Below are positions 1 to 64,000 of a DNA stretch of 64,000 nt, piece after piece; positions within the stretch are counted from its first letter, which is position 1, and the number at the start of each line of letters is the position of its first letter. Both the position numbers and the translations under genes were made by a program. The DNA lies in contig OX337229.1 in assembly GCA_946965045.2 (NCBI GenBank), forward strand, positions 4,960,001 through 5,024,000, given 5' to 3'. The notes beneath the pieces are model-generated. The model made no database searches. It saw only the letters and a list, made by a program, of their open reading frames with translations, and was not told the origin of the DNA. This stretch comes from Epithemia pelagica (lineage: Eukaryota > Protista > Bacillariophyta).

Positions 1-43
1 ACTACCTACATATCTAGATATAAAGTAAGCAGATTACTCCCCT

Positions 44-199
44 GTGATTTCTCATTCCTTCCTCGTCGGGCGCCCGGCTTGTCGGGAGAATGACTCGACG
101 GGCATATGTCTTGTCGGGCATGCGCCCTCCTCGAACATATGCCCTTCTCCTCATTCTACCCTACGCGCCGGGCGACCCTCTTCTAAAGGAATGAATCAC
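44..199. repeat. Long imperfect fold-back (nested inverted repeats)
   Basis: Nested arms: GTGAT 44-48/ATCAC 195-199; TCATTCCTT 52-60/AAGGAATGA 186-194; CGCCCGGC 71-78/GCCGGGCG 167-174; AGAATGA 87-93/TCATTCT 151-157; GGGCATATGT 100-109/ACATATGCCC 135-144. Confidence 0.7.
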
Positions 200-788
200 C
201 GTGAAGTAGTCTTACTACCTTCCCAGGCCATTGTACAAGCTTAGCTTTCTCATCCTTTCGTCATGGCTCAGAGTCTTGGGTCTGATAAACCAAAGATCGG
301 TCATGTAAAAGACTCGTAATCATAAAGAGTGACTATTAGGATCCTCTAACCTAGAGGTCTATGTCTCGCTAAATCCTCGCTCACAAACGCGACCATTTCT
401 CGCTTTCGTGACTGAGAGCGCACATAGAGGGTCGCCCCGAAAATTTGTTTCCAACGCCAACACAACGATCTCAATTCCCAGTCTCGCGGCATTTTCATTC
501 GCGTAGGGGCTACTCACAAATCTTTTGATCCAACGGCAACATCGAGATTTCATAGACACACATAGACGCATTAGACACGTGTATGATTTTGTGGGTGGAG
601 AATTGCTCCGACACAACACGAAGTGAGAAGTGAGATTCCGCCATAGGATCATTGCCAAGAAGGAGAAAAGCTGAGGAGAATTGAAGCTCAAATCGAAGAC
701 TGACTGGTGAATCCTTTCAGCTGCAGTGAATCTTGTCGATCGTTTCATTGGCTTTCGTCGTCATTTTCGGGTCTATTTCGCATTCATC

Positions 789-3700
789 ATGTTTCGCAGT
801 TCACGGAAAAACAGTGAAAAGAGCTACTCACGCTCGGAAAGCGGCATGAGTGTCTCCTCGGCGGAGCTAGAAGAACAGAATCAACGCATCGCTTCTAAAG
901 CCAAGTCGATTCTTGATCTGTGCGAGTCTGTGAACCAAGCCCAAGCTACGTCATCGAACATCACGGCCTTGAAGAATGCCGGTGGAACGGCAGGAATTGC
1001 CAAGGCACTCATTTCGGATATTTCTCGGGGTATTGAATTGGGATCCTTGGAGATGCGTAGGGAACATCTTGGAGAAAATAGTTTGCCCTCATCGCCGCGA
1101 AAGTCCTTCTTTGAACTTTTTGTCGACACCTTTGACGATGCCACCTTGCAGATTTTGATTGTTTCGGCATTCGTCAGTCTCGCGATTGGCATGTACGACG
1201 ATCCAACCGCAGGTTATGTCGAAGGGTGTGCCATTTTGGCAGCTTGCTTTGTGGTCAGTCTCGTTACCGCAGCCAATGACTATCAGAAGGAATCACAATT
1301 TCGTGAGCTATCTGCCGCCCATGACGAGTCCGTCGATGTCGTCGTCCGACGTGGGGGTGCCTATTGGCAGATTCCGGTCACTGAAATTGTGGTGGGTGAC
1401 ATTGTCTGTGTGGAAACGGGTGATGCGATTCCCTGCGACGGTATTGTGGTAGCATCGGATAGCCTTCAAGTCGACGAATCAGCCTTGACAGGAGAACCTG
1501 TCGATATGGATAAAGACCCTGAGAACGACCCCTTTATGCTGAGTGGGTGCACTGTTGTTGCTGGTACTTGCCAGTTCTTGGCTATTGCTGTCGGCAAACA
1601 TTCTCAGTGGGGAATCATCAAATCCAAATTGGAAAAGGAACAAGCTCAAACACCCCTTCAAGAGAAGCTCGACGATATGGCCGCCATGATTGGATATGTC
1701 GGTATGGCTGCTGCTGGAGCTACCTTTATTGCCTTGATGAGTATTAAGATCTTCTTGAACCCTGCCGAGTTTGCCGATACAACGCTTTTCAACTTTACGC
1801 TTGAGGCCTTTATCATTGGTGTCACCATTGTCGTGGTTGCAGTTCCTGAAGGCTTGCCGTTGGCTGTAACCATTTCGCTCGCATTCTCAACCAAGAAAAT
1901 GTTGGCAGATCAGAACTTGATTCGACATTTGGCCGCTTGTGAAACAATGGGAAATGCCACGAATATTTGTTCCGACAAAACGGGTACACTCACGGAGAAT
2001 CGCATGACCGTTGTCAAAGGCTTGTTTGCCGATACCCGGTGCGATGATTGCATGCATCGGGTTCCAGTCTTGATTGGGAAAAAGGCATTGGAGATTATTC
2101 TGGACTGTATCGCTTGCTGCTCTACAGCACGCGTTGTGCCCCCTGAGGAAGGCTCCGAAAACACCCGCCCACAAATCATTGGCAACAAAACAGAAGCGGC
2201 CCTCCTTCTTTTGGCGCAGTCGGAATGGGCTCCCAATGACGACACGGACGCCCGTCGCGAAGCAGCTCGATTCCACGATGGTTCTAGCAGACTTTTCCCC
2301 TTCTCCAGTGCTCGCAAGAGCATGTCCGCCTTGGTTATGAAAGAAACCACTCCATTGGCACGTGTTGGTCAAGAAGCTAAAACCGAACGATCCTGGACGC
2401 TGTATCACAAGGGCGCTGCGGAAATTGTGTTGAAAAAATGTTCTTACTACTTGGACATTGACGGATCTGAACAACCCTTGACAGACCGAAAACGACGAGA
2501 GTTTGAGAAGATTATCAAGAAGTTCGCTTCCGAAGCACTGCGTTGTGTTGCCTTGGCGCATCGTCTTTCAGTTGACAAGATTGTGGATCCCCTCAAGTGC
2601 ACGGAGAATGAATGTGCTGAGAAAGTTGAGAAAGACATGTGTTTGTCTGCCATTGCCGGTATCGTGGATCCGCTTCGTGAGGATGTGGTCGATGCGGTGG
2701 CAACTTGCCAACGTGCTGGAATCTTTGTTCGCATGGTAACCGGGGACAATCTCGACACTGCCGTTGCGATTGCCAAACAAGCTGGTATCTTAACGGAAGG
2801 TAAGATGGAAAAGGAGGATATTTGTATTATGAAGTGAAATTGTCTAATCAGTTCTTTCCGTGAAATTACAGGAGGGATCTCCATGGTTGGAGAAGACTTT
2901 CGAAACCTTTCCCCCGCCGAACTGGATGAAGTCCTTCCACGTTTGCAAGTGTTGGCCCGTTCCAGTCCTGAAGACAAACATATTTTGGTACAGCGTCTGA
3001 ATGGGGCCTTGATGCCTGAAACGGAGGAAGAATGGCTGGAAATTCATCCCGGCAAAGACTACAAGCTTCAACGGGACAAGTTGTTACCCGGATACAAGGA
3101 GGAGTGGGCGAAAACCCGTAACGGCGTTGGAGAAGTTGTTGGAGTTACTGGGGATGGAACTAATGATGGTCCAGCTTTGAAGGCTGCCGATGTTGGTCTC
3201 TCCATGGGTCTTAGCGGTACTGATGTGGCTAAGAAAGCTTCGGACATTATCATTCTGGATGACAAGTTCTCGTCAATTGTGAAGGCTGTACTCTGGGGGC
3301 GTTCTGTGTTTGACAATATTCGCAAATTCTTGCAGTTTCAACTCACAGTGAATGTCGTCGCCCTCACAATTACCTTTCTGGCGGCGGTTGCTGGGTATCA
3401 ACCCCCGTTGAACGCAGTCATGATGCTTTGGGTAAACCTTATCATGGACACGATGGGTGCCTTGGCTCTTGGTACGGAACCACCCCGAATGGAACTCTTG
3501 GATCGCCGACCATACGCTCGTGATGCCAGCTTGATTAGTCGTCCCATGTGGCGCAACATTCTTTGTCAAGCCGTTTACCAATTGCTCTTGCTGGTTTTCC
3601 TTCTGAACAAGGGACCACAGTTCTTTGGTTGCGAGGATGGATCCACGCATCATTTCACGATCTTGTTCAATGCCTTTGTGTTTTGTCAGGTTTTCAACGA

Positions 3701-4097
3701 ATTCAATGCCCGAGAAATTGGAGATCGATTCGACCCGATCCGATCCTTGTCACAAAGTCCCATGTTCCTCATGGTCATTGCTTTTACTGTGATTGCCCAG
3801 TGGTTGATTGTCCAATACGGTGGAGATTTCTCTCAGACGGAACCTCTTTCGTTTGATGAGTGGCGCCTCACGGTCGGTTTGGGATCTTTCTCTCTCCCAG
3901 TTGGCTTTTTGATGCGCTTGATTCCCGTGGCAGAAGACCCAAACACGTTTGCCGGACTGGATCGCAAGGTTGGGACAAAGAAGAAGGCCTCGTGGCTCGC
4001 CGTTCTGCTGGCGATTCTTTTGCCAATCTTTGCTGCGATTGTCTATCAGCTATATTTGGAGATTGACGAGATCGATGAAGCTACTGATAACTCTTGA
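789..4097 (+). CDS. P-type Ca2+-transporting ATPase (type IIB, PMCA/ACA-like); 2 exons, intron 2800-2871
   Basis: Motifs SALTGE, VPEGLPLAVT, phosphorylation site CSDKTGTLT, KGAAE, MVTGDN, VTGDGTNDGPALK and QFQLTVNVVA. The GT..AG intron joins the two ORFs in frame (TE-GGISMVG). Confidence 0.95.
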
Positions 4098-4238
4098 AGG
4101 AAGACAACAAGTTGAAGAATACCAGAAAATAAGAAAGTCTAAAATAGAAAGTTTTTCAAAAACTTTTAGAAAATTCGAAGAACAAAGCGACGACCTGATA
4201 TCAAAGAACAACTGGAGTGGTTCTGAGCAGTCGAAGCT

Positions 4239-5750
4239 TTATTTCTCGTAGCTTAGTTCGGAATTGATACTCCCTCTTCTCGTTGGTTTGAGCAATGGCA
4301 TCGATGACGCACGAATGGGCTTGGAAATGGGACAGTCCCCAAAGCCGTACCCTCGAGCGGATTTGGACTCGGCCCTGTTGGGCAATTTTGGATGGCCTTC
4401 CGAATGCGAGGAAGGTGCCTCGGGGGGAGGAACCACGGAGCAGTACTTTCGACTGGGCAGGGCGACGGGTTGGTCCATGCCTCGACTATTGTTGTCTCTC
4501 TGACTGCTTGATTTGGGCTTGTTGGGTGCGAAACGGCTCCGCGATAAGGAGGAATGCGTTCGACTGGGCGGCGACACGGGTTGATCCACACTCCGTACAT
4601 ACGACGGAGACGAAGAGGAGGATCTACGATTTTGCTGTCCGAGGTCACTGATCCATCGAGATCCAGATTTCGAATCCTGTCCATGATCGGAATAAAACCT
4701 GGGCAGGGCTTCCTGTCGTGAAGAGGAGTGGCCGTGATCCGAGTGTGATCGGGGAATCGAGTTTTGTGGTTTGGGTATTGATTCCCATCGACATGAAGAA
4801 AAAATGGAGGGACTTGATCCTTTTCGAGGTGATCTACTTTTCTTGCCTTTACTAGCACTCTCCTTGGTTGAATTCAACACAATCTGTTCATCGCTGTGGT
4901 ACTTTCTCCTTCCAAAAGATCGCAGAAGGTGTTGAGATGGCAGCTTGGCGTTGTCGGAAACAATGGGCAATGGGCCGTCCAAAACAAGGCCATCAAAGAG
5001 ACGGATTGGCTGCTTTGGCTTCTCGTTTTCGACTTGCCGTTCATCGAGAGTAGGCTGTTTTACAGACGATGGAACTATAGCCAGAGAAGATACAGGAAGA
5101 GGCTGGTCCCTTGTACTCAATCCACTTGCAAGCGCCTTCTTCTCTGACTTGATTCTTTGATCAAGTTTGGGACTGACTTGTTTGGGGACAGAATCGTCCT
5201 GTGTTGTTTCACTGCGAGGATCATCAGTCGCAGGATTCTCATTCCCAGGCAGGGGACACAAGGACGGTTCGTTCCTTCTCAGCATTTGCTTTGAAGTAAG
5301 AAGATGATCTTCTTCCACTGGGTCATTGGTTGATTCCCCTCGCGATAACGATGATTCTGGACTTTCTTGCTGTGGTCTTTTCACCGAACTGTTGAACAGG
5401 GAGCTCGTAGCGTTGTCGTCCTCTATTCGCAAGGATCCTTGGTTCAATTGAGAAGACAACTTGACGTGGCTCGATTGGGACGACAATTTGTCGTGGTGGC
5501 TCGAACCAGGCAAGGAATTTCGGGATGGAAGCGTATTGAAGGAAAACCGACGAGTCAGGGGCAAGGGTTTGCCGTCTTTAATGTAGCCCTTGTCTTCTGC
5601 AACCCGTAGACATTCATCCAACAGTCTTTTGCAATACAAGACATTTTTGCCAAAACCAAGGTTGGTTTTTGCGACGGAAGCAACAGATCGAGATTTTTCC
5701 TTGTCGAGACGATACTTTCGTTCTAACATGTGTTCTACCGTAGCTGACAT
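4239..5750 (-). CDS. Ser/Pro-rich disordered hypothetical protein with repeated short motifs
   Basis: 503-aa ORF with repeats DQPVSPPSR / DQPVALPSR / DCPISKPIR and RSHSDHG / RFYSDHG. No recognised domain. Confidence 0.7.
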   Translation of the reverse strand: MSATVEHMLERKYRLDKEKSRSVASVAKTNLGFGKNVLYCKRLLDECLRVAEDKGYIKDGKPLPLTRRFSFNTLPSRNSLPGSSHHDKLSSQSSHVKLSSQLNQGSLRIEDDNATSSLFNSSVKRPQQESPESSLSRGESTNDPVEEDHLLTSKQMLRRNEPSLCPLPGNENPATDDPRSETTQDDSVPKQVSPKLDQRIKSEKKALASGLSTRDQPLPVSSLAIVPSSVKQPTLDERQVENEKPKQPIRLFDGLVLDGPLPIVSDNAKLPSQHLLRSFGRRKYHSDEQIVLNSTKESASKGKKSRSPRKGSSPSIFSSCRWESIPKPQNSIPRSHSDHGHSSSRQEALPRFYSDHGQDSKSGSRWISDLGQQNRRSSSSSPSYVRSVDQPVSPPSRTHSSLSRSRFAPNKPKSSSQRDNNSRGMDQPVALPSRKYCSVVPPPEAPSSHSEGHPKLPNRAESKSARGYGFGDCPISKPIRASSMPLLKPTRRGSINSELSYEK

Positions 5751-7697
5751 GGTTTCTTTCTAACTTCCGAGCGCAAAGCAACCACACAATGGGATGGACG
5801 GGTGATACCTTAGAGAATTCCGTCAAGTTAAACTTCTCCTGGAGCGCGACTCTACCGGTAGACGATCTGATAAGCCAGTGAGAAAGCTTGTTTTACGAGA
5901 TTTATAGGGTATGTGGTCTGCTATGCATTGCCTCACGGTCTGTACGAGCTCGTATGCCGAAGAAAACAACATGCAGACTGGCTGGAATGAGAGAATCCGA
6001 TCTCGCTGTGATGTGTAAGGTGGGTTTGTTGTTTTTCGGACTCCAGGCTCCAGGCACAAACAAAAAATGTGCGTATTCGTGGTTTCACCAGCGATCAGCC
6101 CGCGCGACAATGGGGGAAGAGTCATAATGTTGTATGTGTGATGTGCGTTGAGTGAAGACACTGTACTGTGTCTAATATTGCACTAGTGGTTACAAAACAA
6201 TAAATGAAGCGTATTCATACAATTGCCCCTCTCTTACACTAGATATAAGAGTACCTCTATTACTCGTATTATTGCTCATTTTTTGTCCCGGCATTGGCAT
6301 CTGGCATCTGGCAATCTGGCATCATCCTCTTTCCCCATCATCATTCATCATTCATCCCCATCACCATGATCCCTATGGCGAGTTCTGGAGAAGAGGGCAA
6401 GCACCCATTTTTCACTCACGAACTTCTTTCGGGGAATTGGAGCAGAAGACAAAAGTCTGCAGGGAAAAAATAATACTCGTACCCATGTACCCATTTGGTC
6501 GAAGCTCGCATCTATTGTAGCAAGAATAGAAAGAGCCCACAATTGGTCCTGCTATGATCGGTCTTGTCTGTCTTTCGTGTCTATACCAACAAACCTACCT
6601 CAAATGTAACCTGAAAACTCGTGTACCCTCTATCAAAAAGGAATCAAAGAGCTTGTAAAAAGCCTACCTAGTTCCCAAGAGACAAGCCTTGATTCCCTGA
6701 TACTCCTCTAGGAATAGTTATCACAGATAGAAACAGAAGGATGCATGGCCAAGTTTTAAAAGCTCGACACTCCACTTTTTTCGTCTGTCGCCTTCTTTTT
6801 ATACAAATGTCTAATGTCCCATGTCCCATACCGGATGCGTAACGCGTATTCCTCACGGCTACGCAGCAAAGGCACGGACGCCGGACGCATGTAGATGTAG
6901 GCCGTAGGCTATGGTGGCTAAAGTTATTGTAACCTACTACCTACTCCTCTAGAAGTGGAGAAGTGGACGTGGGATGCAAGATGCTTTATTCTCGAGAGCC
7001 AACCAAGCCACTATTCCCGTCGCGACGCGAATGTCGGTCCGTGTTCTGCGTCTTGTGTGCTTGGGCGCATCTAGGATTCAGGACAGAGTGCCGGAAGCCG
7101 GAAGTGTGAAGAAAAAGAGAAGACAGCGTAGCCGCAGGATCAAACTCCAATCTCCCAAGATATTATTATGCACCCACCCAATCCTTCTCGACTACCGAAA
7201 GTAATAGACTTATAATGACTTGTTATGGTTATAACTGCTACGACCAAAAAATGGTCACGATGTCCAGGGTTCCGAACTTCCATTGATAAAAAGCATAAAC
7301 CCAGAACTTCTATAATATTGTTGTGGGCAGTGGGCGGTGGACAGGGCGATTGCGATTAAGGATAGAGGATAGAAGTATTTCATATTTCATACTCCTACTA
7401 CATCAATTTACCTCCTACTGGCGACTGGAGACTAGAGGTAGAGAGGAGTAAGTATTTTGGAATGTACGATCTACGAACGAATAGGAACCATGGCGCTCTA
7501 CCTTGGACCTTGGAAACTGGAAACAATAAAAAGTAGAGGATCAAAAGCCTCTCTAGCACAATTGCACAATAGGCCCTCTCGCTCTCAATACAAGAGCAGC
7601 TAGCTATCTTGGAGCTTCTTGAACCGGATTCCGGGGGACCAAGACCAAGATCAGTACAATAGTTGGGTTGAGCATTTCTCATATTTCATACTTCGAG

Positions 7698-7727
7698 TTC
7701 GGGGTTCGGGGTTCGGGGTTCGGGGGG
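7698..7727 (+). repeat. (TTCGGGG)n heptamer tandem repeat, G-quadruplex-capable
   Basis: TTCGGGG x3 plus TTCGGGGGG, ~115 nt upstream of the ATG at 7842. Confidence 0.8.
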
Positions 7728-7841
7728 TGGATTCTGGGGGCACGGGCCACGTCTCAGATGAGCACTCACGACTCACGAGTTCAGACTCACCGCTCACCGA
7801 GTACAAAACCTTAGGCAACCAACCATCAAAGAAACACCGAA

Positions 7842-9743
7842 ATGGTTGATACCACATCAAAGAATAATATCCAACAACAGCATGACGACGCCGTTGAATT
7901 GGTTCGACAAGGATTGCCGTTTTCAACTGCAAAATCCAGCAGTGAAATCCCACTGGTGAATAAAGTGTGCCCGATCAAAAGTGTGGATGACAAGAGCCTC
8001 TTCGAACCGTACTGGACTTCTCGAGGATACGCGTCTGTAGATAAACTCCAAGATTTGGTTCGGGAGGGATACAATTTGTGCTATGCAATACCAGTGAATC
8101 GAAGTGTGAACAACCCTGAACAACCAGAACAATCATCCAGCGCGACCACTGTCACCAAATCTTCGTCGGAACCGATAGCTACACCATCGATGAAAAGCAA
8201 GGAACGATATGGACCAGCCGATATTAAATCTGAAACCAACTTATGGGACCCTGTAAATGCGGCTGTCGACAATGTCACCATTCTTCGTCCATCTCATGAT
8301 GATTGGGGAATTCACAAACTTATGCTTTTATTTTGTGACGATTTCGTTCAGCACGTCTACGCATTGCCCTGGTGGCATAGCAGGCCTGATATACGGGAAG
8401 CGGTTCAACCTATTTTCGATGTACTCAACATCACAGAAGACTGTGTTGTTCGATTGCTGCTGGCGTCCCTGCCACCGGGTGCAACCATACCTGTTCACGA
8501 GGACTCTGGTGCATGGGTCACCATGACGCACAGAGTGCATGTTCCGATTATTGTGCAGCATGTGGATGAAATCTTGTTTCGCTGTGGTCCTTCGGAAGAT
8601 GCATTGGAACGCATAGATACCACACCGGGTCATGTTTTCGAAATGAACAATCAGGCAAAACACGCGGTTAGCAATTGTTCAAGCGATTACAGAGTCCATT
8701 TAATTCTGGATTACGTGGGGACGGAAGACCCTGCCCTGTCCAGGTTGCCACCAAGGATCAGCTTGAGTAAGGGTGAAAAGTTGGTACAAACGCGTCGTTC
8801 GGTAGATCGTTGGAAAGATCGCGGTTCGCGACCTACACCTTCATTCCTCATCCTCGGGGCCCAAAAAGCAGGGACCACCAGTTTGTATGAGTACATTACA
8901 CAACACCCCCTCATCCCCAAAGCCAAACGACGAGAAACACACTGTTTAGATTGGAGGTGGAACACCAAGCTGAAAACCGTCCAAGCGCAAAGGAGGTGGT
9001 GTCATCATTTCTATGAAACAGACATTCTCCACCGAAATCCGTCGTGTCTCACGGGTGACTCTACTCCGTCGTATTTGATTGACAGCCGACGAGTCATTCC
9101 ACGGCTTCAAAACGTATTTAACTGGCCACTCAAATTCTTTGTCATATTAAGAAATCCGATCAAGCGTGCAGAGTCTCATTTTGCCATGGTCACCAGCACG
9201 GAAGGTCGACCCGAACAACTCAAGGCGAGAGGTACCGAATGGAGAGAAAAGTCCTTTCGAGAAGTGGTAATGGAGGATCTAGGCAGAATGAAGCAATGTG
9301 GCTTGATTCCCTATTGGGATATTGAAAATGGAACGTTTCATGCAGAACTATTTGATTCGTTTAGTGGCACGGCCACAGAGGAACAGGCGTGGGACGCATA
9401 CCTCAAGGAGATACCACTCGGAACGGGTTCCTACGGCCTCTTGAGCCGAGGTATGTACGAACTCAATTTGAGACCCTGGTTACGGGCGTTTCAGCGGCAA
9501 GACTTCTTAATTCTCCTTCTGGAACGATTGAAATCTGATGGTGCGTCGTCTATAATGGAAACGGTCTGGGACCATCTCGGTGTACCGTCCTACCAGATAG
9601 AAGACGACAGTCCCAAAAACACACGAGAGTATGTGTCGCTTGTTGACAACGATTTGCAATCCTATTTGGAGCGTTTCTATAAACCACACAATCAGCGACT
9701 AGCCGACGTCCTTGGAGACGATTGGAGGGGGGTTTGGGCATGA
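7842..9743 (+). CDS. Fusion of an Asp/Asn beta-hydroxylase-like 2OG-Fe(II) dioxygenase domain and a PAPS-dependent sulfotransferase (heparan-sulfate O-sulfotransferase-like)
   Basis: Dioxygenase motifs LPPGATIPVHEDSG (HxD), HRVHVP, FEMNNQAKHAVSN (distal His) and YRVHLILD. Sulfotransferase motifs ILGAQKAGTTSLY (5'-PSB) and ILRNPIKRAESHF (3'-PB). Single open frame. Confidence 0.88.
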   Translation: MVDTTSKNNIQQQHDDAVELVRQGLPFSTAKSSSEIPLVNKVCPIKSVDDKSLFEPYWTSRGYASVDKLQDLVREGYNLCYAIPVNRSVNNPEQPEQSSSATTVTKSSSEPIATPSMKSKERYGPADIKSETNLWDPVNAAVDNVTILRPSHDDWGIHKLMLLFCDDFVQHVYALPWWHSRPDIREAVQPIFDVLNITEDCVVRLLLASLPPGATIPVHEDSGAWVTMTHRVHVPIIVQHVDEILFRCGPSEDALERIDTTPGHVFEMNNQAKHAVSNCSSDYRVHLILDYVGTEDPALSRLPPRISLSKGEKLVQTRRSVDRWKDRGSRPTPSFLILGAQKAGTTSLYEYITQHPLIPKAKRRETHCLDWRWNTKLKTVQAQRRWCHHFYETDILHRNPSCLTGDSTPSYLIDSRRVIPRLQNVFNWPLKFFVILRNPIKRAESHFAMVTSTEGRPEQLKARGTEWREKSFREVVMEDLGRMKQCGLIPYWDIENGTFHAELFDSFSGTATEEQAWDAYLKEIPLGTGSYGLLSRGMYELNLRPWLRAFQRQDFLILLLERLKSDGASSIMETVWDHLGVPSYQIEDDSPKNTREYVSLVDNDLQSYLERFYKPHNQRLADVLGDDWRGVWA

Positions 9744-9821
9744 TAGCACCCTAACATAGCTGTTTTCCTCAACGAGCTTCCATATAACTCAATCTCCTAG
9801 GTAGTTAAACAATTATTCTCC

Positions 9822-11423
9822 CTATTCTCCTTTACTGTCTGTGACTTTCAGCAACCGGAACATACACAGAGTTGCCAGACCAAGAGCTGCAGAAGATACT
9901 CCCAAGGCACCACCAATTCCAAGTTTGTTGATGGACAAGAACACGCTGACGACAAGAACGTTGAGAGGAATGCCAAACAGATTCATAATGACCGAGCGAT
10001 GCGAGTCGGGGATGTATTTGCTGCGAAGGGTTCCAATCGAGGGGAAGTACATGCCAACGCAGGCTTCAAAGGCAAAGAATGCGGCGGCAATCGTTGCGAG
10101 ATTCACACCACCGGTGGTGGTCACAGTCCAGGTCGCGACCGACATGGCAACAGTCGCAATGGACAACATGGCCGCTGCAAATGTCTCTGTCATCATGCTT
10201 GTCTTGGCAAGTTGACCAAAGATGGTAGATCCAAGCAAACACGAGGCCATGAAACACGAAAACACAGTTCCATACGGAGTGGACGCGGAAGCACCAAAGG
10301 AGTTGCCCACTGCGGAGGATATCGCGGGTGGCCACTGCAAGACAAAAATGTACATGGCGGCTTCAAACAGGGACTGGACGGCGCCAACCAAGGTAATTTT
10401 AGGATCCTTTCGAATCACTTGAAAGGCTTCTGAAATCGTGGGTTTGTCGTCAGTATCGGCACTGGCGGAGCGATTCTCCTTCCATAGGAACAACGCGAGC
10501 AATCCGCCAAGGCCAAGAAATCCACTTGACAATTCAAAAGGACCTGTTGGTCCAGATCTTGCTGCTGCCCATCCAGCAAGTTGACCAGCCAAAATGGCTA
10601 CAATCGAGTCTCCTGCATAGGCCATACCAAAGGTTTCTCCCAGATACTTTCCATCTGGATCGTCTCCACCCTTTTGCGCCGCTCCAACAAGCCAGGATTC
10701 GGGTGCCGAGAACAAAAGGGCCGTTCCAACTCCCGACAGCACACGTCCCAATAACAAAAGAAGAAGAAGAGGTGACTTTGTGGACAAAGCTCCCAGCGCA
10801 TAAATAAAACAAAAGGCGAGTGTGGCCTTCTTGCGTCCATATTGATCCGCGGCCCTACCAACTGATGGTCCAAAGAGGGCTCTACTGGCAAAACCAGTCA
10901 AGAAGAGTTTGCTTACCAAGGCCATGGATGCTGGTAAACCATTGAATACTTTGCTGGTATAGACTTCGTAAAAGTAAGGGCCTTGCAACCAATCACTACA
11001 ACGAAGAAGCCAGAAAACCGACAAGAATCGAGCCTGTAACGATTTTATTGAGTCCGGTTTCTTTTCGACCCCCTCCGAGGAGTTTGTGGAAGTTGAACGT
11101 TGTATAATTTTGATCAACAACGTGACAAGAGCCAGTCCAAGCAGCGAAGAGTTGAAGACGGATTGAGGACTCTCTGCGCCAAAATGAGAAACGATGGACG
11201 ACATGGAGCTCGCAGCTTCTCCTCCTCCTCCACGCAGATTGAGCATCATGTGAACGCTTTGAGACGTTTTTGTCATGGGAAATACTCTGGGTGGTTGTAT
11301 TCTTTGCGACTGGAGCTGAAAGGACGGAGATGAGGCCGCAAACGCAGCAGCTGGGCTAATGCTGTTGAACCCATTGGCCGAAAGGGCCAACATTCCGAGA
11401 ACGAATGCGTTCATCATGGTCAT
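9822..11423 (-). CDS. MFS transporter, MFSD5/MOT2 (molybdate-anion transporter, DUF791) family, with an N-terminal targeting leader
   Basis: LQARFLSVFWLLRCSDWLQGPYFYEVY, QSLFEAAMYIFVLQWPPA and RSVIMNLFGIPLN are typical of MFSD5. About 12 hydrophobic segments. Signal-peptide-like N-terminus. Confidence 0.85.
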   Translation of the reverse strand: MTMMNAFVLGMLALSANGFNSISPAAAFAASSPSFQLQSQRIQPPRVFPMTKTSQSVHMMLNLRGGGGEAASSMSSIVSHFGAESPQSVFNSSLLGLALVTLLIKIIQRSTSTNSSEGVEKKPDSIKSLQARFLSVFWLLRCSDWLQGPYFYEVYTSKVFNGLPASMALVSKLFLTGFASRALFGPSVGRAADQYGRKKATLAFCFIYALGALSTKSPLLLLLLLGRVLSGVGTALLFSAPESWLVGAAQKGGDDPDGKYLGETFGMAYAGDSIVAILAGQLAGWAAARSGPTGPFELSSGFLGLGGLLALFLWKENRSASADTDDKPTISEAFQVIRKDPKITLVGAVQSLFEAAMYIFVLQWPPAISSAVGNSFGASASTPYGTVFSCFMASCLLGSTIFGQLAKTSMMTETFAAAMLSIATVAMSVATWTVTTTGGVNLATIAAAFFAFEACVGMYFPSIGTLRSKYIPDSHRSVIMNLFGIPLNVLVVSVFLSINKLGIGGALGVSSAALGLATLCMFRLLKVTDSKGE

Positions 11424-11870
11424 TCAGATGCTGTTCGACTGATCTACTTGTGTTTTGATTTCGGATGGAGGGTGATGGCGTGCCTATGGATGGAAGATCT
11501 TCGGAGATCCAGGATACATTTTGTTTCAAGACTTAAAGAGAAATAAGTCAAATATAGTGAAGCTCTATCAATAATCGATAGTGTAACATTTTTCTACATA
11601 AGCAAGATTTCAATTTGCTTTTAGAAGACTTATTGGTTTGTATTCCAAACATGGACATAGTAGGTCGACAAACGCGTACGTAAATGCAATCAAGCGGCTA
11701 GCGGCCAGACGCGAAAAAATCGTCAGAAATTCATCTCCACATCTCTCTTTCGTAGCGAATACAAAGCTCGCCATTCGTCACAAGAAATGTTCGCGACAAA
11801 GAGCCCACCATCACGTCTGGAGGAAAAGGGAAGGGGAAGAAGAAATCCCCGCTTTATAATCTCTCACAAG

Positions 11871-13085
11871 ATGCTTTCTTTTAGTCGAAGATCCATTCTC
11901 TTTCTCGTGGGTTTGGCACAAGGTGTTCTCTCGTTCCACGTCAATGTTGCCAGTCCAAGAAGTGTTCTCACCAGATTGCATGTTGCATCAGGGGATGCAA
12001 CACAACAAAAGAAGCCAGGTACGGCCAAGCTAGATGTGGCTTGGGAAGATCTGGGATTTGAGTTTCGTCCCACGAATTCCCATGTTCGGGTGACCTACAA
12101 AGAAGGAGAAGGATGGGGAGAACCCGAACTTGTCTCCGATCCCCACATAAATTTACACATTGGAGCTACGTCATTGCATTATGGACAAGCTTGCTTTGAG
12201 GGTCTCAAGGCTTTTTGCCATGCTGACGGAAAGGTTTACATCTTCAGACCGGACGAGAATGCCAAGAGATTGCAAAGCAGCTGTCGTCGAATCATGATGC
12301 CGGAGGTGCCGTCTGAGTTGTTTGTCGATGCCGTCAAACATGCTGTAAGGGACAACATTGAATATGTGCCTCCATATGGCTCTGGAGGAGCTCTGTACAT
12401 TAGGCCTCTTTTGTTCGGTTCTGGCCCCCGTATTGGCTTGCAACCTGCCGACGAGTACACATTTTTGATCATGGTGATTCCTGTGGGTGATTACTACAAG
12501 GGAGGCCTTGCATCCCCCGTCGATTGTTTGGTGATAGAAGATTTCGATCGAGCCGCACCTCGAGGCGTTGGAAGTGTCAAGGTTGCAGGAAACTATGCCG
12601 CTGATCTACTTCCCAACATGCTGTCAAAGAAGAAGGGATACCAAATTGGCCTATACCTTGATGCTGCAACCCAAACATGTGTGGAAGAATTCAGTACCAG
12701 CAATTTTGTCGGCATTGACAATCTCAATAAGCGAGTAATCACACCCAACTCTCCCTCTGTATTGCCAAGTATCACCAACAAATCATTGATGCAAATTGCC
12801 AAGGACAGTGGGTTCAATGTCGAAGCGAGAGCCGTTCCATTTGAGGAGTTGGCCAGTATTGACGAAGTATTGGCTGTGGGTACAGCGGTCGTCGTGACGC
12901 CTGTTGGAAGCGTGACTCGCTTACTCAAGGAACCTGTTCAAAACGGTTCTCAAGAATTGAACGAAATACGGTATGACTATGGTAAGGAAATCGGACCAAC
13001 AACATTGAAGCTCTACGACAAGGTTCGCGCGATTCAAAATGGTGAAGCGGAAGATCTTCATGGATGGAATGTTCCACTTGATTGA
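11871..13085 (+). CDS. BCAT: Branched-chain amino-acid aminotransferase (PLP class IV), probably plastid-targeted
   Basis: LHYGQACFEGLKA, YIRPLLFGSG, PLP lysine in VKVAGNY, EEFSTSNF, LPSITNKSL. Leader MLSFSRRSILFLVGLAQGVLS-F. Confidence 0.92.
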   Translation: MLSFSRRSILFLVGLAQGVLSFHVNVASPRSVLTRLHVASGDATQQKKPGTAKLDVAWEDLGFEFRPTNSHVRVTYKEGEGWGEPELVSDPHINLHIGATSLHYGQACFEGLKAFCHADGKVYIFRPDENAKRLQSSCRRIMMPEVPSELFVDAVKHAVRDNIEYVPPYGSGGALYIRPLLFGSGPRIGLQPADEYTFLIMVIPVGDYYKGGLASPVDCLVIEDFDRAAPRGVGSVKVAGNYAADLLPNMLSKKKGYQIGLYLDAATQTCVEEFSTSNFVGIDNLNKRVITPNSPSVLPSITNKSLMQIAKDSGFNVEARAVPFEELASIDEVLAVGTAVVVTPVGSVTRLLKEPVQNGSQELNEIRYDYGKEIGPTTLKLYDKVRAIQNGEAEDLHGWNVPLD

Positions 13086-13150
13086 ATTCGGAGAAACGAA
13101 TGAAAGGCCCTACATCGCTTCACGGGAAAATGACCAGCTAGAAAAACGTC

Positions 13151-14172
13151 TCAGCTATTAGCACTCATGAATGAGTCAAATGATTCATACTTTGGCTTCC
13201 AATTCTGCAGAGTATGAGTAGTCGAACAATCGTAGGTCTTTCCTGTCGGTGTGCCAGTTGAAGGAGTAGAAAACTTGGGCATTGCCTCGTCGCGATAGAC
13301 AGCAGCTTTGAGCGAGCTTTCGCAAATTTCTTTTCGCGTTATTGGATGGCTGTCGCTGACCAGGAATACCTTACCACTGCACTTCTCTGGTCCTGCTTTG
13401 ACAGCAGATAGGCAGGCCCCGGCAGCGTCATCGTAGTGTACCTGGTTGATGAGACCGTCAGGGCTACTCGCAATCTCTTTGCCACTGGTAATCCAGTAGT
13501 TGTGCGCTCCTCTTTGCAAATTGTAGAGTCCAGACAACCGTAGACACGTACCACCTGCCTGCAAACATGCTTGTTCAGCGTTGACCAAACGCTCAACGCG
13601 AGGATTTCCAGTCCCAGAAGCTACGGGGCTCACTTCCGAAACCACACCCGAATCCTGGGTATACCTACGAAAAGCCAACAAAGTTGAGAACATGAACTGG
13701 CCAAAACAACAAACAAAAGGAACGGAAATACTCACACTGCTCCACTGCTTGTAAAAACAAACACTCCTCCAGCCTCTGGCCCGGCCCATACAGAATCGGC
13801 AGTGTCCTGAACAGCTTTCGGATAATCGTCAAAACCGGAGGGAGGCGCACAAAACACCACATTGTCAAATTTCGTTTTGCTCGAGTCAACTTCATCTGAT
13901 ACCTTTAGTTCAAAACGAGTATCAACAACGTCCTTGTCCACATCCGACAGTATCTCTTCAAGGATTGCCTTGTGCCGATTGTTGGTTTTCGTGACGCCTG
14001 TAACCTTGACATGAGCGAGCGAAGGGTCTTTGAGAATCTGACGACAAAGACTTGTCCCCAACACACCTGTCCCCACGACTGCGCATGACTGAGACGGAAC
14101 CGACAACCCCTCCGCCATGGATGATAGAAGCAAGCCGAGACGAAGAACGAAGTTTGCTCGATCCACAATCAT
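13151..14172 (-). CDS. NAD(P)-binding Rossmann-fold atypical SDR/epimerase (YeeZ-like); intron 13665-13735
   Basis: VVGTGVLGTSL, VVFCAPPS, FTSSGAV-YTQ (joined across a GT..AG intron), LRLSGLYN, NQVHYDDAA. Confidence 0.85.
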
Positions 14173-14668
14173 CGCGGTACGATATCTCTATTCTGTGAAT
14201 GGGACGAGGCAATGAAGATTTGACCGGTCGCATTTACTTTGAGAAACCAAACAAATCTGACGTCATCGGGCATTTGTTCGCGACTGAAGAAAGCTACCTT
14301 CCCCAATCGAAACTACCCTACTCGCCTATCTCGAGAATCGGTAGCAGAGGTGTTGTCCTCTCGTACTCCTAGCCTAGGACTATGATTATTTGTAATGACG
14401 TGATCCTAATGACCTATTGTACAATGAATGGTAGAAAGGAGCCTTTGTTCTAATCTGTAATAAGCTGCGAAATTGTCAAGGGCACAGACCTGTGTCAGTT
14501 ACTCTGACCATATATCTTCAGCGGCCAGAGGGACCATTATCAAGAAGGGACAGGTTCTTCCTTTCCACCACCCACAGATTGCATCAGAGCGTAGTCTATT
14601 AAAAATTGTTAGGTGGAAGTAAACTGCAAGTATGCTCCATTTCATCGAATCCGTCATTTGTCGAAGTT

Positions 14669-15828
14669 TTACTTGCTCTTTTTGGTGTCTTGCAGTGCTG
14701 CTTGATATAATTTCGCAACTTCTTCGTTCTTCTCTTTCCGTGCAGTTTCAATCGGTGTATTTCCTTCCTTGTCTTTGACACTCAACTGCTCAATGTCAGT
14801 GCATAGTTCTTTGGCCGCTTCGAGGTTCCCATGGAACCCTGCCCAATGACATGCGGTCCACCCCTCCTTGTCGACAAGCGCTGGGTCAGCCCCGAGTTGT
14901 CTGAGTTTCTGAATGCTACTCACACAATCAGGAACACAGAGTCCAGCTAGAATCATGAGAGGCGTCCAACTATCTTCTTTTGTTTGGTAGTTGCAATTTT
15001 TCTTTGTCAAGGCCGCCTTGAGTTCTGTCAGATCGGCTTTGACCCCTGCGTCCCACGTATCTAGCAAAATGGTCTCAAAGGACTTGCTTCCCGATCTGGC
15101 TTCACTACTGTTGGTAACACTTCTTACAACAGGGTTTCCCTTGTCGTCGACAATCTCGTCGTCAGCGGTCAGCTCGGAAGCCGACTTTTCTTCAAAGATT
15201 TTGTCTTCCTCCCTTATTCCATTTCCCAACAGTAATGCTTTTACGAGCGGGTTCTCCGCCAAGTTCAGCGGGGCCATAATAGTTTGGATCGCAACTCCAG
15301 TAATCATTCCATTGTAGAAATGCAAACCCAATGTCATGGCAATGCCAAATAGCGTGGATCCAACCAATGACCTCGCCTGTGACAAAACATGAGCGCCAAA
15401 TTCAATTTCAATGTATTTCTTTTTGGCATCGGGGTCGGCAAAAGGCTATGCGATCAGCAACACAACATGAAGCCAAATTTTGTGGCAGAAAAAATACACA
15501 AAATACCGAAAGACAAACTTCCAGTGAGCGATAGGATCACAAAAAATATTCCAATGATGCATCTCCTGTTTCCTGTTTGTCATGCCTGCTACCCTATCGG
15601 AAAGGCACTTGTATCACGTACCATCGCGGGTGGAGGAACGTAAACAATGTTGGATTTTTTCGAAGCACTCGAGGATTGCACGTAAACGTAGGCAACAATC
15701 AACACACAGGCCGTCTGAATAACGGCGTAGGCCACCCGAAGCCAGTAGATGATATTGGGGTCTTCGGCATCAATCTTCCGCGCCGCGAACATCACGGGAA
15801 GCAATACGAACATTTTATTGAACTGCAT
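14669..15828 (-). CDS. PHO88/SND3-like membrane protein with C-terminal ankyrin repeats; intron 15446-15621
   Basis: N-terminal KIDAEDPNIIYWLRVAY and GIAMTLGLHFYNGMITGVAIQTIMAPLNL resemble PHO88. Ankyrin motifs WTPLM, DKEGWTACHWA and DKEGNTPI. The splice restores the frame (PPPAM-PFADP). Confidence 0.8.
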
Positions 15829-16130
15829 GATGGAAATTTGATTTGTTGTTGCTGTCGTTTTCTCGTTTGTTTTGTTTCTCTTGGATGGCAAAGAGTCTTT
15901 ATGTTCCACGAAGCAAGATGAATATGAATGAAATACATAGTCTATGGGGCCGGTGGAATCTCTCCGCCGCCAACCGCCAACGCCAAACACCAACGCCAAC
16001 GATGGACTCTCCGTCCGCCGTCCGTCGTCCGGAATCTATGGGCTCTCTATACGCTAGCTGGGAGTAGACTAGCTACGGATGTATCCTCGCAAAGCCCAAC
16101 TGCGGTGCAACACTTCATCCGAAATTCGCC

Positions 16131-17588
16131 ATGTCGACGAAAGCACTCTTTGGAGACGACGACGATGATGATGATGACGATGACGACGAGGAGATGCCTC
16201 GGAAGGAGGGATCACAGGTGAAAGAAACCGCACCGGCAAATGAGAAACCGAGTGAAGCCGAAAAAGAACAAGAAGAAGAGAAGAACGATGACACAAAACC
16301 AGCCAGCGATGATAAAACCAAGAAAAAGACTGGAATCTTTGCCGACAGTGACGAAGATGACGAGGATGACGCTGAATTTGATGACAAAGGCGCGGTGGTA
16401 GGCCTTCCGTCAAAGACAATTGCTGGAACAAAACTTCAAGACACTACACCTACTACTTCAAGGTTAGAGTCAGTGCGATCAGACGATGAAGAGGACGGAG
16501 ATGGTGAAACCACAAAAATGGAGGTTGATCGCTCTCCACCGGCCAAGAGGCGACCCACAGTTGATAAGCGCTCTTTGGTGTTTCCGCAGGTGAAAAAACC
16601 TGGTAAAAACACTTCACTTTATATCACCAAGCTTCCAAACTTGATCGGGATAAAAACCGGTGCTTTTGATCCGAAAAAATATTACCCGGAGATTGAAGAG
16701 GAGGATTATGGGCCTTCCGCTGTGCATAATCTTATTAGATGGAGGTATAAGAGAGATTCGACGGGAAACCTGCTACGGGATGAGAATGAGGCGCTCCAAA
16801 GGGAGTCAAACACGCGTCTTGTGGAATGGGCAGATGGATCCTGGACTTTGCATGTGGGGACGGAAACTTTTGAGGTAGAACCAAACGACAACTCAACCGC
16901 AGATGGATTTGCAGGTTTAAATGGATACACTTATTTGTCTCAGCCTGCAACTATATCTGTTGACGGTGATACAAATGGAGAAGGACAGCCAGCTGGCACA
17001 GTCTTGGAATGTTTTGGAAAAATCTCTTCTCGTATGACGGCCCGTCCATCGTCTTTGCAATCCGAGGCCCACAAGTCCTTGACCGTTGCTGTACGACAAC
17101 GAACAATTAAAAAGGCACGTATTGCAGAAATTGCAACGGCAGAGGATCCCGAAAAACTCAAGCAAGAACGGATCCGTCTCAAGTCGGATCTCGAAAAGGC
17201 TTCGGCGGCGAAACGAAAATCCGGCGGAGGTGGTGGCGGCGGCGGAGGACGTCGTGCCCGCATGTCGCGACGATATTTGGAAGAAGACGAGGACGATGAT
17301 GTCTACGACACCATCAACATCGGGGCTGAAAAACGACGGATGCGAGAAGATGATTTTGATGATTACGGGGATGATGATGACGACGACGAAGATCTGGAAG
17401 CTGACGAGACATTTAACGCTAGACGTCCGACCAAGCGAGGACGTAAAGAAGTGGAGGAAGAGGAAGTCAAAGCAGACGAGGAAGGCGAAGATGAGGACGA
17501 AGACGATGAAGAAGAAGACGCACCGATGGTCAAGAGCAAGAAACCAGCCCGCCGTGCCGTGTTGGATGACGACGATGAATCGGAGTAA
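16131..17588 (+). CDS. LEO1: RNA polymerase-associated protein LEO1 (Paf1 complex)
   Basis: KLPNLIGIKTGAFDP, NLIRWRYKRD and ESNTRLVEWADGSWTLHVG form the Leo1 core, flanked by acidic low-complexity regions. Confidence 0.9.
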   Translation: MSTKALFGDDDDDDDDDDDEEMPRKEGSQVKETAPANEKPSEAEKEQEEEKNDDTKPASDDKTKKKTGIFADSDEDDEDDAEFDDKGAVVGLPSKTIAGTKLQDTTPTTSRLESVRSDDEEDGDGETTKMEVDRSPPAKRRPTVDKRSLVFPQVKKPGKNTSLYITKLPNLIGIKTGAFDPKKYYPEIEEEDYGPSAVHNLIRWRYKRDSTGNLLRDENEALQRESNTRLVEWADGSWTLHVGTETFEVEPNDNSTADGFAGLNGYTYLSQPATISVDGDTNGEGQPAGTVLECFGKISSRMTARPSSLQSEAHKSLTVAVRQRTIKKARIAEIATAEDPEKLKQERIRLKSDLEKASAAKRKSGGGGGGGGGRRARMSRRYLEEDEDDDVYDTINIGAEKRRMREDDFDDYGDDDDDDEDLEADETFNARRPTKRGRKEVEEEEVKADEEGEDEDEDDEEEDAPMVKSKKPARRAVLDDDDESE

Positions 17589-17864
17589 TACAGAAGGTGC
17601 TTTATGATATTGCAAGAAGCCTTATACCCCTGTCGAAGACTCCCCTAAGTTAGCTGATGTCTTTGTCTCAGATTTAGTCGGCTTTTGTACAGCTCGGGGT
17701 GGAACATAAGGTAATTGATATAACCGATCCTGAGAAGCAGAATTTCTAGTGTCTCCAGTCCATAGAGATTTGTGGCCTGATACTGTCTCAACACTCTCCC
17801 CGAGCGAGAATCAAATCACCACGAACGAGATCTAGTAAACCTTTATTTTAACCAACGTAAAAAA

Positions 17865-19864
17865 TCACATAGAGTTCTCGAAACTCGGTATTTCGGTTGC
17901 CCAGCCAGGCCTATCCGGGAGAGTTTTGTAAACTTCTTGTAATTTTGCCGTTATAGGTCCTCTTTTCCCTTCCCCAATCACACGACCATCGATTTTCGTC
18001 ACCGGTGTCAACTCACCCATAGTTCCGGTTGTGAACACTTCGTCTGCAGAATGAAACTCTGCCAAGCTCACTCGACGGACGTCGCAGGTTATTCCTATCT
18101 CGGCAGCGAGGACTATTACGGACGCCCTCGTAATTCCGGGCAGGCAATGATCCGCATGAGGGGTGATAAGTACTCCATCATCCACCATGAAAATATTGGT
18201 GGCGTTTGTTTCTGAGACATAGCCTTCTAAGTCAAGCATGATAGCGTCTTCACACCCTGCCAAGTTTGCCTGAATCTTGGGAAGAATATTGTTGATCATG
18301 TTGTTGTGATGTATTTTGGAATCCACAACCTGTGGAGAGTTTCTTCGTTGAGACGCAGAGATGAGTGATATTCCTTGTGTGTTATCGTACGTCGTTGCTC
18401 CTTCCGTTGGTTTCCACTCTGGGAGAATAATGAGTGTGGTTCCGTACACGTTGAACTTAGGATTCATACTACTCGTGCATTTCTCGCCTCGCTGGGGAAT
18501 GAAAGACGAGACAGATCAGATGACCTTGGGCCCCAAAGTCATTTCACTCAACACGACATCTGCTTACCGTCAGAGTCAATCTCATATGGGCACCATCGCG
18601 CATACCATTTGCAGCGAGTGTGCGAAAAATGGCCTCCACAATCTCCTCTTTGCTGTGTACATTTTCAAAACCTAGAGCTTTAGCGGACTTGAAGAGTCGG
18701 CGCAGATGTTTCTCCAAAAGGAGAATCTTCCCAGAATAAATTCTGATTCCTTCCCAAGTAGCATCGCCTCCTTGTACGGAAGAATCCCAGGGGTTCACTC
18801 CGGCCATGTCCCTGGGGTACAACCTACCGCGCCCTGGCGCACCAATCCATACAAGTAAATCAGCATTTCGTGGATCTTCGTAGATATCCTTCTTAGGTGG
18901 TCCTCGTCGGTCATATCCGTCTGTCAATCTGCGAAGAAACTCATAAGCAGGGAAAGACGCTTGTAGCGCCGGAGCGAGACGTGGGTCCAGGGTTCTGTAA
19001 CGAAGTTTCCGTACATCTGTTTCATGAAGCTTGATTGTCCAGCCTGTCGATTTATGGACATCAGCATACCACCTAAAAACGTTTCAGGATATTGACTCAT
19101 ATAGACACACCATGACAAAGTAGAACTCTTTATACATACCATGAAGCCCACGGTCCATCACAACGGTGTTTCCCAGATTCCCATGTGAGCATAGTATCCC
19201 TGTATTCAATATCCAAGTCAGAGCATATGGTTGCCAATACGCCTGGTGGATCGTCTGCTAAGTCATCAGAGTCCAGAACAATAACAGACTTTCCATCAGC
19301 CGCCTTGTCATGGCCTGGCGATTGTGGTCTGCTTTGAATTGCTGAGTAGATAGAAAGCAAGGGAACAATGCCAACTTCATCAGGAGTAGCTACATTTCCA
19401 TGGTTGGAAGCAGCTGCACCCCACGACGACAAGACCGCAACTGGATCTCGAATGAGCAGAACATGCTTGTGCTCGAAGGTAACTTTCAGCTCTTCGTTGG
19501 CACTCAACTCTTTCTCGAAGTTGTACAGAAACGAGTGCTTTGCCATGTGCTTGCAGAAGACCACACCACCAGTATCAGGGAGAGTCCTTGCAGCTTCGAC
19601 AAGACGTTCCTCAAGGCTGAGGAGCTCCCGGCGCCAGGTGGCTGATTCTTCCTCTGAAGCTCCGTCAGGAGGTGTTCCATCAATGAAATTGTCACGATAG
19701 GGTCGAGCGACGGCATCTCCTCGCTGGATCAACCATTCTCTGTACAATGGCTCATCCACGGCTAAAGTATCTTTGGCACCCCGAGCTTCAAAACTGTAGA
19801 GTAGTGCGGTCGATCGACTTCGAGGTGCAGACCAACAATGTACAACAACTACCGACTTTGTCAT
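17865..19864 (-). CDS. Sulfotransferase-like P-loop domain fused to PLP class IV aminotransferase (BCAT-like protein); introns 19073-19139 and 18492-18567
   Basis: N-domain WSAPRSRSTALLYSF, DEPLY, LLIRDPVAVLSSW, GPWAS-WWYADVHKSTG. C-domain WEGIRIY, KIHHNN, SETNATNIF, LPGITR, EVFTTGTMGEL. Both introns are GT..AG and restore the frame. Confidence 0.9.
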
Positions 19865-20242
19865 GGTTGTAATTTTACCAACAAGCTTTCTATTCTCGAA
19901 GCAAAAATAACCGAAGATCTTTGCGAATTTGGGGCTAGCTCAACTATGACTAATGACTATACGCTCCAAAGCTACGCCGATATTCCTAATCATACTCCTA
20001 GAGTGGTAGGAGAAACAGGAATACATCGATCGGATAATCCAAACAAGCCCCGAGAAATGATATTATTATCGCCTTTTCCTCATGTACTCGATAGTGATGC
20101 AAGTAGAATCGATTGGTCAAGAAATAAGCGTATGGGTGTGGACATTGATTTTCAATTGTTTCCAGAAAGTTCGATGACAAATAGAATTATGTAGACACAA
20201 CTTCAATCTTTCAACATATCACATCACAGAAAAGCCAAGAAC

Positions 20243-21136
20243 TCACTCATCTTCCGAGTCTGGGGAGGCGGTTGTCTCGGTTTCGTGAGATTTCAAAGAA
20301 AACCCATCGCTGTCGCGGATAGGATTTTCTGAACGCCTGCGATGGATAACTCGCTTCGGTGCTCGAGATTGTTCCTCATTACTCTTCCATGACTGCATAC
20401 TCATCTCACTACATCCACTCTTAGAGCGCGTTAAGCCCTTGCGACGGTCGCTTGGAGCAGCCACAGTCACTGTCTGCTCGAAGCCAAATGTTTTGACCGG
20501 ACCAAAACCGTCCTCTTCCGCATCATCTTCTTGTGGAGCAGTAGTCGACAAGGCACTGTCCAAAGACTGCCGACGCGTTTTGGCACTTCGAACCTTTTTC
20601 TTTTTTTTCTTATCATCAGCACTATCATCTTTCGACGCTTGTTGAAAGGAGTCATCCACCGAGTCGTTCTCGGTATCTGACTTGTTTCCCTTTAGCCTCG
20701 AGTCCATTGAATGCCTTCGCGACCGTCCTTTCGAGGACCTTTTAGGCGCAGCATCTCCTCCATTGTCCCAGTCGATTGCTTCGAATTCCATATCATCGTC
20801 CTTATTCTCTTTCTCAGAGGCAAAATCAGCCATTGAGAGGGACAAGGTGCCCACGGAAGCAGACCTCGAAGGCATTGCCCGTCGTACTTTGGCGGAAACG
20901 TTCTTTTTCTCAACTGACTTCTCACCCTTTGCGTCTACTGCAAACGGATCAAAGGACTTCTTATGGTCTCCTGAATCTTTCTTCTTGTCCATTACGGACA
21001 TCACAGATTCGGTGTTCGAGCCATCAAATGGATCAAAAGCATCCGACGATTCCGATTTAAGGATATTGCGTTCTGATGCGCGGCGACCAGGACCAGCGCT
21101 GCTTCTTCTCCGAGGTTTGTCCAGAGCCTGAACCAT
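20243..21136 (-). CDS. Hydrophilic disordered hypothetical protein
   Basis: 297-aa ATG-initiated ORF, S/K/D-rich, with RRxS motifs. No recognised domain. Confidence 0.65.
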   Translation of the reverse strand: MVQALDKPRRRSSAGPGRRASERNILKSESSDAFDPFDGSNTESVMSVMDKKKDSGDHKKSFDPFAVDAKGEKSVEKKNVSAKVRRAMPSRSASVGTLSLSMADFASEKENKDDDMEFEAIDWDNGGDAAPKRSSKGRSRRHSMDSRLKGNKSDTENDSVDDSFQQASKDDSADDKKKKKKVRSAKTRRQSLDSALSTTAPQEDDAEEDGFGPVKTFGFEQTVTVAAPSDRRKGLTRSKSGCSEMSMQSWKSNEEQSRAPKRVIHRRRSENPIRDSDGFSLKSHETETTASPDSEDE

Positions 21137-21879
21137 GTTGACAATTCAAATGCAGTTGTGATCTCGACAAGGTATCAAACAACTCAGCTTTAGACAACGT
21201 CGAAGTCAAACAGAGATGAAAGCCTGGCCTTGGGCTTAAGGAGATGAAGCAAACCGGTTGGGACTATGAATGGTTTTACTATCCTCAATATAGTAGAGAA
21301 ACTACAACTCGTAAAGTGGTGGCAGGGTTCAGCTTTAAGATTTACTGTAGTCCCCAAATTAATGACCACATGCACACAATAGTATTGTGGGAATAGTTCT
21401 GTAGGTGACATTCAAGTGACCGGTTGTGATTATCCCAACCAGACTTGTTGGCATTCTAATCGCAGAAATCTCTTTTGCGGTCGATCTTGGAGGCTAGCAC
21501 GGCTACCCAAGATACTATCCATTGGCAGGATTGAGTATGGAGTACTCCTATGTTTAGCTTTTTGATATACATGGCCGGGAAGAATTCGATCAATCCGGAC
21601 CATGACACAGCGTCCTTTATATCCGCAACTGCAGTTTCTGGAGCAGAAACCAGAAGCCAGAAAGCCAGAAAAACGATATTATAATCCATAGACTCATTTT
21701 GATTTCTTCCTGTTGACGATGGGAATTGGGAATCCCTGTCCCGTGCGGACTACGGACGGACGACACGACAGCAAATCGAGTCAGTCATCAGTGTCCGTCC
21801 CACCAAAAAATCGCTGAAGCCGAAGGAAGGAGATTCGAACCTCCAACGTTCACCATCTCTTCAACGATGCTACAAAGAG

Positions 21880-22557
21880 GTGATTTTGATGAAGTCAAAC
21901 ATGGACCTTGAGCACCAAAACACGAAAGAAACCTTGCTGGATCCAGAGAAAGCTACTCATCCCGCTCCTCCATTCGGCCGCCGTCGTAGGCGGAGACACA
22001 GAATCCCCTTCTGTCAAGAGTGTTCCTCTCCTCCATCAATGCAAGTTGTCGATGCATTCAAATTCAATGATGGAAAGGAGGCTTCTTTTGGTTTGTTGCT
22101 CTCCGCTTCATTCTCCTGGCGTGAGAATCTGTTGAAGGTATCAAACTTCGCCTCGCTACTTTGTGTTTTGGACTGTACAGTACTTCCATTGGTTACTGTG
22201 ATACTTCCACTTTTTGGAGCAGTGACGAGCTCAACGGAGTTCTTGCAAGATTTGGGACATGAAATGGCCTTTTTCTTTGTTATACCAGTCGGTGGTCTGG
22301 CCACAACCTTGAACTACACTAACCACAGAAAGATGTGGATAGCAACATTGGGTTATCTGGGTTTACTTGGTATACTTGCAGCAAGTGCAGGATGCGAGTC
22401 TCCGAAGGGTATCCCTGGACCAATAGGAAAGTTTGTCCATGGATGGCTTCATCGTGTCGCTAACGTTACTGGATGTACACTGCTGCTATTCTCCAATTTC
22501 ATGTCTAGACGTCAAAAAGGTTGTTGCACGGATCCGTCTTGTGCCCACACTAGATAA
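21880..22557 (+). CDS. MerC-family membrane protein
   Basis: ASLLCVLDCTVLP (CxxxC in TM1), VIPVGGLATTLNYTNH, four hydrophobic segments and a C-terminal CCTDPSCAH. The true start may be downstream. Confidence 0.75.
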   Translation: MILMKSNMDLEHQNTKETLLDPEKATHPAPPFGRRRRRRHRIPFCQECSSPPSMQVVDAFKFNDGKEASFGLLLSASFSWRENLLKVSNFASLLCVLDCTVLPLVTVILPLFGAVTSSTEFLQDLGHEMAFFFVIPVGGLATTLNYTNHRKMWIATLGYLGLLGILAASAGCESPKGIPGPIGKFVHGWLHRVANVTGCTLLLFSNFMSRRQKGCCTDPSCAHTR

Positions 22558-22679
22558 CAGGTAACCCTGGACCTGACATGTAACCAGTTGTAGACGCATT
22601 TTAAAGAAGTTTTTTTTACGTCCCAATAACGGTGCCTTTACACCAATCCGCAAACAGCAGACTTGAGAGAAGTTTGTGG

Positions 22680-23837
22680 TTAGTATGCTTTCTTAGTCTT
22701 CTTCTTCGCCACCGTGAAAAAAGCTGACATCTTCTTCATTCCCTTTGTATTAACCGTCGCCAATTTCTTGACACCAGCAGACACTGGAGTTTCTTTCTTC
22801 GCCTTTTTCTCTACAGGCTGCTCCATATTGTGATGAGCATGAGACAAGATGTTCGAAGATAAATCGCTTTGAGGTCGTTTTGCTGCAATCTTTTGTTTCT
22901 GGGTGAGAAGTATCTCGGGGGACTCATGCACGTGATTGAGAAATCTAGTTCTCCATTCATCCGACAAATAGCTGCAGATAATCTGTATGCTTTCCTCTCT
23001 CGAGATTCGAGCAATTTTGTCCATGTCTTCTTTGATCGTTGATTCTGGCTGTTCCTCGGTCGACGCTGTCCGTGCATCTTCAGGAATAACGAAATCCTCT
23101 GAGAAAGCCCCTCTCGACGTGGAAACGGAGGCTCCCTGACAGTTCGAATACTGCGCCTTATTCTTTGAGTGATGACGCATAAGAAATTCTTTAAGAGTGT
23201 CCAATTTTCTTCTAAGCCAAACCATAGCCAGGTCCTGGGAAAACTTGTAGAATACCTCATCCTCTCCAAGCTCCATACTTGCGTACAAGTGAGGTAGCTG
23301 TGAAGGATCCAAACATGACCGTACGACCGGATCGAATGAACTCATAATTTGATCCAAGGGTTGCCACTGATTCGTGGAAGCGTTCTCCGTATTTTTCTTG
23401 AGGTCCCCTGCTTCCTTCGAATCGAGTAAGGGGAAAGCAAAAAACAGAGGATCAACAGTTGTTAAAAGGTAAATATTTCCATTTCCAATCAGTGTCGCAG
23501 TAGAAGCAGATTTAATCAAGAACGACGAGTACATCATGTCGTCATCGTCATTTCCCCGTGACGGAAGCATTTGTAATTCGCACAGATTATTATGTAGTTC
23601 TTGATGCTGGTGAAGTTTTTCATCAACCACAGAGGGCTTCCTCATGACGGCATAGAGCCGTCTTTCCCCTGTACACGGATCTGCCACATGATGCAAAGTG
23701 ACTGATGAGAGACCAACTATGCCATTGGTTCTGTTCCATGAAAGCGGTGGACGATTGCCTGAGGTTGATCCTGTTTCCAGCTTCTTGGGAGTTGTACCAA
23801 GTAATGTTACGACAAATTTCCTTTCCTCCCTTTCCAT
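22680..23837 (-). CDS. RNASEH2B: Ribonuclease H2 subunit B
   Basis: LHHVADPCTGERRLY, LLTTVDPLFFAFPLL, WLRRKL, and C-terminal KKLATVNTKGMKKMSAFF (PIP-box). Confidence 0.85.
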   Translation of the reverse strand: MEREERKFVVTLLGTTPKKLETGSTSGNRPPLSWNRTNGIVGLSSVTLHHVADPCTGERRLYAVMRKPSVVDEKLHQHQELHNNLCELQMLPSRGNDDDDMMYSSFLIKSASTATLIGNGNIYLLTTVDPLFFAFPLLDSKEAGDLKKNTENASTNQWQPLDQIMSSFDPVVRSCLDPSQLPHLYASMELGEDEVFYKFSQDLAMVWLRRKLDTLKEFLMRHHSKNKAQYSNCQGASVSTSRGAFSEDFVIPEDARTASTEEQPESTIKEDMDKIARISREESIQIICSYLSDEWRTRFLNHVHESPEILLTQKQKIAAKRPQSDLSSNILSHAHHNMEQPVEKKAKKETPVSAGVKKLATVNTKGMKKMSAFFTVAKKKTKKAY

Positions 23838-25098
23838 CGTCTAAGTTGATGGAACTGGTGTTACCTCCCATTTGCGAGCCCAATGCCAGAAATGCGACCG
23901 CGCATGAAAGAGTCGCATGAAAGAGCGGGAACAGTAGACTGTCTGTATTGTATTGTAGGTCGTAGGTCAGTGGCTCATTTCACGCGGGGCCCAGCCAGTC
24001 CCGAATCATACGAAAGTCACAAGTCACCAAAGTCAGCCCAAGAAAGTTAGTTGGGCGTTGCCCGAGGACGACACTCGTACTCGTACTCGTACTCGTTGAG
24101 GAGAACAAAAATAATGTGTGCGGGAGTAAAGACTATAATCTATATTTTTTCTCGGCCCTTTTTTTGTGTTTGGGGGAGTTACCCTCTCCGATTTCCGATT
24201 CTATCTCTATCCCAGAAAAACCAGGTTATCGAGCCCAACTGTGTTAGAGGTTAGAGGGAAGAGTACGAGTAGTCCACCTAGAGACAATAGGAGAAGTTAG
24301 AAGTAACAAGTTTCACTCTTCGACTCTAGAAGACATACGAGAGTACAATGCCTTTTGCCCAAGAGGGCGGGCGAAAAGTTCTTCCATGTCGTGTGGGTCG
24401 TCAAAGTTCGAAGTGCTCGTTTCGTTTTTGGTATTGATTTTTTAAATTTTTTTTGATGTGCGATGTTCTACTTTCTACTTCTAACTTCTAACTACGAGTA
24501 GTAGATTCTCGACTCTCGATCTCGACCGCTGGCCTGCTTTCTGTTTTCTGTTATGGTTTATGGTATAAGCTGTAGATGCAGCAGCCAGCAGCGTGTTTCT
24601 GTTTCGGGTTTCTTGATCGGATATCGGATATCGGATTCCAAATTATTGTTCCAAGTTCCATGGTCGATGGTCGGAGTCCCAGGTCCCAGATCCCAGAGAT
24701 CCGAGTTCCGAGGTCCGAGCACCGAGCCTACGAGCTTATTATGATTTGCGAACTGCAATCTGTAACGAGAAATTGCGCATAAATAATGAGAAACGAGGTA
24801 TAAGAGGACGAATATGAGACTATAATAATGTAATAACGTAGAGAATCACAAACTGTCCATCATGGTCATGAGTCATGAGTCGGGAGTCGGGACTCATGAA
24901 TACTCGTAGTAGATGACAATCACAATTCACAATTCACAATCCCAAGTCCCTCTAGTAGAGGGACTTTTAGTACGATAGTCCAATTTTCGACGAAGTCCCT
25001 TACTTTGTACTGTACTTCACCGACTTTACGCATTCCCTTAGTATAGTCCCCCTCTCTCTCTCAAGGGACTGCCAGTCCCTCAGTCCATTCCCTTGGTG

Positions 25099-28000
25099 AA
25101 AATAGGGGGGAGAAGGCAGAGGAGAGGGGGAGAGGAGGGGGAGAGGAGGGGGAGAGAGAAGGAGAGAAGAAGGAGATTCCGTAAGTCAGATTCCTTCATG
25201 AAATCGATCCGCGTATTGCTCGCAGTCTCACGTTTGTTTCCTCTGACGTATGAAATGTTCTAGGAAGCTCCAAACTTCCCTCAGAGGGGAGAAGGCACTT
25301 CCCCTCCAAAACGATTAAGCCCTTCATATCGTTTCAGCACCTTTTTGTTATTGAAACGACATTCTACACTGGTACAATCCTCCCGACCATCCGATGACCT
25401 TTCACGTGGTTCTACGTAGCATGTGATGAGGCGTATCCAGTCTGTGCTTCGCATCACAATCGGAACTGCTTGCACCTCGCACAAGATCTTGTCATAATTT
25501 TTTTTGCTACGATGTTACTCACTACGAATTTTTCTTTTTGTTGTTTGTCATGCACGTATTCAGGTCAATCAAGAGAATGAAGATGGTGCCTTGTTCAAGG
25601 CTCGTTTGGGGCAGCGTCGGTCATGGGGTGGACGTCCTTTCCCTCGTTCTACGCAGTACTTCATGTACTTGACGCAACAGAACTGGGTTTGGACACGAGG
25701 TGGTGGTCCGAAGGGAGGAAAGGTGGGCATGCATGTTGGGACGGATTGAAGACCACCCCAGCCATGGGGATTGCTGTGGAATGCAAAAGGGTATTGCTGT
25801 TGACCGGGGAGTGTTGTTGGCCGTTGCTGATTTTGCTTGTACGGGTTGACAGGTTGGTTTTTCTGCCTTGTTGTCGTTGTTGTTGTTGCCGATTGCAGTA
25901 CCACCAACCCATTTGCTGTTGTTGCCATTGCAGGTGTGCTGTTTGCTGCATTTTGAGGCTCTTTGTGTTGTTGTTGTTGATCCTGCACTGTCGCTGCTGA
26001 TTGATTTGTTGCTGCCATCGTTGTTGTTGGTAAGGCTTCGCTGTTGTTTGTAACCTTTTGCTTTTTGTTGCTGGTGTTGTTCTCATCCAAATCGTCGCTC
26101 TCTTTTTCTTCTCCCTCTCTTTCCTTTCTCTTATTGCTACTGATTGCCTGTGCTTGTGCTGTTTCTTGTTGTTGTGTCTGTTGTTGCCTTTCTTGCCGTG
26201 TCTGTTGTTGTGTTTCTGGCTGTGTCTGTGGTTGTTGTATTTTGGCTGGATTCTCCTCGCTGTCCAGTTGTTGGATTTCATCTTCGACCTCTGACTCCTC
26301 CTCTGCCAAACCCAACAATGGAATGGACGTGTCATGCGGCAACCTCTTCTTGTTGCTCGCACATTTTCGGCACTGGCATCGATCGTTGAGTGGATGCTTT
26401 GGAACTTGTTGCGTGATTTCTTTTCTCGTTTCCAGGTACTCGGAGAAAAACCGTTCTCCCGTATCTTCTGGAAGCTTCTCAACCTCTGGAAAGGGAGGAC
26501 AAGAAGCTCCAGACATCGAAGCAAGTATATTGATCATGTTTGTTTTGCATGCGTTACCAAAACTCACCACCATTTCCCATCCTGCAGGCACCACTGAACG
26601 TTCTTCTTGAGACTTCGTCATGATTCTCATCTTGTGACGAATTGCCCTGTTATACTGGGCCGTGCCTGCCAAATTCAAAGCATCTGCGAGAGTTTCTCGC
26701 ATGCCACAGTTGGCAAAATGCGTCAAATTATCATGAAAGCTCTCGAGCTTACTCTCTCCTCTCAAAGGTACGTACTCCACTAGCTGGTTGCTTGATCTTG
26801 GTGATGGAGGTATCTCACGATACATTTTCTCCACGGGCAAGGGATCAGCAAGGAACTTTGCCTTCTCTTTACAGTTTTCCAGTGCTTGATGTGTTTCGGC
26901 CGTAAAAAGAGGTTGATTGGAGTGTGGATCCAATCGGCCTCGTGCTGGTGGCTTGCCAGGAGTGGAAGTGCACTTGTATTTGCACTTCCACTCCTCCAAC
27001 TTGAGGACAATCGTATCGCCACCCCGAATAATCTTCCGTAAGTTCTTTGAGTACCTCTGTCAAAAGGTCTTGGTTCCCATCATTTCACTGATCTCTTTGT
27101 CTGTGTATTGTTTCTTGGAGCTTGACATGGTTCCATTTTTCAAACAACCAACAAGTTTCTCCAAGTCTTCAGGATGGTACTCGTAGATCGCATCCAACAA
27201 ATCCTTCATGGCTATCCCAAAGTCAATGTGCCGTTGTCTGAGCGTCTTGGTTATCCTCTGTATGAAATGGAAAAGGCCAAGACGGCCCTCCAAGTCATCA
27301 ACCAACAACAACCAAAAATCCTTGCCACAAGGCCATGTGTCAGAGTACATGGCCTTGGGGCAAAACCCGGTACGTCTCAGCACTTGTTCCGCAGCATGTG
27401 CAAACTTGAGTGCTGATGTGTTGTGCACTAACACTGCACAAGCAATTTCTCCTGCCTCTGTTGCCATGGTCCACATTGCAGCTGCATTGAGGCGTCTTGG
27501 ATAATTTTTCACTACCTGGTGGGTGTGGTCGTGAGCAAACATGTGCTGGCATCTAACCCCTTGAATCTCTCTTGTGTTTCTCTCATTGTCAGACACCATC
27601 CAGGGTTGCCATTTGGAGCTTGCTCCATCGTCATATAGCTGGCGGATTGTCTCGCCAAAAGGTGGGTAGCGAACCAGAAACTCACCATCCTTTTGCATGT
27701 AGTCTTCTGATTCTTTTCCTGTAGCAGCACAATAAGAATAGTACCTCATTGTCTTGTCTTCATAGCAGGTGTTGATTCCTTCATATAGCATCCGACTGAT
27801 GTGATCCCCATTGCCATAGGTTACCATTGATGCTTCCATTATCCTCGTAGCATCTTTAGCTAGATGCGATGTTCCTCTAGCATACTTGGGTTCCACTGGG
27901 TAACACATAGCCATGTAGGGAGGCAGTCGTGCGAGCAATTCTCCATCATTTGCATAGAAGGCAGCCGAGCACCCGGCACACTTGTATCCCATAAGTATTG

Positions 28001-29206
28001 CATACTTTGGGGGACCAGACATGGCGAAAATGGGGAAAAGGGACTTGTTTTTTGAAAAGTTCGATCGCGTACGCTGGAGATTACCCCGGCAACGAGGACA
28101 ACGCAAGTGGTTACTGGGGAAAAACAGCTCCCAATCAACAACCAGGAGTTCCTGTCCCACAATCGAGTCGTACAAAGCACTCGTGTTGTCGGCAATGGGG
28201 GGTACAGTAACGGTCATATTAGTGAAGAAAGGTTTCAAATTCTCAACACAACGCTTAGAACCAAGGCACGTGTCGGTCACATAACTCGCCAACGCATGCA
28301 CAGCACGTGGGACATGCACCTCCGTAGGTACTGCTGTCACACACGTAATTACCTCAAACTTGAAATCTTCGGCTGTTGGAACATACGCGCCTTCCTCGCC
28401 ACCAACGGTAGAACTTTCCGTTGCCGTAGTCTCCGTAGTTGATTGTGTTTTTTCATTTTCAGCGTCTCTTGTCGTTGCTTTTTTCGACGAGCAATTGGGA
28501 CGATGTTCCATGAAAGTGTTGAGTGCCTCCTGTGTGACATTGGAGGCGGACAATCTCTCTGCACTGGTAAGTTGCTTGCGGATTGCTTTGGCATGGGCAG
28601 CCTGGGCCTTTTCTGAGGCCACTACCTCTGCTCCTCTTCCATCGTTCATTCCCTTGCCCCTTGTTGTTGTGTTTTTGCTGCATCTGGGGTGGTGAGGGCG
28701 ACGAGGGATGGCCATTCCTCTTGCCTTGGCCCTGCAGATGGGGCAGTCGATGTCGGACTCAAAGATGACCAAAAGGTCCATCTTTCTCCAACCTGAACGC
28801 TTCTTCCAACTCTTCTTTGGCCAACGAGAGTACTGATTTCCGTATCGTTGCGACTGTGGCCCCATGGCCTTGGCCGCTGTGAATTGTGCTGCAGAACTCA
28901 TGATCTTTATTTGTTATTCTAACTTATTGAAGTGTATCCTCTTTTCCAGGCTTCTGACCATGCTCAAAAGGGTCATGAGATGGTCAGAAGAGGACTTGTC
29001 GCAATGGTCGACTTGGCCATGCCATGGGCGACCGTGAAGGACCGACCGGATCGGCTGATGGAATCTTCCCTCCATGTTTTTTGTCCGTGATTCGATGGGT
29101 TCCCGGGACACGGTAAGACACTTGTAACGACATTTGTTTCCTAAGTGATTTTTTGTGAAACGACATTTCTAACCCAATCATATTGCTGCCTTTTGAAACT
29201 AACACC
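25099..29206 (-). mobile_element. TIR-less DDE transposon, copy 1 (4108 bp), with a 9-bp TSD
   Basis: Colinear with 43164-47234. CCCTTGGTG is duplicated at 25090-25098 and 29207-29215. The 37-bp length difference from copy 2 is fully explained by +27, +11 and -1 bp indels. Confidence 0.9.
25569..28901 (-). pseudogene. Transposase of copy 1, interrupted by a CGA>TGA nonsense codon at 27060-27062
   Basis: ORFs 27060-28901 and 25569-26999 together match the 1101-aa ORF of copy 2. Copy 2 reads TTT CGA CAG where copy 1 reads TTT TGA CAG. Confidence 0.9.
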
Positions 29207-29576
29207 CCCTTGGTGTCACTCACAACCGACTATAGTCTCTACCGTCATTCCCCCCCCCCCCCCCCAGCCTTCAATCGTACTATATTCCCTCTCTCGAGTC
29301 CCACCAGTCTCTCATATCGTACTTTAAGTCCTAAAGTCAAGTACCTCCAGCCAAATATATAGACTGTATAGTACAAAATCACTCCTCATCTCCATATGAA
29401 ACGACTACAACCATGATATCATGTGTTTATCATTCCAAATCAACACAAGAAAACAGATGAGGATAATCACAACACAGAGGTACGTTACCCATATCTTGGT
29501 TGCTTTGCCTCTCTTCAACAATCAAACCATTGTCCTCTCTTATCTTGTCTCATACAACGAGACGAGGTCGAATCAA

Positions 29577-30520
29577 ATGGAAGGAGTCCAAGATACCGTT
29601 TCGACATTGGAAGATCCTTCCAGGAGGGATCCCCCTTCCTCCAACAAGAACAAATCTTCTTCCAACAAGAACAAGCCACGGCCCTCATCCAGTAAGAAGA
29701 AGACTTCCAGTTCAAAGAAGAAAAAGAAGAAGAAGCCTCCTCCTGCAGGTTCCAACGAATTGAAACGAAAACCCTCTGCACTCGAAGCCGAGAAGAAAAT
29801 TGTTGAGGAAGAGCTTGCACCAGTTGTGGAAGCCAAAGATGATTTCTTGGCGAATGAGAAATCTCTTGTTCCTCTTCTTGATTCTCCAAATCCATTATTC
29901 TTCGGCCATCCTAGTTGTTCACCGTACTGGCGTTGGATCCTTCATGTTGACTGGCCGGTGTTTGAACAATATCTGATCGATAACTCGGATGATATTCCCC
30001 AAACCCCCGGCATTCTCAAGCTGATAAACAACATGAAGACCAAAACCAAAATAGGAGACATGAAGAATCTCAAGTCGGCATTGACTCCCCAAGCCAAGAA
30101 TAAAGCCATGAAAGAGAAATACTCGAATCTTGTCCGTTATGTTGTCATCTGCCCACGCTGTTTTGCGAACAAAGACAAACCACTGGACGAATGTATCCTA
30201 CTTTGTGGGCTTAACAAAACATCCAACATAGCAACTCATATCGGCAAGTACCACAAAGATGTTCAAATTCAAGACGACGCCGATGATCCCTCTCCGATGA
30301 AAAGCCAAGGCACGCTAAGCTCCATGATCATAAAGGATGCATCCAAATCTACTGCTTCTACGGAACTAAGGCAGCTCATGTATCGGTTCATCAATGACTG
30401 CGCACTACCGGCAATTACGGCCGAGAAAAAAGAATTCCGAGATCTCATCTGGTACGCAATCAACAACAGTGCTGCTCTCCGCGACACACCGGCAGAGATC
30501 ATGAGCCGGCGGGAAATAAG
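29577..30520 (+). pseudogene. N-terminal part of a hAT transposase (BED zinc finger plus DNA-binding region); catalytic DDE domain absent
   Basis: ICPRC...KTSNIATHIGKYH (BED C2H2), then YRFINDCALPAITAEKKEFRDLI and IMSRREI. The frame then runs into the antisense strand of the glycosylase gene. Confidence 0.75.
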
Positions 30521-31198
30521 AGACCATTTATCCATTGGAACCCATGCTTCCAAATGTTTTGATGTCGCTAAGCTGCTGAGTTTTGGAGGCACCCAACCCA
30601 TCTTGTGTGCCCAGCGAATAACATGTATGTCTGAAGGTATACCGTCGACACGTCCGAATGCCGCCTCCAGTATTATGCATGCAGTCTTATACCCAATGCC
30701 ATCGAGGGTCATCAACTCGTGGATTGTAATGTTGTTGGGAATTATCCCATTGTGGCGCTGTAGAAAGTAGTCGGCCGCATTGACAATGCGCTCGGCGTTG
30801 ACGTTATATCGTCCAAGTCCCGATATTAGGGAGCACATAGCATCCATGCCGTACTTGTTGGCGATCTCCGACACAGCATCGGCAGACGTCATTCCACAAG
30901 CAAAAAGACGGGGCATTACGGAACTGAGTTGTAAATCTGAAGTGCTTGAACTCATACAGATCGTCATCAAGACCATGAATGGCCGATCTGAAAGAGGATC
31001 GTCCGCGTAATTGTTAATCCATGACTCCCAATCATCCCGAGGAGCCACGATTCCAAAGTGTTTCAACTCTTGGTGAAACATGACCAGTTGTCCGAGTTCT
31101 GTCAGTCGATGGTCTAGAACAGTTGCAGGAATGGGAGGGACTTTCACATGGAGATCGGATGGACGGAGTTTCTTGAGTTTGGGTGGCATGCCAGGCAT
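30269..31198 (-). CDS. Endonuclease III (Nth)-like HhH-GPD DNA glycosylase inside the hAT element; native C-terminus lost
   Basis: PFMVLMTICMSSSTSD corresponds to Nth PFELLIAVLLSAQATD. HhH motif LMTLDGIGYKTACIILEAAFG keeps the catalytic Lys, and GIPSDIHVIR keeps the catalytic Asp. Homology ends near 30520 and there is no [4Fe-4S] Cys motif. Confidence 0.85.
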   Translation of the reverse strand: MPGMPPKLKKLRPSDLHVKVPPIPATVLDHRLTELGQLVMFHQELKHFGIVAPRDDWESWINNYADDPLSDRPFMVLMTICMSSSTSDLQLSSVMPRLFACGMTSADAVSEIANKYGMDAMCSLISGLGRYNVNAERIVNAADYFLQRHNGIIPNNITIHELMTLDGIGYKTACIILEAAFGRVDGIPSDIHVIRWAHKMGWVPPKLSSLATSKHLEAWVPMDKWSLISRRLMISAGVSRRAALLLIAYQMRSRNSFFSAVIAGSAQSLMNRYMSCLSSVEAVDLDASFMIMELSVPWLFIGEGSSASS

Positions 31199-31383
31199 GT
31201 GGCGATCATCGTTGTCTTTTTGTTTATATTTGATGGTTTTTTTAGAACGTGAAATCGATTGAAGAAATAATGATATAATGGTGTTGCGAGAACGAGTGGA
31301 ATACGAATGTGTTGGATGCTGGGTATGCTGGGTAGCTTTCTTCTGTGGAGATTTAAGAAGATTCTTCTTTTTGGGAGATTTGT

Positions 31384-32124
31384 TCACAGCAGGTGGATTG
31401 TCTTTTTTTTGTCGGCATGTAGGGGAGGACAGTGTATCTTGTCGTATAGATGCGTCAATTGGGCAATATAAGGGGTGATGCAACTTGGAACACAGTCCTC
31501 TTGATCGGATTCTTCGCTGTTACATTCGCATAGAATATATTCGTTGACTAGTTGTTGAGGTTGTTGTGTGCAATGGAATCCAGTTGATGTGTGCATCATC
31601 CAGGACAGAATGATAGATTGGGATGAAACATTTGGACATTTTTGTTTTACACGATGGGTGTTTCTCATACATTCGTGAAAATGAGGGCATTGATCAATCT
31701 GTAGCGTGGGTGTACATTGAACAGTAAGTGTAAGACTCTTGCAATGATCAGGCATGAAGGGTTGAATTTCATGATCTGATGAATTCGGAACTTGCGGAGA
31801 TGGACCGTGTAGATGAGTAATGACAATGCCAGCAATGATTGTAAGCTTGTCGTCGTACTCCAAGGTGAACAATCTGCAAGCGTGAGTGTTGGACTTGCTC
31901 GTGTTTTCTTCTTTGCAAGAAATGGACCCAGAATTCTGAATTAACCATGCAACAGTAAATCGTTTCACCCATAGATGAAGTTGGCGTCGAAGAAGGTCTT
32001 TGGGAGATTGCTCTTGGATATATTTTTTCGTGTCTTCAAAGTAAGCAAAATTCGACTCCAGAATGAACTTCAGATTACATCGTGAAGAGAAATGAAGGTA
32101 TTTGCGAGAAGTTGATGGTTCCAT
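31384..32124 (-). CDS. Unknown ORF inside the hAT element, possibly the N-terminal half of the glycosylase gene
   Basis: Open frame from the ATG at 32124. It overlaps the glycosylase frame, and a one-base shift at the A8 run (31403-31410) would fuse them. Confidence 0.5.
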   Translation of the reverse strand: MEPSTSRKYLHFSSRCNLKFILESNFAYFEDTKKYIQEQSPKDLLRRQLHLWVKRFTVAWLIQNSGSISCKEENTSKSNTHACRLFTLEYDDKLTIIAGIVITHLHGPSPQVPNSSDHEIQPFMPDHCKSLTLTVQCTPTLQIDQCPHFHECMRNTHRVKQKCPNVSSQSIILSWMMHTSTGFHCTQQPQQLVNEYILCECNSEESDQEDCVPSCITPYIAQLTHLYDKIHCPPLHADKKKTIHLL

Positions 32125-32536
32125 ATACCTTGTTCCTTGAGTTGTGGAGGAATGGTTTGGGGGAGGAAAGTTGAGTGTGGGAGACACTTTTGTTCGATGG
32201 TTGATGGAGTGAGAGTGAGGTGCGAGGGTGTGAGGTGTGTTGCTGCTGATAGCGTTGTTGTGATGGGCGTGGGTCTCATGTGGGTCTCATGTACGTATAG
32301 TAGCGTGGTGGAGTATACATGGATTTCGTACTGTGAAGTCATGACTTAGGGACTATAGTACCATAGTACATGAAGATTATGAAAGGGACCATAGTCCCCA
32401 TAGTATAGTCCAATGTTGCATTTCGATGTACTATAGTCATCGGTGATAGTCTATGGGTGAGTGGAATTGGGACTATCAGTCAATGGACTATTCCATGTGT
32501 GGTGGCTAGGGTGAACTATAGTCATTTAGTACAGTC

Positions 32537-32606
32537 TACCGCGTTTGTAAATGGGATTGGTAGTCTCTTAGTACCGCGTTTGTAAATGGGATTAGTAGTC
32601 TCTTAG
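32537..32606 (+). repeat. 35-bp tandem duplication in the hAT right subterminal region
   Basis: TACCGCGTTTGTAAATGGGATT(G/A)GTAGTCTCTTAG x2. Confidence 0.9.
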
Positions 32607-33124
32607 TATAGTCCCATTAGAGTGTGAGATGGAGTGTAGTACCTATGGTCTAGTCAGGTACATATCGTAGATGGACTGAAAGTCATGTAGTCTAGTCTCG
32701 ACATGTTTGGGTGATACTTCACAGCTCTGCCCTCTACCCTCTAGCCTCTAGCCTCTAATGATTGAACAACGAGAAACAAGAGGAAGGAGTATTGTAAGTA
32801 AGGACGAGCGAATAACACAAAACACAATGTCAGAACAAGGAGTCAAGGAGCCGCCAACCAGTAACCAATAAACAACAAGAAACAAGACAACAAACTGAAC
32901 TCGTATGCGTCTTTCTGTAATTTGTCCGGTGGGTCACTCGTCACTCCAATTTCCAAATGTCTCGTGTACCCCACAACAGCTTTTCTCTGCTGCTCTACTA
33001 CTTCCAACGCTGGTATGCACATCCGCTGGAGAATAGGCTACCTGTGCTACCCTGATGAAAATGCTTTGCTACTAGGAGTACCTACTAGGAGTGTACTTAC
33101 GCCTCTAGGAGTAGTAACTTCTCC

Positions 33125-33530
33125 GAGACACCTTCACCGCGTTTCTCATCACTCAACAAAACATGGTCCTTGTCCCCTTCACTGTCGACCACCTTGGCGG
33201 CTTGGGATTCTTCGCCTATTCCCTTCTCTTCCCCAACCCCAACACAGCCCTCAACTACACCCTCGGTCCCAACACACCGCCATCTTGGCCTGATGACAAA
33301 CTCGGCCTCATCTCTCCTCGTGTCACATCCAAACCTGCTGCCTTCAACCTCTGCTGCAACTTTGCATACAGCCCCTAAAACCTTTCTTCCCTTCCCTCCT
33401 CCTTCGAACCACTCTCGTCCAACACACCAACCACCCCAGCCCACTCCTCTGCCCACCTCTTACTCTCTGCCTTGTTGCAGCAAAATCGCCCTCAGTCATG
33501 CCATACGCCATCGCCATTGGCAATCGAAGA
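33125..33530 (+). pseudogene. Decayed 3' fragment of an RLE non-LTR retrotransposon related to the element at 61151-63105
   Basis: MVLVPFTVDHLGGLGFFAYSLLF aligns with IYLIPFTVDHLGSLGHFATRLLF. SYSLPCCSKIALSHAI, in another frame, aligns weakly with IFTLAHYAKASLAHTI. Confidence 0.75.
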
Positions 33531-34278
33531 AGCCATATCTCTTCAGCGCTGGAGAGATCCAGCAGAGAAGAGCTGTTGCGGGTCCCACATCTAAGTAGGA
33601 CACCCGAGGAGGAAAGTAAAAAAGTAAGAAGAAAGGAAAAAACCCGAGTCATTGCAGGTTGGAAGGGGAGAGACGCTACCAGCAACCAAATAATAAAAAT
33701 ATTTGTTGAAAATCCATCGTCAGCAGTTTTCAAGACCAGAGTTACAATCGTGATTCCCAGACTCATTTTTAGAGAACAACGCCCAAAGGATCTTCTTCGA
33801 CAAGCATCAACTATAAACATTTATGCCATGACATTTTTGCTCTTGATTGCCCACATAATTCAAATATGGGACAATGTAGAATCCGGTGGGGAGTGGGGAC
33901 TACTCCTACTCGTAGTCCTACAATACGAGTAGTACGAGTAATAATATTAATTCGGACAACGTGTGCTTGTATGGAGAAGAGTGTAGTATAATACCGATAC
34001 AATAATAAGAATATTGGGAGGAGAAAAAGGGACCAAATTTCAATCGGACCACTGTACTATCCGTCTTTTTGTTGTGTAATCTTTGCTATGGAGTATGGGT
34101 AATGTGTATGGTGTGGAGGGATGTGCTAACGAAGAACAACCAAGGAGTAAGTGCTAATAAGCAAGAACCAATCCGAAGAGCCAAATGATTGGTTGTACCC
34201 CCTTTCAGCCACCGTTCTCTTCTCATTTCTCACCTGCCTGCATCGTGGCTCCACAGCGGACATTTCATAGAAGCAACC

Positions 34279-35391
34279 ATGGATTCGCAGGACACAGTAG
34301 TGTTATCTCCATGTACTTTCCTTTCTCCGGACGATGTGTTGATGGGCCGTGGAGCAAGAGCGACAGAGAACGAAGGTAATGTAAGATTCAGGCATATAGT
34401 CCGGGATCGACTGAACGAGTATGTTGCAGCTCTTCGGAGACAAGAGAAGGATCAGATTGCACGTGAAATCTTGGGGGCCGTGAAGAGCCGAAAAGGGAGG
34501 TTCATGCGAAAGTTAGATGGTGCTGACGGCTGCCCCAAGAAAAAATCACTTTACGTGGTTGTTGATGACGAAGTTGCACTCCTAAAAGTCAAGCAAGCAC
34601 TGCGAGACCAGAAGCTCGAGAGTTTAGAAGATCAACCTAAGGGTTCGAGGAAGGCTAAATCTCTCAGTGAGATTGCACTGATTCCCCCTGCGGAACATGT
34701 GGTCAGGAAAGAGGTGGTCGCAGAGACCACTCAACGGCAGAAAGCATATGCAGGAGCGCTGCATGTCGAGTTGCCGTCCCAGCCAGTTCTTTCAGTTGGT
34801 CCAAGTTCAGCAGTTTCTGATTCTCTTCTCCTGCATAAGATACTGCGCTCAAATCAAATTCACTCCGCGATCACAGGGCATGCCACTGCGGATCCATCTC
34901 CAGGAATCCTAAGCCCTCCGAACCGAGCACTTCTTACAGCATCCCAGCTTGATCTTTTGCCGGCAGCAAGTGGTCTTACATTGCCTTCTCTTGGTATCCA
35001 ACCGTCTTTGGCCAGTCAAGTCTCTGCCTATGAAAACTCGTTGTTGCTTGGGAATCAAGTTTCTGAGCTTGAAGCACTTGTGAAGCTGGGCCATTTGCAG
35101 CAGTCACGAAGTTCTCCTTTAGTATTGCAGTCAAGTCCGTATCTTGATCCTGCAGTAAGGGCAACCTTAGGATCAGGTTTGCAAGTTCTTGTACCACGAG
35201 AACGTTTGATTGACCCAGAACCAAGATCTCTACTTCTTCGCCAAGAACCGCAAGTAATCAGAAGCATGTTACATCAGGAACAGATTGCCCCATTATCTGT
35301 TCTGAAGCGGAGGATGATTGATACAAGCCCTCTCGTTGCAGATGAATATCTCAATCTCGAACGCCTGGTCAAGCGCCAGAGAGGGGTGTAA
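34279..35391 (+). CDS. DUF6824-like diatom domain protein
   Basis: DDVLMGRG...GNVRFRHIV...RQEKDQIAREILGAVKSRKGRF...KVKQALRD, followed by a low-complexity tail. Confidence 0.85.
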   Translation: MDSQDTVVLSPCTFLSPDDVLMGRGARATENEGNVRFRHIVRDRLNEYVAALRRQEKDQIAREILGAVKSRKGRFMRKLDGADGCPKKKSLYVVVDDEVALLKVKQALRDQKLESLEDQPKGSRKAKSLSEIALIPPAEHVVRKEVVAETTQRQKAYAGALHVELPSQPVLSVGPSSAVSDSLLLHKILRSNQIHSAITGHATADPSPGILSPPNRALLTASQLDLLPAASGLTLPSLGIQPSLASQVSAYENSLLLGNQVSELEALVKLGHLQQSRSSPLVLQSSPYLDPAVRATLGSGLQVLVPRERLIDPEPRSLLLRQEPQVIRSMLHQEQIAPLSVLKRRMIDTSPLVADEYLNLERLVKRQRGV

Positions 35392-35735
35392 TGAACTGTG
35401 GGGGTCGGTTGGGAATAAAATCGTCACTTTCCATCACAAGGGGTAATCCAAGCTATACTACTGATATTTCATGAACCACAAGAGCTGCGTCCAGAAATTG
35501 TTGTCACAAACTGAAGCAATGAAGAGGAAAAGGAATGAAACGATACCGGACAAGCACCTTCCTCGTAGTTGCTCCATTGCCACAATTTATACATAGTGTC
35601 TTCACGTTTTCGTTTCTCATCTGTGGATTCTGTAGCTTGGTGCAAAACTCGCGAGAATCAGCGTCTTCGTTCAATGTCAACACGCATAGGAGCCTAGAGA
35701 GGAAGTGCACGGAAGTTTCAAAGAGTTCTAGAAAT

Positions 35736-36410
35736 TTAATCCTCTTCAACAGGGGTCGGTCCCTTTTCGGAAACATAAATTCCGTCAAGGAATTTTCGTA
35801 AATCCTTATGCCGAATATTGGTGGCTTGTTGGATCTTCGCAGCTGTCAGCGATACCATGGCAATATCTATGCCGGAGAGTTCGATTTGGTCCTTCACATT
35901 GGATGTTCGCTCGTATTTGACACCCGGCATGAGCGTCACCTTTCGCACGCGCTTTTCACCCAAGAAATTTCGAATCTCAACCACATCACCCGTCAGCGTT
36001 ACATTGATTGGGAAATGGCTGTACACAAAGCGCATCTTATAGAGAAATCCTCGCAGGACACCCGTGAACAAGTTGTCAATGTGACTGCAGACCGTACGAC
36101 AACAGGCCAGTTGTTTACGGGTCGCGAACCACATATCTACTTTGACATACTTTTTGCCTTCTTCTCCTTTATCAACTTCCTCACTTTCGACAATGCGAAG
36201 GTCCATTGCAATGTGCTTGAAGTCACGCTCCAACTCACCCAGAGGTCCCTTTACCTTAATTTTGCGGGCGCCAATTTCGACTTCCACTGAAATGAACCAC
36301 CACAGACAACATCAGTTGAGTCGATCGGCTAAAGCAGACTGCATCATTTCTCTATTCAACGTACCATCATCGGGAATTACAATGGAGCGTGTAGCAAGGA
36401 CCGTCTTCAT
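35736..36410 (-). CDS. RPL9: 60S ribosomal protein L9 (uL6); intron 36287-36364
   Basis: MKTVLATRSIVIPDD-VEVEIGARKIKVKGPLG, MRFVYSHFPINV, KDLRKFLDGIYVSEKG. Confidence 0.97.
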
Positions 36411-36637
36411 GGTTGCCTCTCTTTTCTTCTTTTTCCGATGGGAGAAACAGTTTGGGCCGTATCTGCATTTCTAGTATCGCGGTAAGGGACAAAAGCGAAA
36501 TGTTTAACTCCAGTGTGGAAGCTATGTATCTTGGAGATCTCTAGCTTAAGTCAGAGAAGGTAGCTCTCTCTGACACCATAGAAGCGACCAACATTTCGAA
36601 ATGATATTTTTCGCTGCCCACGTCAGCAAACGCCACC

Positions 36638-38743
36638 ATGTCTATCTCTCTCCTTTGGCTTTGGCGCCTTCTGCCTTCCATACGTCCGACAATGGTGAAA
36701 AGAATCTCGGAGAAGTTTGGTCGACGGAGACGATCACGGTGCAGAAGAGATATCTTGATCGCATGTGCGCTGGGCACGGTCTGTACGGATGTGGATGCTT
36801 TCTCAGCTCTTGATTTTAGAACGAAAACGTCGTATCTTTCGACGACGTCCTCCGTCGTGATAGACAACATCTTAGACGAAGGCGACATTACTTGCGATGT
36901 GAATGGTCGTGACAACAGCGACCTGAGAATACCAGGCTCCAGGTTTTCGGTGAATGAATCCTCGCAGGACTTGTCAGTATCACCAAAATGGCTCGAAAGA
37001 TATTCAGAGTTTGCTCCAGAGCAAGTTGGCAATGAAATGAGACGTCTTGAATATCGGTTGTTGGAACAGGGATTTTGCATCAAAGATATAAGCCTTATCA
37101 TCGAAGACATATACATGGCGGCGAATGGCAATAGCGCTCTGGCGATTGGGATCGTAGAGTTCTTGAAGACGATGCTATCGCTTCAAGATAACAACTTTGA
37201 GAATGCGGCCTTCTTATCGACTCCGGTTCTTCTGGCAAGCATTGCCCACTTTGCCAACTCTGTTGCTCTCCAACCTCATATACCACCTTATTATACGGAA
37301 GACTGTTCAATGGTGTCCCCAGTGACGTCGCTTGCGCTTCCCCCAGCTATCAAGAGATCCACGGACGTGATCTCGAAATCAACAATGATCGTACTTTCTC
37401 CGCATACCGACTTTCCACTCCTGGCCGATTACAAAGAGGAAGTCGAATCCATTATACACGGGGCAGCAAGAATAAAGAGAGCCGAACTTCTTGTACACGC
37501 CATTTTGAAAGATAGAGCAGCCGCATCATCCAACAACGTTCGGAACCTATTACTCTCCGTCATGACAGACTGGAGGTCTTTGGGCATACGAGTGGTGGCG
37601 TCGCTCTACCGCCTGGAATGCTTTCTGGAATACAATCATGGTACAGGCGAGTACCTTTCGCACAGTCCCGAAGTTGTTCATACCGCAAAAGAAGCACTCA
37701 AAATTTACGCACCTCTGGCCCAAAGATTGGGTCTTCAAAAATTAAAGGCAAGAATCGAAGCCAAGGCGTTCAGGATTCTTTATAGGCGACAGTACAAGGC
37801 TGCATCCTCTATTTTCCGAGATGGCGGAGACGCAATGAATGCACTCTCTTCTTATCTGCGCTCTCATATTGCGCTAGTTCTGGAAGCGAACGAGCCTTTG
37901 ATGTCACAGGTAGACTACATAGAAGTTGTTTCTCGAGTGAAGGAACCATACTCTTTCTGGAAAAAATATCTCAAGAATGGATCCAAAAGGCCCTTATTGG
38001 GATCGTCCACTAGTATACGATCAACCGAGAGTTCAGCTCTTGCGATATCTCGGGTCAATGATGGTGTTGCTGTTCGAGTTATCATCAAAGCAAAAAAGGT
38101 TTGTCCGACGGAGGACGATGAAACCATTCGTTCACGGGAAAATCTACTTTGCTACTACGTACAAAACTTGATATGCGACATGTGGCCAGATATTGAAACG
38201 GGTAGGTTCAAAGACTATATCTTGAATCCTAAGCCGAACGGATACCAGAGTTTGCATCACACTTCAAAAATTGTCAGTAGAGGCGTGGAATTCCCCTTTG
38301 AAGTGCAGGTCCGATCTGAGGAAATGCACCGACTGGCGGAATTCGGTGTCGCGGCACACTGGGACTACAAACTGGGGTCTGCCACTGCTCATTCCGCACT
38401 CAAGGATGCTCAATCGCCCACTGGAGCATTGTCAATGGTGGGTTCCCAAAGTCAGCATCATCAAAATGATGCAAACGGAAAGGAGCCCAAGTCGTACGTT
38501 GAAGCTCTGGTTGTATCACAAGAAGAGATTTCAAGGAAACATGTCCATGTGTTTGTGGTAGGTGGAGAAAAAGGCAGAGAATACGGTGAGCTGATCTGTT
38601 TGCCCTTTGATTCTCCCATTAGTTCTGTGGCGGCTGAAATTGAAAAGCGCCTGTCGGCAAAGATTCAAGTGTGGAGGAATGGGAGAATTGCCGAGATGTG
38701 TGATACTTTGGAAAATGGTGACGTAGTATTGTTAGCCCTATAA
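36638..38743 (+). CDS. RSH: RelA/SpoT homologue, (p)ppGpp synthetase, probably plastid-targeted
   Basis: IYAPLAQRLG, RVKEPYSFWKK, KDYILNPKPNGYQSLH, FEVQVRSEEMHRLAEFGVAAHWDYK and a TGS-like tail. Leader ...VCTDVDA-F. The start codon is uncertain. Confidence 0.9.
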   Translation: MSISLLWLWRLLPSIRPTMVKRISEKFGRRRRSRCRRDILIACALGTVCTDVDAFSALDFRTKTSYLSTTSSVVIDNILDEGDITCDVNGRDNSDLRIPGSRFSVNESSQDLSVSPKWLERYSEFAPEQVGNEMRRLEYRLLEQGFCIKDISLIIEDIYMAANGNSALAIGIVEFLKTMLSLQDNNFENAAFLSTPVLLASIAHFANSVALQPHIPPYYTEDCSMVSPVTSLALPPAIKRSTDVISKSTMIVLSPHTDFPLLADYKEEVESIIHGAARIKRAELLVHAILKDRAAASSNNVRNLLLSVMTDWRSLGIRVVASLYRLECFLEYNHGTGEYLSHSPEVVHTAKEALKIYAPLAQRLGLQKLKARIEAKAFRILYRRQYKAASSIFRDGGDAMNALSSYLRSHIALVLEANEPLMSQVDYIEVVSRVKEPYSFWKKYLKNGSKRPLLGSSTSIRSTESSALAISRVNDGVAVRVIIKAKKVCPTEDDETIRSRENLLCYYVQNLICDMWPDIETGRFKDYILNPKPNGYQSLHHTSKIVSRGVEFPFEVQVRSEEMHRLAEFGVAAHWDYKLGSATAHSALKDAQSPTGALSMVGSQSQHHQNDANGKEPKSYVEALVVSQEEISRKHVHVFVVGGEKGREYGELICLPFDSPISSVAAEIEKRLSAKIQVWRNGRIAEMCDTLENGDVVLLAL

Positions 38744-38927
38744 ATTATGTAACAATTGATCACTTTGATCATGGTTGCATTGCTTGCAGATTGCAGAGCA
38801 TTTCTTTCTTGTGAGCGAAAAGGTCACAAAAAAGGATAGTTCTTCTCTATTATCATTTATGACTACGTAGGGGTTCCAGCCATTGCTCGGCTAAGGAATA
38901 GAGGGATTAGTTCTTAGAATCGGCGAA

Positions 38928-41900
38928 TCAACTGGTGAAAACCCATTTCCTCAAATCAAGCAGTTCAAGCCATGGAATGCTACTATACCCCTTCGTCGTA
39001 TACCATTCCGCAAAGTCGTCAAAACTCATGGACATGCATTTATCTGAGCCCTGTCTTGTTATGTGGCCTTGGAATGCCATTGAGGTCGCCCAATGGGCGG
39101 CAGAATCGACCACGCTCATAAGGGTTCTTGGCGATTGATCACACGGTTGCCCTTGAAGAGTTGTGAGCGCGTGGTGGATACCAGGGTCATCTTTCAAATG
39201 CGAAGTGAACGCAATGCTTAAAAGAACCGTAAGGAACGACTTCAGATAATTAGTCATATCATCACGACTAAGCTGGCCACGTTTTCTCTTATCGAGTACA
39301 TCAAAAGCAAACTCAAGTTTATCGCTCTTCTTTCCACTGCACAGGACAGTGAATCCACAAGCCACCTCAATCGCACTAACTCTTCCAGAACCATCGCGGT
39401 CGAACGAAGAGAATATGCCTGTTAGTACATGAAACAGGATTCTTTCCTCTTCTCTACCACCGGGATGTGTCGAGTACACAATGTTTCCAATAGCAGAGTC
39501 GAAAGCTTCTTGCGACAGCCTTGGGTTCTTGGACTTGGTGGCCTTGGCTAAAATACGGTTGCAGACGACTTCAGCCTCCATTCTGTGTAAGCTGGTACTC
39601 TCAAGGATCCGTCGGAGTTGGCTGATTCGCCTGTTGCTCATCGACAAGCTGTAACCATTATGGTCGTCGCTTGTGCTTAGGTGGAACTTCAGAGGGGGAG
39701 GACTAGGTGTGGGAGAATGATGGCGGGCGGGTTCAGGGGAGTGTGAGAATGATCGACTTATTCTTGGCGACCCGAGATCAAGCTCTTTGTCAGTGGAAGG
39801 CTGCATAAGAATCATATCCATTTCGTCGATCTACACAGGAAAGAAAATGTCTTAGTGAATGGAATGCTGCAAAATCAAGTAAAGATGTCAGAAACACTTA
39901 CACTGTCCATGGGCATTATGGTTGACTCAAAAAAGTCAGGATCAAGCTCATCCTCTGGTGGCGGAGGTGGAACGTCGGGGTCCGGCATCGAGACAGGAGG
40001 TGTGGGGGGCTTCGTTGTAGAAGAAGCTGCTTCCGGTCGTTTCTTCACTGAGTCAAGATGTTCCACCAAAACCCATTTTTTCAGATCAAGGAGTTCCAAC
40101 CACGGCGCACGTTCGCAGCCGCCATCATTGTACCATTGCCCAAACTCGTCAAAGTTGAGCCTATCCTTGTGTCGAAGATCCCACTGATGTCGCATTACGT
40201 CGTTACAAATCATATTTGCGGTGTCGGCGATACATCTCCCTACCATACCATCCGTCATGTCAAGACTTTGTCGACAACACGAGAAGGTAACGATCAAAAT
40301 TGATCGCAAGAAGAGGAACAAGTCTTCCCCACTCAATGAATGGGCAATGAACTCTTTCTTCTTCTTTTGTTGTATTCCAGGACGTGTATCAAACACCCCG
40401 AACGCAAAAGCGAGTTTATGACTTTTCTTGCCACCACACAAGAGAGTTAGACCCCCCATCAACTCGTCGGCTGCTACACTATCGCGCTGTTCCAGATCAA
40501 AGCATTGAAAAAAGTTCGAAAGAAGTTCAGAGGTCCGCATCCTGTCAGGATGGCCAGGTTTATTTCGTCGGAGAACTGGACAAATTTCGCCCATGCATGA
40601 CAAGAAAGTTTCCATCGATATGTACACTGTTCCTTGGCTTGAATCCGAAGCTCTCTTCTTCTTTTCGACCAATTTGGACAGTTGAGCCCAAAGCTCGTTT
40701 GGGTTCATTGATAGAAGCCCCAGGAGTTCGACTACCCCGCGAACATATGCAGCGTCATCTTTCAATACAACCAGAGACCTGTGGTTAGCCAGGGGGAAAG
40801 TGAAAAGAATCTCGGGAGGAGGACCTTTTCGACCAGAATGGTGACGTCTAAGCGAGGACATTTTATCTCTTGTATTCGGAGCACCTGAACTGGTCACTCC
40901 TGCTTCCAAGCTTGACGGACCAATGAGAGACAGTACTTTGTTCAGGTCAAGGAGTTCAAGCCAAGGAGCAACTTCATAGCCACCGTTGCTATACCATGTT
41001 GCAAAACTTTCGAAGGAATAGCGCCCTGAATGAAATCCCTTGCGACCGTCGCTACTGTACTTTAAGAAGTGCCCAAGCGTCCATTTTGCACCGCTCTCAA
41101 CTGCCGATCGCATCTCGTTGGTGTGGCGATGAGCTATGACACCTGACGAGTTGTGATTAGAAATGGGAACGAGCACAGACATGGCCACAAGCATCGTCAG
41201 ATAAGAAGTTAGGTAGCGGCGCAAATGATCTTCGTCAAGATAGTTCTTCCGTTGATCGTCAAGAACCTCGAACCCCGTGGCCAGTTTGGAACTCTTATTC
41301 CCTGAGCAGAAAAAGCAGAATCCTACAGCGAACTCTTGGAGATCAACCTCGTTGCTCTTGAGACCAGGCTTGTTTCCTTCAAAGCAGGAGAAGATTTCGG
41401 TAAAACAACCTGTAAACGCTTCTCGTTCCACCAACGAAAGCTGGTCAAATACTTCCCCGCTCAATATCTGACCAATGGAATTCATCCATACATCTCGAGA
41501 CAAGGTAAGAATGGTATCTGCTCCAGCTGGTCGGCGCTGTGACAGGCGAAGAAGCTTCTTGCACATTGATGAGGCTGGGCAGTGCATTAATCCGGTGCGA
41601 TGAACAAAATGACGAAGCGCGTAAAGATTGTTTTCCGAGATTTCAATGCAAAGTGGCTTCGGGTGCCCCGATCCGCTGAAATCAAACGACACTAAAGGTT
41701 TGCTGTTGTCTTCACCCCTCGGTCTTGGAAATGATTGTGTCTTTGGAGGGTCATCAGGGTTATCAAAGATGGTGTCTTTGTCGAAGCTGATTTGTTCCAT
41801 GGCTTCTTCTCGCGGTCCAAGGTTCTCTTTCTCTTCGGAGGGAGATACGGCCTCATGCCGTTCTGCAACCAGTTTCCATTTCGAGATCGAAAGAAGTTCA

Positions 41901-42691
41901 AGCCATGGGGCAACGAACTTACCCTTCTCTGAATACCATTCCTTAAATATCCTTACGGATGCATGCTCAAGTGATTTATCCTTGGCAAAGTTTAACACCT
42001 GCTCCGTTCCGTACACTGCAACATCTTCAATCTCTTTGGGGATTTCGCGTTGGTCTTCGTCGTGCAGTGTCACAAGAGATCCATCAAAGGAAGACACTTG
42101 AAGCGGATCAGGGGAGCTTCTAGGAATGCTCTCGTCGGATGTATCTTCACGCTTTACCCTTTTCCGTGGTGGTTCTATTGAAGGCGATCGCTCACCCCCA
42201 CCAGCTGGAGAGTTTTCGGTGCCACAGCAATATGTGATTGTTGTTAGCAAGGTTCGAAACAGAGATAGAAGTCCGGATCGAGGTAAGTCTGTCTGCCCTG
42301 GAGACGCGAAGGCTTCAAACAATGCTGTGAGCTTCTCATCGAACTCGGAAATATGGAACAACACAAATGACGCTTTGCGTTCGACTTGTGTCAGCGGAGA
42401 AGCATTTAACTTGTTTCTATAAATAGAGATGGCCTCGTCATTGCTCTCGTTGGATGCCTTGAACATCATTTCGTGTAGCGGAGAAGCCGATGGATTCTTC
42501 TTCTCATTGTGTGGAACCGTGGACGAGACGTCCACGGAGCCTTTCAATAGTATGGTAGTGATGGCATTGCTGACTTTCATAAAGTGTTCGGCATCCTTCT
42601 TACTAACTTGGATCGTTATGGAGGGAACTGGCGACGAGCTGATGGGTCGCTTGTCCCCAGCGCATGCAATTGTCCCCGAACCATCATCCAT
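38928..42691 (-). CDS. Large protein with repeated EF-hand-like (recoverin/CBL-like) modules; intron 39831-39901
   Basis: Three units of C(S/G)G(N/K)KSxKLxx(G/A)FxVxD, each followed by FxxWYxxxGxxxxPWLELLDL, plus a partial fourth unit. One canonical loop, FDRDGSGRVSAIE. An upstream exon is possible. Confidence 0.8.
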
Positions 42692-43163
42692 GGCCAAAGT
42701 CGAGTTCCCCAATGTCTTTGGTTACAAAAAACACGATTCTAGGACACCAGACGTTCAATGGACCAGTTATGTCGATTCAGAGCGTCAATATTGTCAAGCT
42801 GTTACCCAACTTTCGGAAAGTCCAAACCTACTTTCACTTGAATGACGACGTCCTTGGATTGATTGTCATCAATCGATCCAACTAAGCAAAAAGGAAAAAA
42901 CATTAATGAGTGAGGTTGGCCGCCCCCACCAACACTTGCCCGCGACACGGAATTGTTTTGTTGATATGGTGAGAGCGCGCGAGCGCGAGTTCTTCTATCA
43001 ATTCAAATAGCCAGCATTTCTGGTACAAATTCCACGAGGATTCAACGTACATTCTGGGGGTCCGGTGTCAATGACTCGGGAACCTGCGCGTACGCAGAAA
43101 GACACTTTTGCGCGGGGAACACTCCCCCACATTCCCAATAGATACACGCCCCATCCCCAGACG

Positions 43164-46100
43164 AAAATAGGGGGGGAGAAGGCAGAGGAGAGGGGGAGAG
43201 GAGGGGGAGAGAGAAGGAGAGAAGAAGGAGATTCCGTAAGTCAGATTCCTTCATGAAATCGATCCGCGTATTGCTCGCAGTCTCACGTTTGTTTCCTCTG
43301 ACGTATGAAATGTTCTAGGAAGCTCCAAGCTTCCCTCAGAGGGGAGAAGGCACTTCCCCTCCAAAACGATTAAGCCCTTCATGTCGTTTCAGCACCTTTT
43401 TGTTATTGAAACGACATTCTACACTGGTACAATCCTCCCGACCATCCGATGACCTTTCACGTGGTTCTACGTAGCATGTGATGAGGCGTATCCAGTCTGT
43501 GCTTCGCATCACGATCGGAACTGCTTGCACCTCGCACAAGATCTTGACATAATTTTTTTTGCTACGATGTTACTCACTACGAATTTTTCTTTTTGTTGTT
43601 TGTCATGCAGGTATTCAGGTCAATCAAGAGAATGAAGATGGTGCCTTGTTCAAGGCTCGTTTGGGGCAGCGTCGGTCATGGGGTGGACGTCCTTTCCCTC
43701 GTTCTACGCAGTACTTCATGTACTTGACGCAACAGAACTGGGTTTGGACACGAGGTGGTGGTCCGAAGGGAGGAACGGTGGGCATACATTGCGGGACGGA
43801 TTGAAGACCACCCCAGCCATGGGGATTGCTGTGGAATGCAAAGGGGTATTGCTGTTGATCGGGGAGTGTTGTTGGCCGTTGCTGATTTTGCTTGTACGGG
43901 TTGACAGGTTGGTTTTTCTGTCTTGTTGTCGTTGTTGTTGTTGTCGATTGCAGTACCACCAACCCATTTGCTGTTGTTGCCATTGCAGGTGTGCTGTTTG
44001 CTGCATTTTGAGGCTCTTTGTGTTGTTGTTGTTGATCCTGCACTGTCGCTGCTGATTGATTTGTTGCTGCCATCGTTGTTGTTGGTAAGGCTTCGCTGTT
44101 GTTTGTAACCTTTTGCTTTTTGTTGCTGGTGTTGTTCTCATCCAAATCGTCGCTCTCTTTTTCTTCTCCCTCTCTTTCCTTTCTCTTATTGCTACTGATT
44201 GCCTGTGCTTGTGCTGTTTCTTGTTGTTGTGTCTGTTGTTGTGTTTCTTGCCGTGTCTGTTGTTGTGTTTCTGGCTGTGTCTGTGGTTGTTGTATTTGTT
44301 GGATTTCATCTTCGACCTCTGACTCCTCCTCTGCCAAACCCAACAATGGAATGGACGTGTCATGCGGCAACCTCTTCTTGTTGCTCGCACATTTTCGGCA
44401 CTGGCATCGATCGTTGAGTGGATGCTTTGGAACTTGTTGTGTGATTTCTTTTCTCGTTTCCAGGTACTCGGAGAAAAACCGTTCTCCCGTATCTTCTGGA
44501 AGCTTCTCAACCTCTGGAAAGGGAGGACGAGAAGCTCCAGACATCGAGGCAAGTATATTGATCATGTTTGTTTTGCATGCGTTACCAAAACTCACCACCA
44601 TTTCCCATCCTGCAGGCACCACTGAACGTTCTTCTTGAGACTTCGTCATGATTCTCATCTTGTGACGAATTGCCCTGTTAAACTGGGCGGTGCCTGCCAA
44701 ATTCAAAGCATCTGCGAGAGTTTCTCGCATGCCACAGTTGGCAAAATGCGTCAAATTGTCATGAAAGCTCTCGAGCTTACTCTCTCCTCTCAAAGGTACG
44801 TACTCCACTAGCTGGTTGCTTGATCTTGGTGATGGAGGTATCTCACGATACATTTTCTCCACGGGCAAGGGATCAGCAAGGAACTTTGCCTTCTCTTTAC
44901 AGTTTTCCAGTGCTTGATGTGTTTCGGCCGTAAAAAGAGGTTGATTGGAGTGTGGATCCAATCGGCCTCGTGCTGGTGGCTTGCCAGGAGTGGAAGTGCA
45001 CTTGTATTTGCACTTCCACTCCTCCAAGTTGAGGACAATCGTATCGCCACCCCGAATAATCTTCCGTAAGTGCTTTGAGTACCTCTGTCGAAAGGTCTTT
45101 GTTCCCATCATTTCACTGATCTCTTCGTCTGTGTATTGTTTCTTGGAGCTTGACATGGTTCCATTTTTCAAAGAACCAACAAGTTTCTCCAAGTCTTCAG
45201 GATGGTACTCGTAGATTGCATCCAACAATTCCTTCATGGCTATCCCAAAGTCAATGTGCCGTTGTCTGAGCGTCTTGGTGATCCTCTGTATGAAATGGAA
45301 AAGGCCAAGACGGCCCTCCAAGTCATCAACCAACAACAACCAAAAATCCTTGCCACAAGGCCATGTGTCAGAGTACATGGCCTTGGGGCAAAACCCGGTA
45401 CGTCTCAGCACTTGTTCCGCAGCATGTGCAAACTCGAGTGCTGATGTGTCGTGCACTAACACTGCACAAGCAATTTCTCCTGTCTCTGTTGCCATGGTCC
45501 ACATTGCAGCTGCATTGAGGCGTCTTGGATAATTTTTCACTACCTGGTGGGTGTGGTCGTGAGCAAACATGTGCTGGCATCTAACCCCTTGAATCTCTCT
45601 TGTGTTTCTCTCATTATCAGACACCATCCAGGGTTGCCACTCGGAGCTTGCTCCATCATCATATAGCTGGCGGATTGTCTCGCCTAAAGGTGGGTAGCGA
45701 ACCAGAAACTCACCATCCTTTTGCACGTAGTCTTCTGATTCTTTTCCTGTAGCAGCACAATAAGAATAGTATCTCATTGTCTTGTCTTCATAGTAGGTGT
45801 TGATTCCTTCATAAAGCATCCGACTAATGTAATCCCCATTGCCATAGGTTACCATTGATGCTTCCATAATCCTCGTAGCATCTTTAGCTAGATGCGATGT
45901 TCCTCTAGCATACTTGGATTCCACTGGGTAACACATAGCCATGTAGGGAGGCAGTCGTGCGAGCAATTCTCCATCATTCGCATAGAAGGCAGCCGAGCAC
46001 CCGGCACACTTGTATCCCATAAGTATTGCATACTTTGGGGGACCAGACATGGCGAAAATGGGGAAAAGGGACTTGTTTTTTGAAAAGTTCGATCGCGTAC

Positions 46101-47234
46101 GCTGGAGATTACCCCGGCAACGAGGACAACGCAAGTGGTGACTGGGGAAAAACAGCTCCCAATCAACAACCAGGAGTTCCTGTCCCACAATCGAGTCGTA
46201 CAAAGCACTCGTGTTGTCGGCAATGGGGGGTACAGTAACGGTAATATTAGTGAAGAAAGGTTTCAAATTCTCAACACAACGCTTAGAACCAAGGCACGTG
46301 TCGGTCACATAACTCGCCAACGCATGCACAGCACGTGGGACATGCACCTCCGTAGGTACTGCTGTCACACGCATAATTACCTCAAACTTGAAATCTTCGG
46401 CTGTTGGAACATACACGCCTTCCTCGCCACCAACGGTAGAACTTTCCGTTGCCGTAGTCTCCGTAGTTGATTGTGTTTTTTCATTTTCAGCGTCTCTTGT
46501 CGTTGCTTTTTTCGACGAGCAATTTGGACGATGCTCCATGAAAGTGTTGAGTGCCTCCTGTGTGACATTGGAGGCGGACAATCTCTCTGCACTGGTAAGT
46601 TGCTTGCGGATTGCTTTGGCATGGGCAGCCTGGGCCTTTTCTGAGGCCACTACCTCTGCTCCTCTTCCATCGTTCATTCCCTTGCCCCTTGTTGTTGTGT
46701 TTTTGCTGCATCTGGGGTGGTGAGGGCGATGAGGGATGGCCATTCCTCTTGCCTTGGCCCTGCAGATGGGGCAGTCAATGTCGGACTCAAAGATGACCGA
46801 AAGGTCCATCTTTCTCCAACCTGAACGCTTCTTCCAACTCTTCTTTGGCCAACGAGAGTACTGATTTCCGTATCGTTGCGACTGTGGCCCCATGGCCTTG
46901 GCCGCTGTGAATTGTGCTGCAGAACTCATGATCTCTATTTGTTATTCTAACTTATTGAAGTGTATCCTCTTTTCCAGGCTTCTGACCATGCTCAAAAGGG
47001 TCATAAGATGGTCAGAAGAGGACTTGTCGCAATGGTCGACTTGGCCATGCCATGGGCGACCGTGAAGGACCGACCGGATCGGCTGATGGAATCTTCCCTC
47101 CATGTTTTTTGTCCGTGATTCGATGGGTTCCCGGGACACGGTAAGACACCTGTAACGACATTTGTTTCCTAAGTGATTTTTTGTGAAACGACATTTCTAA
47201 CCCAATCATATTGCTGCCTTTTGAAACTAACACC
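43164..47234 (-). mobile_element. TIR-less DDE transposon, copy 2 (4071 bp), with an intact ORF
   Basis: Same termini as copy 1 (AAAATAGGGGGG... and ...GAAACTAACACC) in the same orientation. No clean TSD. Confidence 0.9.
43624..46929 (-). CDS. 1101-aa putative DDE transposase (MULE/Dada-like, DUF6729-type signature)
   Basis: Candidate catalytic residues in FAHDHTHQ (D), MYSDTWP (D), RLGLFHFIQR (xxxH motif) and GESKLESFH (E). Zn-binding motifs CPIC..HHPRC, CPRC..YKCAGC and C-terminal CC..C..GRPPHDRRC. Gln/Thr-rich linker. Confidence 0.75.
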   Translation of the reverse strand: MSSAAQFTAAKAMGPQSQRYGNQYSRWPKKSWKKRSGWRKMDLSVIFESDIDCPICRAKARGMAIPHRPHHPRCSKNTTTRGKGMNDGRGAEVVASEKAQAAHAKAIRKQLTSAERLSASNVTQEALNTFMEHRPNCSSKKATTRDAENEKTQSTTETTATESSTVGGEEGVYVPTAEDFKFEVIMRVTAVPTEVHVPRAVHALASYVTDTCLGSKRCVENLKPFFTNITVTVPPIADNTSALYDSIVGQELLVVDWELFFPSHHLRCPRCRGNLQRTRSNFSKNKSLFPIFAMSGPPKYAILMGYKCAGCSAAFYANDGELLARLPPYMAMCYPVESKYARGTSHLAKDATRIMEASMVTYGNGDYISRMLYEGINTYYEDKTMRYYSYCAATGKESEDYVQKDGEFLVRYPPLGETIRQLYDDGASSEWQPWMVSDNERNTREIQGVRCQHMFAHDHTHQVVKNYPRRLNAAAMWTMATETGEIACAVLVHDTSALEFAHAAEQVLRRTGFCPKAMYSDTWPCGKDFWLLLVDDLEGRLGLFHFIQRITKTLRQRHIDFGIAMKELLDAIYEYHPEDLEKLVGSLKNGTMSSSKKQYTDEEISEMMGTKTFRQRYSKHLRKIIRGGDTIVLNLEEWKCKYKCTSTPGKPPARGRLDPHSNQPLFTAETHQALENCKEKAKFLADPLPVEKMYREIPPSPRSSNQLVEYVPLRGESKLESFHDNLTHFANCGMRETLADALNLAGTAQFNRAIRHKMRIMTKSQEERSVVPAGWEMVVSFGNACKTNMINILASMSGASRPPFPEVEKLPEDTGERFFSEYLETRKEITQQVPKHPLNDRCQCRKCASNKKRLPHDTSIPLLGLAEEESEVEDEIQQIQQPQTQPETQQQTRQETQQQTQQQETAQAQAISSNKRKEREGEEKESDDLDENNTSNKKQKVTNNSEALPTTTMAATNQSAATVQDQQQQHKEPQNAANSTPAMATTANGLVVLQSTTTTTTTRQKNQPVNPYKQNQQRPTTLPDQQQYPFAFHSNPHGWGGLQSVPQCMPTVPPFGPPPRVQTQFCCVKYMKYCVERGKGRPPHDRRCPKRALNKAPSSFS

Positions 47235-47863
47235 CCCCAATCCCCAAGGGCTTTTTGCTTTTTGCGTTGAGCTATTCTATATTCTATACCTTATTCTTGT
47301 ATCTCTAATCTCTATTCCATGTTCCATGTTTCATACTCGGGTAAGATAGAAAAGAGAAAAGAAGTGGGGGATAAACAAGAGGCGAGCAATCGATTATCAA
47401 TGCAAGCGTGTACACATGGTAAACGGAGGGAATATTGTCGCATCCTATCGTTGAGACAAACTATCCTTGCTGTATACGTTGGAAGTAACAAATGATGAGC
47501 TTGTACCTCTGTCGAACTGTGGAATTTACAACAACCACCTTAGGTTCATGGATAAGCGTCATTCAACTGTTCACTGACCCCTACCCAGATCCCGGTACAA
47601 TGGCTGGCTTAATCTTCGAGGATTTGTTGGAAAACACCTCCCCTACTGGGTTTATGAGAAAGTTCATGTCCACTCTATGTTCCCAATCCAGTTTCATCCA
47701 ACTATTGCACTCAGCATGAACTAAAGAGACAGCAGTTGAGTATCGATCAATTGACTTAGTGAACGCTGAACCCGACTTTTCCATTAATGGTGCAATCTGC
47801 TGCGTTCAAAGGAAAAGAAACACATAACATCTTGATAGCAAATTTCATTGACTTGTCGAGAAT

Positions 47864-48234
47864 CTAGTGATAGTACCTGAAATAAATGAGGGTCATCAGT
47901 CAGTAATGTACAAAAAGGTGGTCCTGATGTATATCCCCGGCCACTTACAATTCGAGGCTCATGCCATCATGAATTTCGTAATCACTCAATGTGATATGGT
48001 CCTGGAGCGCGACGGAAACAAAAAGTTCAATAATGGAATATCATCCAGCAAAGACTCAACACAGATACCCTGAATTACCTTGTATACAGTATACCATTTC
48101 TGAATCCGAAGCTTTTCGGGACGAGTTCCCAGCTGAGCGGCTGCAAGTTTCTTCAAGTCACCTATAGTGTCATCTTCATTGCACTTGACTCGTACCTTCT
48201 TGCCCAATCGATCATCTAGTATTACTTCGATCAT
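47864..48234 (-). CDS. UBL5: Ubiquitin-like protein 5 (Hub1); introns 48002-48078 and 47877-47948
   Basis: [30 protein letters not shown]...[29 protein letters not shown]. Confidence 0.95.
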
Positions 48235-48570
48235 GGTGAAGGTAAACAAGGAAATGGAAATTATTGGCCCTCAACCGCGATTAAAAGCGACTACCTCGTA
48301 GTTTTTTAGCTATGTATGCGTGAGAGTTGAGCCATAACTAGGTATACTCAGGAGTAGATCTCGTGGTGTTGAGCCTCTTCCTCCAATAAAGCTCGTTAAA
48401 GATCAGGAACCAGCAGCAGAGTCGATCGTTAAAGATACTTTTCCTGGAGTGTTGTAGGGCAGGATGCCGTGTAGGATCATCTTGCGTCCGAAAATGGAAA
48501 GATAGTCACGAAAATGTGGAGCTCTTCTATATCCCAACCTCCAGTTAAAGTCGAGTTCAGTGAGCCTTTA

Positions 48571-51500
48571 TCATTTTGTTCTTCGATGACAATGTCGATC
48601 GCGGGACGATGCCCTTTCTTCTATTCTACGCTTCCGACGTTCTTTCTCACGAATTTGTTTTTCCACCTTCCGCTTTGCAGCAATCTTAGGATCTCGAGCT
48701 GCATCGATTCTATATTCCTCAGACCTTTTCATCTTTTTCTCCTGGGCCCTATGTTTTACCGCTCCATATGCATCCACAAACTTCTCGTGGGAAGGACAAA
48801 GTTCTTCAAGCAAATGAAGTACCTCTTGTGCCAGTTGTGACTCCTCAGAAGTGACGCCACCCATCGATCCACTCTTTGAATTGTTCATTTCCGTTTCATT
48901 CCGGGATTCTCTTTCCACTCGATATAGAGGTTCAATCATCAAATCAAGAAAGTCGAAAGCAATTCCATTTCCATACTTGGCGAAAGCAGCAAAACATTTG
49001 AAAACAGCTTTGCGGCGTTTCGGTCCCTTAGGCTTTGCTATTTGAGACAACCGCATAATAAGCCACCGCATGGGGTTGACAGTCTTATTTTTGCTGTCTT
49101 CAGTGTCCGATCCAGGGAAGCATAGAAGAGGATATTTGTTCGACGCTTTCAGAGTGAACGTTAATGCCTTGATCACTATTGCGACAGCATCGTCGCTGTC
49201 TCCGTCTTCCTCGCCCTCCAGAAACGAACAAAGAGCAGAAGACAACAGAAATAAATTGCCTCGTTCTTGCAGAAAAGACGTCGCCTGATTTGCGACAAAT
49301 TCACACGGGTCCAGTGACTGGAGATGTTGAAATAGCAGACGCAAAGACACTAGTCCCACCCATGGATGACATCCAGAGACATAAGAAACGACTTTGGGCC
49401 ACAGGCCAAGGGTTCCTCCAACTGTATCAGGGAATTTTCCGTTCAGCTTCTCAAGCAGAAGCAGGGCAAAATATGTAACTTCCCAATCATTGTTTGGGTC
49501 AAGCGTATCAACCGCGAGATCGACCATTCTATTGACCGTCGTGTCGACATTCACTTTGATAACGCTGCAGTCAACAAAGACACCAAGAACACTGAGCGAG
49601 GCCCTCCGCAAGCGTTGGTCCGGACTAGCGCCCCATGTAAACAAGTAATCCAGTATATCGGATTGCAATATGTCCGGTGGTAGTCGGGAAAAAAGCGTCG
49701 AGAGGCATTCTGAAATAGCGCGCCTTCCTTTCTCAGACTCATCGTTTCCAAGTTGCATTGTGAGTGGTAAGAAGAACAGTCGGCAGTGTTGGATAATTAA
49801 AGGGTCTGGGAATTTGGTAAGAACGGACCCAATCATCGATATAGCTGTTTGTCGACCATCAACTCCATCGAACTGTATGTTGACGACAAGTTGTTTCAGC
49901 TCCTTTGCAAGTCGCTCCGTGGAAAGCGGATAGCTCATAAGGAACCGCACGTAAAGGACTGCGGCTTGCTGGCGTAAAGTCTCCTTATGACTCTGAATCG
50001 AGAGTTTCGATATCATTCCCATCAAGTCGTACATCCCAGGAGAGATAACCTGTCTTGCAACCAAAATTCGGGTAAGATCCAACGCTGGATTATGCTGGTT
50101 CGCTTTCTCCAGTGATGTCTGGAGAATTGAAAGAAGTAGTTCCATTTGTTCTTCATTGAGCACCATTCTCCCATGAATTTTCTGTACCTGTAGAAGATGT
50201 GCCATCATCTTGAAACCAGCCTGAAGAAGTTCTTCATTACCACCATACCCGGCAAGCAATTCAAGTGTCTTTGATGCCAGAACATTGGAAGTAGTCTCAA
50301 ATGACGGAAGTGGTGCATCCCTGTTCCCTAGGTCACTCAGACATCGCATTGCCAAAAGTATTGCTTCCGAATCACGGCAACGACATACGCATTCAGTTAA
50401 AAGCGGCACAAATGGATCAAGTTCTTCGCTGACAACCCCGTCAGTGCCACCACGAATGGCGTATCGAAGCAATTGGAGTCCGAAAATGACAGCAATGGTC
50501 GAACCAGGATCGTCAACAGCAGTTATAGAGACGTTCAACGTGCTTCTTCTCCAACTCCCGGTTAGCTTAGGGGCATCAATACCATCACGGACCTTGTTCT
50601 GCATTCTCTCTGAATGCATTTTGTCATCACGTGCTGCGAGTGCTGTTGATGATACATCAGAACAAGATGGGCGCCACTCCGTTACAAGCCCTGAGCCACG
50701 CTCGTCGTTCGCCTCGTCCTTGGCATCGACGCGGTCCAATGACTCTCCGCGTTTCATGTACGGATCAATTGTGGCGTAAACGATCGGTAGAATGATAGAA
50801 GTCGTGAAGGTGGCATTGTTTGAGAGACCTTGAACCACGCGACCCAGGCACTCTTTAACGAGCCGCAGCTGCTTCATACTATGAGCATCATGTAGAATTC
50901 TGTTCAGGAGAGGTGAAACTAGACAGTACATAACACCACCTTGGTGTCCACCTACGTTCCCATGCTTTTCCTGAGTTTTGTTGATGCAGATCATTTGGGC
51001 TATCAGCTCAAGAGAGTGGAGGCTTTTTGATCCACCCGCTTCCTTGACATATCGAACTTGGTTGAATTCTGCATTTCGTCTATCTTGTGCGTTTCCAAAC
51101 AGATCCCGTTGAAGAAGATCCATTAACGCGGGAACGCTGGTATCAATATCTGACCTTGTTCCTTTCAGCTGACCATCCCCCGAGTTAAAACAAGTCTCCC
51201 ATGTTTGGAGCAGAATGGAGTGCACGGCGGCCGCACGCACGTGAAGCTGGTAGCCTTCCCTTAATGTCACTGCTAGTTCTCTCAGGATATCTGGAAGAAA
51301 CCTGAGACCCACATCAGTTGAAAGTCGTGCCAAAGTTGTCCTGGCCAAGTCCCGAGCATTTGAATCACGACTTTTCAGAGCATCGCTCAAGACGGTTATC
51401 AAACGAGGAAGCTTCCGCTCCAGAACACCATCAGGGAGTTTCTTGTACAATTCTGCAAGTCCAAGAATTACCTGTGGACGAACGAGGCCTATTTTCTCGC

Positions 51501-54500
51501 CTGTCTTCCCAGTTTTTTGTTTCATGAAAAGCTCTTCAATTCTCGGAATAATCCGACTTTCGAGTGCTTTCCACACCACACTTTCTTCTCCTACGGTTGA
51601 ATCGTAAGGATCGCCAACGTCAAAATGGAAGCCGCTCAAAATGGCGCATATGGCTTCCACGATGTACTGAGTAAGAGGAACAAGAAAGTCGTGACCGTGA
51701 GGCGTGAGGATCAGGACAAGCCACCCATTGTTAGAATATCGCGAAACGACCTACCCGTTCCTGTTGTGTTTGTCTGTCCACTTGAGCAAGCAAAGTTCGC
51801 AACTCCTCGTGGAACTTTCTCCAAGGGAGACGTCGGGATATAGCACCAATCGTTGCAACAGCCTCCATGGCGAGAGGCTCTTCAAGTTTCGTTTTACTCT
51901 CATATACTGGGTGCAGTACGATTGGGAAGATGATTCCTGAAAGCGACTGCTGGGAAAATAAACCTTCGTCAGAGCTATCGCCTAGAATTTGCTTACGAAG
52001 GCGGGAAAGAGCTCGTGAACGGCGATGAATTTGAACATGGGTAATATTCTGAAAAAAGTCAAGGTCTGGTTCTTCCTTTGAAACAAGAATCCTGAGGTCT
52101 CCAAGGAGATGAGGCGACCGAGAAGTCTCACAAATTTGTGCAACCTCTGCGACGAGGAGAATGAAAAATCGTCGGGGGCCAGCCTCCTTGCAACATACAC
52201 CAGCTCGGATCATCGGCACAATCGACTGCTCCATAAACTTTTCCCATTGCTCGATAGATAACGCCTGCGCAGACGAAGTTTCTTCACACAATTGTTTTGA
52301 ACAGAAAATGAGTTCCTTGAGGGAATGCAAAGATGCTCGAACCACAACGCCATCTTCACTGTACAAACAATGAAAACAGATACGAATCACTGGCAACAAC
52401 AAGTGCAACATTAAGTTGACATTTTTCATAAGTGAAGTCCAAGAGAATTTGCTTTCTCGATTGCTCAGATCTTTCAATGCAGACAAAACTGTATCAGTGT
52501 CTAATTCGTCTACTGTCTTTGTGTTCATTGATGACAGCTTGACCACAACGACACCGATGTCGCTTGACGACTTCTCGAATTGCGGGCCGAGTTCTTTTAT
52601 GCAGAGCGCGAGCTTGCTTCGAAAAAGCAACGCCGTGTAACCGGCAGTTGTTCTGAAAGGTCCGAGAAGACGAGAGAGCTTCGCGTACAGGTTGGCGGAT
52701 GTTGAAGCAGAAATCATTCCGATGATAGATTCCAAGATATCTACAATATGTATCCGATCCCTGTCTGACATCTTGCTGTTGAATTCAAGAAAAGGAACGA
52801 GTAACATTGCAAGTGTGTCCAACTCTTCGTCAAGAGTTTCACATCGATCCTTACGTTTCAAAGAACAAATGTTGCTCAAGACAGAAAGTTGACGTTTCCA
52901 GCTGCGAGACATACCGAATAGCTCAAATCGCGTTTCGAATTGATGCAACAGATCAGGAAGAAGTCCAAGAATCATAACGGTGCCAGAGACAAGATTCTGA
53001 TCACCCGAAGTTGTAACTTCAATTAAATTCTCGATCAAGCACAGAACAGCCTCCACAACTGGAACCGAAGTGGAACGAGAAAGGCACTTTATGCCTGCCT
53101 GGACGGCACCTTTGTTTGAAAGAAGAAGCTGCGTCTGGGACCCCGAATTTTGGGAAAGGACCACGAGCAACTGCAGAAGAGATGGTACTTTGTCGCTGCA
53201 TTGTACTAGCTCTGGAAGAAGCTTAAGGGACTTGTCGAGGCATCTCCACATGCGGACTCCATATGGCGTGAAATCGAATTTTGTTGAATACTTCTCAAAT
53301 ATATCTGCAAGACGAGAATGACAGAGGCTTCTTACTCGATTTGGGCGATCTATCGTTCGTTTGGTCTCGTTTGCCTCGGTTGACTGGCCTCCCTGCTGAT
53401 CTCCAAGAGGGTACAATTCTAAAACGGAGAGAATGAGCGACATGAAACATGGAACAAAATCAATCACTCTATGTCCAAGCTGGGACATGATTGATTCCAA
53501 TACGTTAAGGAAACCTTCATGGACCACGCGAGAAAGCATCCCGCATTCTTTTGTTGATACTGAAGTCAAGTCCATCCGGAACCGCAATCGATCATCTTCA
53601 TTGAAGTCCTCGATCGGTTTTCTCTTTGCACTACTTGGTAGATACCGCCTTAGTGCCAAAAACAAGAAAGGGAATATTTCCGCATCCTCAGTGCAGAACC
53701 CTGACACAAATGAAAGTACTGCCGTCCGCCTTGCTGCTGGAGAGTCTTTCGAAGATTTTGTCCCCGACTTTGATGATATTCGACCAAAAAGAATTCTGGC
53801 CAACACGGCCGCTAATTTATGGCGAGACGAAGGAGAACAGTCTTCGATTTTCAGGTGGTGTTGTTTCAGTGAAATCATTGCATCGCGCAACTTATCAGCG
53901 GTTAAAAGTTTCAACTTATCAGAATAAGTCGACATAAACTCGGATTTGAAACGAAGGATGCATTGAAGAGCTGTTTTCGCAATGTCTCTTTCGTGGTGAC
54001 CAAGCAAAGCGGTGAAAACCTGTGCTAGCTTTCGGTGTGATACAAGCTGTTCCGGACCCTTGAGACCCATAAAGGCCTTTAGTACGGCGAGAGTCTTCCG
54101 ATCTGTCGGTCGACTGACATCGATTTCACAGTCGGCTCTAATGGAAAGAAAGAGGAAGTTGTGAGCCAGCGAAATTGTTTGAAGACCAAAACCCAATAGG
54201 AACTCACTTTTCCAATAAAGAACTCTCTTTATGTCCAAAAATTTCTATACCATCAGGATCTCCAGAAATGAAGTATTGGTGCTGAAAGAAATTCAGAACT
54301 AGAGGCACGATGTCTCTTGAATGTTCCACGATCAATCCAGGTTCATTTTCGAGGAGATCCCATAAAGTGAGAGACGCATCGCAAGGTTCTCTGTATTCAA
54401 AGACGGACACTTTTCCAGCTTCGTTAGCAGCAGTAACATGTCTCACGAACAGAGGCCATTTTCGTCCTCCCGAATATTCCCATACCCGAACCGCATGGAA

Positions 54501-57383
54501 ATGCACCGTTACATCGAAGCCGTCTGGATCCGATCCTGCAATACTTGGAGTCCTTTCTTCAAACTGATGAATTTCTTTCTCACCGTCAACCACAGTCAAT
54601 TCAGACAACCGATCAAAGATAAACGGCCAACCTGTCCCGCCATGAGAACGAAGAAGAGCACCAAGGGTCTTGATAATGGGTGTCCATACTGGAGAAAACT
54701 TCACGTGTAACATACCCATGAGGTGGCAAGCAGCAACCTCAACATAAATAACTGGAAGCTTGCCACTGCGTGCAAGAACTTCTACCCGAGACAACAATGA
54801 GAGAATACTCCTCTCCGAACTCAAATCGATCGGTAATGATTCGACATCCAGTAGAATGTCCAATAGAGCGCAATTTCCGCTTGGTCCTGTTTGGTTGTTA
54901 ACGGGAGAGGAACTTGGTTCTCCGTCATCGTCAGAGAGATCCATGTTCACGTGGTCCAGGACAAACGGCTTGTTGGGAAACGAAGCCAAAATCCGGAGCG
55001 TGTACAGCCTTTTGAAATGAGCAAAACTGTGAAGATTCGGTGTTATTGCCTCGAACACACTGTTTGAGTCGTCTGAGATATATTTCGACAACCTGCTCAT
55101 GACTCCGCATAGAAGTGAACAGGACTTGAGTGCACAGATGGAAGACGAATTCAGCACCAGGAACTTAAGACAGATATTCCTCACCCTCAGTAAACAGGGT
55201 TCAACTTCTTCGGCATTGGGAAACCTATCCAGAGCAATCGAAGAAAGAAAAGCCAAAGATTCAACCAGAGAGGAAAAGAGTAACACAGAATCGTCTTTCT
55301 GCATATTCTCGTTCAGTGGAACACGACATATAAGGTCGCTGAGCCATTCGGATGATTTCTTGTACGACTTTAGAAATACGGCGCGGTCAACGGGGCAAGC
55401 TCCGACAAATGCCGTACATTTTGCGGCAGCAGTGAGCTGTGGTATTCTGTCCAAGGGATTTTGATATGGAACCAAAATTCTTCCAAGCAAAGACGAAACC
55501 AAAGATGGTTTCGTATTGCATAATTGGGCATTTGCAGGGAAAAACGTATCGTCGTCGTACACCAACGAAGTGTCCGTCACACGACGGCACGCCACCCCGT
55601 GAACAAGGGAAATGAAATCGTCGTCACTTTCAGCCTGAAGAGCCGTTTCAAGCATCATTGAACCCATTGTTTTCAGTGCTTGTTCAGGAGGTAAACCTGA
55701 AAAGATACTCTTAGCCAAACTTCCATAGTGTCTTTCAGAGAGTCCTACTGTCCGCTCTGATGAATAACATTCAAACAATTTTGAGAAAACACCTCGCATA
55801 AACGACAGAGCATCTGGACTCTGTTTGAAGGCATCCCAAGACACACACATCAAATGCGCTATTGATTCCTCGCAGGTCTTGTCCAAGTTTTGATCGAGCA
55901 ACTTGGCGGTTATTTCTTGAATGATAGACATGACACTTTCCTTGGCGTTGTTTTCCGACATAACTTTTGCTTGCGCAATGATTTCGGACGTCAGCCGAAT
56001 CAAAAAAATTATGGAACTTGGATGGGAACCCACCCCATTACCCTTCTCTTCCAATGCAGAAAGCTGAGTCTTTATATCGACAAACAATTTCGCTCCATTC
56101 TCGGGCTTCAACACGGTAACCAACCGAGAAAAGAAAGACGACACCACCTCACGGGACAACAGGCGGTCGGCTTCCATGGCTGAACCCAAGACACAATCCA
56201 CGACAAATACCCCCTTTGAATGAAGGTCGCCTGATGCGCCTTTTGCCAATTCCAAACACAGTTGAGCAACGCCGTCGACGGCATCATTATTGATTCGTTG
56301 CAATGCGGAAGAGCATGCCTGCTGACTATGCGTCATGGAAGCATCGAGTGCCCGAAGCACGCGTCGAATATGTCGACTTTTGGCCGACCCAGACTTGAGT
56401 TTGCGAATGAGGGGAGCGAATGTTTCCGCCGACAACCGTCGAACAAGCTCACGTTTGTTTCCCAGGGTCGAACCATAGTATTTCCGCATCGGTTCCAGGC
56501 ATGGATGTTTCTTCTCCTTTTCGTTGTCCACTGTTTCCTCTAGAAGCTTCTCTGAGTCGTACCGAATAACGTAGGCCATGGCTCGAAAGACAGCTTCCAC
56601 CACAGGAACGTCCAAGGGTACAGGTTGTTTCCCCGTAGCTGGGAGGGGTGGATTGAGAAGGTCACCAACGATTCGAGGAAAAATTTTGGTATGAATCCAG
56701 GGGTGAATTTCATGTCTAAGATCTCTGGCAAGAACTGCAAGCAAATGAAGTATGTCGGTCGTGGCGTGGTTCACCTGGTATCGAAGAACCTCGTTGTCAG
56801 GCTTTGTCAAGTCGGTCGACGCTGACGTTGGTTGTGGTGGTGTCTCTTCAAGAGACAACATGTAATCAAGCATCAGCTGCACAATCTGTTCAGCATGATG
56901 CACCAATTCAGGAAGAGATCTCACCAAAGGCCAAACTTTGCGATAGAATTCCTTGAACAATTCCGATCCGTTTCGATCAATGGCAATCTCCAGCTCTTCG
57001 GCGAACGTTGTTTCGTCTGACACAACGTCCACGGTATCACGTTCAAGTTCTTCTTTGCTCAACTCTGATGTTGCCTTCCCTTCACTGATGCTTTCTTCTA
57101 AACGTCTTCGCTTCAATGGTTGGTTTGACCGAGCATGGTGGACCTTGTCTTCCCTCCACGATGCCGTCGTGGTACCGTGTCGACGCTTGTATCGTCGATA
57201 AACATCGGCCGATGCTAGTTTTGATTTTTGCTTCGACGTTGCGAATTTGAGCCTTTTCCTGGATCGGCTGTCAGTATTGATAGATTTCACGAGGTGGGTG
57301 TCCATCTTGATCAGAGCGGCAGCATCAATGCTCAGTTCTCTTCGTCGGCGGAGATTTGTGAGAGAAATGGGAGAAACGGCCAT
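48571..57383 (-). CDS. UTP20: Small-subunit processome component UTP20 (HEAT repeats); introns 54138-54207 and 51667-51754
   Basis: SLPELVHHAEQIV, LLAVLARDLRHEIHP, DFFQNITHVQIHRRSRAL, LREGYQLHV and C-terminal ARDPKIAAKRKVEK. The splices join three long ORFs into ~2900 aa. The start may instead be 57305. Confidence 0.9.
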
Positions 57384-57829
57384 TGGCCGTGCGTGATTCC
57401 CGTCTGACCTGCGTCGTGTTACGTCGCACGAGCGACCGAAGCGGGGCAAGAAGGAGCGGTAGAGGGAGTATAGCAAGGTACAATAAAAAATGAAGGACCA
57501 CGATAAATGACGGATGACAACCCCAAACCCCCCATGGGATTGTCTGATGAGGCCTAAAAGGAATGGCTTCTCAAGGCCATGGCGATCGACGAAAACAATC
57601 GCGTCTGTTTGCAATCAAAACGAAAAGGCCTCGGCAGTACTTTCGAAACTACAAAGAACATCTACAACGCAATGGAACCAGAAAAGACAGGGTATTTGGT
57701 TTCAGTGGTTTATCATACCATCATGGAGGATGACAAGAGTGCCTCTGATCAAAGAGTGAACATGTCATGAATCATGAGTCTTTGTAGTTCCAACACGTCG
57801 TGCATTCCGACACAATTGTACATTCCGGT

Positions 57830-58861
57830 TTACTTGTCTTCCGTATTCGGGAGCCAATTGCCAAATTGGTTTTCAAAATCCGACTGGGCCTTGTTCGCGG
57901 CTTCATCAAAGAATCCCTTATCTGTGTTCCAGTCATATCCTGGAACGAAACGGTTCGTCGTTCGAGGCGTCCTGGACATGTCTGGACGAGATTTGCCATC
58001 ACCCCACGGTTCCGGAGAAGCCTCACTGAACAAATCCAACTTTGAATTCTGAAACTGGTACCGTTCCAGCAGTTCCTCCACTTCCACGTGGTTTGATCCT
58101 TTTACGCGTGCCACTCGGTTTCCTGAAACGGAGACGAGAAATCCATTGATGCAGATACTGGATGCATGAGAGCCAAATTTTGTTCTGTATCAAACTCTCT
58201 GGGTACGGTGTTTTACTGCGTCAAGTCGTTCTTGTTGACGTATCTTGACAACTTACCACCATAAAATACATCAAAAGTTGGCATGATCGTCACATCCGCT
58301 TGACCAAACAAGATGTTTGAATTTTCGTATTCGGCAAAACAACGAAGGTGCAACGTCGCAGGATTCTTTCGTGCCATTCGATCGTATTCTGCCTCGGTAG
58401 CCTTGGCCCCGGGGTCCGAGGCACTTGTGAATTTGGCCACGGTTACAATTCCATCAGGTCTCTCAGGGAGAGGTTGACTGGCCAATTTGACAACTTCCTC
58501 TAGTTGTTCCATAGTGCTGTGATAATATATAGTAGACGCAAGGCCCAAAGGTAGGTATCGTCATGAGGTGATGGACTGATCAACGTTTTTATTCGAGGAA
58601 CCACTGTATTCCTTACTTGAATTCCTTGACCATGTAAGACCCAACATTCTCAGCACTCCTATCGGACAGATTCAAACTCGTCGAACGTGTCCCCCCATAG
58701 TTCAACGACCTGCTAAGCATGAGGTTGTGTGTAAGGAAAGCGAAGCCGTCCATAGATCATAGTCAACGCCGGCTTTCGACGTACCACGATAGGCCGAAAG
58801 CACAGACAGAGACAGGCTTTACAAACTGAAAGGCGAAGACAAGTACCGAGAGCAAACGCAT
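57830..58861 (-). CDS. Plastid-targeted thioredoxin-fold protein lacking CxxC; 4 exons (introns ~58712-58784, 58518-58616, 58123-58256)
   Basis: Leader MRLLSVLVFAFQFVKPVSVCA-F. Trx-like VTVAKFTS...LHLRCF...VTIMPTFDVFYGGNRVARV. GT..AG splices keep the frame. Confidence 0.75.
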
Positions 58862-59128
58862 CTTTATTGGATGACAAACAGACAACACTTCGAAAAGTTC
58901 GCTCGGCGGAATTTGTGTGTTTTGACGCTGGGTCAAAAAGCAAGGTTCAAAAGCATTGACATGCAAATAATGTGCGACTGAATTTCCACATGCATCCGTG
59001 ACTCACATTTTGATCCAATCCACACCCACCACAAACCACAACCACATCTCCCACCAAGACGGCATCATTATAGCACCAATTGAAGTGTACCGCTGGACCT
59101 TGAGACACTTGAGAGTTGATCCGACACA

Positions 59129-59431
59129 ATGACAGAAGCCGAAAACCAAGCTAAGCAGCTGGATTCCGTGACCGATCGTGTTGAAGAACAGGAAGTGGAT
59201 CTGACCAAAGCACAAGAAGCCATGACAGCCTTGTCGACTCCATCCAGTGAAAAGGAGGCAGCAGACTCCGAACAAGCATTCGTGGTGAGCAAAGAGGATA
59301 TCAAAGTTATTTGCGATGAGCTGGAAGTATCTGGAGAGGTTGCATCCAGAACCTTACGAGAAGTTTCCCGTGAAACAAAAGACGGAGAATCCCTCGTTGC
59401 GGCTGCATTGAGAAAATTAATAACATCTTGA
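59129..59431 (+). CDS. HYPK: HYPK-like protein (C-terminal NAC-UBA)
   Basis: QLDSVTDRVEEQE and VSKEDIKVICDELEVSGEVASRTLRE...ALRKLI. Confidence 0.8.
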   Translation: MTEAENQAKQLDSVTDRVEEQEVDLTKAQEAMTALSTPSSEKEAADSEQAFVVSKEDIKVICDELEVSGEVASRTLREVSRETKDGESLVAAALRKLITS

Positions 59432-59541
59432 TATGCTTTGCCGAAGACGAGCTATGCACATACGACAACTGTTGTTACAAACACTAATGAGGATCGACTA
59501 GGGACAAAGTCTAAAGACCAACTTTTGTTAGACCAAAAAGT

Positions 59542-61137
59542 TTATGGCGACGGATCGTTGGATTCGTTCTGTGAGATTGCAAACGGATAGCGAGCGTACA
59601 CGTCTCGGTTGGAAGGCTCATCAGTGCTTCCCTTCATTATTCGTTCTATCGCGGCCCATGCAATCATGGTGCCTTGGTCTGTACAGAGTTTCGGAAGTGG
59701 AACAAACAATGTCCATGGCGTTTCGCGAGAGGCGCAAAAATCTTCGAGTCGCGAGCGTAGCTCCGTGTTGGCAGCTACGCCCCCCACCAAGGCCAATTGG
59801 TTAATGCCTTCTTTCTCCACCAACTCCATGGCGTATTTGAGCCGCATCTGAACATGTTGAATCGCTCGATGTTGAAAACTTGCCGCAAGATCAGCCTTGA
59901 ATTCATCCGGTAAATCTTCGGTCCGTTCCAAATTGTATTCAGCCGCTTTCCTCTGTGCCCTAATTCTTACCGCAGTTTTCAAGCCCGCATACGAGAAATC
60001 AAAACTTGGTTTGTAGCACAATGGAATGGGTAGTTCCACTGCCGTTTTATTGCCGTTTCGAGCGATACGTTCGACGGCAGGGCCACCTCCACCACCCACG
60101 GGAAAGCCCAACAGTCGTGCTATCTTATCAAAGGCTTCCCCCATGGAATCGTCCATAGTGCCCCCTAATATATCGCAAGATCCAATGTCTCTGCATCGAA
60201 TGATTTGACAGTGTCCCCCCGAGACCAACATGGCAAGAAACGGAAATTGCAGGGCTCGTGTCGATGCGTGTGTTTCTTTTGTCGCCGGCACGGGGAAAAG
60301 ACTGCTTTCATCTTTTGCCGCCAAGGGAATTCGTGCCATTAGAATGTGGGCTTCCAAGTGATGTACAGCCACAAAGGGTTTCTGAAACTCCATTGCCAGA
60401 TCTCGTCCCTTATTGCAGCCGATGCGAAGGCAAAGATCCAGGCCTGGACCAACGGTGGCACTAATGGCATCCACATCTGCGGCCGACGACATGCCGGCCT
60501 TTTCCAGCGCCTCGGCAACGACTGCATCAATATGTTCCTCATGGGCATCGCGTGCAACATCTGGTTTTATGCCGCCCCAAACTTCATGGATTTCGGTCTG
60601 ACTTGCCAAGGCTTCTCCCAAAATTACGCCGTCACTTCGCACCACAGCTGCCCCTGTATCGTCACAGCTACTTTCAATGCCAAGAACGGTAAATAATTTG
60701 GTGCGATCAGGTAAACCAGAGAGAGCACTAAAAGTCTTGCCATCGTCCCCGCCAGGCTTGTAGGTGACCTTGTACAGGCCGCGATCCACACCTTTGGCTT
60801 TCCCAACCGTTAGTCTTCGTCTTGCTCTCGCTGCTTTCTTCTTTTCTTTGCTTACTTGTCTTCGACGTTTTCGAATCTCAGCAAGACTTAGCTCCGTTGA
60901 TTCGACGCCCAGGTCTTGAGATTGGATTGTTTGATTGGTGCAGAACCGAACCACCAACGATCGTTGTTGTGGTGCGCAAGTCCGATGCCGTTCTGATGGT
61001 TGCCACAGCATTTGTCCACCAATTCGTGGGGGACCGGGAGACGGTAGAATCCAACCAGCAGCACGTTGTGTTACTCGTCCAAGCAGAAAGCACCTCATTG
61101 CGATTGCAGCCAGGCTCATCAGATTCATGGGCTGCAT
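59542..61137 (-). CDS. tsaD: Organellar tRNA t6A threonylcarbamoyltransferase (TsaD/Qri7/OSGEPL1)
   Basis: VLGIESSCDDTGAA, TVGPGL, VHHLEAH, LVSGGH, GEAFDK, GGVAAN, CTDQGTMIAW. Targeting-type N-terminus. Confidence 0.93.
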   Translation of the reverse strand: MQPMNLMSLAAIAMRCFLLGRVTQRAAGWILPSPGPPRIGGQMLWQPSERHRTCAPQQRSLVVRFCTNQTIQSQDLGVESTELSLAEIRKRRRQVSKEKKKAARARRRLTVGKAKGVDRGLYKVTYKPGGDDGKTFSALSGLPDRTKLFTVLGIESSCDDTGAAVVRSDGVILGEALASQTEIHEVWGGIKPDVARDAHEEHIDAVVAEALEKAGMSSAADVDAISATVGPGLDLCLRIGCNKGRDLAMEFQKPFVAVHHLEAHILMARIPLAAKDESSLFPVPATKETHASTRALQFPFLAMLVSGGHCQIIRCRDIGSCDILGGTMDDSMGEAFDKIARLLGFPVGGGGGPAVERIARNGNKTAVELPIPLCYKPSFDFSYAGLKTAVRIRAQRKAAEYNLERTEDLPDEFKADLAASFQHRAIQHVQMRLKYAMELVEKEGINQLALVGGVAANTELRSRLEDFCASRETPWTLFVPLPKLCTDQGTMIAWAAIERIMKGSTDEPSNRDVYARYPFAISQNESNDPSP

Positions 61138-61150
61138 CGTGACGACAAGA

Positions 61151-63105
61151 TTTTTTTTGCTGTGTGGTTTTATTTTACCGGTCTATGTATTGTGGAACTC
61201 CTAAGCGGCAAGCGAGCATAGGAGTGGGGCGTCCGGTCCTGGCGAGAGAAAATCTGCCACAGGCCGTGGGGAGTAAAGTGGTGTTACCGGGGCGAAGTCC
61301 GTTCGGGCTAAGTTTGCCAGCTGGGTTGTGCGCGACCTTTGTGCTGTTGTGTGTGCTCTGTGTGCCGCAATTTGGTTGTTAGCGTGTATAGCTAGGGACG
61401 ATACAATGGTATGAGCCAGGGATGCTTTGGCGTAGTGGGCCAAAGTGAAGATGTTTGCTTCTGGATAGTGGAGTTGGACATGTTTGTTTGCCTTGGCAAG
61501 AATGTTCTCCGGGGAGTGTTGGACGTTTTGGTACAGAGCAAATGCTGCTGGGTGTGGGTTGCTTCTAGTTGTTGATTTTCCGAAGTGTGGATCTTTCCAG
61601 TCCGGCGGTTCAGCGGTGGAGAAGGGCAGTGGGTGATCTTGATGGAAGAGCAGGCGGGTGGCAAAGTGTCCCAGAGACCCCAAGTGGTCAACCGTAAAAG
61701 GGATCAAGTAAATTCCGTTGTGAAGGAGATGGGTGGCGGTGGTGGGGTCTCTACAGTATTTGGCTCTGGCCGCTTCGTTGTGCGTCCTTGATGCAAGTGT
61801 TGCGATGGCAGTGTGGTCGGACGGTTCTTGAAGGGGTGTTCGGGACTGTGGAGGTGGTATGGTTACGTCGATCGCGGCGTATTGGAATGGCTCATTGTTG
61901 TGGGGCTGGGTAAGGTGCAGCCCGACGTCTGCCGGACGGATATTGCGGTTGTGCAGAGGCACAAGGCCTGGCGGTTCGATGTGGACGTCGTGGGGGGAAT
62001 CGACTGTTTTTGCTGCCGGTGCGGCTTGCCGAAGAATGTCGAAGAGGGTGTCGCGGACCGCGTTTGATAGCGCTGTTTTTGAGGCTTGGTTGCAGTGGAA
62101 GAGGTGGTCCCCTTCTTTGTCCAATTCTTTGTTGCAGCGACAACGGCCGCCGACGTCGGAGTGGAAGAGCGGCAACCGCAGTTTCCGCCGTATTGCTGTT
62201 CTAAATATTTGGTTGTCGAGTCGAAAGCGTTCGGCTGTGCGTGGTAAGTGAAATGCCATGCTTGTCAGTGGTGACAAGAGTGATGGAAGAAGAACTCGTT
62301 CTGTCGGAGTGGTGGTTTCAATGAGTTTTGGAATGACGTGTTCTTGCAGGATGTGGTTGATTTGTCTGTTGTGTGTTGTGTGGTCATACCGTTCGTGCTT
62401 GTAGAGAGTTTGGTCGGCGTACTCGTGGGTGAAGAGGGAGAGGCCTCTTCGGAAGGCTATGATGGCTGGATCCTCGCTGTGTTCCCAGTTTTGGTACTGT
62501 TGTTGGTGGTGGGTTGGTATGGGGGAATCTTTGGATTGGGCTAGTTGCAGGGCTCGTGCTGTTTGGGTCAAGAGACGGGGGTATGCAGCCGCTGCGGCGT
62601 TGTGGTACCCCAATCCTCCGAGTCTGTTGGGGAGGCTCGCTATGAGGGTCGATTGTTCTGTCACGTTGGTTTCGACGGTTGATGTGAGGTTAGCGATGAA
62701 CTTGGCAATCAACCGGTTTGTTTTTGTCGTGACTGGACTGTTCCATAGTGTGGATCGCTGGTTGGGGCATGGGTGGGCCTGGACAATGTCTGCTGGGAGC
62801 AGGTGCAGAATGGCGGGGATGAAGGAATAGCGGAAGAGGGAGCTTCGGGTTTGGAGGTCGTCCAGTTGGTTTAGTTTGGAAAGGTTGCTCTCCATGTTGT
62901 GGAGCCGTTGTTCGATGAATGTTTGCGCAAACGTTGGTGATCCAATGGGTTGTCCCAAGAAACGGGTACCGGTTGTCAGTTCTGCTGCTTTTGGGTCGGT
63001 CGGAGAGAGTAGATGCAGTGCATGCTGGAGGCTCGAACGATGTTGTGGTTGCAGTCGCTCCAGGGGGGACTCGTGGGAGGTAGAGGTCAGTATTTTCTGT
63101 CGAAA
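61151..63105 (-). mobile_element. 5'-truncated non-LTR retrotransposon with a restriction-like endonuclease (CRE/Ambal-like)
   Basis: End of RT (KILTS...GTRFLGQPIGS), LASLPNRLGGLG, zinc knuckle CRC..GDHLFHC, RLE motifs RPADVGL..AAIDVTI..RAKY. Stop at 61201, 42-nt 3' UTR, A8 tail at 61151-61158. The 5' boundary is approximate. Confidence 0.85.
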
Positions 63106-63433
63106 AGACGCGAAAAATCCTGGATGATGCCATTCATGATTGGCACGTCAAACGGGATTAAACATGACATTACCCATATAGTCTAAGGTACCAAAGTAGC
63201 TCAATCACTCCTCTAGGTACTCCTACTCCTCTCTAGGAGTAGTCATCTTTGAAGACATCAGATCGAAGTTAAAACAACAGCGCTATATTGGTGCGATGGT
63301 CTCGCTCTAAATCTTTCATTGTCTCTCCAAGTTCCTTTGCGTATCTCTGGTTGTCTTCAACCACATACAAAATCTACACTTGGTTCGTACGTATCTTGGG
63401 TTGTCCACAACCGGTTTCCCCCATCCGAAGGAC

Positions 63434-64000
63434 TCACTCGTCCTTGGTTTCCTCTGCTTCCTGACCATCCTCTGGAAACCAACGATCCACAATGTTTTCC
63501 TTCACCCAACCAGTTGTGGAAAGAGCCAACCCAACTCTGAGAGGGACGGCAAAACGGGCAAAGTTCACAAAGGCAAAGGCTTCTGCTCCGACACCAGCCA
63601 TGTCATCCTTGTTGTTGAAATCGGGCCAATGTCCGGCAATTTTGTAGTATCCGAAGCATGCGACAGGAAGGGAAACGAGCCAGAATGCCCATTCCCAAAG
63701 GGCATAGGAGATGAAGCCAGCTTTTCCAGACTCTTTAATTTGTTGCAACATTTTCTTGACGCCATTTTCGTCCTCTTCTTCTACATCGTTCTTTTCCTCA
63801 ATCATTTCAAGTTTCATTTCAGGCAATGGTTCTGGTTTAACGGGTTCCATTGGGGCACTTTCCACTGGTTCATCTTCCTTGACTCCATCCCAACGCAACA
63901 AATTTCGAAAAGCTCCAAATACCTTTTTCCTGATCGTTCCTGGGCCTTGACCTTCTTCTGAAACGGAGTTTGCAACCGTTTCGTCCTTTTCAAGCAAAGA
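63434..64000 (-). CDS. FAM210/DUF1279-like membrane protein, 5' end outside the window
   Basis: IKESGKAGFISYALWEWAFW...FAFVNFARFAVPLRVGLAL. Confidence 0.65.
   Translation of the reverse strand, partial: SLLEKDETVANSVSEEGQGPGTIRKKVFGAFRNLLRWDGVKEDEPVESAPMEPVKPEPLPEMKLEMIEEKNDVEEEDENGVKKMLQQIKESGKAGFISYALWEWAFWLVSLPVACFGYYKIAGHWPDFNNKDDMAGVGAEAFAFVNFARFAVPLRVGLALSTTGWVKENIVDRWFPEDGQEAEETKDE

What the first reader, a model, noticed from the sequence alone, without database searches (positions are those of the whole stretch)
24956..32736. hAT transposon carrying an endonuclease III-type DNA glycosylase as cargo
Inside TIR/8-bp-TSD boundaries, a BED-finger hAT transposase fragment (+) converges on an HhH-GPD glycosylase (-) that keeps the catalytic Lys and Asp. 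The two meet near 30520, where the transposase catalytic domain and the glycosylase C-terminus are both missing. This implies an internal deletion of a parent element encoding both. HhH-GPD enzymes include the 5mC-removing DEMETER/ROS1 proteins, so a transposon-borne glycosylase could counter methylation silencing or process transposition and repair intermediates (hypothesis). A passive Pack-type capture of host NTH1 is the alternative.
Basis: partly seen in the sequence, partly recalled or inferred. Interest (0 to 1): 0.82.

Follow-up and report, generated by a model that had tools for sequence, protein, structure and literature searches.

The report
Dead copy of glycosylase-carrying hAT transposon
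This stretch is a broken, immobile copy of a diatom cut-and-paste (hAT) transposon whose intact relatives always carry, next to the transposase, a conserved endonuclease III-like DNA base-excision enzyme. I found no paper describing such a transposon gene, and it may help the element resist DNA-level silencing or decay.

Summary
Window 24959-32729 is one copy of a multi-copy hAT family. The glycosylase remnant keeps its catalytic Lys and Asp. The two gene remnants meet at 30516/30517, where 3,317 bp are missing compared with full-length copies elsewhere in the genome.

Three corrections:
- 25099-29206 is an unrelated 4.1-kb nested transposon.
The true ends are CAGGGCTGTG...CACAGCTCTG.
- The left TIR has been replaced by an 11-nt palindromic copy of the flank.

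- An intact copy (L014) has a 654-aa glycosylase and a 1,402-aa transposase, convergent and 62 bp apart.
- At least 93 glycosylase cores exist in this diatom genome. 67 pair with a transposase core, and all 67 are convergent.
- Ten diverged elements enclose both genes within TIRs and perfect 8-bp TSDs.
- The two gene trees share 10 of 12 splits, third codon positions are saturated, and Lys and Asp are invariant.
- The host NTH1 is a separate gene (29% identity), so Pack-type capture is rejected.
- A sediment-metagenome element from another species has the same layout.

Function is untested. This scan already reported the family at eight or more other places in this genome. No publication was found.

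The parts
24944..24966 (.). 23-bp palindrome (11-nt arms around base 24955) that replaces the left TIR.
   Evidence: All other copies read CAGGGCTGTG before TAGTACG, whereas the window has flank-derived sequence there. The palindrome was read directly from the sequence.
24948..24955 (.). Left copy of the probable 8-bp target-site duplication (CCCTCTAG).
   Evidence: It matches the right flank CCCTCTAC at 7 of 8 bases. The flank is a CCTCTA-type short repeat, so this is weak evidence on its own.
24968..25098 (+). Left subterminal region of the hAT element, with its first 10 bp lost. It carries AGTCC/GGACT repeats.
   Evidence: 96-99% identity to L013-L018; the motif is 13 times denser in the terminal 300 bp than in the interior.
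25099..29206 (-). Nested insertion of an unrelated 4.1-kb repeat family, flanked here by a direct repeat (CCC)TTGGTG. It has two minus-strand ORFs: 27060-28901 (613 aa) and 25569-26999 (476 aa).
   Evidence: a second copy lies at 43163-47237 (97.8% identity); other hAT copies have the empty site; at least 22 full-length copies in the genome at 96-98%; the 613-aa protein resembles DUF6729 proteins by features only (a lead).
29215..30517 (+). 5' region and N-terminal 366 codons of the hAT transposase (ATG at 29421). It includes the CCHH BED-like finger at 30150-30254. The catalytic core and hATC domain are deleted.
   Evidence: 98.8% identity to L013 3094-4392; 5 synonymous and 4 non-synonymous changes against L014, with no indel..
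30516..30517 (.). Junction of a 3,317-bp internal deletion, with 2-bp microhomology (AT).
   Evidence: L013 position 4392 joins to 7709.
30518..32124 (-). Glycosylase gene remnant, covering about codons 74-608 of the 654 in L014. It holds the family-specific N-terminal domain, the linker and most of the HhH-GPD core. Lys codon 30686-30688, Asp codon 30629-30631. A 1-bp deletion near 31411 shifts the frame, and the last ~46 codons are deleted.
   Evidence: Against L014 there are 12 synonymous and 17 non-synonymous changes, consistent with neutral decay of this copy.
32125..32729 (+). Right subterminal region, ending in the right TIR CACAGCTCTG (32720-32729). It contains a 36-bp tandem duplication at 32537-32608.
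32730..32737 (.). Right copy of the probable target-site duplication (CCCTCTAC).

Best explanation
SHOWN
- Window 24959-32729 is a dead, non-autonomous derivative of a two-gene hAT transposon of a diatom.
- The parent is about 6.9 kb. It has TIRs CAGGGCTGTG/CAGAGCTGTG and subterminal AGTCC repeats.
- It encodes a ~1,400-aa transposase with a CCHH finger, a catalytic core and a hATC domain.
- Converging on it, 62 bp apart, is a ~580-650-aa protein made of a family-specific N-terminal alpha/beta domain and an NTH1/endonuclease III-like HhH-GPD core. That core has no iron-sulfur cluster.
- The window copy lost 3.3 kb across the ends of both genes, with 2-bp microhomology at the junction. That is the kind of internal deletion that produces Ds-like elements.
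- It also lost its left TIR, has a frameshift in the glycosylase, and later received a 4.1-kb transposon.
- In the family, the glycosylase is a stable, selected and co-inherited transposon gene. It came from one old acquisition of a cluster-less NTH1-like gene.

INFERRED
- The enzyme is a bifunctional glycosylase/AP lyase, because Lys and Asp are invariant.
- It probably acts on the element's own DNA for the element's benefit.
- My ranking of roles: removal of 5-methylcytosine or its deamination products, countering methylation silencing and CpG decay, about 40%; repair or processing of transposition intermediates, about 20%; general protection of the element from base damage, about 20%; something else, about 20%.
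For: Structure of the window copy.

Intact parent: (L014: glycosylase 3303-5267 on the plus strand, transposase 5330-9538 on the minus strand).

hAT identity:
- 7 of 7 transposases exceed the Pfam Dimer_Tnp_hAT gathering score.
- Ten elements have perfect 8-bp TSDs and CAGGGTTGTGA-type TIRs around both genes.
- The CCHH motif and candidate D408/D474/E958 are invariant.

Glycosylase identity:
- PF00730; human NTHL1 E 1.8e-14.
- The AF2 model's best Foldseek matches are NTHL1 and EndoIII.
- K551 and D570 are invariant in 14 sequences.
- No Cys-x6-Cys-x2-Cys-x5-Cys motif in any of 15 sequences.

Family size and linkage:
- 97 glycosylase and 79 transposase matches in the genome.
- 67 pairs, all convergent, with 1.1-2.4 kb between the cores.

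Selection: identity at codon positions 1/2/3 is about 0.76/0.90/0.40 in the core, dS is saturated, and the core (mean p-distance 0.49) is better conserved than the transposase (0.63).

Co-inheritance: Mantel r 0.82-0.91, p = 1e-4. The ML trees share 10 of 12 splits, against at most 3 in 5,000 label permutations.

Not the host gene: L022 is the NTH1 orthologue (E 1e-42 to human NTHL1) and only 29% identical to the transposon enzyme. The transposon clade is monophyletic beside cluster-less NTH1-like proteins.

Other species: L040/L041 from a sediment metagenome have at most 70% nucleotide identity to this genome and the same two genes and TIRs.

Context for the methylation idea:
- At least six C5-DNMT loci.
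- 26 of 49 private C>T/G>A changes among copies fall at CpG.
Against: - There is no biochemical, expression or methylation data, so every functional statement is inference.
- The core lacks the Fe-S cluster and other features of the known 5mC glycosylases (DME/ROS1). Nothing in the sequence identifies the substrate.
- A related hAT lineage (L042/L043) has a perfect TSD and an intact transposase but an unrelated ORF in the glycosylase position. The glycosylase is therefore not required for hAT transposition as such.
- L013 has no TSD.
- The CpG-biased decay shows that copies still suffer deamination.
- Outside this genome, linkage to a hAT transposase is shown for only one environmental element. 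Other external contigs are too short to tell.
- The palindrome-as-hairpin reading of the left end rests on one junction.
Confidence: 0.88

Rival explanations
1. Passive (Pack-type) capture: a hAT element recently picked up a piece of the host NTH1 gene, which is carried along without function.
For: The window copy itself is broken and evolves neutrally: 12 synonymous and 17 non-synonymous changes against L014, plus a frameshift. hAT elements are known to transduplicate host fragments (general knowledge).
Against: - Host NTH1 (L022) is only 29% identical.
- The gene is full-length and intronless, and it is intact in 15 of 15 diverged elements examined.
- Third codon positions are saturated while second positions are ~90% conserved.
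- The gene trees are congruent.
- The catalytic residues are invariant.
Confidence: 0.02
2. The glycosylase is an ordinary host repair gene, and hAT elements merely tend to sit next to it or its paralogues.
For: A multigene family of glycosylases could in principle be a host expansion.
Against: - Both genes lie inside the same TIR/TSD boundaries at ten loci, each with a different TSD and flanks.
- Orientation and spacing are fixed at 67 loci.
- Copies are dispersed on most contigs, with recent ones at 96-99% identity.
- A distinct single host NTH1 exists.
Confidence: 0.02
3. The glycosylase is a mechanistic co-factor of transposition rather than an anti-silencing or anti-decay factor. For example, it might nick or process donor, hairpin or gap-repair intermediates, or bias repair towards copying the element.
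For: - It is tightly linked to and co-evolves with the transposase.
- The invariant Lys implies AP-lyase strand cleavage.
- The conserved N-terminal domain of unknown fold could bind the transposase or the element ends.
Against: - No other hAT needs such a factor (general knowledge).
- The L042/L043 lineage has a fresh TSD without it.
- Deletion derivatives such as the window copy were presumably mobilised in trans.
Confidence: 0.2
4. The window element is a chimera of two unrelated fragments, a transposase piece and a glycosylase piece brought together by rearrangement. On this view it is not a deletion derivative of one element.
For: The two remnants abut abruptly and the left end is abnormal.
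Against: Both halves are collinear with single full-length elements L013 and L014 at 98-99% identity. They differ only by one clean 3,317-bp gap with 2-bp microhomology. Other copies carry different internal deletions of the same parent.
Confidence: 0.01

Closest known systems
Ac/Ds-type hAT transposons (autonomous element plus internal-deletion derivatives)
   Same: 8-bp TSDs, short CAG-type TIRs, subterminal short repeats, and a transposase with a hATC dimerisation domain and an N-terminal CCHH finger. Non-autonomous copies arise by internal deletion with microhomology, as in the window copy.
   Different: Classical hAT elements encode only the transposase. This lineage has a second, convergent, conserved gene for a DNA glycosylase, and unusually long transposases (1,220-1,440 aa) with acidic tails.
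TET/JBP dioxygenase genes carried by fungal DNA transposons (KDZ, hAT7, IS3EU and others; PMC12730594)
   Same: A DNA-base-modifying enzyme with a plausible anti-methylation role sits inside TIR/TSD boundaries of DNA transposons, including hAT.
   Different: The enzyme class differs (base excision rather than oxidation) and so does the host group (diatom rather than fungi). According to that paper, TET/JBP genes moved often between transposon superfamilies. Here the glycosylase tree matches the transposase tree at 10 of 12 splits, which indicates stable vertical co-inheritance.
Endonuclease III / NTHL1 (HhH-GPD bifunctional glycosylases)
   Same: Best sequence and fold matches. The catalytic Lys in the helix-hairpin-helix and the Asp are conserved.
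   Different: There is no [4Fe-4S] cluster motif. There are ~330-400 extra N-terminal residues with a confidently predicted domain of no recognised fold. Identity to the host's own NTH1 is only 29%.
DEMETER/ROS1 5-methylcytosine glycosylases of plants
   Same: HhH-GPD enzymes with catalytic Lys and Asp that act on methylated transposons. This is the functional analogy behind the anti-silencing hypothesis.
   Different: DME/ROS1 have an Fe-S cluster, an interrupted catalytic domain and a conserved C-terminal domain (general knowledge). None of these is seen here, and no specific sequence relationship was found.
VANC anti-silencing proteins of Arabidopsis VANDAL (Mutator) transposons and TnpA of Spm
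   Same: Transposon-encoded accessory proteins that cause loss of DNA methylation at the element's own copies. TnpA does so through host ROS1-type glycosylases (bioRxiv 10.64898/2026.08.24.746577).
   Different: Those proteins are not enzymes of base excision and instead recruit host machinery. Here the transposon would carry the enzyme itself.

Membership tests
hAT superfamily of DNA transposons | 8-bp target-site duplication | tested here: met
   Ten diverged family members have perfect 8-bp TSDs, all different, and the L042 lineage also has one. The window copy's flanks match at 7/8. L013 has none.
hAT superfamily of DNA transposons | Short terminal inverted repeats of the CAG... type | tested here: met
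   The family consensus is CAGGGTTGTGA at both ends. This subfamily has CAGGGCTGTG/CAGAGCTGTG. In the window only the right TIR is present (32720-32729).
hAT superfamily of DNA transposons | Transposase with the C-terminal hAT dimerisation domain (PF05699) | tested here: met
   7 of 7 intact transposases score 21.5-32.4 bits against a cut-off of 21.4. The domain is deleted from the window copy.
hAT superfamily of DNA transposons | RNase H-like DDE catalytic core | tested here: inconclusive
   Invariant D408 (HDxW), D474 (NDNT) and E958 (QERxFS) fit the hAT signature blocks known to me. However, there was no Pfam or PDB sequence match to the core and the transposase was not folded.
hAT superfamily of DNA transposons | N-terminal BED-type zinc finger | tested here: inconclusive
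   C244-x2-C247...H273-x4-H278 is invariant in 15 transposases and present in the window at 30150-30254. Pfam zf-BED gave no hit.
HhH-GPD superfamily, endonuclease III/NTH1 branch | HhH-GPD fold | tested here: met
   PF00730 at 26.8-27 bits against a cut-off of 26.2. Human NTHL1 E 1.8e-14. Foldseek's top hits are NTHL1 (7rdt, TM by target 0.67) and EndoIII.
HhH-GPD superfamily, endonuclease III/NTH1 branch | Catalytic Lys (bifunctional) and Asp | tested here: met
   K551 and D570 (L014 numbering) are invariant in 14 diverged sequences. The window codons are 30686-30688 and 30629-30631.
HhH-GPD superfamily, endonuclease III/NTH1 branch | C-terminal [4Fe-4S] cluster loop (Cys-x6-Cys-x2-Cys-x5-Cys) | tested here: not met
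   The motif is absent from all 15 transposon glycosylases, which have 0-2 Cys in the last 60 residues. The host NTH1-like ORF also lacks it.
DEMETER/ROS1 5mC glycosylases | Fe-S cluster plus an interrupted glycosylase domain and a conserved C-terminal domain | tested here: not met
   There is no Fe-S motif. The core is continuous and ends ~45 residues after the last conserved helix. No DME-like region appeared in the Pfam or PDB searches.
DEMETER/ROS1 5mC glycosylases | Excision of 5-methylcytosine | not testable with these tools
   This needs an enzyme assay.
Pack-type transduplicated host gene fragments | Recent capture: high nucleotide identity to a host parent gene, fragmentary, not conserved among diverged elements | tested here: not met
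   Identity to host NTH1 is 29% at the protein level. The ORFs are full-length and intact in 15 elements whose transposases are as low as 32% identical. Purifying selection is evident.

The most novel reading that the evidence does not exclude
These hAT elements encode their own base-excision 'eraser'. A cluster-less NTH1-derived glycosylase/lyase would be aimed at the element's own DNA by a new N-terminal domain. There it would remove 5-methylcytosine, or the T:G/U:G products of its deamination. That would make it the first transposon-borne enzymatic counter-defence that works by base excision against methylation silencing and CpG decay.
Probability: 0.3. Interest if true: 0.9.

Novelty: new variant of a known kind. 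Interest (0 to 1): 0.72.

Why it matters
Transposons are known to carry proteins that recruit host demethylation, and in fungi to carry TET/JBP oxidases. I found no description of a transposon lineage that keeps its own DNA glycosylase.

Here the gene has been held with the transposase through divergence down to about 32% transposase identity. It is better conserved than the transposase and occurs in at least two species. That argues it matters to the element.

If the enzyme removes methylated or deaminated cytosine, it would be a new kind of counter-defence in the conflict between transposons and genome silencing. It would also be a compact, iron-sulfur-free glycosylase with a possible built-in targeting domain, which is of interest to DNA-repair and epigenome-editing research. 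It would also give a handle on how diatom genomes control mobile DNA.

The window copy adds the Ds-like end of the life cycle: an internal deletion, loss of one TIR with a hairpin-like footprint, and a nested insertion.

Tried and rejected
I worked with smaller requests: 14 further elements, the host NTH1 locus and two extra loci. The alignments and trees use 14-15 elements, so they are a sample and not the whole family.
- NG86 dN/dS failed because dS is saturated in nearly all between-subfamily pairs. I used identity by codon position instead.
- PDB sequence search with the 914-aa transposase piece found nothing. Pfam finds only hATC.
- N-terminal domain of the glycosylase: Foldseek against PDB gave no E <= 0.001, VIA-align wide gave a best Z of 4.8, and the Atlas gave TM <= 0.34. 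No fold was assigned.
- JGI metagenome scan with the family alignment returned one 31%-identity hit, probably a canonical Nth.
- External short contigs (L035-L038, L044-L046): their truncated convergent ORFs show no similarity to the transposases by blastx or by HMM. Linkage there is open.
- The word-index protein search found only proteins from another assembly of this same organism. The exhaustive HMM search was needed to find external relatives.
- TSD search for L013, L023, L025, L032, L033 found none, or the locus was cut too short.
- The nested 4.1-kb element has no TIR, and no consistent TSD between its two window copies. I left it unclassified.


Full report
WHAT IS IN THE WINDOW

The window is G000:C2:4960001-5024000 of a 60.5-Mb, 23-contig genome. 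The genome has at least 11 silicon-transporter genes, so it is a diatom.

A self-comparison shows that 25098-29209 is repeated at 43163-47237 with 97.8% identity. Searching the rest of the claimed element against the genome splits it exactly at 30516/30517. The left part (29215-30517) and the right part (30516-32729) each recur at 96-99% identity on contigs C18, C8, C16, C3 and C17.

In those copies the 135 bp at 24959-25093 run straight into the equivalent of 29215. The 4.1 kb in between is therefore a later insertion into the window copy. It is flanked there by (CCC)TTGGTG.

In L013 (C18) and L014 (C8) the two halves are separated by a further 3,317 bp. The window copy thus carries an internal deletion, with a 2-bp microhomology at the junction. 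Other copies carry different deletions or truncations of the same parent. This is the pattern expected for an autonomous element and its non-autonomous derivatives.

THE PARENT ELEMENT

L014 is intact:
- a 654-aa glycosylase ORF (3303-5267, plus strand);
- a 1,402-aa transposase ORF (5330-9538, minus strand);
- the two converge, with 62 bp between their stop codons.

L013 differs by one stop codon in each gene.

The long window ORFs that overlap at 30269-30770 are read-through past the junction into the antisense strand of the other gene.

Compared with L014, the window copy keeps:
- transposase codons 1-366, including the CCHH finger at 30150-30254;
- glycosylase codons up to about 608, with the catalytic Lys (30686-30688) and Asp (30629-30631).

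It also has a 1-bp deletion near 31411. Its substitutions look neutral: 12 synonymous and 17 non-synonymous.

A 5-bp indel near the annotated start lies upstream of the Met at which the family's conserved region begins (32122-32124). It is probably in the leader.

THE ENDS

All other copies begin CAGGGCTGTG and end CACAGCTCTG. The window keeps the right end (32720-32729). On the left, the first 10 bp are replaced, and the sequence 24944-24966 is a perfect palindrome with 11-nt arms built from the flank.

The real flanks are CCCTCTAG and CCCTCTAC, a 7/8 match.

hAT transposases leave hairpins on flanking DNA (established for the superfamily). I therefore read the palindrome as a footprint of an abortive one-ended cleavage and repair. 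That reading is an inference from a single junction.

AGTCC/GGACT motifs are 13 times denser in the terminal 300 bp than inside the element, as is usual for hAT subterminal binding sites.

IS THE GLYCOSYLASE A TRANSPOSON GENE?

A six-frame search of the genome gave these results:
- The 235-aa glycosylase core finds 97 matches at 48-100% identity, most in open frames of 590-750 aa.
- The transposase core finds 79 scored matches at 33-100% identity, in frames of 1,200-1,450 aa.
- Of 93 substantial glycosylase matches, 67 have a scored transposase core within 6 kb. All 67 are convergent, with 1.1-2.4 kb between the cores.
- Several of the unpaired ones are deletion derivatives, are interrupted by insertions, or had transposase candidates that the tool did not score.

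I fetched 14 further diverged elements, and all have both ORFs intact. In ten of the elements examined, both genes lie between CAGGGTTGTGA-type TIRs and perfect 8-bp TSDs, which differ from locus to locus. Seven of seven transposases pass the Pfam gathering score for the hAT dimerisation domain. The CCHH motif and candidate catalytic D, D and E residues are invariant.

SELECTION AND CO-INHERITANCE

Between subfamilies, synonymous sites are saturated. In the glycosylase core, identity at codon positions 1/2/3 is about 0.76/0.90/0.40. This shows strong purifying selection on the lineages that gave rise to the copies.

The core is more conserved than the transposase (mean p-distance 0.49 against 0.63). 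Lys and Asp are invariant.

Distances of the two proteins are correlated (Mantel r 0.82 for the core and 0.91 for the N-terminal part, p = 1e-4). Maximum-likelihood trees share 10 of 12 internal splits. The two conflicting glycosylase splits have support of 31 and 41. Label permutation gives at most 3 shared splits. The two genes have therefore travelled together.

ORIGIN

The genome's NTH1 orthologue is a separate single locus: L022, 455 aa, E 1e-42 to human NTHL1. It is 29% identical to the transposon enzyme.

None of the transposon enzymes has the Fe-S cluster motif. The host ORF lacks it too, and no downstream exon carrying it was seen within 1.1 kb.

In a core tree, the transposon enzymes form one clade on a long stem. 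Several other cluster-less long-branch proteins are successive outgroups, and the clade sits beside the cluster-less NTH1-like group that holds the host gene. Fe-S-bearing NTH1s lie further out. That is a FastTree on 192 columns and I did not inspect the support values, so it is tentative. It fits one old acquisition and not a recent capture.

STRUCTURE

AlphaFold2 with the 14-sequence alignment gives a confident helical C-terminal domain. Its best PDB matches are human NTHL1 and endonuclease III.

The N-terminal domain (residues ~78-305) was modelled alone at pLDDT 89 and pTM 0.81. It looks like a duplicated beta-beta-alpha-alpha-beta unit. Its invariant residues are Cys, Trp, His, Cys, Cys, Trp and Pro. 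It has no convincing match in PDB or the ESM Atlas.

OUTSIDE THIS GENOME

The word-index search found only six proteins, all from ENA assembly ERZ21939226. That assembly is the same organism: 100% identity over 4 kb of host genes.

A profile search of 1.84 billion representatives found 44 proteins at E <= 1e-30. There is a gap after these, and canonical Nth proteins start near 1e-28.

Most of the 44 come from that same assembly. Some come from other samples: sediment metagenome PRJEB13118, ERZ27267782, Logan SRR23447908, and JGI contigs labelled 'endonuclease III'. The contigs I compared with this genome (L035, L036, L038, L041) are at most about 65-70% identical to it at the DNA level.

Two contigs, of 7.3 and 8.7 kb, carry the glycosylase with a convergent 1,363-aa hAT transposase between CAGGGTTATGA-type TIRs. 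In both gene trees this element nests among the diatom's own lineages.

CONTEXT FOR FUNCTION

- The genome has at least six C5 DNA-methyltransferase loci.
- Among six copies of this subfamily there are 114 private substitutions. Of these, 49 are C>T or G>A, and 26 of those fall at CpG. By my own rough count of CpG sites in the element, that is several-fold more than expected. It is the signature of deamination of methylated CpG.
- A related hAT lineage (L042/L043; TSD AGTGGAAC) has an unrelated 411-447-aa ORF where the glycosylase normally sits. The glycosylase is therefore not needed for transposition as such.

Together these observations make an accessory role on the element's DNA, against silencing or against decay, the most likely one. 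It is still untested.

LITERATURE AND EARLIER NOTES

Five full-text searches found no transposon-encoded HhH-GPD glycosylase. The nearest analogue is TET/JBP genes in fungal DNA transposons, including hAT7 (PMC12730594). A 2026 preprint shows that Spm TnpA needs host ROS1-type glycosylases for its anti-silencing effect.

This scan had already reported the same family at eight or more other places in this genome, with the same reading. I re-tested the main claims independently.

LIMITS

The trees and selection tests rest on 14-15 elements.

Noticed in passing
window 25099-29206 and 43163-47237: Two copies of a 4.1-kb repeat family with at least 22 near-full-length copies at 96-98% identity in the genome. 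It has two same-strand ORFs (613 and 476 aa) and no Pfam hit. By language-model features only, the 613-aa protein (which has CxxC pairs) resembles DUF6729 proteins, with KDZ/CxC transposon proteins lower on the list. I found no TIRs and no consistent TSD. It is probably a recently active, unclassified DNA transposon.
   Followed up: partly
L042 1282-7968 (G000:C7) and L043 (G000:C2:5835000-5843400): A related hAT lineage with a perfect 8-bp TSD (AGTGGAAC) and TIR CAGGGTATTGA. Its transposase is 43% identical to the L033 type. In the glycosylase position it has an unrelated convergent ORF of 411-447 aa with no Pfam hit. The 'second gene slot' is conserved but its content has been swapped or was never the glycosylase. 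The tree is unrooted, so the direction is unknown.
   Followed up: partly
L022 1251-2618 (G000:C1:6217750-6219117): The host's NTH1 orthologue (E 1e-42 to human NTHL1) seems to lack the Cys-x6-Cys-x2-Cys-x5-Cys iron-sulfur motif. Similar cluster-less NTH1-like proteins (P0068, P0076 and others) exist in public data. A cluster-less eukaryotic NTH1 lineage may be worth a look in its own right.
   Followed up: partly
window 24944-24966: A perfect palindrome with 11-nt arms, made from flanking DNA, sits exactly where the element's left TIR should be. It looks like P-nucleotide-type repair of a hairpinned flank after a one-ended, abortive excision.
   Followed up: partly
L013 2953 and 9897 (G000:C18): This full-length copy has no TSD. 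Its immediate flanks are reverse complements of each other over 5 bp (CAACC / GGTTG). I have no explanation for this.
   Followed up: no
L015 and L016 (G000:C16:2537774 and 2558663): Two truncated copies with identical left flanks lie 21 kb apart. This is a segmental duplication and not two separate insertions. Similar twin hits 20-40 kb apart occur on C10 (1305474/1325825 and 1826022/1866962).
   Followed up: no
L045 536-2926 (JGI 3300060842): A 796-aa environmental protein (P0055) with more than one matched stretch to the glycosylase profile, possibly two tandem glycosylase-like domains. With P0071 it forms a long-branch outgroup to the transposon clade in the core tree. Its neighbours show no transposase similarity.
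   Followed up: partly
window 32537-32608: A 36-bp tandem duplication (97% identity) in the right subterminal region of the hAT element. It is also present in L013 and L014, judging by the overlapping alignments.
   Followed up: no
copies L013-L018 and the window copy: Private substitutions among copies are biased towards CpG>TpG/CpA: 26 of 114 in total, and 26 of the 49 C>T/G>A changes. This suggests the elements are, or were, CpG-methylated in this diatom.
   Followed up: partly

Follow-up and report, generated by a model that had tools for sequence, protein, structure and literature searches.

The question raised by this locus is what kind of mobile element is represented by two nearly identical copies lying in the window (the whole analysed stretch of 64,000 nucleotides of the Epithemia pelagica contig OX337229.1), and how an element without terminal inverted repeats (TIRs) chooses its ends and its targets. 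Copy 1 (locus L011) occupies positions 25098..29208 (4111 bp) and copy 2 (locus L001), which is intact, positions 43163..47236 (4074 bp); they are in direct orientation, and the coding strand of both is the minus strand. BLASTN aligns them with 97.8% identity across 4075 columns, the differences being 68 substitutions and indels of 1, 11, and 27 bp, and the copies share the tips GAAAATAGGGGGG... on the left and ...GAAACTAACACCCC on the right. This is in line with the first-pass annotation, which described two copies of about 4.1 kb with exact common termini, scattered substitutions and three indels. Copy 2 carries an intact intronless ORF for a Dada-type transposase of 1101 amino acids (43624..46929, minus strand). 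In copy 1 this ORF is broken by a single CGA to TGA change (TGA at 27060-27062, CGA at 45088-45090 in copy 2), so that it consists of an N-terminal fragment of 613 codons ending at the premature TGA (27060..28901) and a C-terminal fragment of 476 amino acids (25569..26999), both on the minus strand. The 27-bp length difference between the copies is in frame and falls in a Gln/Thr-rich repeat inside the ORF, with a periodicity of 12 nt (minus strand; 44197..44314 in copy 2 and 26166-26262 in copy 1).

Both copies belong to a family (family 1) with at least 26 members in the genome, i.e., 22 full-length copies and a four-copy array on C7, which are 97.3-100% identical to each other. The full ORF is preserved in 13 of the 22 copies inspected, and the variable sites show an excess at the third codon position (78, 76, and 118 sites at positions 1, 2, and 3, respectively). 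We suppose that this is a young DNA transposon, probably active to this day, and copy 2 itself, judging by its ORF, could be among the active members, as had been proposed initially.

As to the nature of the transposase, residues D458, D521, G542-x-x-H545, and E720 are invariant across 35 homologues, so the D-D-(GxxH)-E signature noted at first reading, with GxxH rather than DxxH, holds for the whole set. In an AlphaFold model of residues 230-830 (pLDDT 93.2, pTM 0.89), the DDE core adopts an RNase H-like fold into which a helical domain is inserted. The best Foldseek match of the model is the ISCth4 transposase (6xg8_A, E 3.9e-5); retroviral integrases come next, and Mu is also found among the structural matches; VIA-align gives Z 12.6 over 347 residues for ISCth4, 9-10 for the integrases, 8.7 for Hermes, and 8.2 for the P element. 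Four cysteine-containing clusters accompany the core: an N-terminal CCHC cluster (C53, C56, H70, C74), a CCCC zinc finger preceding the core (C268, C271, C308, and C311, all invariant in the 35 homologues), a CxCxxC cluster (residues 842-847), and a C-terminal CC..H..C cluster at 1066-1088, where C1066, C1067, and C1088 are nearly invariant and GRPPH is conserved.

Sequence searches with this protein were of limited help. Neither the protein nor its profile found a match in the PDB, and Pfam scans run on the full-length protein and on four segments of it yielded sub-threshold noise alone (e.g., TraG-D_C, Ripply). In the same scans, no MULE, Mutator, or Transposase_mut domain was detected even at E<=10, nor was a hAT dimerisation, Rep/helicase, or tyrosine/serine recombinase domain, and at E<=10 the DUF6729 model (PF20499) likewise misses the protein of the window itself. 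The same model does match five of the 35 homologues (best E 7.8e-6), over the region of the CCCC finger, as well as a 44%-identical paralogue in L034. A profile search collected 2542 clusters at 50% identity; its top 150 matches are close relatives throughout and provide no bridge to named Dada proteins. In the ESM Atlas, the top clusters are DUF6729 ones (scores 0.94-0.97).

These data, together with the motifs discussed below, bear out the suggested DUF6729/Dada-like character of the protein, and we are confident that both elements belong to the Dada superfamily, as copies of a DNA transposon that is autonomous and free of introns; its host is probably a raphid pennate diatom. The arguments are as follows. 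Five motifs appear in the same order as in the Dada transposases of Dataset S1 of Kojima and Jurka (2013, PMC3706591), flanking the DDE core as they do in Dada-U6_DR, Dada-U1A_DR, and Dada-tL_DR; this comparison, a visual one of short motifs, carries no alignment score. The pairs, with the Dada version given first, are RLDVWHFMRRF and RLGLFHFIQRI, RGSTSLESFHLHLNRF and RGESKLESFHDNLTHF, ILKMDSTKKV and MFAHDHTHQV, GQVLMCVLT and GEIACAVLV, and LLYVDRDCC and AMYSDTWPC. The position of the DxxH motif is occupied, with H545 invariant, although its first residue is G542 (invariant in the 35 homologues) as opposed to the D of all Dataset S1 sequences read. Of the structural hallmarks of Dada, nearly all are found here: the DDE triad in an RNase H-like fold, the CCCC finger before the core, the C-terminal Cys/His cluster, the lack of TIRs combined with short subterminal inverted repeats, a target site duplication (TSD) of 6-7 bp following a C-rich or CT motif (CCCCT|GCGAA in Dada-U6/U1), tandem copies one TSD apart, and unrelated flanks at many copies.

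The diatom elements nevertheless differ from Dada in several respects. Apart from the GxxH motif, the spacing of the C-terminal Cys/His cluster is unlike the C-x2-C...H...C of Dada-U6_DR, the DEDDy exonuclease insert is absent, the element is 4.1 kb long compared with 4.7-11 kb in Dada, and its one ORF is free of introns, which in the 2013 paper is true of Dada elements from Perkinsus only (PMC3706591). In that paper, all Dada elements whose ends are defined lie within small-RNA genes (PMC3706591). Here, in contrast, the targets are unique sequences bearing a degenerate mimic of the right end, not tRNA or snRNA genes, and no tRNA or Rfam family was found at any junction of the present family. 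We consider Dada membership to be defined by the transposase and not by the target site. Of the idea of an undescribed diatom lineage, the divergent diatom clade, marked by GxxH, survives, but it is placed within a superfamily already described (Kojima and Jurka, 2013, PMC3706591) and does not constitute a new one. Our literature searches found no paper on Dada in diatoms, none on DUF6729, and no Dada biochemistry. As regards annotation, the result shows that the Pfam DUF6729 model covers the zinc-finger region of Dada transposases but does not detect the present clade.

In broader terms, Dada is a DDE transposase group within the IS256/MULE/hAT/P-like [C/D]xxH grouping, i.e., it shares with MULE/MuDR, hAT, and P elements an RNase H fold with an insertion domain; with hAT and P the likeness is visible in the structural alignments to Hermes and the P element. 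All these elements, unlike the present one, are bounded by TIRs; their TSDs measure 8 bp in hAT and P elements and 9-11 bp in MULEs, and none of their Pfam domains was detected here. The Hermes match might also be read as a sign of a hAT transposon spanning 24956-32736, with an endonuclease III-type glycosylase as cargo, and an HhH-GPD ORF does lie near copy 1 (30272-31483, minus strand). This is hardly credible: the right tip, 29208 in copy 1, is common to all 22 copies, whose flanks are unique, the glycosylase ORF lies beyond the element and is missing from the other copies, and the features of hAT elements (short TIRs, an 8-bp TSD, and a C-terminal dimerisation domain) are all lacking.

The exact ends were placed with 22 full-length copies and seven copies of sister families, and the junction set comprises 28 pairs. 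A search for inverted repeats at the tips of the element found none, as the initial reading had it, and the tips agree at only 11 of 30 positions. The ends do carry a short subterminal inverted pair: AAGGCAG on the left, at positions 17-23 from the tip (25113-25119 in copy 1, 43179..43185 in copy 2), and its partner CTGCCTT on the right, 16 nt from the tip (29186-29192 and 47214..47220, respectively; all on the plus strand). Over the 28 junction pairs the right tip lies after four Cs, the element ending in ...AACACCCC, so that in plus-strand coordinates copy 1 runs from GAAAATAGGGGGG to AACACCCC. The base following these Cs is C, A, or T among copies more than 99.4% identical and is thus part of the target.

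With the tips so placed, a repeat of at least 6 bp abuts the element in 11 of the 28 junction pairs (with a core of 6-7 bp), as against about 1% of mismatched pairs; the remaining 17 pairs have no TSD and still keep the left-flank motif described below. The right tip after C4 and the 6-7-bp TSDs of the family make the TSD of copy 1 CTTGGT (25092..25097 on the left, in the register of the flank logo, and 29209..29214 on the right), whereas no TSD abuts copy 2 (CCAGAC vs. CCAATC). Consequently, the 9-bp TSD of the first-pass annotation is not borne out. Copy 1 indeed shows CCCTTGGTG at both sides; its extra CC(C) is explained by the target CC at -8/-7 coinciding with the C-run of the element. 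The 9-bp repeat of copy 1 is what might speak for a MULE lineage that has lost its TIRs and retained a 9-bp TSD, along with the Mutator clusters in the ESM Atlas, whose scores are just 0.79-0.80. We regard this origin as very improbable in view of the 6-7-bp TSDs of the family, the lack of a TSD in copy 2, the agreement of the transposase motifs with Dada, and the Pfam result given above; thus, long TIRs, a TSD of 9-11 bp, and the domain characteristic of MULE/Mutator elements are all wanting. With a TSD that has the Dada length of 6-7 bp and that most copies lack, the element does not combine features of Dada with those of MULEs.

Copies without a TSD are also known in published Dada families (PMC3706591). 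A search for displaced TSDs within 18 nt found 7-8-mers only at L001 (copy 2; ATCCCCA), L010, and L014, in C-rich DNA, and their interpretation as shifted TSDs is suggestive at best. We considered the possibility that the TSD-less copies are reciprocal recombinants and rejected it, because no 6-mer of a left flank equals the start of the right flank of another copy.

The target is recognizable from the left side. In a set of 22 independent left flanks, 10 have a TGCC that starts at -28, 17 have C at -16, and C is present at -8 in 14 and at -7 in 14. These bases recur, in an identical register, in the right end of the element itself (TGCC-N8-C-N7-CC, followed by the cut); in copy 1 the mimic of the right end is represented by TGCC at 25070..25073 (positions -28..-25 from the left tip, plus strand) and by CC at 25090-25091 (-8/-7). 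The right flanks yielded no motif. The possibility that the flanks are remnants of old elements or belong to a repeat family was rejected, as they are unique sequences. Head-to-tail arrays with spacers of 6-7 bp are frequent in the genome, and the neighbors in them are 99.98-100% identical. Arrays are also located on C7 (C7:254098-267742), C13, and C5, and the genome contains other DUF6729 families besides.

The arrays and the many TSD-less copies bring to mind a rolling-circle element (Helitron- or IS91-like) or one driven by a recombinase. This, too, seems very improbable to us, since the sole ORF encodes a DDE protein with the RNase H fold, no Rep/helicase or tyrosine/serine recombinase domain accompanies it, and genuine 6-7-bp TSDs are present in 11 of the 28 junction pairs. 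For the Dada element, we propose instead that a single DNA-binding module recognizes both the CTGCCTT of the ends and a pseudo right end in the target, and that it would set the position of strand transfer 18 nt from TGCC. The real right end with its flank would then be the best possible target, which would lead to head-to-tail arrays with 6-7-bp spacers; in other words, landing 6-7 bp beside right-end look-alikes would cause frequent head-to-tail pile-up. The TSD-less copies that carry the motif may be due to left-end joining that is uncoupled or one-ended, and Kojima and Jurka proposed the same origin for zebrafish Dada (PMC3706591).

A further step would be to ascribe all these products to an IS256-like asymmetric reaction (copy-out/paste-in or via a tandem dimer), in which the 3'-OH of the left end becomes joined to a point 6-7 bp beyond a right end or its pseudo counterpart. 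The apparent target motif, the arrays, and the TSD-less copies would then be products of end-to-flank strand transfer and not of two-ended integration. The best structural match, ISCth4, aligned over nearly its full length, points in this direction, as do the near identity of tandem neighbors, the 17 of 28 copies that lack a TSD and yet possess the left-flank motif, and the 6-7-bp spacers, which are comparable to those at the junctions of IS256 and ISCth4 (5-7 bp, 6 being optimal). We nevertheless hold this reading to be unlikely. Simple insertion of both ends at a mimic site accounts for the 11 of 28 copies with a proper TSD of spacer length, no circle or figure-eight junctions were seen, and the studied eukaryotic relatives of IS256, the MULEs, move by cut-and-paste. 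Moreover, in ISCth4 itself the TSD (8 bp) and the spacer (6 bp) are unequal (Kosek et al., PMC7780238). The ISCth4 transposase (PDB 6xg8; PMC7780238) resembles the diatom one in the helical domain inserted into its DDE core, in the junctions of abutted ends with 5-7-bp spacers, and possibly in the attack position being set by a subterminal binding site. On the other hand, it is prokaryotic, has about 400 amino acids and about 10% sequence identity to the protein considered here, acts on an element with true TIRs and an 8-bp TSD, and its copy-out/paste-in mechanism is demonstrated biochemically. The similarity to the IS256 family is structural only, TIRs, a TSD of 8-9 bp, and Transposase_mut all being absent here. 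If the IS256-type reaction did operate, Dada would be the first eukaryotic copy-out/paste-in DDE transposon, and the chimeric flanks reported for zebrafish Dada would be accounted for.

Whichever chemistry is involved, the Dada assignment makes the diatom family valuable for the study of a little-studied superfamily, whose ends could so far be defined only within tRNA and snRNA genes; the present elements are the first case of Dada with clean ends outside RNA genes. About 30 nearly identical intron-free copies, arranged in arrays or inserted in unique DNA, with sharp tips and a readable target rule, are a convenient model of how a TIR-less DDE transposase picks its ends and targets. They also allow one to ask if the asymmetric chemistry of IS256, the closest structural relative, is common to Dada. 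The element is, in addition, a likely active mutagen in diatom genomes and a possible tool.

Head-to-tail arrays and copies without a TSD are frequent in metagenomic relatives as well, whose transposases are 39-47% identical and which replicate these features independently: L056 has a 6-bp TSD, L089 has no TSD and bears TGCC at -28, and in L092 and L146 a right end is followed by 6 bp and a left end.

Self-comparison of the window gave one long direct repeat (25135-29209 versus 43190-47237, 97.8% identity over 4075 columns) with an additional short extension on its left side. According to the boundary alignment, copy 1 occupies 25098-29208 (4111 bp) and copy 2 occupies 43163-47236 (4074 bp); their identity begins at GAAAATAGGGGGG and ends after ...GAAACTAACACCCC, in keeping with the exact shared termini described in the first-pass annotation. 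The scattered substitutions and three indels described there amount to 68 substitutions and indels of 1 bp (in a G-run), 11 bp and 27 bp. As was also described, copy 2 carries an intact ORF of 1101 aa, its sole long one (43624-46929, minus strand); the ORF of copy 1 is broken into 613 and 476 aa by a TGA (27060-27062) in place of the CGA of copy 2. The element was rightly called TIR-less: no inverted repeat was detected in its sequence, and the two ends, matching at only 11 of 30 positions, are not inverted repeats of each other.

Pfam does not directly recognize the transposase of the window, and PDB sequences gave no match to the protein or to its profile. A word-based search gave 92 homologues. 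The named ones belong to Seminavis robusta and Nitzschia inconspicua, both diatoms, and together with the neighbouring genes they suggest a diatom host. An exhaustive profile search gave 2542 clusters at 50% identity (E<=1e-3). In the ESM Atlas, DUF6729 (PF20499) clusters were reached at 0.94-0.97, one of them fungal, with DUF6729 joined to a DEDDy exonuclease. PF20499 was also reached by five of the 35 aligned homologues (best E 7.8e-6) and by a 44%-identical paralogue adjoining a copy of a sister family (family 2); the match spans the CCCC zinc-finger region, outside the catalytic core. Residues C268, C271, C308, C311, D458, D521, G542, H545, E720, and H723 are invariant in the homologue alignment. 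AlphaFold modelled residues 230-830 with confidence (pLDDT 93.2, pTM 0.89), and the top-ranked Foldseek match was the ISCth4 transposase of the IS256 family (6xg8_A, E 3.9e-5), followed by retroviral integrases. A structure search independent of Foldseek gave Z 12.6 over 347 residues for ISCth4, 9-10 for integrases, 8.7 for Hermes and 8.2 for the P element, with Mu, TnsB, Tn5, and RAG lower. The model and its matches to ISCth4 and integrases thus confirm, at the level of predicted structure, the RNase H-like DDE fold that the first-pass annotation proposed to look for, with an inserted helical domain.

Kojima and Jurka (PMC3706591) recognized Dada transposons by a DDE transposase that bears a DxxH signature and in HHpred weakly resembles integrases and Mu, by the absence of TIRs and by 6-7-bp TSDs. 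Comparison by eye, not by scored alignment, with the Dada sequences of Dataset S1 of that paper revealed five motifs common, in the same order, to Dada-U6_DR and the window's protein (ILKMDSTKKV and MFAHDHTHQV, GQVLMCVLT and GEIACAVLV, LLYVDRDCC and AMYSDTWPC, RLDVWHFMRRF and RLGLFHFIQRI, RGSTSLESFHLHLNRF and RGESKLESFHDNLTHF, respectively); the CCCC finger and the D..L..LP / FP / GN(S/G) stretch after it also agree by eye. The element resembles Dada in its fold, zinc fingers, absence of TIRs and TSD length; further shared traits are subterminal repeats with a counterpart in the target, insertion in tandem and flanks of chimeric type. Its signature sets it apart, with an invariant G throughout the diatom clade against D in all Dataset S1 Dada sequences compared, and so do the lack of introns, its small size and the absence of an RNA-gene target. 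We file it as a variant within the already known Dada superfamily. MULE identity was rejected, since TIRs, a TSD of 9-11 bp and a MULE domain are all lacking.

A DNA search of the 60.5-Mb assembly (23 contigs) containing the window, with copy 2 as the query, gave 22 full-length copies (96-100% identity), along with several fragments and remoter relatives at ~65%; a later search added four copies on contig C7 at 4105-bp spacing, unscored in the first, so that family 1, to which copies 1 and 2 belong, numbers at least 26. Pairs of the 22 copies are 97.3-100% identical, 13 of the 22 retain an ORF of 1076-1110 aa, and their flanks are unique sequence except for one 20-kb segmental duplication and the nested or tandem cases. 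Family 1 is young and dispersed, and judging from its sequences it is probably still active. Variable sites number 78, 76, and 118 at codon positions 1, 2, and 3, which may be taken as a modest sign of protein-level selection during the spread of the family. Two of the loci, L007 (C10:1299771-1303870) and L006 (C10:1320122-1324221), have identical flanks that extend at least 1.4 kb to either side and are one element within the ~20-kb segmental duplication rather than two insertions. L023 (C17:1442035-1444428) and L024 (C17:1459040-1460752), on the same strand and ~15 kb apart, are the halves of a single copy broken at position ~1680, presumably by a large insertion or rearrangement.

Junctions were compared at both ends of the 22 copies, as well as of seven copies from two sister families with the same terminal motifs. 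Since the base after the fourth C varies (C, A or T) between copies more than 99.4% identical, it is target DNA, and the right tip is ...AACACCCC. An exact abutting flank repeat of at least 6 bp is present in 11 of 28 junction pairs and absent from 17; among mismatched pairs it occurs in ~1%, all from arrays with a common spacer. The 9-bp TSD previously assigned to copy 1 is really a 6-bp TSD, CTTGGT, plus target CC(C) meeting the C-run of the element; copy 2 lacks a TSD and shows just a displaced 7-mer. In 22 independent, non-nested left flanks, positions -28 to -25 are T, G, C, and C in 13, 16, 13, and 16 cases, -16 is C in 17, and -8 and -7 are C in 14 each. In 10 of these flanks TGCC begins exactly at -28, and all the 60-nt flanks together contain it only 18 times. 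Assuming a 6-bp TSD, this motif repeats the right end, TGCC-TTTTGAAA-C-TAACAC-CC-CC, base for base and with equal distances; AAGGCAG/CTGCCTT lies at positions 17-23 from the tip at either end. The TSD-less majority keeps the left motif and has an unrelated right flank. No tRNA or Rfam gene was found at any junction; the sole small-RNA gene near the junctions is a tRNA-Leu(CAA) (L013:376-458), ~1 kb upstream of a family-1 insertion. At L021 (C4:2972379-2976470), a possible short TSD, CGCAA, is separated from the left tip by 11 additional bases, ATACCCCGTAG, perhaps filler or carried-over flank.

A genuine right end with its flank makes a perfect target motif, and self-targeting is therefore expected. 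Loci L017 and L016 form a head-to-tail pair in which CTACTC is the spacer and recurs beyond L016. An array on contig C3 has three elements, with CTACAAC between them and after the last, and one on C7 has elements of three families in succession, with mutually non-matching 6-bp spacers; regular spacing implies more arrays on C7, C13, and C5. Dada tandem copies likewise have one TSD between neighbours (PMC3706591). The sister families 2 (4.46 kb, 1244-aa ORF P0002) and 3 (4.26 kb, 1132-aa ORF P0003), found at C3:1547000-1566999 (L031 and L035) and C7:2968000-2987999 (L032 and L036), share the terminal motifs of family 1, yet are only ~65% identical to it in DNA, and form mixed head-to-tail arrays with it. 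The last ~45 bp at the right end (TCTAACCCAATCATATTGCTGCC...) are far better conserved than the remainder. Further DUF6729-matching ORFs of 823-1153 aa, two exceeding the Pfam cut-off, lie in the same genome (C13:1707438-1727683, C5:2498464-2503054, C3:1569029-1569490, C10:2021993-2022430); one set of five is probably another tandem Dada array, as its 4955-bp spacing is regular. A 793-aa ORF (L034:955-3333, minus strand; C7:2187954-2190332), 44% identical to the window's transposase and weakly matching DUF6729 and CxC5 (KDZ-associated cysteine cluster), is a member of a fourth, older Dada family; the right end of its element is the target of a family-2 insertion with the TSD TATTGC.

With the fold, catalytic residues, tips, 6-7-bp TSD, target mimicry and arrays established, a course of insertion may be proposed. 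The module binding CTGCCTT at the element ends would also bind the pseudo right end in the target, the top-strand attack would be set 18 nt from TGCC, in the geometry of real right-end cleavage, and the left end would then be joined 6-7 bp farther along. The TSD-less copies, which keep the left motif and have unrelated right flanks, would fit joining of the left end that is uncoupled or one-ended, as was proposed for zebrafish Dada; many Dada copies have two mismatched flanks, for which one-ended transposition was suggested (PMC3706591). In the ISCth4/IS256 reaction, a donor end attacks the flank of a recipient end, at a constant distance from a site in the subterminal region, leaving spacers of 5-7 bp, with an optimum of 6 (PMC7780238). 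The family junctions show exactly this geometry. Like IS dimers, neighbours in tandem differ little or not at all (one mismatch in 4098 bp, none in 4459 bp); still, we consider a reaction of this type unlikely here, because ordinary integration into the mimic site suffices for the TSD-bearing copies and circles are nowhere shown in these data.

As to the wider clade, metagenome contigs were scanned for the conserved right-end motif. Most of the 119 matching contigs are probably chance matches. On 11 of the 119 there is, in the correct orientation, a gene for a transposase of 39-47% identity; in all 11, TGCC stands 18 nt from the C-rich tip. Among the metagenomic loci, L056 is a complete 3.65-kb element with the 6-bp TSD CAATTA, L089 is complete without a TSD, with TGCC at -28 and C at -16, and L092 and L146 have a right end, 6 bp and a left end in succession. 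By these sequences, the end and target rules hold across the clade.

As for the neighbouring genes, an ORF with an HhH-GPD base-excision glycosylase domain (30272-31483, minus strand) lies just to the right of copy 1. A hAT element with glycosylase cargo was rejected: this ORF is outside the element, which ends at 29208 with the right tip common to all copies. Between the two copies there are host-like genes for a DUF6824 protein (34189-35388, plus strand), a RelA/SpoT homologue with an HD domain (36638-38740, plus strand) and an EF-hand protein (38931-39821, minus strand), as well as a host-like 945-aa ORF with no Pfam match (39875-42712, minus strand) that ends ~450 bp from copy 2. Self-comparison of the window also revealed a short tandem duplication of ~35 bp, 97% identical, at 32537-32608.
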